Shown here piece by piece: positions 1 through 32,000 of a stretch of DNA of 32,000 nucleotides. The number at the start of each line of letters is the position of its first letter. Within the stretch, counting starts at the first letter, position 1. Origin of the DNA: Microcystis aeruginosa NIES-843 (GTDB lineage: Bacteria; Cyanobacteriota; Cyanobacteriia; Cyanobacteriales; Microcystaceae); assembly GCF_000010625.1 (NCBI RefSeq), contig NC_010296.1, positions 1,110,001 through 1,142,000 on the forward strand. The letters run 5' to 3'. Under the pieces are notes generated by a model that saw only the letters and a program-made list of their open reading frames with translations, was not told the origin of the DNA and searched no databases. The position numbers and the translations under genes were made by a program.

Positions 1-2
1 CA

Positions 3-338
3 GATCAACCAATTCCACTGGCAGTTTTAACTAACTGGAATGGTCAAAGTTTTTTCGCTACAATTGGAGGCACAGATATGGCTTCACAAATAGTTTTTTC
101 GGATCTAGATAATAGCCTTGGTTTCGGAGGAAATACATTTGAGTTACTAGATACTAATATCTTCTTAGCTCATCTTGATGACGCTGCATCTTTCACTGTA
201 GATGATGATGACGATGATGTTCTTGTTCAGATTCGTGTTGCATCTAAAAGAACGACTCCAGAATCCAGCAGCGTTCTTGCTTATATTACCCTTGGGGGTT
301 TAATGCTAGGGAGTGCTATCCGCAAAGCCAGAAAGTGA
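3..338 (+). CDS. PEP-CTERM-type sorting-signal protein; 5' end lies outside the window
   Basis: The frame is open from nt 3 to the stop at 336-338, whereas the ORF track starts only at the internal ATG at 78. The C-terminus TPESSSVLAYITLGGLMLGSAIRKARK has a PE(P)-like motif, a hydrophobic helix and a basic tail, which is the exosortase sorting-signal layout. An acidic DDDDDD run lies upstream. Confidence 0.5.
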   Translation, partial: DQPIPLAVLTNWNGQSFFATIGGTDMASQIVFSDLDNSLGFGGNTFELLDTNIFLAHLDDAASFTVDDDDDDVLVQIRVASKRTTPESSSVLAYITLGGLMLGSAIRKARK

Positions 339-356
339 TCGCATTGTAGCTCGCTA

Positions 357-704
357 TTGGGTTGTTGTCAAACGAACAAGTCTCAATGGGTTCCAGGAGA
401 AATTGTCACAGCGGGGCAAGTAGTAAAAGCGATTATTCTTAACGGATTGGGATTTGTCTCCCGATCCTTGTATTTATTTCCTCAATTTTTTGAAGATAAA
501 GCAACCGAACATCTGCGGGGAGATGGCATCGAACCCAAACACCTGAATGATGATAAAATTAGTCGAGTAATGGACAAACTTTATCAACTTGATGTTTCGG
601 CCATTTTCCTACTGATTAGTTTAGCGGCCGTGAAAAAATTTGGTGTGGCGACCGAGAATTCCCATTTAGATGCTACTTCCCTCTCAGTGGAAGGAGAATA
701 TAAT
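357..704 (+). pseudogene. IS4-superfamily (IS1634-like) transposase fragment, truncated at both ends
   Basis: GQVVKAIILNGLGFVSRSLYLFPQFFEDKATEHL..HLNDDKISRVMDKLY..SHLDATSLSVEGEY resembles the conserved N-terminal region of IS1634/IS4-type transposases as I recall it. The far N-terminus is missing (stop at 348-350) and no DDE catalytic part follows. From 705 on, the tracked ORF reads through MITE sequence. Confidence 0.6.
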
Positions 705-808
705 ACTAAATCCGTTGAGTATAGGCTACATATCAGGACAGGCACTCATGCAATAGGCAAGAGGCAAAAGGGGGAATAAATAATCAGTTTTTAATAACCA
801 GATTTAGT
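705..808. mobile_element. ~104-bp MITE-like element, copy 1 (ends +/-10 bp)
   Basis: It starts ACTAAATC and ends GATTTAGT, an 8-bp perfect terminal inverted repeat. Its termini match the reverse complement of 3912..4015: 25 identical nt at one end and about 30 nt with 2 mismatches at the other. It cuts the transposase fragment. Confidence 0.7.
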
Positions 809-974
809 ATAAAAAGGAATACCCAACAGTAGAAATCCTTAGGCTAAGTTGAAGTTATAGTTTTAAGTATTTAATTGACTAACAAAGACTAGAGAAGGAG
901 CAAAGGGAAAAAATGTCAATTAATGAATACAATTTTGTTACGGTTTTGCTCCTAGGGATGATCGATCGGTTAGA

Positions 975-2015
975 ATGGTAAGACGCTCAACGATAACAAT
1001 TATGACTTTACTAGCGAAATCTTTAGAGGAACTGACCGACTGGGTAAAAGACCAGGGACAACCCGCTTATCGGGGTAAACAATTACACCAATGGCTATAT
1101 GAAAAAGGGGTGCATTCTTTGGCGGATATTTCCGTATTCCCCCAAGAATGGCGCAGCAAGATGGCAGACTATCCTATTGGTCGTTCCCTTATACATTATC
1201 GCAGTGTAGCACCCGATCGCACTCGTAAATATCTGCTAAAACTGGCGGATGGTTTAATTATCGAAGCGGTGGGAATTCCTAGTGAAAAAAGATTGACAGT
1301 CTGTGTTTCTTCGCAAGTGGGTTGCCCGATGGCCTGTGATTTTTGTGCCACGGGAAAAGGGGGTTTTACTCGTAATTTAAAAGCACATGAAATCGTTGAC
1401 CAAGTGTTAACAGTACAGGAGGATTTTCAGCAGCGAGTCAGTCATGTGGTATTTATGGGGATGGGGGAACCTTTATTAAATATCCCCGAAGTGGTGACAG
1501 CGATTCATTGCCTTAATAAAGATGTGGGTATCGGTCAGCGTTGTTTAACGATTTCTACCGTGGGATTGCCCCATAAAATCAAGCAACTAGCGGAACATAA
1601 TTTGCAAATAACTTTTGCTGTTAGTCTCCATGCTTCTAATCAACAAGTTCGAGCTAAATTAATCCCCAGTGCCGACCATTATCTCCTAAGTAATCTGATC
1701 CAAGACTGTCAGGAATACGTTCAAATCACGGGACGAAGAGTGACATTTGAATACATTCTTTTAGCGGGAGTAAATGATTTACCCGAACACGCAAGGGAAT
1801 TAGCCAAACTGGTGAAAGGTTTTCAATCCCACGTCAATCTCATCCCCTATAATCCTATTCAAGAGGTGGATTATCAACGGCCTGATGAAAAGAGAATTAA
1901 GGCTTTTAAAACTATTTTAGAACAGGAAAAAGTCGCCGTTACTGTCCGTTATTCCAGAGGTTTAGCGACCGATGCGGCCTGTGGACAATTGCGATCGAGC
2001 GTCATGGTACAATGA
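975..2015 (+). CDS. rlmN: 23S rRNA/tRNA adenine-C2 methyltransferase RlmN (radical SAM)
   Basis: The N-terminal region has [14 protein letters not shown], the radical-SAM cluster motif is [11 protein letters not shown], and the C-terminal GQL follows a conserved Cys (DAACGQL). The true start may be the ATG at 1002 ([11 protein letters not shown]). Confidence 0.9.
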
Positions 2016-2103
2016 ACGGCCGTAAATCAGCAATTAACTAGATTGCTAGTCTCCCCGCTAGGCTAAACTAGAGAACTATAACATCAATGTAGGAGCCATT
2101 TCG

Positions 2104-2328
2104 ATGCAAAGTCTCTCTAGTGCCAAAGAAAATCGCCTTTTTGTCTATGAAGTCGTCGGTTTGAGTCAAAATGACAATACTGATAACCTAGATTATTCTA
2201 TCCGTAAGAGTGGCAGTGTCTTTTTAACTGTTCCCTATAGCCGCATGAATCAAGAAATGCGTCGGATTACCCGTTTAGGCGCTCGCATCGTCAGCATTAA
2301 ACCCTTAAACGCAGCTGCGGCCCAGTAG
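2104..2328 (+). CDS. Stand-alone CpcD-like phycobilisome linker-domain protein (74 aa)
   Basis: [59 protein letters not shown] is a CpcD-type small linker domain. It is nearly identical in protein sequence to the N-terminal domain of the adjacent petH product. Confidence 0.8.
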   Translation: MQSLSSAKENRLFVYEVVGLSQNDNTDNLDYSIRKSGSVFLTVPYSRMNQEMRRITRLGARIVSIKPLNAAAAQ

Positions 2329-2356
2329 TTGAAAAAATAATTATCGGTAATATCTG

Positions 2357-2398
2357 TCCCCCGCTTTTGTCCTGATCAGGCAAACTAGGGGGATTTTT
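2357..2398 (+). terminator. Candidate intrinsic terminator after the cpcD-like gene
   Basis: The outer stem TCCCCC/GGGGGA encloses the 10-nt palindrome CCTGATCAGG and is followed by TTTTT. Confidence 0.5.
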
Positions 2399-2568
2399 AG
2401 CATAAATGGGAAAAAGTAGCATAAATCTTAATAAAAAGTAAAATGCTGCAAATGTAACAGATTTTAACCAGAGACTTAACCTATCCTATCCAAAAGGATA
2501 AAAGCGATGTCTGTGGTTTTTTTAAGATAACTCTCAATATAGGCCTAGGTGTAGTGTACCGATGGTAG

Positions 2569-3816
<1,248 letters not shown>

Positions 3817-3844
3817 ACCAGAAAGGTTCTCTGAAAATTTTTTC

Positions 3845-3868
3845 GGGTGGGCATTGCTCACCCTTTTT
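3845..3868 (+). terminator. Intrinsic terminator after petH
   Basis: GGGTGGGCATTGCTCACCC forms an ~8-bp stem with one G-U pair, followed directly by TTTTTG, 29 nt after the stop codon. Confidence 0.7.
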
Positions 3869-3911
3869 GTCTTGGCTTCGGTTAAGATCAGTTTCTTAAA
3901 AGGCTTTTAAT

Positions 3912-4015
3912 ACTAAATCTAGTTATTAAAAACTGATTATCTATTCCCTCTTTTGCATGAGTGCCTCTTACCTTTTGCCTGTCCTCACAAGTAGCCTATA
4001 CTCAACGGATTTAGT
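3912..4015. mobile_element. ~104-bp MITE-like element, copy 2 (inverted relative to copy 1)
   Basis: It has the same ACTAAATC...GATTTAGT termini as copy 1. Its reverse complement aligns to 705..808 at both ends, while the central ~40 nt is rearranged. It ends 8 nt before the ATG at 4024. Confidence 0.7.
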
Positions 4016-4023
4016 ATAAAAAG

Positions 4024-4866
4024 ATGAAATTCTCTCGACGCTTTTTTCCTGTTTTCCTTGCCCTCTGCTTACTGTTTATTTTGCTGCCCCGGGCCTGGAG
4101 TTTTACTAATAGCCAAAAACAAATTCTGGCAGATTTAAAAACAGCCGAGATTATTTATCTGGGGGAAAGGCACGATAGCCAAGCCGATCATCAGGCCCAA
4201 TTAGCTATTATCGAGTATTTACAGGCTAATAATCCCCAAATAGCGATCGCTTTCGAGATGTTTCAACGTCCTTACCAAATCTATTTGGATCAGTATTTAG
4301 CCGGCAAAATTAGCGAAAATCAGTTGAGAGAAAAAAGTGAATACGACCAACGTTGGGGATTTGATTGGGAATTTTACGCCCCGATCCTGCGCTTGGCCAA
4401 GGCAAAAAAACTACCAGCGATCGCCCTAAATACACCCACGGAAATCACTAGAAAAGTGGCACGGGAGGGCTTAGAAAGCCTCTCCACCTCAGAAATGACC
4501 TACATTCCCCCTAAAAGCGAAATAAACCAGGATAACGAGGAGTATCGTCAACAGATCCTAGCCGTTTATCAGCAACACACGGGGGGCAAAAGTCAGGGAT
4601 TCGATCGCTTTTTTCTGGCACAGGTCCTCTGGGATGAAACCATGGCCGATGCGATCGCTAAATTCTGGCAAGCTCATCCCGACTATCAGATCATCGTCCT
4701 AGCAGGAAAAGGTCATATTGCCTACGGTTACGGTATTCCCAGTCGAGTCCAAAGAAGATTAGGCGATCGCGTCATCCAGCGTTCGGTTTTCTTGGGAGAC
4801 GCTCCTCAATCATCACCAGCAGAAACCAAAAAACCCGCCGATTATTTTTGGCAAGGGCAAAATTAA
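4024..4866 (+). CDS. ChaN-like (haem-binding uptake / Tiki superfamily) protein with signal peptide
   Basis: The N-terminus is hydrophobic (FPVFLALCLLFILLP). IIYLGERHDSQADHQAQL, AFEMFQRPYQ..LDQYL, FFLAQVLWDETMADAI and LAGKGHIAYGYGIP follow the ChaN/Cofac_haem_bdg pattern as I recall it. Confidence 0.65.
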   Translation: MKFSRRFFPVFLALCLLFILLPRAWSFTNSQKQILADLKTAEIIYLGERHDSQADHQAQLAIIEYLQANNPQIAIAFEMFQRPYQIYLDQYLAGKISENQLREKSEYDQRWGFDWEFYAPILRLAKAKKLPAIALNTPTEITRKVAREGLESLSTSEMTYIPPKSEINQDNEEYRQQILAVYQQHTGGKSQGFDRFFLAQVLWDETMADAIAKFWQAHPDYQIIVLAGKGHIAYGYGIPSRVQRRLGDRVIQRSVFLGDAPQSSPAETKKPADYFWQGQN

Positions 4867-4958
4867 GCCAGTCAGGAGTTAGGAAGCAAGGGATGGTAAG
4901 CTAAGATGCCAGTCTTTCAATTTAGTAGATAATAGGTCTGAAAAACTGAGGCTATTTT

Positions 4959-5834
4959 ATGATTAATTTAACCTGTCAAGATAACGAAACGCTCGATCGC
5001 ATTTTAGCTGTGACTCGTGCCGTCGGTTGGGGTGGTGCTAAAATTCTTCAATCCTACTACCGGGGTGAACAGGATTTAGCCGTCAACAAGAAGAAAAAAG
5101 GCGGACCAGTGACGGCGGCGGATTTAGCGGCAAATAACTATATTTTAGGGGAATTACAAACAAATTTCTCGGATATCGACTTTGGTTATCTGAGCGAGGA
5201 AACCCATCAAGGCAATGAAGCTATCCCGAAAGATTGGGTATGGATTATCGATCCTTTGGACGGAACCCGCGATTTTATCAACAAAACGGGAGAATATGCC
5301 CTACATATCGCCTTATGTTATCAGGGAAGACCGCTCATCGCCGTGGTTGCCCTACCGGATCAAGAAAAACTCTATTTTGCCCAAAAAGGAAAAGGTACTT
5401 TTCTAGAAACTAGCGACGGAAATATTACACAGGTAAAAGTTGCCAATAAAGATAAAATTACCGAGCTCTATCTGGTGGTTAGTCGTACCCATCGCGACCA
5501 ACGTTTTGATAATTTATTAAGTCAAATACCCTTCTTCGGTAAAAATTATGTGGCTAGTGTGGGCTGTAAAATTGCCACGATCCTCGAACAAAAATCCGAT
5601 GTTTATATCTCCCTATCGGGGAAATCGGCGGCTAAAGACTGGGATTTTGCCGCTCCGGAGTTGATTTTAACGGAAGCCGGCGGCAAATTTTCCTATTTTG
5701 ACGGTCAACCCGTGCGCTATAATCGCGGCGATGTGCGGCAATGGGGGGGGATCATGGCTAGTAATGGTCCTTGTCATCAACAACTTTGTCAGTTGTCCAC
5801 GGCAATCCTCGCCCAAATTGATGCCACTGTCTAA
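4959..5834 (+). CDS. Inositol-monophosphatase family protein, CysQ-like 3'(2'),5'-bisphosphate nucleotidase
   Basis: The metal-binding motifs are LSEE and WIIDPLDGTRDF, and the C-terminal motif is KDWDFAAPELILTEAGG. Confidence 0.7.
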   Translation: MINLTCQDNETLDRILAVTRAVGWGGAKILQSYYRGEQDLAVNKKKKGGPVTAADLAANNYILGELQTNFSDIDFGYLSEETHQGNEAIPKDWVWIIDPLDGTRDFINKTGEYALHIALCYQGRPLIAVVALPDQEKLYFAQKGKGTFLETSDGNITQVKVANKDKITELYLVVSRTHRDQRFDNLLSQIPFFGKNYVASVGCKIATILEQKSDVYISLSGKSAAKDWDFAAPELILTEAGGKFSYFDGQPVRYNRGDVRQWGGIMASNGPCHQQLCQLSTAILAQIDATV

Positions 5835-5850
5835 TTTCTGACTTGAAAGA

Positions 5851-5881
5851 GGGTGTAGGGTGTGGGGTGTGGGGTGTAGGG
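5851..5881 (+). repeat. GGGTGTR heptamer tandem repeat (4.4 units), G-quadruplex-capable
   Basis: The sequence reads GGGTGTA GGGTGTG GGGTGTG GGGTGTA GGG, giving five G-tracts with 3-4 nt loops. A related block lies at 15706..15733. Confidence 0.8.
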
Positions 5882-6068
5882 AAGGAAACCTCTTTCATCT
5901 GTGGGGGTGAAAATTTTTTCATCGGGACTGACTGGAAAATAGAAGCTGAAATAACGCCAATTCGTCAATCAGAATATTTTCAGGCTTGGCGGTGCCAACT
6001 TTGGCATCAGGACTGCCCCCTAACCGAGAATCAGAGATCGGTAGAATGGAAAAAAACCAGATCGAGCA

Positions 6069-7940
6069 ATGTTACGGTTAAAAACTTGGCAAGGGTTGAT
6101 TTTAGCAGTTCCGATCGCCGCCGTGGTGATTTTTCTGATCGTGGCCGCCAGTGTCCAGATCAATCAATGGGGTTTGAATTGGATTTGGGCAGTTTTTACC
6201 CTGATTTTTGTCGCTTGGCGCTTCCTGTTGGTCAAATGGACGCGCCCAGCAGTCGGGGAAATTGAAGCCGCCATCGGGGAAATTAAGGCAGAATTAACCC
6301 CTCCTGAGGGTGATTCCGGGGGAAATGTCGAGGAAATTATCGAGAGGATTATCGTCGAGGCCCGCAATGATCGCCCGGTTTGGGAAGATTGGGCGACTTT
6401 TTGGCAACGCTGTCAGGATTTGGTCAGTGCCATCGCTCATATATATTACCCCGATGTCAAGTACCCCTTATTAAATATTTACATTCCCCAGGCCTACGGT
6501 TTAATTCGGGGAACTGTGGATGATAGCGATCGCTGGATGCAGAATCTTTCCCCGGCCCTGAATCAAATCACCATCGGCCAAGCCTATCAGGCCTACGAAG
6601 TTTATCAAAAATTGCAACCCTCAGCCCGGAAACTTTGGCAAGTCTGGAATTGGGCGCAATGGGTGATCAATCCCGCTGCGGCTGTGGCTAAAGTTGCTAG
6701 TCAAAAGTACAGCGATCGAGCGGATCAGCAATTATTAGTCAATTTAGGGCAAGTTTTGCGGGAAAATGCCCTAAGAAACCTTTCTCGCCAAGCGGTGTTA
6801 CTCTACAGTGGCAGTAATCTCGCCCCAACTCTCCCCACCAAGACGAAAATCGCCACTACTACTCTCAAGGAAATTCTCGCCCAAGCTGAACCGATCACGG
6901 AAATTGATCGCCAACCGGTTAATATTCTGCTGGTTGGACGCACCGGGGCCGGCAAAAGCAGTTTAATTAATACTCTCTTTCGGGCCGATTTAGCCCAAGT
7001 GGATCTATTGCCCAGTACCGACGCGATCCAATCCTACCATTGGCAAACCCCAGAAGGAGACGAGTTAATCCTCTGGGATACTCCGGGCTATGAACAGGCA
7101 AATCGGGCCGATGATCGGCAAAAGGTTCTAAATTATGCCGAAAACGCCGATTTATTAATTCTTGTCACCCCCGCCCTCGATCCCGCCCTGGCCATGGATG
7201 AGGCTTTTCTTAAAGATTTGCAACAAACTATTGACAATTTACCAGTTATAGTGTGTGTTTCTCAAGTCGATCGCCTGCGTCCGCTGCGAGAGTGGCAACC
7301 CCCCTATAATTGGCTGACGGGAGAAAGTCCCAAAGAAGTCAATATCCGCGAATGCTTGCAGTATCGGGCGGAATTATTCGAGAATCTCTGCGATCGCATT
7401 TTGCCGATGGTCAGTCAACAGCCGGATAGAGAAGCTTGGGGGGATGAGGAGTTATCAATCGCTTTACTGGGGGCAATTTCGCCCGCAAAACAGTTGCGTT
7501 TAGCCCGTTTTTTAGCGGATTTAGAAACTCGAACCCTGGCAGCGGCGAAAATAATCGATCGCTATACTTTACAGATGGCCACGGGGCAAGGTTTAACGGC
7601 CCTATTAAAAAGTCCTATTCTCGGTTTTATCTCCACTTTAGCCACGGGAAGACCGACTTTAGCTTATCTTTTAGCTGAACAAATTCCTGTGGAACAATTA
7701 CCAGTAGCGATCGGTAAATTACAGATGGCCTACGAGCTTTCTTCTCTCTTAAATACGGAGAATAAAAGTTTTGATTTATTGGCACTTTGGCCAATACTAT
7801 TAGAAAATTATAGCACTGCTGACAAGGAAGCTTGGGCCTGGGGTCATGCTCTGGTAGAATATTGGACAAAGAACCTATCGATCGAACAGTTCCGGTCAAG
7901 TTATCAGGGGTATTTAGAAACGACAAAAACAGGCCTGTAG
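6069..7940 (+). CDS. Membrane-anchored P-loop GTPase (Era/MMR_HSR1-type G domain)
   Basis: Two N-terminal hydrophobic helices are present. G1 is GRTGAGKSSLINTLF, G3 is WDTPGY, and SQVD is a G4-like motif. A long helical C-terminal region follows. Confidence 0.6.
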   Translation: MLRLKTWQGLILAVPIAAVVIFLIVAASVQINQWGLNWIWAVFTLIFVAWRFLLVKWTRPAVGEIEAAIGEIKAELTPPEGDSGGNVEEIIERIIVEARNDRPVWEDWATFWQRCQDLVSAIAHIYYPDVKYPLLNIYIPQAYGLIRGTVDDSDRWMQNLSPALNQITIGQAYQAYEVYQKLQPSARKLWQVWNWAQWVINPAAAVAKVASQKYSDRADQQLLVNLGQVLRENALRNLSRQAVLLYSGSNLAPTLPTKTKIATTTLKEILAQAEPITEIDRQPVNILLVGRTGAGKSSLINTLFRADLAQVDLLPSTDAIQSYHWQTPEGDELILWDTPGYEQANRADDRQKVLNYAENADLLILVTPALDPALAMDEAFLKDLQQTIDNLPVIVCVSQVDRLRPLREWQPPYNWLTGESPKEVNIRECLQYRAELFENLCDRILPMVSQQPDREAWGDEELSIALLGAISPAKQLRLARFLADLETRTLAAAKIIDRYTLQMATGQGLTALLKSPILGFISTLATGRPTLAYLLAEQIPVEQLPVAIGKLQMAYELSSLLNTENKSFDLLALWPILLENYSTADKEAWAWGHALVEYWTKNLSIEQFRSSYQGYLETTKTGL

Positions 7941-8135
7941 TCAGATTAATTAAACTAAAACTTTCTTCCACTTCAAAAGTATAGGAGAGTGGGGAGGAGA
8001 GGTTTCTGGGGTTGAGATTTCTGGCCCTTGTACTAAAATTCCTCAGTATGCGGTTTAAATGCAGTGCAGCTTAGATGGGTACGGGAATAAAATAATTACT
8101 CAAATCTTTGTTTTTAGGTGTGTTATCGCAGAATA

Positions 8136-8586
8136 ATATACCTGAACTTCCCCCGTATAAATATACTAGCTATGGCTCAAAGTCTTACAGAGCCTGAGTT
8201 AAAGCAATGTAATACTAATAAACTACTGGGTACAAACTCCTGAAATCCTTACGCAGACAGGGTTTGAGGCAAAATTTTTCAAAATTTTTCAAATTTGACC
8301 CTTCGACCATTATAGCTTGTTTCCAGGCAGAAAACCATCAAAAACATGGCTACCGAGGGAATCGCTGACTCTAGAGATTAATGACACCATCTGTTACAAT
8401 AAGGTTAGCGATCACTATACAGCCAACTCTACGGAATCGCTCTACTCTAGATACAGTCAACGGTACAGCCATTTTCAAAGGGAAAATGTACCCAGTAGCG
8501 TCTTTTCAATTTTTTCTGAGAAGCTCCAGGCAGTAAGGGTTTTGTTAATTTTTTAGTATTTCTGTATGGGGGAAGTCCAGATATAC
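8136..8586. mobile_element. ~450-bp non-coding element bounded by ~22-bp imperfect inverted repeats
   Basis: The left end TATACCTGAACTTCCCCCGTAT matches the reverse complement of the right end, TATATCTGGACTTCCCCCATAC. A nested inverted repeat CTACTGGGTACA / TGTACCCAGTAG lies inside, and no convincing ORF is present. Confidence 0.45.
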
Positions 8587-8633
8587 CTTGTTTGATCAAT
8601 ATTTTTTTGGGTTTCTATGTCGCTATAACAATG

Positions 8634-9182
8634 CTAGATATCATCTAAAAGATGGTTTAATTGACCTCTCAACAAATCTAGGTTCTGATTAGCCTTTTCA
8701 AGTTCAAGACTCAGGTTTTTTATTTCCGACTCTTGAAGCTTTATCTTTTCAGAAAGATCGTCTATCTGTTGTTTGCAAGAGTCTAGATATCCACTTTTTA
8801 TGATATCAATAACATCAAAGTAAGAAATTTTTTGATCATTCATAAAGCAATATATTTGACATATTTGCTCTAAATTCGACAATAAAAAATCATTTTTAAA
8901 TATATCTGAAAATGACATTATACTAGACGCATCAAAACTTTTGTGTCTCAGGGAAAGGATAAGTTTTTCGATATTTTGATGATTATTGGAAAAAGTGTCA
9001 CTTGAAAATATTTCTATAAATTTACTGATTTCTATTTTCTTGCTTTCTAAGAACAATAACAATTTTAGAGTTTTTGTCTTTATTCGTATTTTTAGATATT
9101 CTGCAATCTCAAGGTTATATTTTTGTTCAAAAACAAATTCCAATAGATCTCTAAATGTAACTATTTTTTTTAGATCCTTCAT
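8634..9182 (-). CDS. Hypothetical protein (182 aa), coiled-coil C-terminus, in an AT-rich islet
   Basis: It is a long ORF in visibly AT-rich DNA. The C-terminal heptad-like segment is QQIDDLSEKIKLQESEIKNLSLELEKANQNLDLLRGQL. I recognise no family. Confidence 0.5.
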   Translation of the reverse strand: MKDLKKIVTFRDLLEFVFEQKYNLEIAEYLKIRIKTKTLKLLLFLESKKIEISKFIEIFSSDTFSNNHQNIEKLILSLRHKSFDASSIMSFSDIFKNDFLLSNLEQICQIYCFMNDQKISYFDVIDIIKSGYLDSCKQQIDDLSEKIKLQESEIKNLSLELEKANQNLDLLRGQLNHLLDDI

Positions 9183-9450
9183 CGTATGGAATTTCTATGT
9201 CAAATTCCTGCTCTATTTGATACAAGAAATTTAGAGCATCATCTTCATCTCCACCATTTGATAATTCAAGAATATAATTATACTCAGTTTTAAAGATGAC
9301 AAAATCTAAAACTGGCTGAGGTATTTCAGAAACTTCAAATACTTCTATCACAATATTATAAATTCTTGAATAAGTTCTTGAATAAATATCTTCATAAGTT
9401 TTCTTGTTCATATCCATAATTATAACTATTTTGTTTGTGTTAAAGGTCAT
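9151..9450 (-). CDS. Hypothetical protein (99 aa) with an ACP helix II/III-like motif lacking the Ser
   Basis: GGDEDDALNFLYQIEQEFDIEIPYDE resembles the acyl-carrier-protein segment (G)xDSLDxVELVxxLEEEFxIEIPDEE, but DED replaces DSL. It overlaps the downstream ORF by 32 nt. Confidence 0.45.
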   Translation of the reverse strand: MTFNTNKIVIIMDMNKKTYEDIYSRTYSRIYNIVIEVFEVSEIPQPVLDFVIFKTEYNYILELSNGGDEDDALNFLYQIEQEFDIEIPYDEGSKKNSYI

Positions 9451-9588
9451 CCAATGACAGACTGCCTTGAGTGTAGCATTTTTATTAAACTAATGCAAGC
9501 ACAAGTAATACTCAACCCTGTTTAAAAAGTATAGAAAAGTAGGCAGGGTGGAACGGTAGGCGAGTGGACAGATTTGCTATAATGCTTC

Positions 9589-9739
9589 AGCAATTATTGA
9601 GATGTTAATTTATTGTAAGCGGAAATGATCGCCGCGTTTTCCCAATCATCATCAAAAGGGAGCGCATCGGGATCTGACAAAGCATTAGCCTCGATTTCTG
9701 CATCGCTCATCGATTTAACTCGCTCCCAATCGGTTAAAT
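9589..9739. repeat. 151-bp direct repeat, copy A (3' part of brnA)
   Basis: It is near-identical to 11696..11846, with a handful of mismatches, in the same orientation. Confidence 0.85.
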
Positions 9740-9830
9740 CTTGGCTTTCCTCTTTTGTGTTAACAATCCCCATCTTGGGGGATACTCTCTTGATACTTTC
9801 TTCGCTCACGTTCGTTTGCTCTCCTAGCAC
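9594..9830 (-). CDS. brnA: BrnA-type (DUF4415) antitoxin
   Basis: TDWERVKSMSDAEIEANALSDPDALPFDDDWENA follows the BrnA/DUF4415 pattern. It lies immediately downstream of, and overlaps, the BrnT-like gene. Confidence 0.7.
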   Translation of the reverse strand: MLGEQTNVSEESIKRVSPKMGIVNTKEESQDLTDWERVKSMSDAEIEANALSDPDALPFDDDWENAAIISAYNKLTSQ

Positions 9831-10056
9831 TAATCAATCGGCAAGTTTCCCCTCTTATAGTATAGACAACATAACAGATTATCCCGTTTAATTGTCCCAG
9901 CAAACACATCCTTATTTCTTGGTAATCTTGGCGATTATCTTCTCTGATTAGACAGTGACCATCGAAAATAGGAGGAACAGCCGCAAAATCTATCCTATGC
10001 TTCTCTATATTAGAATATCTTTTAGACTGATCCCAGTCAAATTCTCTAAATTGCAT
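9760..10056 (-). CDS. brnT: BrnT-type (DUF497) ribonuclease toxin
   Basis: FDWDQSKRYSNIEKHRIDFAAVPPIFDG...IICYVVYTIRGETCRLISARRANERERRKY follows the BrnT pattern. The likely start is MQFREFDWD at 10056, whereas the ORF track extends to 10092. Confidence 0.7.
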   Translation of the reverse strand: MQFREFDWDQSKRYSNIEKHRIDFAAVPPIFDGHCLIREDNRQDYQEIRMCLLGQLNGIICYVVYTIRGETCRLISARRANERERRKYQESIPQDGDC

Positions 10057-10120
10057 AAATATAGTCATTTCAATTAAGATTGAGAATATCAATGCCAGAG
10101 TTCATAAGGGTTTAACCGGT

Positions 10121-10348
10121 CTAGAGTGTATCAGACTTATCTGAAATGACTATATGTCGTTGATCTGAGGGTGATATAGCTGTAGCTGGTTTACCAAATG
10201 CAGATACTTCATTGTCTAAACGATAAGCATCCGGATTCTTCTTTAGAAGATGATGCACAGAGTTCCCTTAAGTTGGAAGAGCCAAAGAAGCGCTGAGGTC
10301 TTTTGGCTTGTTAACTTCCTCTGTCTCATTTTTTGAATCACTGGTCAT
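10121..10348 (-). pseudogene. Small ORF coupled to the RHH gene, interrupted by one in-frame TAA
   Basis: Its ATG at 10348 lies 2 nt after the RHH stop codon (TAG TT ATG). The translation reads MTSDSKNETEEVNKPKDLSASLALPT*GNSVHHLLKKNPDAYRLDNEVSAFGKPATAISPSDQRHIVISDKSDTL* in a single frame. I recognise no family. Confidence 0.3.
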
Positions 10349-10350
10349 AA

Positions 10351-10557
10351 CTAAACAATTAGTAGTGGTCTCTGTTCATTACCTTTTTGAAGTATTAATT
10401 GAGTATCTTCCTCCGTCTCAGTTTTAGCATATAAAGCCATGAGTTTTAATCCTTTACGAATGACTTCAGACTCTGTTAAGCCTAGCTCCTTAGCTATTTC
10501 TTTAAGATATTCAGAGTCCTTTTGACTAAGATTTACTCGAAATTGTCTGGTAGCCAT
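10351..10557 (-). CDS. Ribbon-helix-helix (CopG/antitoxin-like) DNA-binding protein
   Basis: The N-terminal beta-strand RQFRVNLSQKD is followed by two helices, SEYLKEIAKELGLTESEVIRKGLKLM, giving the typical RHH layout in a 68-aa protein. Confidence 0.6.
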   Translation of the reverse strand: MATRQFRVNLSQKDSEYLKEIAKELGLTESEVIRKGLKLMALYAKTETEEDTQLILQKGNEQRPLLIV

Positions 10558-10573
10558 TTTTTTTTGTTAATTT

Positions 10574-10598
10574 AGTGAATGGATTGTATCGATTCACT
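10574..10598. promoter_or_regulatory. Inverted repeat AGTGAAT-N11-ATTCACT just upstream of the RHH gene (candidate operator)
   Basis: It is a 7-bp perfect inverted repeat lying 17-41 nt upstream of the start codon at 10557. Confidence 0.3.
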
Positions 10599-10650
10599 GA
10601 TAACTGATCACTAAGGTCGAGAAGAGCCATTTTTACCATTGAGGGCTATA

Positions 10651-10678
10651 GTAGGGTCAATTCATGAATTGACCCTAC
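10651..10678. promoter_or_regulatory. Perfect 28-bp palindrome GTAGGGTCAATTCATGAATTGACCCTAC
   Basis: It is a perfect dyad read directly from the sequence, ~95-120 nt upstream of the RHH gene. Confidence 0.5.
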
Positions 10679-10975
10679 AGTCTGATTTAAGGGTTGTCAT
10701 CGTCCTTTCTTATAGATGTCCATAATAGTCTGCCTGGTTCTTCGGTTTGTGTTATGCAATGGACGGGAGTTATAAGGGGTGAAACCCTTATATAGAAAGA
10801 CATTGCTTCGATTTTTGCCAATTGTTTTCAATCTAGAACGAGCTAATCAATTAAGTCCCTTGCCAGATAAGGATTTAGCCGATTTCTGCCCCCTGATCGA
10901 ACCATACCAAGTAACGAAGAACCGTCTGCCTTTAGAAACCTAGCATCCTAACTACAGTACCCTATCTTACCCTAA

Positions 10976-11049
10976 TTACACCAGATATGTCAACCAACTA
11001 TTACACTGGATATGTCAAGCAATTACACCAGATATGTCAACTATGTCAA
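10976..11049 (+). repeat. Iteron-like direct repeats TTACAC(C/T)(A/G)GATATGTCAA x3 plus a partial unit
   Basis: The units lie at 10976-10993, 11001-11018 and 11023-11040, with a partial TATGTCAA at 11042-11049. The starts are spaced 25 and 22 nt apart. Confidence 0.7.
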
Positions 11050-11196
11050 ATCAACATAAACGAGTCCTGATGGTACTTAATGGGTGCAATAGGTCAAATA
11101 CCATCGACTTATCGACTTATTTGCTATTAAAAGGCTATTTTTCGCAAATTTTAACTAAAATAATCTTAGGTTTTATTCATGATTAGGTACAACAGG

Positions 11197-11288
11197 GGGT
11201 ATAATAGGGTATTTAGTAGGTGGTATTACATATACATATATGCAATGCATAGCAATGGGTGTAATGTGGGTATATTGTGGGGTTTAAT
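11197..11288 (+). repeat. Two triplets of phased GGGTRTWWT boxes flanking an AT-rich palindromic core
   Basis: Boxes start at about 11197, 11207, 11221 and at 11257, 11268, 11279, mostly 10-11 nt apart (one 14-nt gap). The core TATACATATATGCAATGCATAGCAAT contains the palindrome ATGCAATGCAT. Confidence 0.55.
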
Positions 11289-11351
11289 AGATACCACAGT
11301 GCTGAGTTCCTATGGTATGATAGTTCCATCAACTTTTAGATAGATAAAAGT

Positions 11352-11549
11352 ATGGCAGACACAACTAAACAAGTGAGTATGCTAGAATTGGAGTTAGAAG
11401 ATGATCTAATCAGACAAATTGAAGATGTAGCTGATTCTGGTTGTTTTTCAAAAGATGAATTATTACAAAGTATTTTAGAAGCATGGAGATATCATCAGTC
11501 CTATATACATAGACTTGAAAATATGGTTCAAATAATCAATATTAAGTAA
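11352..11549 (+). CDS. Small hypothetical protein (65 aa), possibly RHH-like
   Basis: VSMLELELEDDLIRQIEDVADSGCFSKDELLQSILEAW has a strand + helix + helix appearance. The gene is divergent from the RHH gene across the repeat field. Confidence 0.35.
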   Translation: MADTTKQVSMLELELEDDLIRQIEDVADSGCFSKDELLQSILEAWRYHQSYIHRLENMVQIINIK

Positions 11550-11695
11550 TTCGATTTGAGGATAACGTGGAATGATTACTATCAAATGATTACCTGCTTA
11601 TTGTTTTGAGCTAACAAAAAATTTTATCACTATTTTCTTGAACAACAGTCTATTAAACTTTCATAACAAGTAACCCTGAGACAATTATCAGTTTT

Positions 11696-11846
11696 AGCAA
11701 TTATTGAGATGTTAATTTATTGTAAGCAGAAATAATCGCCGCATTTTCCCAATCATCATCAAAAGGGAGCGCATCGGGATCTGACAAAGCATTAGCCTCG
11801 ATTTCTGCATCCCTCATCGATTTAACTCGCTCCCAATCGGTTAAAT
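11696..11846. repeat. 151-bp direct repeat, copy B
   Basis: It is near-identical to 9589..9739. Confidence 0.85.
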
Positions 11847-11904
11847 TATTAATATCTGGGGGATTATTTGTTATATTTATCCTTCCTAAAGCTGGTATTT
11901 CCAT
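11701..11904 (-). CDS. Orphan BrnA-type (DUF4415) antitoxin paralogue with no adjacent BrnT
   Basis: The C-terminal ~50 aa are almost identical to the 9594..9830 product, while the N-terminus is unrelated. No toxin ORF lies between 11905 and 12003. Confidence 0.6.
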   Translation of the reverse strand: MEIPALGRINITNNPPDINNLTDWERVKSMRDAEIEANALSDPDALPFDDDWENAAIISAYNKLTSQ

Positions 11905-11956
11905 AGGCGGTGGCCCGTGCAGAACTACAGTGATATACTAAGGATAACTTGATCAA

Positions 11957-11996
11957 TACTTTCTAGGGAGATTTTGCTATCAATTCCCAGAAAGTA
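11957..11996 (-). terminator. Hairpin after the alpha/beta hydrolase gene
   Basis: TACTTTCTAGGGA and TCCCAGAAAGTA form a ~12-bp stem (one mismatch) with a 15-nt loop, starting 8 nt after the stop codon. The U-tract is weak. Confidence 0.35.
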
Positions 11997-12003
11997 TCGA
12001 GGT

Positions 12004-12870
12004 TTAGGTTTTGCGTCCGAGAAAATTAATAATCTGGGGACTAATTTCTTTTGACCAATGTTCTTGGGGATAGTGTTTTGCTTCCGCGAGGGGGATTAAT
12101 TCCACTCCTGATTTAGTAGCTAATTTTTCGACGGTGACAGAAGATAACCAAGGATCGGCCATTCCCCAGACAAAAAGGATAGGTTTTTCAAAGTTCTCTA
12201 AACCTGTCTCAATTTCTGCCATAGTTTTCGATAGGTTTAAATTGCGAATCGTGGCCAGTAAAGCGCGACCCACTGCCGAAGTTTTTAGATAAGGTTGACG
12301 GAAAATAGCCAGATCTGCATCACTAATCACAAAACCGCTACCAGTTTCTAAAGTACGATCGACTAATAAGGGGTCTTGAGTCGCCATATCTCCGAGGAAA
12401 GGTAGCCCCCATTGTTTCATTATCCAGGGTAATTTGACATCACTGGAGAGGGGAGTATTTAAGATGATCAAACGCTCAATTTTATCGGGATTTTCTAGGG
12501 CGTATTGTAAACCGACGGAGGCTAAAAAACCTTGGACGATTAGGGAGATTTTCGGCAATTGGAGAGCTTGAATAAAATCGGCCAAGGCTTGACAAAAAGC
12601 GGCAGGTGTGTAGGCGAATTCTCTGGCATTGGGTTTAGCGGATAAACCGGAACCGATCCAATCGGGGGCAATGGCATTAATGTTATATTCTTCTAAACTG
12701 GTCAATAATTCCCGCCAAATATAGCCATGGGCGGGTAAACCATGGAGTAGGATCACGGGAGTTGTGTCCGGTTGTTGATCGGGGTTAACCTGTCGATAAA
12801 ACCACTTGAGAGAGCCGACTTCGAGAAAATTTTCTAAAATAGCCATGGTTAATGGGGGATTAATAATCAT
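12004..12870 (-). CDS. Alpha/beta-fold hydrolase
   Basis: VILLHGLPAHGYIWRELL is the oxyanion HG region. The core has alpha/beta hydrolase size and spacing, and the C-terminal KHYPQEH supplies the catalytic His region. Confidence 0.7.
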   Translation of the reverse strand: MIINPPLTMAILENFLEVGSLKWFYRQVNPDQQPDTTPVILLHGLPAHGYIWRELLTSLEEYNINAIAPDWIGSGLSAKPNAREFAYTPAAFCQALADFIQALQLPKISLIVQGFLASVGLQYALENPDKIERLIILNTPLSSDVKLPWIMKQWGLPFLGDMATQDPLLVDRTLETGSGFVISDADLAIFRQPYLKTSAVGRALLATIRNLNLSKTMAEIETGLENFEKPILFVWGMADPWLSSVTVEKLATKSGVELIPLAEAKHYPQEHWSKEISPQIINFLGRKT

Positions 12871-12927
12871 TAACCATTGTCTAACGTCTAGGAACCGATC
12901 GCACCGGCAAATTTTTCACCCCGGCAG

Positions 12928-13749
12928 TTATAGGGAGCTTGCGTCGAGACTTTGTGCTTCTCCGGGGGTTAAGGGTAAATGAAGACCGCATTCTTGTTTT
13001 AAACCCTTGAAACGGGTGTCTCGTTCGTTGCTATCATCGGCGGTTAAAGGCCGACTGGAGTGCCAATCGCCGACGGAGACATAACCTAGATCAAAATAGG
13101 GATGGTAGGGAAGATCGTATTTAGTCAGATAGTCATAGATGGTTTTGGCATTCCAGTCAAGGATCGGTAATATTTTGTAACGTTCGCCCTGTTGATTGAC
13201 CCATTGGAGAGTTTTGCGGTGGTCGGTTTGGTCGCGACGTAAACCTGCTAACCAAGCGGTGGCCTTTAATTCCTTCAGGGCCCGTTGCATCGGCTCCACC
13301 TTGCGGATTTTGTCGTAGAGATTGAGGGAGTCGAGATCGTTATTTGACCACAATTTACCGTGGATTGCTTCCATGCGGGCGGGACTGAGGGGAGATTGAT
13401 AAACTTTCAGGTTTAAATGGAGGCGTTGGCTTAAGTCTTCGGCAAATTGATAGGTTTCTGGGGGAAGATAGCCGGTATCGATCCAAATGATGGGAATATC
13501 GGGGATAATTGCGGTGACGAGGTGCAACATTACCGCCGCCTGAATGCCGAAACTGGTACTCATCACCAAACCTTCCCCGAAGGTGGCTTCCGCCCAAGCG
13601 ACGATTTCCGCGGCGTTAGCGGAGTCAAAACGTTGATTAATTGTAGCGAGGTCGAGGGATAGAGGGTAGGAAAAAGACCGGTCGGCAGTGGGGATGAAGG
13701 CAGTTTCTAGGGCCTGTGGATGAGAATTAAGCAAGTGTAAATCTGGCAT
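12928..13749 (-). CDS. cysH: Phosphoadenosine-phosphosulfate (PAPS)-type sulfate-assimilation reductase
   Basis: [10 protein letters not shown] is the PP-loop-like region, and the C-terminal catalytic motif is KQECGLH. The ECGLH Cys is the only Cys in the protein, so it lacks the Fe-S Cys pairs of APS reductases. Confidence 0.85.
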
Positions 13750-14166
13750 TCTGGCTAAGATTTAAGGTATTAGTAGCGGCGGATACTGATAGAGTCCAAT
13801 CTATCCATTAGGGGCTGAGAATAGAGTCAACTCCATCTCCTCCCCTTGAGAAACGTAGGTGAGACTTTCACCTCACACGTCTCCTAGTTTGACTGCTCCA
13901 TTGTTAGGGATACAGCTTGACACTGGAGAGCCGTTTTATCATCCTGACACTGGCGGTCTAGTAGTTGGGGGTTTTTGTATTCATCCTGACGACCGTATTG
14001 TTGAAAATCTATATACTGTACTTCTACTATATCTGATGGGGTGAAGTGTGGCCCACACTAGCGACACCTTCCTTTCTCAAAAATCTCTCTGGTTACACTA
14101 GACTCAAGTTGGCAGCTGAAAAAGTCTCTGGTGACATCTAATTGACCTCGATTAATGATAACTAAG

Positions 14167-14631
14167 TTAAGCAAGATTGGCAGGAATTGTCGCTAGTTTT
14201 TGCAGTTGTTTTTCAATATTGGCCTTTAATTGGGTCCGGGTGATTTCTTTTCCCGTTTGAGCGGTGTGTGCATTTTCCAGAAAAATAATACTATCTACTT
14301 TTTCTAGGGCAAATAATTGGAATAAAAGATGGGTTACGGGAATCAGGAGCGTTGATAGGGGTGAATTGGGGGTATTTTGAGCAGATATGGCCATTTTTTC
14401 CGTAGCAAAGGCATAGATTACCCTTTTCTCCTGTTGCGGCTGCCGCCGATGGGCTAAGGTGGTTAGTAACCAATCACCCTGGCTATTCTGCACCACATAG
14501 TATTGTAAATGTTTTAACTGTCTGGCCATGGCCGCAAGGACGGGATTAACCGCTTCTTCCATGACTACGGGGGCCAGTCCGTAATTGACGGCGTCTCGAC
14601 TTAAAATATGCAGTTGTGCCTTTAATTTCAT
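14167..14631 (-). CDS. Hypothetical protein (154 aa)
   Basis: It is an ORF of normal composition between clear genes. I recognise no motif. Confidence 0.45.
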   Translation of the reverse strand: MKLKAQLHILSRDAVNYGLAPVVMEEAVNPVLAAMARQLKHLQYYVVQNSQGDWLLTTLAHRRQPQQEKRVIYAFATEKMAISAQNTPNSPLSTLLIPVTHLLFQLFALEKVDSIIFLENAHTAQTGKEITRTQLKANIEKQLQKLATIPANLA

Positions 14632-14828
14632 GGCTAATCATGTCTATAAACTAATCGATATTGACCATTCCTACCAGCGATGAGCGGTTTTTCTGCCAGT
14701 ACAATTTTAGGCGTTGCTCATTTGAGATCTGAATCCTCTTTGCTGGGATTTTTAAAACCTAGACCCAAACTAACTTTGGCACGGGAACCTGCACAGTTGC
14801 CATTCATCCCTTGACTCGGCAACCCCAG

Positions 14829-15608
14829 TTAAAATTGTCGTCGTGAAAAGATGAGGATGGAGATACCCAATAATAGACCAGTATAAACGAGACTGTAGAG
14901 GGCATTAGCGATTAAGACATCAGCACTAGGCAGCAAACCATAAACGGCCTCGTTTCTAAAATTTAATCTCTCTAAATCTGGGAGAATTAGATAAATATTT
15001 TTAGTGATAGCGAGGATATTGGCATTTTTGCTGATTATACCCAATTGGATCAGATCTTTGCTGATGTGACCCATTAGATAGACCCCAAAAGTCATTAACG
15101 TGGCTAAAATCGAACTGGTAAATACCCCAAAAGCGATCGCCACGGCCGCGATGAGAATTAATTCCAAACCGAGATAGAAAACCGAGACAATCAGGGGTAA
15201 AGCTTGAAAAGATACTTTCATCCCCGACAACATCAGCAGGTAAATCACCAACATTACCCCCAACATCACCGCTAAAACCCCGGACAAACCCAAGTGTTTA
15301 CCGAGGATAAATTCGGCCCGACTCAGGGGTTTAGGAATCAAAACTAAAATAGTTCTCTTGTCAATTTCCTTATTAATTAGCCCTGTACCCACAAAAACCG
15401 CAACAATTACCCCTAATAACCCGATAGCGGCTAATCCCAAGTCAAGAAAGATTTTCTGATGGGTTCCCACCGCAATTTCTGGTAATAAACGCCAAGCGAA
15501 GGCCATCAACAAGGCAAAAAACCCGATAAAGTAAAGAATTCGATCGCGAATAACCTCGCGAAAACCATTAGCTGCGATCGCCCATATTCTCAGGATACTG
15601 ATACCCAT
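14829..15608 (-). CDS. ABC-2-type transporter permease (no adjacent ATPase)
   Basis: It has about six hydrophobic helices. FREVIRDRILYFIG and INKEIDKRTILVLIPKPLSRAEFILGKHLG match the ABC-2/NosY-like permease pattern (..E.e.gTle.ll..P.sR.e.llGK..). Confidence 0.55.
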   Translation of the reverse strand: MGISILRIWAIAANGFREVIRDRILYFIGFFALLMAFAWRLLPEIAVGTHQKIFLDLGLAAIGLLGVIVAVFVGTGLINKEIDKRTILVLIPKPLSRAEFILGKHLGLSGVLAVMLGVMLVIYLLMLSGMKVSFQALPLIVSVFYLGLELILIAAVAIAFGVFTSSILATLMTFGVYLMGHISKDLIQLGIISKNANILAITKNIYLILPDLERLNFRNEAVYGLLPSADVLIANALYSLVYTGLLLGISILIFSRRQF

Positions 15609-15705
15609 AGCCTTTCATCAAAATAATATCTGTCTTTCCTAGATTAAGAGATTGTTTTATCCCCTCATTATGCCCAATTAGGGTTTGCGGCAAAAAGTTT
15701 TTCCT

Positions 15706-15733
15706 GGGGGCAGGGTGTGGGGTGTGGGGTTTT
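15706..15733 (+). repeat. GGGTGTG heptamer repeat block, G-quadruplex-capable
   Basis: GGGGGCA GGGTGTG GGGTGTG GGGTTTT carries the same unit as 5851..5881. Confidence 0.75.
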
Positions 15734-15988
15734 ACCAGTTTTGAGGTGGCCAATTACCTAATTTTCAGGGAAAAAGTGCCTAAATTTCCCCCCGATCACT
15801 CCCAGATCCAGTACTTTTTGATTGACAAAAGGTCTAAAAGTCTTACCCAACAAGGTTTTTAGATTTATTCAGCAAGCCCCAATTATTAACGTCCCTATTT
15901 GATCGAGAATACACCAATCTATTACTTTTTTGCTGGCCCTGTGTAGGTAATTTTCTCCTCGACAGTTTCGTTTATGGCTTAGGAATAT

Positions 15989-16025
15989 CAATTTTTGAGG
16001 TTTGAGGTTTTGGGTATGATTAGGT
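15989..16025. repeat. Short GAGGTTT-rich repeat element, intergenic copy
   Basis: CAATTTTTGAGGTTTGAGGTTTTGGGTATGATTAGGT shares both ends with 28905..28969, which lies inside the PKS gene. Confidence 0.75.
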
Positions 16026-16221
16026 GTTGACAATCTCACCGTTAAGCCTACGGCTATAATGGGAGATTGCTGCTTCTACTCCTCTTAACTAGACACAATC
16101 GGAAAATTATGCCCCCGTCAGACCGAATCCACAAGCATTTTAACTTAACGTCCATCGACTGCCAGGCGGCGGACGGAGCTAAATAAGGATCGGGAGGTCA
16201 GTCCCCGTCATACCTAACGAT

Positions 16222-16246
16222 AAAGGGCGCAAACCTTACGCCCTTT
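16222..16246 (-). terminator. REP-like GC hairpin after the UnbV-like gene
   Basis: AAAGGGCG-N9-CGCCCTTT begins 12 nt after the stop codon. The related hairpin GGGCGTAAGGCTTACGCCC lies at 31765..31783. Confidence 0.5.
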
Positions 16247-16257
16247 ACAGAATGATT

Positions 16258-18156
16258 TTAAACCGATTGCTCTAGCAAAATTGTCTGTTTACCCGATGTT
16301 AATAATAACTGGGTTTGCTTAATTTCTCCCTTGTGGTTACGCCATTGAATGTCAACGGGTAGAGCGGTATTAGGGTCAATTTTGCCTAAACCAAAGTGTA
16401 ATACTGGACTTCTCACGCCAGAATGACCATTGCCCCCATCTACCTGCGCCACCAGCTGACTGCCATCAGGTAGAGACACCTTAACCGCTGCGCCAATTGC
16501 GGGGATACCCATTTTCCCCTTTTCTGAAGAGGGATTAGGGGAGAGCGCAGGGTTTAAAAGCTCTAATTCCAGAGATTGACCGATATTTGGACTATCATTG
16601 CGATAAAAATAAGAGGTTTCCCACTGATTTGCCACTACAAAGTCTAAATCCCCATCTCCATCCACATCGGCGGTGGCAATTCCTCTGGTGACAGAGGGAT
16701 CATCTAAGCTTAATTGCGATGCCAAATCATAGTAACGTCCATCTTTACCCCGCACAAAAAAGGGATTATGTTGATGACCACTTAAATCGTCTCCATCTTG
16801 GAAATGAAACCAACTATTGGGGATTTTCAGGACTTGATCATTACTCATGGCTAACTCATGTAATTCCGGCCAACGATTGATGTCACCCTTACGAAATCCT
16901 GTAGCTTGTAACGCTTCTAACTCCCCATCATTATCAAAATCGCCGAATTTTGTTTCCCAACTCCAGCCACTACGAGAGACTCCCAAGGGTTCGCTTTTAT
17001 CGACATAAGGGGCGATTCCTCGGGACATTTTCTCCGTTTCTCCCGTACTGGTAAAGAGAAAATGACTTTCCTCTAGGGCGTATTCCGAAGCAATATTACT
17101 CACATAGATGTCTAGGAGTCCATCATGGTTAATATCTCCGAAATCTACCCCCATTCCCTTAAAGCTATCATGGCCCAGTACCTTAGAATTGGGTGTCGTT
17201 AAACCTTTTTGCCCTTCCAGTAAGGCAAATTGGAGATGTCCTCTAGTAGAGCGATTATGTAAGAGGCGATCGGGTCCGAAATCATTGGCAAAATAAATCT
17301 CTGGCAATAAATCCCCGTCTAAATCGGCTGTTCCGACGGCCAATGTCCAACCATGAGCAATTTTCTCCTCCAAAGCATCTTGGACTTCTTGATAAGTCAC
17401 TCCAGTGGTAGAGGCATCGGACCACAAGAAAACTCGATTTTTACCGCCATTATAAGCACGGGTCATCGAATCTTGCATTTTCTCGATTTTCTGAGAATTG
17501 ACATCCAAAATCTCGGCATTATCTGGGAAGTAATTGCCAATGATTAAGTCTGGGTGTCCGTCCCCATCTAAATCCGAGAAGGTTGCTGCATTGGTGTACC
17601 ATTTTTCCCTTTTTTGGCTGATTTGCTGCTGAAGATAACCTTGATCTTGCTTGATAAAAGCGATCGGTGTTCGTCCCCAATAATACACTAATAGATCCCT
17701 GAGTCCATCTTCATTGAGATCACTGGGAATACATCCCATCGGGGCCATGGTTTGGTCGTTATAGTCAAAATCGGTGACATTCAGGGTGAAGGGCTGATAA
17801 CGATTGCCCGTACCCGGAACAGGGGAGATAATCACCTGATTGCTTTGGGTTTCTACATGACAGAGATCATTATCCCAGCCATCTCCATCGAGATCCCCCA
17901 GGGCAACTGCCGCCCCAACTGCCGAAATCCAGGCCGAATGACGGCTTAAACTGGGATTTGTCGGTCTTTCTACTTGATAGGGTTGATTTTCTAATTCAGG
18001 TAAGGGAAAACGAGTAAAGGCAAAGCGAGAAGCGATCGCATCTCTTTCGGCCATTGATAGGGCGGGGAGACGGGAAACAGAGAATAAGACTAAAATTAGC
18101 CCCAATGCCAAGATAGACTTACTATGGCGTCGGATGAATTTTTCCAAACGATTCAT
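16258..18156 (-). CDS. FG-GAP/VCBS-repeat protein with C-terminal ASPIC/UnbV domain (CRTAC1 family; UnbV-like)
   Basis: The N-terminal signal/anchor is SILALGLILVLFSVSRLPALS. Repeated DLDGDG.PDL.., DINHDGLLD and DVDGDGDLDFVVAN are FG-GAP-type Ca-binding loops. The C-terminal GGNGHSGVRSPVLHFGLG resembles the ASPIC/UnbV signature. Confidence 0.75.
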   Translation of the reverse strand: MNRLEKFIRRHSKSILALGLILVLFSVSRLPALSMAERDAIASRFAFTRFPLPELENQPYQVERPTNPSLSRHSAWISAVGAAVALGDLDGDGWDNDLCHVETQSNQVIISPVPGTGNRYQPFTLNVTDFDYNDQTMAPMGCIPSDLNEDGLRDLLVYYWGRTPIAFIKQDQGYLQQQISQKREKWYTNAATFSDLDGDGHPDLIIGNYFPDNAEILDVNSQKIEKMQDSMTRAYNGGKNRVFLWSDASTTGVTYQEVQDALEEKIAHGWTLAVGTADLDGDLLPEIYFANDFGPDRLLHNRSTRGHLQFALLEGQKGLTTPNSKVLGHDSFKGMGVDFGDINHDGLLDIYVSNIASEYALEESHFLFTSTGETEKMSRGIAPYVDKSEPLGVSRSGWSWETKFGDFDNDGELEALQATGFRKGDINRWPELHELAMSNDQVLKIPNSWFHFQDGDDLSGHQHNPFFVRGKDGRYYDLASQLSLDDPSVTRGIATADVDGDGDLDFVVANQWETSYFYRNDSPNIGQSLELELLNPALSPNPSSEKGKMGIPAIGAAVKVSLPDGSQLVAQVDGGNGHSGVRSPVLHFGLGKIDPNTALPVDIQWRNHKGEIKQTQLLLTSGKQTILLEQSV

Positions 18157-18207
18157 GGTTTCAAAGAAGTAACTACATTCAATCTAAGCTTAAGACAGTT
18201 GAGGGGA

Positions 18208-19260
18208 TTAGGTGCGAAAATGACTTTGGATGGCTTGTCGCCATTGTTCATAGGCAGGGATTTGGTCGTGGTAATCTAAGCCGATGAGGGTATCATCAGT
18301 GATCTTGGCTGTTTCAGTAATAGCCATTCCACACAAAATTTGACAGGCTATTTCGGTATTTTCCTGGCAGTTTTCGGCTAGTAAACGTGCTTTTGCCGCA
18401 AAAGCTGCTCCCTGGGCTAATTCTGCTCTATAAGGTTCAGCCAGCTGTTTTAAATGTTGAATTTCTTCGGGAGACACTCCCCCCGCATAAGTACAAGCCA
18501 AGCCGATCCCACTCCATAAATGGGGTTGAAGCAGCGGGTCGAATTTTTGGATCTGATCGGCAATTTCGGCAATATTTGCCCCTTTCACAAACCAAAGACT
18601 GCGCCCTAACCCTTGGGCAAAGACAAGACGCGCATAACCCGATAATTCTTGAGGAGACTTTCTCTCTCGGATATACTTAGGCCAGGCAAAGTATCCTTGA
18701 TGAAATCCATAGCCGTCAAGGGCTAACCAACCTAATAGGGAATCTGGAAAATGTTGGGCAGAATCTGCTAATTTTTGGAGATAAAAGCGCAAAGAAAAGG
18801 GAATACGGGCTAATTGCCATCCTTTCCCTACATAGGCCATGTAAATATGCTTTTTCCCCTCGTTTGCTAAAAAATGCTCAAAGCGATCGCACTTACCCAG
18901 GGTTAAACAATCTAGCAGAGATAAAGCCATCGCTGCCCCTTCATAAGCAAATCCTCTCAGATTGAGGGTGACACCTTCAAGAAGAGGAAACAAGTCCGTG
19001 AGAGAATGAGCCATAATTGCTGCATTATAGCCATAGATAAAAGTTTGCCCGATCGTTTCCAAATATATCTGTTTTTGAGGCTGAACAGCCGGGCTGCGGC
19101 TTTGCGGATCACAGATGAATCCACGCTGATTAAAGGTTGCCGCTTGGGGTGAAAGGAGCAACAATCGTTGTGGAAAACGATTTACCTGCCTAGGAGAAAA
19201 TTTGTGATCAAAATTGACAGCAGGATGCTCGAAGGGTGCGCCTGAGAAATTAGATGCCAT
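18208..19260 (-). CDS. DUF1702-family protein (UnbL-like)
   Basis: FNQRGF, LETIGQTFIYGYNAA, LRGFAYEGAAMALSLLD, HIYMAYVGKGW and LDGYGFHQGYF fit my recollection of the DUF1702/UnbL family. The likely start is MASNFSG at 19260, whereas the ORF track extends to 19320. Confidence 0.6.
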   Translation of the reverse strand: MASNFSGAPFEHPAVNFDHKFSPRQVNRFPQRLLLLSPQAATFNQRGFICDPQSRSPAVQPQKQIYLETIGQTFIYGYNAAIMAHSLTDLFPLLEGVTLNLRGFAYEGAAMALSLLDCLTLGKCDRFEHFLANEGKKHIYMAYVGKGWQLARIPFSLRFYLQKLADSAQHFPDSLLGWLALDGYGFHQGYFAWPKYIRERKSPQELSGYARLVFAQGLGRSLWFVKGANIAEIADQIQKFDPLLQPHLWSGIGLACTYAGGVSPEEIQHLKQLAEPYRAELAQGAAFAAKARLLAENCQENTEIACQILCGMAITETAKITDDTLIGLDYHDQIPAYEQWRQAIQSHFRT

Positions 19261-19370
19261 TGTTAAAAAAAGTTGACAAAGTTGACAACCCTTGATGGGA
19301 GGCCGAAGATATGACCTCATGTTACCTTAAACAAAGTTTATTTGATGAATCCTTATCCCTGTTAACAACA
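19261..19370. promoter_or_regulatory. 110-bp divergent control region between the UnbL-like and DevB-like genes
   Basis: A tandem AGTTGACAA x2 places TTGACA at 19273-19278 and 19282-19287, and GAAGAT lies 17 nt after the second. Both start codons sit in the mirrored context AACAATGGC (19256-19264 and 19367-19375). Confidence 0.4.
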
Positions 19371-20678
19371 ATGGCTAACTTTCGCCTTCAAAATTCCTAT
19401 TCTTTAAAATATTGGTTTTGGGGTCTTTTAGGAGCTTTTATGGGATTTAGCTTGGGAACAACCGTTATTATCTTCTATTTTAGACCAGAATCATCCTTGA
19501 AAGCTTCCCAGTTATCGATTTCCCCGACGGTTTCTCCTGATACTCCCGAAGCTGTTGCTGCCCTTGGTTATCTTGAACCCCAAGGTGGAATTACTCAAAT
19601 ATCAGCTACTGCCTTTTTGGAAGGAAGTAGAGTAGATAAAATACTGGTAAAACAGGGAGAAAAAGTTGCAAAAGGCGAAATTATGGCTATTTTAGATAAT
19701 AATGCCCGTTTGCGAGCAGCCCTGAAACAAGCTCAAGCAAATCTGGGTTTAGCAGCATCTAAACTCGAAAAAGTGAGAGAAGGGGCAAAAAAAGGCGAAA
19801 TTATGGCTCAAGATTCCCGTATGCGTCAAAGCAAAGCGGAATTAGAGGGACAAATAATGAGGCAAACAGCAGCGATCTCTAGTTTGGAATCGGAACTTGA
19901 AGGGGAAAAACTAGGACAAAAAGCTACCGTTGAAAGAATTAAAGCAGAATTGAATAATTCTCTCACAGATTGTCAACGTTATCAATCTTTATACCGTAAT
20001 GGTGCAGTTTCTCAAGGGGAAAAAGAGCGATTTTGTTTAGAGGCGACAACTACACAAAAAAGACTCCAAGAAGCTGAGGCTAACTTGCAACGCATTACGA
20101 CTACCTTAGAACAAAAAATTCAGGAAGCCAGAGCCAATCTACAACGAACTCTTAATACTTTAGAACAACAAATTCAAGAAAACCAAGCTATGTTAAGTGC
20201 AGTTACGGAAATTCGTCCTGTTGATCTTCAAATTGCTCAAGATGAAGTAATGACAGCTAAGGCTAATGTAGAACGCGCTCAGGCGGAATTAGAATTATCC
20301 TATGTGCGTGCGCCCCATGCAGGAATAATTTTAAAAATTAATACTTTTCCTGGAGAATTAGTGAAAAATGAAGGGATTTTAGAATTGGGAAACATCCAAA
20401 AAATGTATGTGACAGCAGAAGTGTATGAAACCGATATTAGTCGAGTTAAATTAGGTCAATCTGTAACGATAAAAACCGATAAAATGCTCGGAGATTTAGA
20501 GGGAACTGTGGAAGAAATAGGTTGGAAAGTGGGACGACAAGATGTTTTAGGAACCGATCCTGTTGTCGATACAGATGCTAGAGTCGTCGAGGTAAAAATT
20601 AGCTTAGATCATCGCTCTAGTGCTAAAGTTAATCGGTTAACTAACTTAAAGGTTAATGTGATCATTCATCCTAACTAA
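19371..20678 (+). CDS. DevB-family membrane-fusion protein (HlyD-type ABC exporter adaptor)
   Basis: It has one N-terminal TM helix. VAALGYLEPQGGITQISA..EGSRVDKILVKQGEKVAKGEIMAILDN matches the DevB pattern, followed by a long coiled coil and C-terminal beta domains. The likely start is MANFRLQ at 19371, whereas the ORF track starts at 19311. Confidence 0.75.
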   Translation: MANFRLQNSYSLKYWFWGLLGAFMGFSLGTTVIIFYFRPESSLKASQLSISPTVSPDTPEAVAALGYLEPQGGITQISATAFLEGSRVDKILVKQGEKVAKGEIMAILDNNARLRAALKQAQANLGLAASKLEKVREGAKKGEIMAQDSRMRQSKAELEGQIMRQTAAISSLESELEGEKLGQKATVERIKAELNNSLTDCQRYQSLYRNGAVSQGEKERFCLEATTTQKRLQEAEANLQRITTTLEQKIQEARANLQRTLNTLEQQIQENQAMLSAVTEIRPVDLQIAQDEVMTAKANVERAQAELELSYVRAPHAGIILKINTFPGELVKNEGILELGNIQKMYVTAEVYETDISRVKLGQSVTIKTDKMLGDLEGTVEEIGWKVGRQDVLGTDPVVDTDARVVEVKISLDHRSSAKVNRLTNLKVNVIIHPN

Positions 20679-20694
20679 ATAACTCATTCAGAAG

Positions 20695-21858
20695 ATGAAT
20701 ATTCCCACTGCTTGGTTACAATTAGCTCATAAAAGAACTCGTTTAATTGTTGCACTATCTGGTATTATTTTTTCCACTGTAATTATTTTTATGCAGTTGG
20801 GAATTCGAGATGCTTTATTTGAGAGTGCTGTTCATTTACATAATAGTTTAGAAGGTGATGCTTTCCTGATTAGTCCTCGTTCTACATCCTTAATTGCCAT
20901 GGAAAGTTTTAGTGAGCGAAGACTATTACAAGTCTTATCCTTTAATGAAGTGGAATTAGTCAGTCCAATCTATGTAGGCTATGCTCAATGGAAAAATCCC
21001 GATACAAAAAACTATTGGCGTAATATTTTTGTAATTGGAATTGATTTAAGATATCAAGCATTTAAGGCTGTGGGAATCAAAGAAAATTGGCAAAAATTAA
21101 AGATAAAATATACCACCTTATTTGACCAAAATTCTCGGAGGGAGTTTGGAAATATTACTGAAGATTTCCAGAAGGGTAAAACTATTATTACCGAGGTGGG
21201 AAATTCTGGTAATAATCGAAAAATAGAAGTGGTTGGTCTCTTTGAATTAGGTACATCTTTTGGTTCAGATGGTAACTTACTAATGAGCTACCCTAACTTT
21301 TTAAGAATATTTCAGAATCGTTCATCTCGGTTCATTGATATTGGCTTAATTAAGTTTCAACCAGATATTGATCGGCAATCCTTACTCAAAAAGTTAAAGA
21401 AATATTTGCCGAAAGATGTCAAAATATTAAGCAAGCAAGAGTTTATTAACTTTGAAAAAAATTATTGGGCAACCAGTACAGCTATTGGTTTTATTTTTAA
21501 TTTGGGTGTATTTTTAGGATTAGTGGTCGGGATTGTGGTTGTTTATCAAATTCTTTATACCAATGTTGCAGAACACTTAGCAGAATATGCAACTCTAAAA
21601 GCAATGGGATATCACAATCGTTATCTTCTGTGGCTCGTCTTTCAGCAAGCTCTGATTATTGCAGTATTGGGTTATATTCCTGGCTTTTTATTAGGGATGA
21701 TTCAGTATTATTTTACCCAAAAATACACCTTACTTCCCATTGAAATGACCCCTACTAGAGCAATATTCGTCTTTGGTTTAACCTTGCTCATGTCCTTGAT
21801 TGCTGGAGCCACGGCTATTAATAAGCTCCAATATGCCGATCCTGCCGATATTTTTTAG
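20695..21858 (+). CDS. DevC-family ABC exporter permease (FtsX-like)
   Basis: The N-terminus MNIPTAWLQLAHKRTRLIVALSGIIFSTVIIFMQLG matches the DevC pattern. A large periplasmic loop is followed by three C-terminal TM helices. Confidence 0.75.
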   Translation: MNIPTAWLQLAHKRTRLIVALSGIIFSTVIIFMQLGIRDALFESAVHLHNSLEGDAFLISPRSTSLIAMESFSERRLLQVLSFNEVELVSPIYVGYAQWKNPDTKNYWRNIFVIGIDLRYQAFKAVGIKENWQKLKIKYTTLFDQNSRREFGNITEDFQKGKTIITEVGNSGNNRKIEVVGLFELGTSFGSDGNLLMSYPNFLRIFQNRSSRFIDIGLIKFQPDIDRQSLLKKLKKYLPKDVKILSKQEFINFEKNYWATSTAIGFIFNLGVFLGLVVGIVVVYQILYTNVAEHLAEYATLKAMGYHNRYLLWLVFQQALIIAVLGYIPGFLLGMIQYYFTQKYTLLPIEMTPTRAIFVFGLTLLMSLIAGATAINKLQYADPADIF

Positions 21859-22052
21859 AGTATGTTTGAAAAGGTTTACGGGTAGTGTGGTCATCTAGGC
21901 CAGCCGCCTCAACAGGAGTCGGCTCATGCTGGGATAAATGAAAGCGGCGGAAGTTTCGGGTTAAGCTCATTTAAACCACTAATTGGCTATAACCAGTCTA
22001 GGAGAGTCATTTTTTATCGGTTATTTTTATCTCACATTCCTCGGGTTATCTT

Positions 22053-22484
22053 TTAGATCGGGATGTGATAGTTTTCTAAAGCTAATTTCAGTTGAGCAGG
22101 AATTGGAGTGGGTCTGGTTTCACTATCCTCTCGTCGCATACAGGCCGTCTGTTGTTCCCCTTTTGCTACTAATTCTTCACCTTCATCAGTCACTCGCCAA
22201 TATTCAAATAACATGGTAATTCGGTTTTGTTTAATCTCTCCTAAACGCATCCGAATAATAACATGATCAAAGGCAAATAATTCGGACAGATACTCACAGG
22301 ATACTCGAACCGTTACTAAGGCTAATCCTTGGCATAATTCTGTGATAATATCTGGGGCATTATCTTTGAGAAACATTTCTCGACAACGACCTTGCCATTG
22401 CACATAATTGGCATAATAAACATTACCGACTAAATTGGTTTCTTGAAAACTGACAATGTGATGATATTCGTAGGCTTTCATCAT
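22053..22484 (-). CDS. Hotdog-fold 4HBT-type thioesterase (TEBC / enediyne-PKS-associated type)
   Basis: The 143-aa product has YHHIVSFQETNLVGNVYYANYVQWQGRCREMFL, which is typical of 4-hydroxybenzoyl-CoA-thioesterase-like hotdog proteins. Its size matches the thioesterases partnered with PKSE. Confidence 0.7.
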   Translation of the reverse strand: MMKAYEYHHIVSFQETNLVGNVYYANYVQWQGRCREMFLKDNAPDIITELCQGLALVTVRVSCEYLSELFAFDHVIIRMRLGEIKQNRITMLFEYWRVTDEGEELVAKGEQQTACMRREDSETRPTPIPAQLKLALENYHIPI

Positions 22485-22787
22485 GATTATTTAGCGATTT
22501 TTCGAGATTAACAACGGTTTTAAAAGAACGCTATTGACAATTGACCAATTTTGTCAGCTGCTTGTCCTCTTATTTGGTCGATTGTTGCTTAACAACTGCG
22601 ATGGCAAATTCTACTCAAATATGTCTAAACCGCGCTCTGGGTAGGCAACCCATATAAAGTTCATTTTGTCAAGGATTGTTAAGATGCGCTTACCCTGAGG
22701 GGCATAAAGTAGGAATTTTAAGATGATCATAGGTTATCCTGATAATGATAAACTAAACACAGGTTTTTTATTTTCTGATTATAACTC

Positions 22788-23171
22788 ATGAATCAGCCGT
22801 TAACTCGTTTTTCTCAAGAATGGTGGTCTGCCTATCAAACGACATGGAACGAACAAGAAAACTTAGGTAAAAAGTTCACTAAATTGGGAAAAGTAATTCT
22901 TTGGTTTAGTGATCGTCAGGGGGTTTCTGTTTGTTCAGAATGGGATGATCAGGGTCAGATTGTTAGTTTAGAACTGATTGAAGAAATGGATGAATCTTTA
23001 CCGATTTTTTCAGCAACTAGAGAAAATTGGGAACGATTTGTTAATCAAGAAATTGGTGCAGTTAAAGCGGTAATGACAGGGTTAATTGATTATCGAGGAT
23101 CGATGACGATTATTGTTAAATATGGTCGTCACTTTGATTGTCTAGCAGAAGTAGCTCAAAAAGTCAATTAG
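22788..23171 (+). CDS. SCP2 (sterol/lipid carrier)-like domain protein
   Basis: The 127-aa product has ATRENWERFVNQEIGAVKAVMTGLIDYRGSMTIIVKYGRHF, which follows the C-terminal SCP2 pattern (A..A.m.Gkl...Gdm....k). Confidence 0.5.
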   Translation: MNQPLTRFSQEWWSAYQTTWNEQENLGKKFTKLGKVILWFSDRQGVSVCSEWDDQGQIVSLELIEEMDESLPIFSATRENWERFVNQEIGAVKAVMTGLIDYRGSMTIIVKYGRHFDCLAEVAQKVN

Positions 23172-23183
23172 TTATTTTACCTC

Positions 23184-23597
23184 CTAATTTCTCAGTAGTG
23201 CATTAAATCCTTCTTGTTGAAAATGGCGATCAAAAGTTAAAACATCGGAGATATTTTGTTGTCTCATAATCAACATCGAAGCACAATCTGTTAAGCTATA
23301 GCTTTTATCTTGTCTTTGGCGATACAATAGCAATGCTTCAGCAAATAACTGAGAGGTTTGAGGGATAATTTCTACTGATGAGTCTTGGTGTAATTTATCC
23401 ACAATGTCTAGGGCAGCATCCCTTAAATACCCACCCCTTCCAGATAAGGCATTGAGTAGTTCAGTTAACACCATTTCGCTAGTAACAGATAGAAAATTAC
23501 CTAAATTGTCAGTCATATTCAAAGCAATTTGATGAGCGTTATCTTGATAATCAGCTAATGCTTGAAGATAGAAGGTATCTAAAAAAATCTTTCTCAT
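23184..23597 (-). CDS. vapC: PIN-domain toxin (VapC-like)
   Basis: The acidic residues are in PIN positions: IFLDT, TSEMVLTEL, SLTDCAS and TFDRHF. There is a 4-nt ATGA overlap with the upstream small gene. Confidence 0.75.
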   Translation of the reverse strand: MRKIFLDTFYLQALADYQDNAHQIALNMTDNLGNFLSVTSEMVLTELLNALSGRGGYLRDAALDIVDKLHQDSSVEIIPQTSQLFAEALLLYRQRQDKSYSLTDCASMLIMRQQNISDVLTFDRHFQQEGFNALLRN

Positions 23598-23806
23598 TCT
23601 TCCTCGTAATCTTCGTCTCTGGGTGCGCCATACATATAATGCTCTGCATTGCGAGCAAAATCTTTAGGTAATTTGTTCCACTCTTCAATGGGAACTTTTT
23701 CACCAATTTCCACAATGGCTTTCCAAAAGGGTTTGTGGTTAGCGGTTTCTAAGGAAGAAGTATCACTATTTTCGCAGGGGATAGGAGTAGGGTTAGAATT
23801 GTCCAT
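23594..23806 (-). CDS. Antitoxin partner of the PIN toxin
   Basis: The 70-aa acidic protein is translationally coupled to the PIN gene. PFWKAIVEIGEKVPIEEWNKLPKDFARNAEHYMYGAP resembles cyanobacterial VapB-like partners. Confidence 0.6.
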   Translation of the reverse strand: MDNSNPTPIPCENSDTSSLETANHKPFWKAIVEIGEKVPIEEWNKLPKDFARNAEHYMYGAPRDEDYEEE

Positions 23807-23860
23807 TGTTTTTGAAAGATTAGGATATTATTTATTATATAGCAATTAGGTGGGAAAGGC

Positions 23861-24802
23861 ATGGCTGAGGTGACAGCTAATTACGACAAAACATGGAAAG
23901 AAGCGATTAGCACTTATTTGGCAGAGTTCTTAAGCTTCTTTTATCCCAATATTTATCAAGAAATTGACTGGAATCAAACCCCTATTTCCCTTGATAAAGA
24001 ATTAGAAAAAATTACGGCAGCTGCGGAAACTGAGCAACGCTATGCTGATAAATTATTGAAAGTTTGGTTATTAGATAATCAGGAAATCTGGCTTTTAATT
24101 CATATTGAAGTCCAAAGTCAATATGATCTAAAATTCCCTCAACGAATGTTTATTTATAATTATCGAGCCTTTGATTTGTACCATAAACCCGTTATTAGTT
24201 TAGCTATTTTAGGGGATGAAAGTAGGTCTTGGCGACCGGATTTTTATCAATATGGGTTAGGGGGAAGTCAAGTGAGAGTCGATTTTTTAATGGTCAAATT
24301 ATTGGATTATCAATGGGAAGACTTAGAACAAAGTGAGAATATTTGGGCTATAATAGTCATGGCACACCTAAAAACTAAGGCTACGACTAATAATCTCAGG
24401 GAGCGTGAACAATGGAAGTGGAACTTAGTCAGAGGTTTATATCAAAGGGGATTAACCAAGTTTGAGATTATCAATCTAGGGAAATTCATTGATAAAATGA
24501 TGACCTTACCCCCGCAACTTCAACTTAACTTTAAAACAAAACTCAGTCAATACGAGGAGGAAAACAAAATGCCTTTTTTAAGCACCATAGAAGAAATGGC
24601 TCTCGAAGAAGGAGCTAAATTAACTAGCCAAAAGTATATTATTTTAGCTTTACAAAGTCGTTTTGGGGAGATTCCTAATTCCCTGATTGAAACGATTAAC
24701 CAAATTGAGGATGTGTCTGTCTTAGAGAGTCTTTTTGTTCCCAGTATTACTATTAATTCATTGGAGGAATTTCAACATTTAGTTAATGACTCTTTATCTT
24801 AA
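23861..24802 (+). CDS. Rpn-family recombination-promoting nuclease / putative transposase (PD-(D/E)xK core + C-terminal DUF4351)
   Basis: WKEAISTYLAEFLSFFYP..IDW...LDKELEKI....RYADKLLKVWLLDNQEIWLLIHIEVQ matches the cyanobacterial Rpn/YhgA-like pattern. The C-terminal ~77 aa is the duplicated DUF4351-like module. Confidence 0.65.
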   Translation: MAEVTANYDKTWKEAISTYLAEFLSFFYPNIYQEIDWNQTPISLDKELEKITAAAETEQRYADKLLKVWLLDNQEIWLLIHIEVQSQYDLKFPQRMFIYNYRAFDLYHKPVISLAILGDESRSWRPDFYQYGLGGSQVRVDFLMVKLLDYQWEDLEQSENIWAIIVMAHLKTKATTNNLREREQWKWNLVRGLYQRGLTKFEIINLGKFIDKMMTLPPQLQLNFKTKLSQYEEENKMPFLSTIEEMALEEGAKLTSQKYIILALQSRFGEIPNSLIETINQIEDVSVLESLFVPSITINSLEEFQHLVNDSLS

Positions 24803-25096
24803 TTAATACGAGGAGGAGAGCAATCATGCCTTTTTTAAGCACCATAGAAGAAATGGCTCTCGAAGAAGGAGCTAAATTAACTAACCAAAAACATATCATT
24901 TTGGCTTTACAAAGTCGTTTTGGGGAGATTCCTAATTCCCTGATTGAAACGATTAACCAAATTGAGGATGTGTCTGTCTTAGAGGGTCTTTTTGTCCCCA
25001 GTATTACTATTAATTCATTGGGGGAATTTCAACAGCTAGTTAATGACTCTTTATCTTAATTAATACGAGGAGGAGAGCAATCATGCCTTTTTTAAG
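24551..25096 (+). repeat. Tandem duplication, unit ~257 bp (2 full units + 33-bp third start)
   Basis: TACGAGGAGG...ATGCCTTTTTTAAG restarts at 24551, 24807 and 25064, with the ATGs at 24569, 24826 and 25083. Confidence 0.9.
24826..25059 (+). CDS. Stand-alone DUF4351-like domain protein created by tandem duplication
   Basis: Its 77 aa are ~92% identical to the last 77 aa of the preceding gene. It carries its own GAGGAGG about 10 nt upstream of the ATG. Confidence 0.55.
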   Translation: MPFLSTIEEMALEEGAKLTNQKHIILALQSRFGEIPNSLIETINQIEDVSVLEGLFVPSITINSLGEFQQLVNDSLS

Positions 25097-25136
25097 GACT
25101 AGAGACAACTTTTCAGCACAATTAACTAGAAGGATA

Positions 25137-25156
25137 GGGTAAATACTCATTTACCC
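25137..25156. terminator. Hairpin GGGTAAA-N6-TTTACCC between convergent genes
   Basis: The 7-bp stem is followed on the + strand by CCATTTTCC. It sits between the Rpn repeat array and the end of the His-box gene. Confidence 0.3.
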
Positions 25157-25193
25157 CCATTTTCCTAATACTTTCTTTAACTTTGGCTGAAAT

Positions 25194-25760
25194 TTAAACT
25201 AATCTCCCCTCATTCATAGGTGGAAAACGATGATAATACATGGCAATCATCATGGGAATTAGAACCATTAAGTTATAGAAAAGATGCAGTTCTAACCGAG
25301 GAAACCAAATTTGTCCAATACTAATAGGAACGCGAGAATCCCATAAGTTTTGACCAATAATTGCCTGTCCTAAGAGTAAAGCGTGTTCAAAATGATGATA
25401 GAATTGTAATCCTAAAGCCAAATCCCACCAAAGACGAGCTTTTCCATGAAAAGAAGGACGAAAAATGGCTAACCCTAATAACATAAAAAGAGCGTGTCCA
25501 TAGTGTAGCCATTCCGAGCGCATTAACCAAGGTTTCCAGAGTCCTAATAACCCTAAACATTCTGGTCTCGGCCATCCTAAACCCCACAATTGATAAGCTT
25601 GAATAATATGTTCTGAGATGTGGGCAATAGTCACTATCATAAAGATTTGCATCCCCAATTTATGCCAGCGTCCATTCATCGCATAAACGAAAGAACGGAT
25701 GATATTTGAAATCAGTTGAATAGGGTTTCTTTGGTTAGGAATTTGTCGAACTGTGGTCAT
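25194..25760 (-). CDS. Small polytopic membrane protein with three His-box-like motifs
   Basis: The 188-aa product has about 4-5 hydrophobic helices and the motifs HISEH, HYGH and HHFEH at helix edges. It starts 49 nt after the PKS stop codon on the same strand. Confidence 0.6.
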   Translation of the reverse strand: MTTVRQIPNQRNPIQLISNIIRSFVYAMNGRWHKLGMQIFMIVTIAHISEHIIQAYQLWGLGWPRPECLGLLGLWKPWLMRSEWLHYGHALFMLLGLAIFRPSFHGKARLWWDLALGLQFYHHFEHALLLGQAIIGQNLWDSRVPISIGQIWFPRLELHLFYNLMVLIPMMIAMYYHRFPPMNEGRLV

Positions 25761-25809
25761 GATTTAGTTCTCCTGTGGTTTTAAAAAGGGTAAAACTGGA
25801 TAATTTTTA

Positions 25810-28800
25810 TCAGAAAAACTTTGATAGTTCTGTCTGAAGTAAGTCCGATTTTTCTGGAACTGTCTGGACAAATATTGCCAAGATGAAAGCTGTCTTGGTT
25901 TCTCGGAAATAAACAGGTAAAGTGATAATTAAATCCTTTCCTGAAGATAACCACAAAATAGGGGATAAAGGGGTTGATTGTTGAGAGAAAGACGATAAAG
26001 TTAACGGGATATCGAGACTCAAACCCGCTTTCTTAATACTTTCTTTAGCAGACCAAATGCGAGTCGCTGCAATATTTAAATCCTCATGATTCTCTTGACT
26101 AATTACCTCCGCTAAATTAAAGGAATTTTCCCCCAATAAATCCCGCCACATCTGCACATTGCGGGGGATAATCGGTTCCAGATCGCATCCTGACGCACCC
26201 TTAAGCACAAGGGTTAAATCTTCGGCATGAGACACCGAAACCGCCTCGTTATCGCTTAATTCGGGCTTGCCATCCCCCCGACGCTGAATCACACTAGGGG
26301 ATGAGGTTAACATCCCTAAACTGCGATCGCTTCTGACTCGTCTTTCTACCGTTGCATCCTGATCGAGAATTAAAGTTAAATCGACATTAGGCATCACCTC
26401 CTTAATCTTTCGTTCTAAATAACAGGGTAAAAGGGCTGGAATCCAGGTATCTTGAGGATTTCTGTGTTTAATCACCTTTAATTCCAATCCTTGCCACACT
26501 TCTAAGAGATTGCCATCGTTATTGAATACCTCAAGATCATAGACAAAGGTATCTCCTTGATGAAGTCTTTCTTTGGCTGAAACAAACTGATTTTCGCCTA
26601 AATTGACAGAATATACCGTTAAGCGTTCTATGCCAGTGGGTAGAATAGTGGCATGGGGAACACAAGCTTGTAAAGCATGGATAACGGCATCTCTTGCCCC
26701 TGCATCGCCTAAAATCAGGGATTGAGGTAAATAACGACTAAACCAAGCAGTTTTTTGCTCAATGTTAATTTCTGCAATACATTCGGTTGCTTTGAGATGA
26801 GAATAACCCTTAATTCGTTGAAATCTTGCTTTATGGAACAATAAATGACCATATAAGTCCGTATCTGGGTTAATTTGAGGGTTATTTTTTCCTTCTTTAA
26901 GGGGGACAGGGGGGATCATTGGGCGACAGTCTGGCTCCCCCACAGAAGAATGGCTGATGATGGCTTCAAAATGATCGATACTAAACCCTGTATTGGCACA
27001 GCGAATAACGGCCTTAACCTTTCCAGAATCGGTGATTAAGGTAGCAATTTGTATCTTTAAGGGTTGATCGGCAGAAACCACGATCGGACGGTTAAATTTA
27101 ACCGATTCAAACCTTAATCCTCCAGTTTCCCCCTTGTTAAGGGTTTGATCCTCCTTCCTTGCTAAGGTGGGGAGTAATGCAGTGGCCACCTGTGCGATCG
27201 CTTCTAACCCCAGGACACCGGGGAAAATGTATTCTCCTTGATAAACATGATCTTGTAAATAAGGATCATTGTCTAAGGATAATTCTGCTTCAGTAATCAG
27301 TTCAATTCCCGTGTAATCAACTTTCTTTGTCTCTAAAAAGCGTAAAAAAGACAATTCTTGCGGTTTTAAGCTTAAAGTCGGCGGTTCACCAAAACGCCCA
27401 GCGATAATGACAGAGGCAGTGGGTAGGGATTGATTTAAAAGTAAATGTAAGTATTTAATGCCAATATCGGGAGAAATAGGGGTAATACCTTCATTTCTTA
27501 GCTTTTCAACTGTTCCTAAACGTTCTCCCATGCCAATACCGGACCAAACCGACCATTCTAGGTTTAAACAGCGACAATTAGGGTATTTTCGACTAAATTC
27601 CGCTACAATATTCCCTAACCATTCATTGGCTAACCCATAGTCTGCTTCTCCTTTCAATCCAGTTTCGGCAATAATTGAACCGAAGCTGATTAAATAGTTG
27701 AGAGAATCGGGATTAATTTCCGTTAAGATATGTTGCAAACCCTTGACTTTTGGGGCTAAAGTTGCTAAGAAATCTTCTGGCTCAAGATGTTGAATCAATT
27801 TCGGTGTATTAACCCCTGCACCGTGTAAAATGCCCGTAATTTCTCCTAAATTTGTCTTAATTTCGGCGATAGTTTGCTGAACTGACTCAGCATCACTGAC
27901 ATCACAAGAATAATAATGGACTTGGATGTTTGCAGACTTCATTCTTGCTAAATTTTCGGCTAATTCTCGGTTATCTTCAGGTTGAGAACGTCCTAAAATC
28001 GCTAAGGTGGCTTTATTTTCTTTAGCTAAGGATAAGGCACATTCTGAGGCAATACCTCTCCCTCCCCCCGTCACCAAAAGAAGCTCCTTGATTTTGCTTT
28101 TATTTGGCCTTTTTAGGGCTTTTTTCTGCTTAGGGTTATCGGTATCTTTTTCTAACCCTAACAAGTTTAATTGACGAAGAAACCGTTTTCCGTTTTCATC
28201 ATAATAAACTTCTGTATAGCTATCGGTTGCAGTGATTTCTGAGAGAATGATATTAACTGCATTGGGATGATGAAAAGGAATATCAATCACACAGGTAGGA
28301 ATTTGACGATTTTCTAGATAAAAAGTTCTCGCAAAGGACGCATATCCTCCTCCTTGTTGAATCAAAATTAAGGGTTTTTTTTCTTTTATAGATAATTTTG
28401 CCCCTTTTAAAAGCAAATCGATTTCTGATTTATCAGGATAGGGTTTTAAACAAATAATAATCCCTTTTTCCTGCTCATGCTTTAAGGTGGGTTGTAAAAG
28501 AGATAGGTTAGGTAATAAAGGATGATCAGCATGGGCGATAATATGCCAATTTCCCGCTTTTTCTCGATTTATTTGCTTTTTATCTGATTTAATTAACGGT
28601 TTTTCGATTAATTCAACCGTAAACGCACGCACCCAATTATCAACACCCATAGGGATTGATTCTTGAGGAATTTGAGGATTATTTTTGCCTAATTCTTCTA
28701 AAGCTGCTGCTAGATACTGAATAGTTGCATTGGCATAATCTGTCGGTGAATGGGGAGGAGATAAGTCTAACTGACGCGCTGCTTCGATCACTAATTGACT

Positions 28801-31737
28801 GACACTGATAGAATTAAGGTGCAGATCCGCCAGCAAGCGATGATGATTTTCAATGGTTTCTAGGGGTAACTCTGTTTTTTGTGCGACTAATTGACGAATA
28901 ACTTCAATTTTTGAGGTTTGAGGTTTCAGGTTTGAGGTATTAGGTTTGAGGTTTTGGCTATGATTAGGTAATAAAAGATCAATATTCTCTACTTTTGCCT
29001 GTTGACTTTTGCCCTTTGCCTTGATCTCACATGGATTGCCAATAAAATGGGGTTGATAGTCTAAATTAAAGGGACGACTAAATCTATCTTCAAATAACCC
29101 TTGATAGTTAACCTTGACACCATTAACAAACATCACTGCAACCGTTTTCAATAACCCTTGTAAAGACTCACTACTGCTATCGAGAGAAATTACGGGAATA
29201 TCCGTTATATCTGCCACTAAACGGCTTAATATCGAACCAGAACCCACTTCAATGAATAAATCAACCTCTTTCTCTGCTGACTTGACTGCATCGATGAAGC
29301 GCACGGGTGAGGTGATTTGTTCTAACAAAAGCGAGCGCCAGTCGGTATTTAATGGCAATTTTTCGCCTGTTACGGTAGAAATAACCGTTTTTTCCAGGGA
29401 ATTTAAGGGATAAGTTTGTAAATAATCTTCTAAGGGTTGCACAGCCCGGGCCACTAGGGGAGAATGGAAAGCGTGGGAGACAGGCAAATAAACGGTTTTA
29501 ATGCCTTTATTTTGGGCTTTTTCAACAACATCTTTAATCCCTAAGGCCTCTCCTGAGATTATTGTCTGATAGGGTGAATTTAATCCCGCAATCTCAACGA
29601 TACGTCCATTTAATAAACTTTTAACCGTTTCTGCATCGGCGTTAATGCTGGCCATTCTACCTGTTGGGTGGCCCAGTTGTGCCATTGCTTGACCGCGAAT
29701 TTTAGCTAGATTAATTAATTGAGTCTTATCATAGGCATTTGCCCAAAATAAAGCGCATAATTCCCCTAAACTGTGTCCTATGGCTAAATCTGCTTTAATA
29801 TTTAAGTTTTCTAAGAGTTGTAACCCCCCTAGGCAAGCCGTAATGATCGCCGGTTGAGCAATATTCGTCACCGTGTTATCCTTACCCTTGGCTAACTGAG
29901 CCTTGTTATATAATTGTTTAATCACAGGAAAACGTCTTTCCCAGAGTCCCCCATGAAGATAAACTGGTGCGGATTGCCCCGGAAAGAGAAAACCTATTTT
30001 ATTGATCTGTTTTTCGTTATTGGTAAAGATATTATCTAAATTTTGACCGGGGGGGATCAACGAGCGCAAGCCTTGCGCTCCTACAAGGTGATTGGTTAAG
30101 CTATCGGGGGAAGATGCAATAATGGCCAGACGATAGGGTAAATGAGGATTGACCTTTTTCGCTAATTCAACGGCAAGATCCGTCATTTCTGACTGGGATA
30201 TGCGAGGAACAATATTTAATAACCGATTAACCTGTGCTTGTAAGTCTTCTTGACTATTTGCACTCAATAGGAATAACTCCGCATCTTGGGGAGAATGGAT
30301 TAATTTTTGTTCCTGTGGCGTTAAAGTGTGACGACGAATCTGACTTAATCCCTCTATGATAATATGACTATTAATGCCCCCAAAACCCATGGCACTCACT
30401 CCTGCCCGTAAAGGTAAGGAATTTGGCCAGATTTGCCCCTCTTTTAATACCTGTAACCTTGCCTTGTCTTCGGTTAACCGAGCCTGAGGGCGATCGCATC
30501 CCGTCACCGGTGGTAAAATTTGACGATGAACCGCCATAGTCGCCTTAATTAACCCTGCTATCCCTGCCGCCGCCTTAGTATGGCCAATATTCGCTTTAAT
30601 TGAACCAATAACGGCTTTATTTACCGTATCTGGATGAATACGAGATAAAACCTCTAATTCGGTTCCATCACCCACCGCCGTTCCCGTACCATGGCCTTCA
30701 AAATAAGCTATAGTATCCCCCGTAAATTCAGCCCGTTTATAGGCGCGATTTAAAGCAAATAACTGTCCTTCCACTTCCGGGCGAGTAATTCCGCCTTTGC
30801 CATCGGAAGAAATCCCCCAACCCTGAATAACAGCATAAATCCGTTTATTTTGGGCTAGGGCATCCCCATGACGCATTAACACCAGAAAACCGCATCCTTC
30901 CCCCGGAATAAACCCATTAGACCCTTGATCATACACTTTCATCTCCCCAGAGGCTAAGGCCCCCGTTTTAGCAAAACCCACCAACTCAAAAGGGTCCATA
31001 CTAATATCCACACCCCCGACTAAAGCGATATCTAAATCTTCAGCGACTAAAGCCGAACAACCATTCGCTACTGCCAGTAAAGAGGAACTACAAGCCCCAT
31101 CGACGATATATCCGCCCCCTTTTAAGTCAAAATAATTACAAATTCTCCCCGCTATCGTATTCGAGAGATTTCCCGCTAAAGATTCCTCTCCAATCGGTTC
31201 AAAGGGTTCTTTAAAGCGATTTTCTAATTCATTTAAGAAAATTTGCCGTTCTTTGTCCGATAATCCTTGTTTTAATAATTGTTCTTCTACCCTATGACGC
31301 ACATAGGGCCAACGCAATCTTAGGGTATTAGCCCGCGATAACTCGCCTGTGAGGGTATTTCCCAGTAAAACCCCGGTTGTTTCTTTATTTAACCCCTTTC
31401 CGTCGGGAAATCCGGCATCATTCAACGCCTGAGACGCAATATCTAACGCTAACCAGTGGGCTAAATCAGCCGAACGAAAGGTACTCCCCACCACTTTATA
31501 AGCAATGCGATCGAATTCATAGCCCTCAATAACGGCAGCTTGAGTCGAATAAATGACATCGGGGGCGCTTTTATCGGGAGAATAGTAGTCACTTAACGAT
31601 AATCGCTCTGAGGGAAAGCGACGAAATGCCCGACGCTGAGACAGGACATTTTCCCATAATTCCTGTGGAGAATCGGCATCAGGATAAAGACAAGCCATGC
31701 CAACAATAGCAATTTGAGGAGAAGCTTTCATAGTCAA
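25810..31737 (-). CDS. Iterative type I polyketide synthase, enediyne-type (PKSE): KS-AT-ACP-KR-DH-PPTase
   Basis: KS motifs are DGACSSSL (Cys216), EGHGTGT and NIGHTKAAAG. AT motifs are GFLFPGQSA, GHSLGE (Ser656) and HAFHS. The ACP-like motif is DLHLNSIS (Ser976). KR has the VTGGGRGIA Rossmann motif and ADYGLAN. DH has HVYQGEYIFPG (HxxxGxxxxP). The C-terminal PPTase-like motif is WSAKESIKKA. Confidence 0.85.
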   Translation of the reverse strand: MTMKASPQIAIVGMACLYPDADSPQELWENVLSQRRAFRRFPSERLSLSDYYSPDKSAPDVIYSTQAAVIEGYEFDRIAYKVVGSTFRSADLAHWLALDIASQALNDAGFPDGKGLNKETTGVLLGNTLTGELSRANTLRLRWPYVRHRVEEQLLKQGLSDKERQIFLNELENRFKEPFEPIGEESLAGNLSNTIAGRICNYFDLKGGGYIVDGACSSSLLAVANGCSALVAEDLDIALVGGVDISMDPFELVGFAKTGALASGEMKVYDQGSNGFIPGEGCGFLVLMRHGDALAQNKRIYAVIQGWGISSDGKGGITRPEVEGQLFALNRAYKRAEFTGDTIAYFEGHGTGTAVGDGTELEVLSRIHPDTVNKAVIGSIKANIGHTKAAAGIAGLIKATMAVHRQILPPVTGCDRPQARLTEDKARLQVLKEGQIWPNSLPLRAGVSAMGFGGINSHIIIEGLSQIRRHTLTPQEQKLIHSPQDAELFLLSANSQEDLQAQVNRLLNIVPRISQSEMTDLAVELAKKVNPHLPYRLAIIASSPDSLTNHLVGAQGLRSLIPPGQNLDNIFTNNEKQINKIGFLFPGQSAPVYLHGGLWERRFPVIKQLYNKAQLAKGKDNTVTNIAQPAIITACLGGLQLLENLNIKADLAIGHSLGELCALFWANAYDKTQLINLAKIRGQAMAQLGHPTGRMASINADAETVKSLLNGRIVEIAGLNSPYQTIISGEALGIKDVVEKAQNKGIKTVYLPVSHAFHSPLVARAVQPLEDYLQTYPLNSLEKTVISTVTGEKLPLNTDWRSLLLEQITSPVRFIDAVKSAEKEVDLFIEVGSGSILSRLVADITDIPVISLDSSSESLQGLLKTVAVMFVNGVKVNYQGLFEDRFSRPFNLDYQPHFIGNPCEIKAKGKSQQAKVENIDLLLPNHSQNLKPNTSNLKPQTSKIEVIRQLVAQKTELPLETIENHHRLLADLHLNSISVSQLVIEAARQLDLSPPHSPTDYANATIQYLAAALEELGKNNPQIPQESIPMGVDNWVRAFTVELIEKPLIKSDKKQINREKAGNWHIIAHADHPLLPNLSLLQPTLKHEQEKGIIICLKPYPDKSEIDLLLKGAKLSIKEKKPLILIQQGGGYASFARTFYLENRQIPTCVIDIPFHHPNAVNIILSEITATDSYTEVYYDENGKRFLRQLNLLGLEKDTDNPKQKKALKRPNKSKIKELLLVTGGGRGIASECALSLAKENKATLAILGRSQPEDNRELAENLARMKSANIQVHYYSCDVSDAESVQQTIAEIKTNLGEITGILHGAGVNTPKLIQHLEPEDFLATLAPKVKGLQHILTEINPDSLNYLISFGSIIAETGLKGEADYGLANEWLGNIVAEFSRKYPNCRCLNLEWSVWSGIGMGERLGTVEKLRNEGITPISPDIGIKYLHLLLNQSLPTASVIIAGRFGEPPTLSLKPQELSFLRFLETKKVDYTGIELITEAELSLDNDPYLQDHVYQGEYIFPGVLGLEAIAQVATALLPTLARKEDQTLNKGETGGLRFESVKFNRPIVVSADQPLKIQIATLITDSGKVKAVIRCANTGFSIDHFEAIISHSSVGEPDCRPMIPPVPLKEGKNNPQINPDTDLYGHLLFHKARFQRIKGYSHLKATECIAEINIEQKTAWFSRYLPQSLILGDAGARDAVIHALQACVPHATILPTGIERLTVYSVNLGENQFVSAKERLHQGDTFVYDLEVFNNDGNLLEVWQGLELKVIKHRNPQDTWIPALLPCYLERKIKEVMPNVDLTLILDQDATVERRVRSDRSLGMLTSSPSVIQRRGDGKPELSDNEAVSVSHAEDLTLVLKGASGCDLEPIIPRNVQMWRDLLGENSFNLAEVISQENHEDLNIAATRIWSAKESIKKAGLSLDIPLTLSSFSQQSTPLSPILWLSSGKDLIITLPVYFRETKTAFILAIFVQTVPEKSDLLQTELSKFF
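28905..28969. repeat. GAGGTTT-rich repeat element embedded in frame in the PKS AT-ACP linker
   Basis: CAATTTTTGAGGTTTGAGGTTTCAGGTTTGAGGTATTAGGTTTGAGGTTTTGGCTATGATTAGGT encodes ..PNHSQNLKPNTSNLKPQTSKIE.. on the minus strand. Its ends match the intergenic copy at 15989..16025. Confidence 0.75.
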
Positions 31738-31764
31738 TGACCAGGAGAATGTTACTGTAGGGGC

Positions 31765-31783
31765 GTAAGGCTTACGCCCTTTT
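31765..31783. repeat. REP-like near-perfect palindrome GGGCGTAAGGCTTACGCCC upstream of the PKS
   Basis: It has 9-bp arms and is related to the hairpin at 16222..16246. A second hairpin, GTGGGCTTTGCCCAC, follows at about 31816-31830. Confidence 0.6.
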
Positions 31784-32000
31784 CATTTGTAGTTTGTAGC
31801 TAAAAGCTGTAGGGTGGGCTTTGCCCACAAAAACCGCATAATATATTGGTTAGGGAGTTGATAAAATGCCAGAAGCCTGTACTAGGGGTAATTTTGCTTT
31901 TAAGGGTTCAACCGCTAATATCAACCCTCTGAAACAACACACCAGTGTCAATCCGAAAAACATCCCAAAAACAAGATGAAAGGACATCAAAATGCCATAA

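What the first reader, a model, noticed from the sequence alone, without database searches (positions are those of the whole stretch)
16258..31737. Enediyne-type (PKSE) cassette in a cyanobacterial genome with an atypical accessory gene set and no assignable product
Four protein types that co-occur in the conserved actinomycete enediyne 'warhead/minimal' cassette (PKSE, TEBC, UNBL, UNBV, UNBU) lie within 15.5 kb. They are a 1975-aa KS-AT-ACP-KR-DH-PPTase synthase (25810..31737), a 143-aa hotdog thioesterase (22053..22484), a DUF1702/UnbL-like protein (18208..19260) and a signal-anchored FG-GAP + ASPIC/UnbV protein (16258..18156). To my knowledge all structurally characterised enediynes come from actinomycetes, and no cyanobacterial product of such a cassette has been assigned. 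The window shows none of the usual tailoring genes: no glycosyltransferase, P450, methyltransferase, second PKS or apoprotein. Instead the cassette is paired with a DevBC-type exporter, an SCP2 lipid-carrier-like protein and a His-box membrane protein. That combination points to an exported, lipid-like polyene or polyyne-type metabolite rather than a classical enediyne.
Basis: partly seen in the sequence, partly recalled or inferred. Interest (0 to 1): 0.85.

Follow-up and report, generated by a model that had tools for sequence, protein, structure and literature searches.

The report
Orphan enediyne-type PKS cassette in Microcystis
The window carries a real and apparently functional copy of the five-gene "enediyne polyketide synthase cassette" in the bloom-forming cyanobacterium Microcystis aeruginosa, but this orphan cluster has been in the literature since 2008, so only its still-unknown product is an open question.

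Summary
The PKS (25810..31737, -) has the order KS-AT-ACP-KR-DH-PPTase with all catalytic motifs intact. It aligns end to end at 41-42% identity with Streptomyces enediyne PKSs. Its KS falls in the PKSE clade (100% bootstrap), not with PfaA-like or modular KSs. The thioesterase matches SgcE10, CalE7 and DynE7 (E 1e-38 to 1e-43). DUF1702/UnbL and UnbV are confirmed. The fifth cassette gene, unbU, is also present and is cut by the window's right edge (31850..32000).

The window matches Microcystis aeruginosa NIES-843. Its "enediyne-type" PKS was listed by Frangeul 2008, Penn 2014 (transcribed in a bloom), Calteau 2014 and Yancey 2022. The same bare cassette occurs in many cyanobacteria, Acidobacteriota, Planctomycetota, Chloroflexota and Poribacteria.

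The "atypical" layout is partly a rearrangement with a toxin-antitoxin pair and a nuclease-like gene inserted. DevBC and the SCP2-like gene are conserved only in a Microcystis/Crocosphaera/Okeania subgroup.

One piece is little known. The 188-aa membrane protein with two HxxEH motifs recurs beside cassettes, is fused to UnbV in one metagenomic protein, and has no Pfam or PDB match.

The likely product is an exported linear C15 polyene or polyyne. This is unproven. Novelty: already known. Interest: about 0.35.

The parts
31850..32000 (-). 3' end (last 49 codons plus stop) of unbU (E5-type). The full protein is a 319-aa polytopic membrane protein. The gene is cut by the window edge.
   Evidence: The reading frame is visible and is identical to the C-terminus of L001:1-933. 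The full-length protein is named 'enediyne biosynthesis protein UnbU' by NCBI. It has a weak RnfD/NqrB match. It is 50-51% identical to Streptomyces UnbU/E5 and 60-70% identical to other phyla.
25810..31737 (-). PKSE: an iterative type I PKS. Domains by residue: KS 8-413, AT about 580-862, ACP 946-1011, KR 1220-1399, DH 1478-1762, PPTase about 1790-1960. The probable true start is the ATG at 31731.
   Evidence: Pfam domains. All catalytic motifs are intact and PKSE-typical. It is 41-42% identical over residues 8-1956 to S. globisporus SgcE-type and S. clavuligerus PKSEs. The KS is 60-62% identical to Streptomyces PKSE KS, against 36% for a PfaA-like KS. The PKSE clade has 100% bootstrap support.
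25194..25760 (-). 188-aa four-helix membrane protein with two HxxEH motifs plus ExxH and ExH (6 His and 4 Glu invariant). It behaves as a conserved 'sixth gene' of many non-actinomycete cassettes. Its function is unknown; I infer a membrane-embedded di-metal enzyme or redox partner.
   Evidence: Invariant residues. No Pfam or PDB sequence hit. AF2 model with pLDDT 93.8. No fold match in PDB or BFVD. It lies next to PKSE or TE in Crocosphaera, Scytonema, Herpetosiphonaceae and the second Microcystis PKSE type. P0347 is a natural fusion of this domain to an UnbV-type protein.
23861..25059 (+). Insertion that is not part of the pathway. It comprises a 313-aa Rpn/DUF4351-like putative nuclease or transposase (23861..24802) and a 77-aa duplicate of its C-terminus (24826..25059).
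   Evidence: UniRef names it 'Transposase'. There are weak TIGR01784 and DUF4351 matches. The copy number varies between Microcystis strains. It is absent from the cassettes of other genera.
23184..23806 (-). Insertion that is not part of the pathway. It is a toxin-antitoxin pair: a PIN-domain toxin (23184..23597) and a 70-aa upstream partner (23594..23806) that overlaps it by 4 bases.
   Evidence: PIN 6.4e-8. The gene pair is conserved in Microcystis loci and absent from other genera.
22788..23171 (+). 127-aa SCP2-like protein, a possible lipid or hydrophobic-intermediate carrier. It is divergent from the TE gene.
   Evidence: Named SCP2 or sterol carrier protein by UniRef and JGI. Only weak support was found here: Pfam SCP2 E 0.017 in 2 of 7 homologues; PDB 2cx7 and 1wfr at E about 1.5, aligned in register; Foldseek SCP2 4jgx at E 0.057 on a low-confidence model. 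It sits in the same position next to TE in Crocosphaera, Okeania and Microcystaceae.
22053..22484 (-). TEBC/E10-type hotdog thioesterase, which releases the polyene from PKSE.
   Evidence: 4i4j (SgcE10, 'ACP-polyene thioesterase') 2.3e-43, CalE7 1.7e-41, DynE7 1.2e-38; the block NLVGNVYYxNYxxWQGRCREMFL is conserved. JGI names it 'enediyne biosynthesis thioesterase'.
19311..21858 (+). DevB-type membrane fusion protein (19311..20678) and DevC-type FtsX permease (20695..21858). These are two of the three inner-membrane parts of a DevBCA-type exporter. No DevA ATPase is in the window.
   Evidence: TIGR02971 at 305 bits (cut-off 129) and TIGR01185 at 472 bits (cut-off 290). The same pair lies next to the cassette in Crocosphaera, Cyanothece, Microcystaceae and Leptothoe. 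A MacB-type FtsX/ABC/MFP set lies next to TE in a Pyrinomonadaceae MAG.
18208..19260 (-). UnbL/E3-type protein (DUF1702), 350 aa.
   Evidence: PF08012 5.9e-105. It is 38.5% identical to S. clavuligerus DUF1702 and 44-51% identical to other phyla.
16258..18156 (-). UnbV/E4-type protein: an N-terminal membrane anchor, an FG-GAP/VCBS beta-propeller and a C-terminal ASPIC/UnbV domain. It is predicted to face the periplasm.
   Evidence: FG-GAP_3 2e-27, FG-GAP 3e-17, UnbV_ASPIC 8.6e-12. It is 44-45% identical over its full length to S. clavuligerus UnbV and 58-67% identical to other phyla.

Best explanation
The locus is the Microcystis aeruginosa (NIES-843-type) copy of the five-gene minimal enediyne PKS cassette: unbU, pksE, TE, unbL and unbV. 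It is rearranged and interrupted by selfish genes, but it is intact.

Mechanism by homology with SgcE/CalE8/DynE8 systems (inferred):
1. The PKSE loads its own ACP with phosphopantetheine using its C-terminal PPTase domain.
2. It builds an ACP-bound conjugated C16 polyene from malonyl units.
3. The hotdog thioesterase releases this as the C15 hydrocarbon 1,3,5,7,9,11,13-pentadecaheptaene.
4. UnbL, the periplasm-facing UnbV and the membrane protein UnbU then process the polyene. In Streptomyces the cassette alone is reported to give an iodoheptaene, a diiodotetrayne and pentaynes. That is Gui et al. 2024, PMID 38831037, quoted from memory because I could not read it here.

No homologues of the actinomycete core-cyclisation or tailoring genes are present. 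The end product is therefore most likely a linear, hydrophobic C15 polyene or polyyne (possibly halogenated), not a 9- or 10-membered enediyne. It may be further handled by the conserved 188-aa double-HxxEH membrane protein and an SCP2-like carrier. Export would be through a DevBC-type pump that uses an unlinked ATPase and outer-membrane channel.

Shown: gene identities, intact motifs, clade membership, synteny and co-occurrence, and published transcript reads. Inferred: every chemical step and the export.
For: - Organism and locus identity: exact protein matches to NIES-843 entries BAG01098, BAG01100 and BAG01103.
- Domain order and motifs.
- End-to-end 41-42% identity to Streptomyces PKSEs, including the PPTase domain.
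- The KS is 60-62% identical to Streptomyces PKSE KS, against 36% for a PfaA-like KS and about 30% for modular KSs. The PKSE clade has 100% bootstrap support and the non-actinomycete subclade 98%.
- The PfaA model TIGR02813 scores 544 bits against a cut-off of 1010.
- The thioesterase matches SgcE10, CalE7 and DynE7 at E 1e-38 to 1e-43.
- UnbL, UnbV and UnbU are confirmed.
- Co-occurrence: among 58 UnbU loci with enough flank, all five genes are present in 36 of 39 non-cyanobacterial loci and 14 of 19 cyanobacterial loci. The rest are rearranged or out of range.
- No homologue in the window for SgcE6, DUF5987, GMC oxidoreductase, TIGR03084, P450, methyltransferase and other non-cassette genes of three Streptomyces loci.
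- Exporter genes pass the NCBIfam cut-offs and recur next to cassettes.
- The cluster is conserved across many Microcystis assemblies. KS transcript reads were found in a bloom (PMC4139720, table row 'NIES-843 enediyne', 168 reads).
- The PKSE/TE product is a discrete precursor in actinomycetes (PMC9992847).
Against: - No chemistry has been done on any cyanobacterial cassette, so the product is unknown.
- The roles of E3, E4 and E5 are known to me only from a paper I could not read here.
- Genes for cyclisation could be unlinked.
- DevA and an outer-membrane factor are not in the window, so export by DevBC is an inference.
- The SCP2 assignment is not statistically supported.
- The 188-aa protein has no assignable biochemistry. 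A homologue also occurs in a phage-like genome, so its role need not be specific to this pathway.
- The cassette is split into three transcription units on both strands, with selfish genes between them. Coordinated expression is therefore not guaranteed.
Confidence: 0.6

Rival explanations
1. The cassette makes a true cyclic (9- or 10-membered) enediyne warhead. The cyclisation, tailoring and self-resistance genes would lie elsewhere in the genome.
For: All five genes that define enediyne clusters are present and intact. Published annotations predict 'enediynes' for this cluster (bioRxiv 10.1101/2022.10.12.511943).
Against: No homologue of any non-cassette gene from three Streptomyces enediyne loci is found in the window. 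None is apparent within 10 kb on either side in several Microcystis strains or in other phyla. No apoprotein or resistance gene was recognised. The non-actinomycete KSs form a separate clade (98% bootstrap; PMC10308959). No cyclic enediyne has been reported from these phyla (PMC10308959).
Confidence: 0.1
2. The product is the unmodified or lightly modified polyene hydrocarbon, serving a physiological role in the cell envelope or sheath (pigment, antioxidant or membrane component) rather than acting as a toxin. On this view UnbL, UnbV and UnbU act in placing or attaching it, not in forming alkynes.
For: The bare cassette is very widely conserved across unrelated phyla at high protein identity: UnbU 60-78% and UnbV 52-68%. 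That pattern resembles a housekeeping-like 'secondary lipid' function. UnbV is anchored outside the cytoplasm. A PEP-CTERM (exosortase-sorted) protein recurs beside the cassette, in 10 of 19 cyanobacterial and 7 of 39 other loci. DevBCA-type pumps are known for exporting envelope glycolipids (established knowledge).
Against: In Streptomyces the cassette is reported to yield polyynes (Gui et al. 2024, from memory). The cassette is patchily distributed among strains and species, which is typical of specialised metabolism. No pigment or lipid has been linked to it.
Confidence: 0.2
3. The cluster is a decaying, non-functional remnant disrupted by mobile and toxin-antitoxin genes.
For: The canonical gene order is broken. 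A TA pair and a nuclease/transposase-like gene with a duplicated fragment sit inside the cluster. In one strain devB is split into two ORFs (L002).
Against: All ORFs in the window are full length and all catalytic motifs are intact. The same arrangement is kept at 96-100% protein identity in many Microcystis assemblies. KS transcripts were detected in a bloom (PMC4139720).
Confidence: 0.05
4. The synthase is a PUFA (PfaA) or heterocyst-glycolipid (HglE) type synthase, not a PKSE.
For: The best NCBIfam hits include the PfaA model. PKSE and PUFA KSs are known to be sister groups (PMC4247773).
Against: The PfaA model scores 544 bits, below its cut-off of 1010. There is a single ACP and a C-terminal PPTase, and no CLF, ER or PfaB partners. 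The KS is 36% identical to a PfaA-like KS against 60-62% to PKSE KS. The PKSE clade has 100% bootstrap support. All four accessory cassette genes are present.
Confidence: 0.01

Closest known systems
Minimal enediyne PKS cassette of actinomycetes (PKSE/E, TEBC/E10, UNBL/E3, UNBV/E4, UNBU/E5). Examples are the SgcE-type locus of Streptomyces globisporus pTFSG1 (L018) and the S. clavuligerus plasmid locus (L019).
   Same: All five proteins are present. The PKSE has the same domain order, including the self-PPTase. Identities are PKSE 41-42%, KS 60%, TE 49-51%, UnbU 50-51%, UnbV 44-45% and UnbL 38.5%. Relatives in other genera keep the same gene order as S. clavuligerus.
   Different: The Microcystis copy is rearranged into three divergent units with selfish genes inserted. 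None of the surrounding actinomycete genes (flavin reductase E6, DUF5987, GMC oxidoreductase, TIGR03084, P450, methyltransferase, regulators) has a homologue. Extra partners are present (188-aa HxxEH protein, SCP2-like protein, DevBC). The KS lies in a separate non-actinomycete subclade (98% bootstrap).
Bare PKSE cassettes of other cyanobacteria and other phyla: Crocosphaera sp. XPORK-15E, Okeania, Nostoc sp. PCC 7524, Scytonema hofmannii PCC 7110, and Pyrinomonadaceae, Herpetosiphonaceae and Poribacteria MAGs.
   Same: They carry the same five genes at 44-78% identity and have no obvious tailoring genes. Crocosphaera shares DevBC, the SCP2-like gene (60%) and the 188-aa gene (73%).
   Different: Most keep the compact order UnbL-UnbV-UnbU-PKSE-(188 aa)-TE on one strand. 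Microcystis has UnbL-UnbV moved about 6 kb beyond TE, behind the devBC pair, plus TA and nuclease insertions.
Second PKSE cassette type found in some Microcystis strains (P0015; loci L021 and L022).
   Same: It has the five cassette genes plus a 205-aa homologue of the 188-aa protein between PKSE and TE.
   Different: Its PKSE is only 53% identical. It keeps the canonical order. It is followed by AraC, HEAT_2, DUF6073, SnoaL and AHSA1 genes that are also seen near the Scytonema cassette. UnbV is split into two ORFs there.
PUFA and heterocyst-glycolipid synthases (PfaA/HglE type).
   Same: They are related iterative KS-AT-ACP-KR-DH enzymes and the sister KS clade (PMC4247773). DevBCA-type export is known for heterocyst glycolipids.
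   Different: The window enzyme has a single ACP and a C-terminal PPTase, with no PfaB, PfaC or PfaD partners. The KS is only 36% identical. The PfaA model scores below its cut-off.

Membership tests
Minimal enediyne PKS cassette (PKSE, TEBC, UNBL, UNBV, UNBU) | Single iterative type I PKS with the order KS-AT-ACP-KR-DH and a C-terminal PPTase domain | tested here: met
   Pfam domains in that order. The PPTase motifs and all active-site motifs align with Streptomyces PKSEs. The alignment is collinear over residues 8-1956.
Minimal enediyne PKS cassette (PKSE, TEBC, UNBL, UNBV, UNBU) | The KS domain belongs to the PKSE clade, not to PUFA/HglE or modular clades | tested here: met
   60-62% identity to Streptomyces PKSE KS, against 36% for a PfaA-like KS and about 30% for modular KSs. 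NJ tree on 457 columns: the PKSE clade is recovered in 100 of 100 bootstraps. The outgroup sampling is small (4 sequences).
Minimal enediyne PKS cassette (PKSE, TEBC, UNBL, UNBV, UNBU) | Hotdog thioesterase of the CalE7/SgcE10/DynE7 type | tested here: met
   E 2.3e-43, 1.7e-41 and 1.2e-38 to the solved structures.
Minimal enediyne PKS cassette (PKSE, TEBC, UNBL, UNBV, UNBU) | UNBL (DUF1702) protein | tested here: met
   PF08012 5.9e-105. 38.5% identity to the S. clavuligerus protein.
Minimal enediyne PKS cassette (PKSE, TEBC, UNBL, UNBV, UNBU) | UNBV (FG-GAP/VCBS repeats plus an ASPIC/UnbV C-terminal domain) | tested here: met
   Pfam. 44-45% full-length identity to Streptomyces UnbV.
Minimal enediyne PKS cassette (PKSE, TEBC, UNBL, UNBV, UNBU) | UNBU polytopic membrane protein next to the PKSE | tested here: met
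   Only the last 49 codons are in the window (31850..32000). The full gene in identical loci is named UnbU by NCBI and is 50-51% identical to the Streptomyces proteins.
Minimal enediyne PKS cassette (PKSE, TEBC, UNBL, UNBV, UNBU) | PKSE plus TE produce 1,3,5,7,9,11,13-pentadecaheptaene | not testable with these tools
   This needs heterologous expression and LC-MS/UV analysis.
Enediyne natural-product gene cluster (9- or 10-membered core) | Additional conserved core-maturation and tailoring genes around the cassette (flavin reductase E6, E7/E8/E9/E11-type genes, P450s, glycosyl- or methyltransferases, apoprotein or resistance genes) | tested here: not met
   No homologue in the window for any non-cassette gene of three Streptomyces enediyne loci. 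The window's Pfam content shows none. The flanks in other strains show none. Unlinked genes elsewhere in the genome could not be examined.
PfaA / PUFA synthase | Score above the TIGR02813 cut-off; tandem ACPs; PfaB, PfaC and PfaD partners | tested here: not met
   544 bits against a cut-off of 1010. One PP-binding domain. No partner genes in the window.
DevBCA-type tripartite ABC exporter | DevB membrane fusion protein and DevC permease above the family cut-offs | tested here: met
   TIGR02971 at 305 bits against 129; TIGR01185 at 472 bits against 290.
DevBCA-type tripartite ABC exporter | DevA ATPase encoded with devBC | tested here: not met
   No ABC ATPase ORF is in the window. The ATPase must be supplied from elsewhere if the pump works.
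SCP2 sterol/lipid carrier fold (for the 127-aa protein) | Significant match to the SCP2 profile or fold | tested here: inconclusive
   Pfam SCP2 at E 0.017 in 2 of 7 homologues. PDB 2cx7 and 1wfr at E about 1.5. The model has pLDDT 49 and the best SCP2 fold hit is E 0.057. The predicted secondary-structure order is compatible with SCP2.
Membrane fatty-acid desaturase/hydroxylase 'His-box' enzymes (for the 188-aa protein) | Match to FA_desaturase or FA_hydroxylase profiles, or to their fold | tested here: not met
   No Pfam hit for 42 family members at E up to 1. No PDB sequence hit. No fold hit at E <= 0.001 despite a model with pLDDT 93.8. The motifs are HxxEH x2, ExxH and ExH, not HxxxH/HxxHH.

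The most novel reading that the evidence does not exclude
The conserved 188-aa membrane protein founds a new family of membrane-embedded di-metal enzymes. It has a pseudo-twofold four-helix bundle, two HxxEH motifs plus ExxH and ExH, and is fused to UnbV in one metagenomic protein. On this reading it works with UnbV, UnbU and UnbL at the membrane-periplasm interface. Together they would turn the PKSE-derived C15 heptaene into a new exported linear (halo)polyyne or acyclic ene-diyne allelochemical in bloom-forming cyanobacteria. That chemistry could also explain acyclic enediyne metabolites such as the fischerellins.
Probability: 0.2. Interest if true: 0.7.

Novelty: already known. Interest (0 to 1): 0.35.

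Why it matters
Enediyne-type PKS cassettes are now known to be common outside actinomycetes. UnbU relatives were confirmed in at least 351 matched stretches of a collection holding one genome per species. Yet I found no product reported from any non-actinomycete. Microcystis is culturable, ecologically important and heavily sampled by metagenomics and metatranscriptomics. Its cassette is therefore a practical test case for what the bare cassette makes and what it does in blooms, for example as an allelochemical, a grazer deterrent or an envelope lipid.

The value of this finding lies in that open product question and in the uncharacterised sixth gene. It does not lie in the existence of the cluster, which has been documented since 2008.

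Tried and rejected
- A literature search on UnbU/UnbL/UnbV/DUF1702 returned only noise because terms match at word starts.
- Gui et al. 2024 (PMC11658463) is not held. Its conclusions are quoted from memory and marked as such.
- Searches for a cyanobacterial PKSE product or polyyne found nothing relevant.
- The homologue search for the SCP2-like protein returned only Microcystis sequences. Homologues had to be taken from loci, and these were not admissible for structure prediction.
- The single-sequence AF2 model of the SCP2-like protein was poor (pLDDT 49). Its fold search is therefore not meaningful.
- The 188-aa family has no Pfam, PDB-sequence, PDB-fold or BFVD-fold match.
- The phage-like homologue has no match in the GenBank phage collection.
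- The idea that the 188-aa protein is a classic His-box desaturase or acetylenase was rejected for lack of any profile or fold similarity.
- The PUFA/HglE reading was rejected.
- The ABC-2 permease at 14829..15608 was considered as a cluster member and rejected. It is absent or replaced in some Microcystis strains that carry the cassette (L001, L006 and L007) and is absent next to cassettes elsewhere.
- The first bootstrap read-out was unusable for deep nodes because of rooting. It was recomputed as bipartitions.


Full report
**1. What is in the window.**
The ORF map and profile searches give the following layout.

The left half of the window holds ordinary cyanobacterial genes:
- rlmN-like radical SAM, 975..2015
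- petH-type FNR with a CpcD domain, 2596..3816
- ChaN-like protein
- inositol monophosphatase
- a GTPase
- an AT-rich stretch at about 8-12 kb with toxin-antitoxin genes
- an alpha/beta hydrolase
- PAPS reductase
- an ABC-2 permease

From 16258 to the right edge lies the cluster, in this order:
- unbV, 16258..18156 (-)
- unbL, 18208..19260 (-)
- devB, 19311..20678 (+)
- devC, 20695..21858 (+)
- TE, 22053..22484 (-)
- a 127-aa SCP2-like gene, 22788..23171 (+)
- a PIN toxin with its 70-aa partner, 23184..23806 (-)
- a 313-aa Rpn/DUF4351-like gene plus a 77-aa duplicate of its C-terminus, 23861..25059 (+)
- a 188-aa membrane protein, 25194..25760 (-)
- the 1973/1975-aa PKS, 25810..31737 (-)
- the last 49 codons of a further gene, 31850..32000 (-)

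**2. Checking the observation.**
- The PKS has KS, AT, ACP, KR and DH domains in that order, plus a weak ACPS match near the C-terminus.
- The thioesterase matches the three solved enediyne thioesterases: SgcE10 at 2.3e-43, CalE7 at 1.7e-41 and DynE7 at 1.2e-38. The next best hotdog protein scores only 3e-10.
- DUF1702 scores 5.9e-105. UnbV carries FG-GAP repeats and the UnbV_ASPIC domain.
- DevB and DevC pass the curated NCBIfam cut-offs.

The truncated gene at the right edge is the C-terminus of a 319-aa membrane protein. NCBI names it 'enediyne biosynthesis protein UnbU'. It is 50-51% identical to the UnbU/E5 genes of two Streptomyces enediyne loci. The cassette is therefore complete, with five genes rather than four.

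**3. Origin of the window.**
Several window proteins are identical to entries of Microcystis aeruginosa NIES-843 (BAG01098, BAG01100, BAG01103). The same arrangement is found in many Microcystis genomes and bloom metagenomes.

**4. Is the synthase a PKSE?**
- All active-site motifs are present: KS Cys/His/His, AT GHSLGE and HAFH, the PKSE-typical ACP motif LHLNSIS, the KR glycine loop and Tyr, DH HxxxGxxxxP, and the PPTase motifs CDLE and WSAKESIKKA. They align with Streptomyces PKSEs.
- The protein aligns over residues 8-1956 at 41-42% identity with two Streptomyces PKSEs. One is the PKSE of S. globisporus pTFSG1, a locus in which sgcE6 is annotated. The other is the PKSE of the S. clavuligerus plasmid locus.
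- Against all PLSDB plasmids, the KS domain is 60-62% identical to Streptomyces KSs that sit next to UnbU and UnbV genes. The next class is a Nostoc flagelliforme PKS beside a PfaB gene, at 35-36%. Modular KSs are at about 30%.
- In a neighbour-joining tree (457 columns, 100 bootstraps), the PKSE-type KSs form a clade in 100 of 100 replicates. The non-actinomycete sequences, including the window, form a subclade in 98 of 100. The PfaA-like KS is the sister group.
- The PfaA model scores 544 bits against a cut-off of 1010.

This matches published trees (PMC4247773; PMC10308959).

**5. Co-occurrence.**
Contexts of six PKS homologues show the compact order UnbL-UnbV-UnbU-PKSE-TE. The six are Crocosphaera, Nostoc PCC 7524, Scytonema PCC 7110, and Pyrinomonadaceae, Herpetosiphonaceae and Poribacteria MAGs. 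This is the same order as in S. clavuligerus.

A scan of one genome per species with UnbU as query confirmed at least 351 relatives, and 80 loci were kept. Of the 58 loci with enough flank:
- 36 of 39 non-cyanobacterial loci carry all five genes.
- 14 of 19 cyanobacterial loci carry all five genes. The exceptions are rearranged clusters such as Microcystis, or genes just out of range.

The accessory genes are much less general:

| Gene | Cyanobacterial loci | Other loci |
|---|---|---|
| SCP2-like | 6 of 19 (Microcystis, Microcystaceae, Crocosphaera, Okeania) | 0 of 39 |
| DevB | 6 of 19 | 0 of 39 |
| DevC | 9 of 19 | 2 of 39 |
| 188-aa protein | 9 of 19 | 3 of 39 |
| PEP-CTERM protein (just outside the window in Microcystis) | 10 of 19 | 7 of 39 |

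The PIN/antitoxin pair and the Rpn-like gene are confined to Microcystis and vary between strains. They are insertions, not pathway genes.

**6. What is missing.**
I translated every annotated non-cassette gene of three Streptomyces enediyne loci and searched the window. These included SgcE6 flavin reductase, DUF5987, GMC oxidoreductase, TIGR03084 protein, P450s, a methyltransferase, SgcJ-like protein, a carotenoid-oxygenase-like protein and regulators. None has a homologue in the window. The 4 kb upstream of unbU in a Microcystis contig holds only a Uma2 nuclease-like gene, the PEP-CTERM protein and a pirin. The locus is thus a bare cassette plus a few cyanobacterial partners.

**7. The 188-aa protein.**
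This is the least understood part of the cluster.
- It has 104 homologues in the word-indexed search, none of them named. About 690 representatives appear in the exhaustive profile search.
- An alignment of 42 members shows these invariant residues: H46, E49 and H50; E82 and H85; H121, E124 and H125; E156 and H158; plus Q53, Q56, R64, Q131, Y161 and N162.
- The AlphaFold model is confident (pLDDT 93.8). It shows four long hydrophobic helices, each carrying one of these His/Glu groups. This is a pseudo-twofold arrangement, HxxEH + ExxH and HxxEH + ExH.
- There is no Pfam hit, no PDB sequence hit and no significant fold hit in PDB or BFVD.
- One representative (P0347, 801 aa) is a fusion of this domain to a full UnbV-type protein with FG-GAP_3 and UnbV_ASPIC domains. 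Together with the conserved position between PKSE and TE, this argues for a functional link to UnbV.
- A 158-aa homologue sits in a phage-like genome, so the family is not exclusive to cassettes.

I infer a membrane-embedded metal centre, either a di-metal enzyme or a redox partner. This is an inference from residue type and geometry only.

**8. The SCP2-like protein.**
Database names call it an SCP2 or sterol carrier protein. My tests gave only weak, though mutually consistent, signals:
- Pfam SCP2 at E 0.017 in 2 of 7 homologues.
- PDB SCP2 entries 2cx7 and 1wfr at E about 1.5, aligned in register.
- A low-confidence model whose secondary-structure order fits SCP2, with a non-significant Foldseek hit to yeast SCP2.

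I treat the assignment as plausible but unproven.

**9. Mechanism.**
Shown: identity of the parts, intact motifs, conservation, and published transcript reads for the NIES-843 KS in a bloom (PMC4139720).

Inferred from the actinomycete systems:
1. The PKSE phosphopantetheinylates itself and makes an ACP-bound conjugated polyene.
2. The TE releases pentadecaheptaene. In actinomycetes this is a discrete precursor of enediyne cores (PMC9992847).
3. The E3, E4 and E5 proteins process it further. From memory of Gui et al. 2024 (PMID 38831037, cited in PMC10760148 but not readable here), the five-gene cassette alone yields an iodoheptaene, a diiodotetrayne and pentaynes.

No cyclisation or tailoring genes accompany the Microcystis cassette, whereas an exporter and a putative lipid carrier do. 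I put about 0.95 on the cassette identity. I put about 0.5-0.6 on the 'linear exported polyene or polyyne' product.

**10. Comparison with what is known, and novelty.**
The cluster itself is already in the literature:
- Frangeul et al. 2008 list one 'enedyine type' PKS in NIES-843 and in PCC 7806 (PMC2442094).
- Penn et al. 2014 list 'NIES-843 enediyne' with transcript reads (PMC4139720).
- Calteau et al. 2014 show cyanobacterial enediyne-type clusters and a KS clade (PMC4247773).
- Yancey et al. [quoted passage not shown] That description fits this locus; UnbU is 77-78% identical to Okeania.
- Singh et al. 2023 report non-actinobacterial enediyne KS clades that include Cyanobacteria, with no compounds known (PMC10308959).

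Hence the novelty is 'already known'.

Three things remain open: the product, the roles of UnbL, UnbV and UnbU outside actinomycetes, and the 188-aa family. A side lead is that cyanobacteria do make acyclic enediyne-containing fischerellins (PMC4849077). I know of no assigned genes for them. This is a lead, not evidence.

**11. Verdict.**
Interest is 0.35.

Noticed in passing
window 23184..25059: Selfish genes sit inside the biosynthetic cluster: a PIN toxin with a 70-aa partner that overlaps it by 4 bases, and a 313-aa Rpn/DUF4351-like gene. The latter is followed by a 77-aa ORF (24826..25059) that is a near-exact tandem duplicate of its C-terminal 77 residues. The copy number of this fragment differs between Microcystis strains.
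   Followed up: partly
L028 and L029, 10001..10477 (contigs of 112-196 kb): A 158-aa homologue (P0313, 53% identity) of the 188-aa HxxEH membrane protein lies in a phage-like genome. Its neighbours include Thy1, dUTPase, Hen1, PNKP ligase, HNH, NUMOD3 and terminase-like genes. No match was found in the GenBank phage collection.
   Followed up: partly
P0347 (801 aa, metagenomic protein): A natural fusion of the 188-aa family domain (residues 3-162) to a full UnbV-type protein (FG-GAP_3 and UnbV_ASPIC). In this fusion the second HxxEH motif is degenerate (NFFEH).
   Followed up: partly
L011:1314..2132 (just beyond the window's right edge in Microcystis); also L012, L013 and L015: A 272-aa PEP-CTERM sorting-domain protein recurs next to PKSE cassettes in Microcystis, Crocosphaera, Nostoc PCC 7524 and Acidobacteriota. 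It is present in 10 of 19 cyanobacterial and 7 of 39 other loci. This hints at a link with exosortase-dependent surface proteins.
   Followed up: partly
L021 and L022 (e.g. M. aeruginosa KW): Some Microcystis strains carry a second, different PKSE cassette (PKSE 53% identical) in the canonical order. It has a 205-aa HxxEH-family gene between PKSE and TE. It is followed by AraC, HEAT_2, DUF6073, SnoaL and AHSA1 genes, which also flank the Scytonema PCC 7110 cassette. UnbV is split into two ORFs there.
   Followed up: partly
L020 (Sinorhizobium meliloti T073 pSymA, 233109..261519): A rhizobial symbiosis megaplasmid encodes an enediyne-type thioesterase (52% identity) and a divergent PKSE-type KS (47% identity). 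The KS branches at the base of the PKSE clade. The region is unannotated in PLSDB.
   Followed up: partly
L030 (JBIPMW010000365.1): A 4.9-kb contig carries unbU and pksE 99% identical to Microcystis but is binned as a Crocinitomicaceae (Bacteroidota) MAG. This is most likely a binning error, not horizontal transfer.
   Followed up: no
window 8000..12000: An AT-rich stretch (GC 0.34-0.36) holds a BrnT-family toxin (9760..10092). It also holds two ORFs (9594..9830 and 11701..11904) that share a nearly identical 45-residue C-terminus (TDWERVKSM.DAEIEANALSDPDALPFDDDWENAAIISAYNKLTSQ). This looks like a duplicated antitoxin-like gene.
   Followed up: no
L024 (Streptomyces sp. NBC_00523 plasmid): This actinomycete enediyne locus has two tandem DUF1702 (UnbL) paralogues downstream of the TE and flavin reductase. 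The gene order differs from that of S. clavuligerus.
   Followed up: no
L002:11807..13178: In one complete Microcystis genome (CP191409.1), devB is called as two ORFs of 250 and 211 aa. This suggests a frameshift or stop in that strain's exporter gene.
   Followed up: no
window 357..779: A DUF4277 ORF, typical of the N-terminal fragment of an IS-family transposase, lies at the left end of the window. The same domain also flanks the second Microcystis PKSE cassette (L021:1..373).
   Followed up: no
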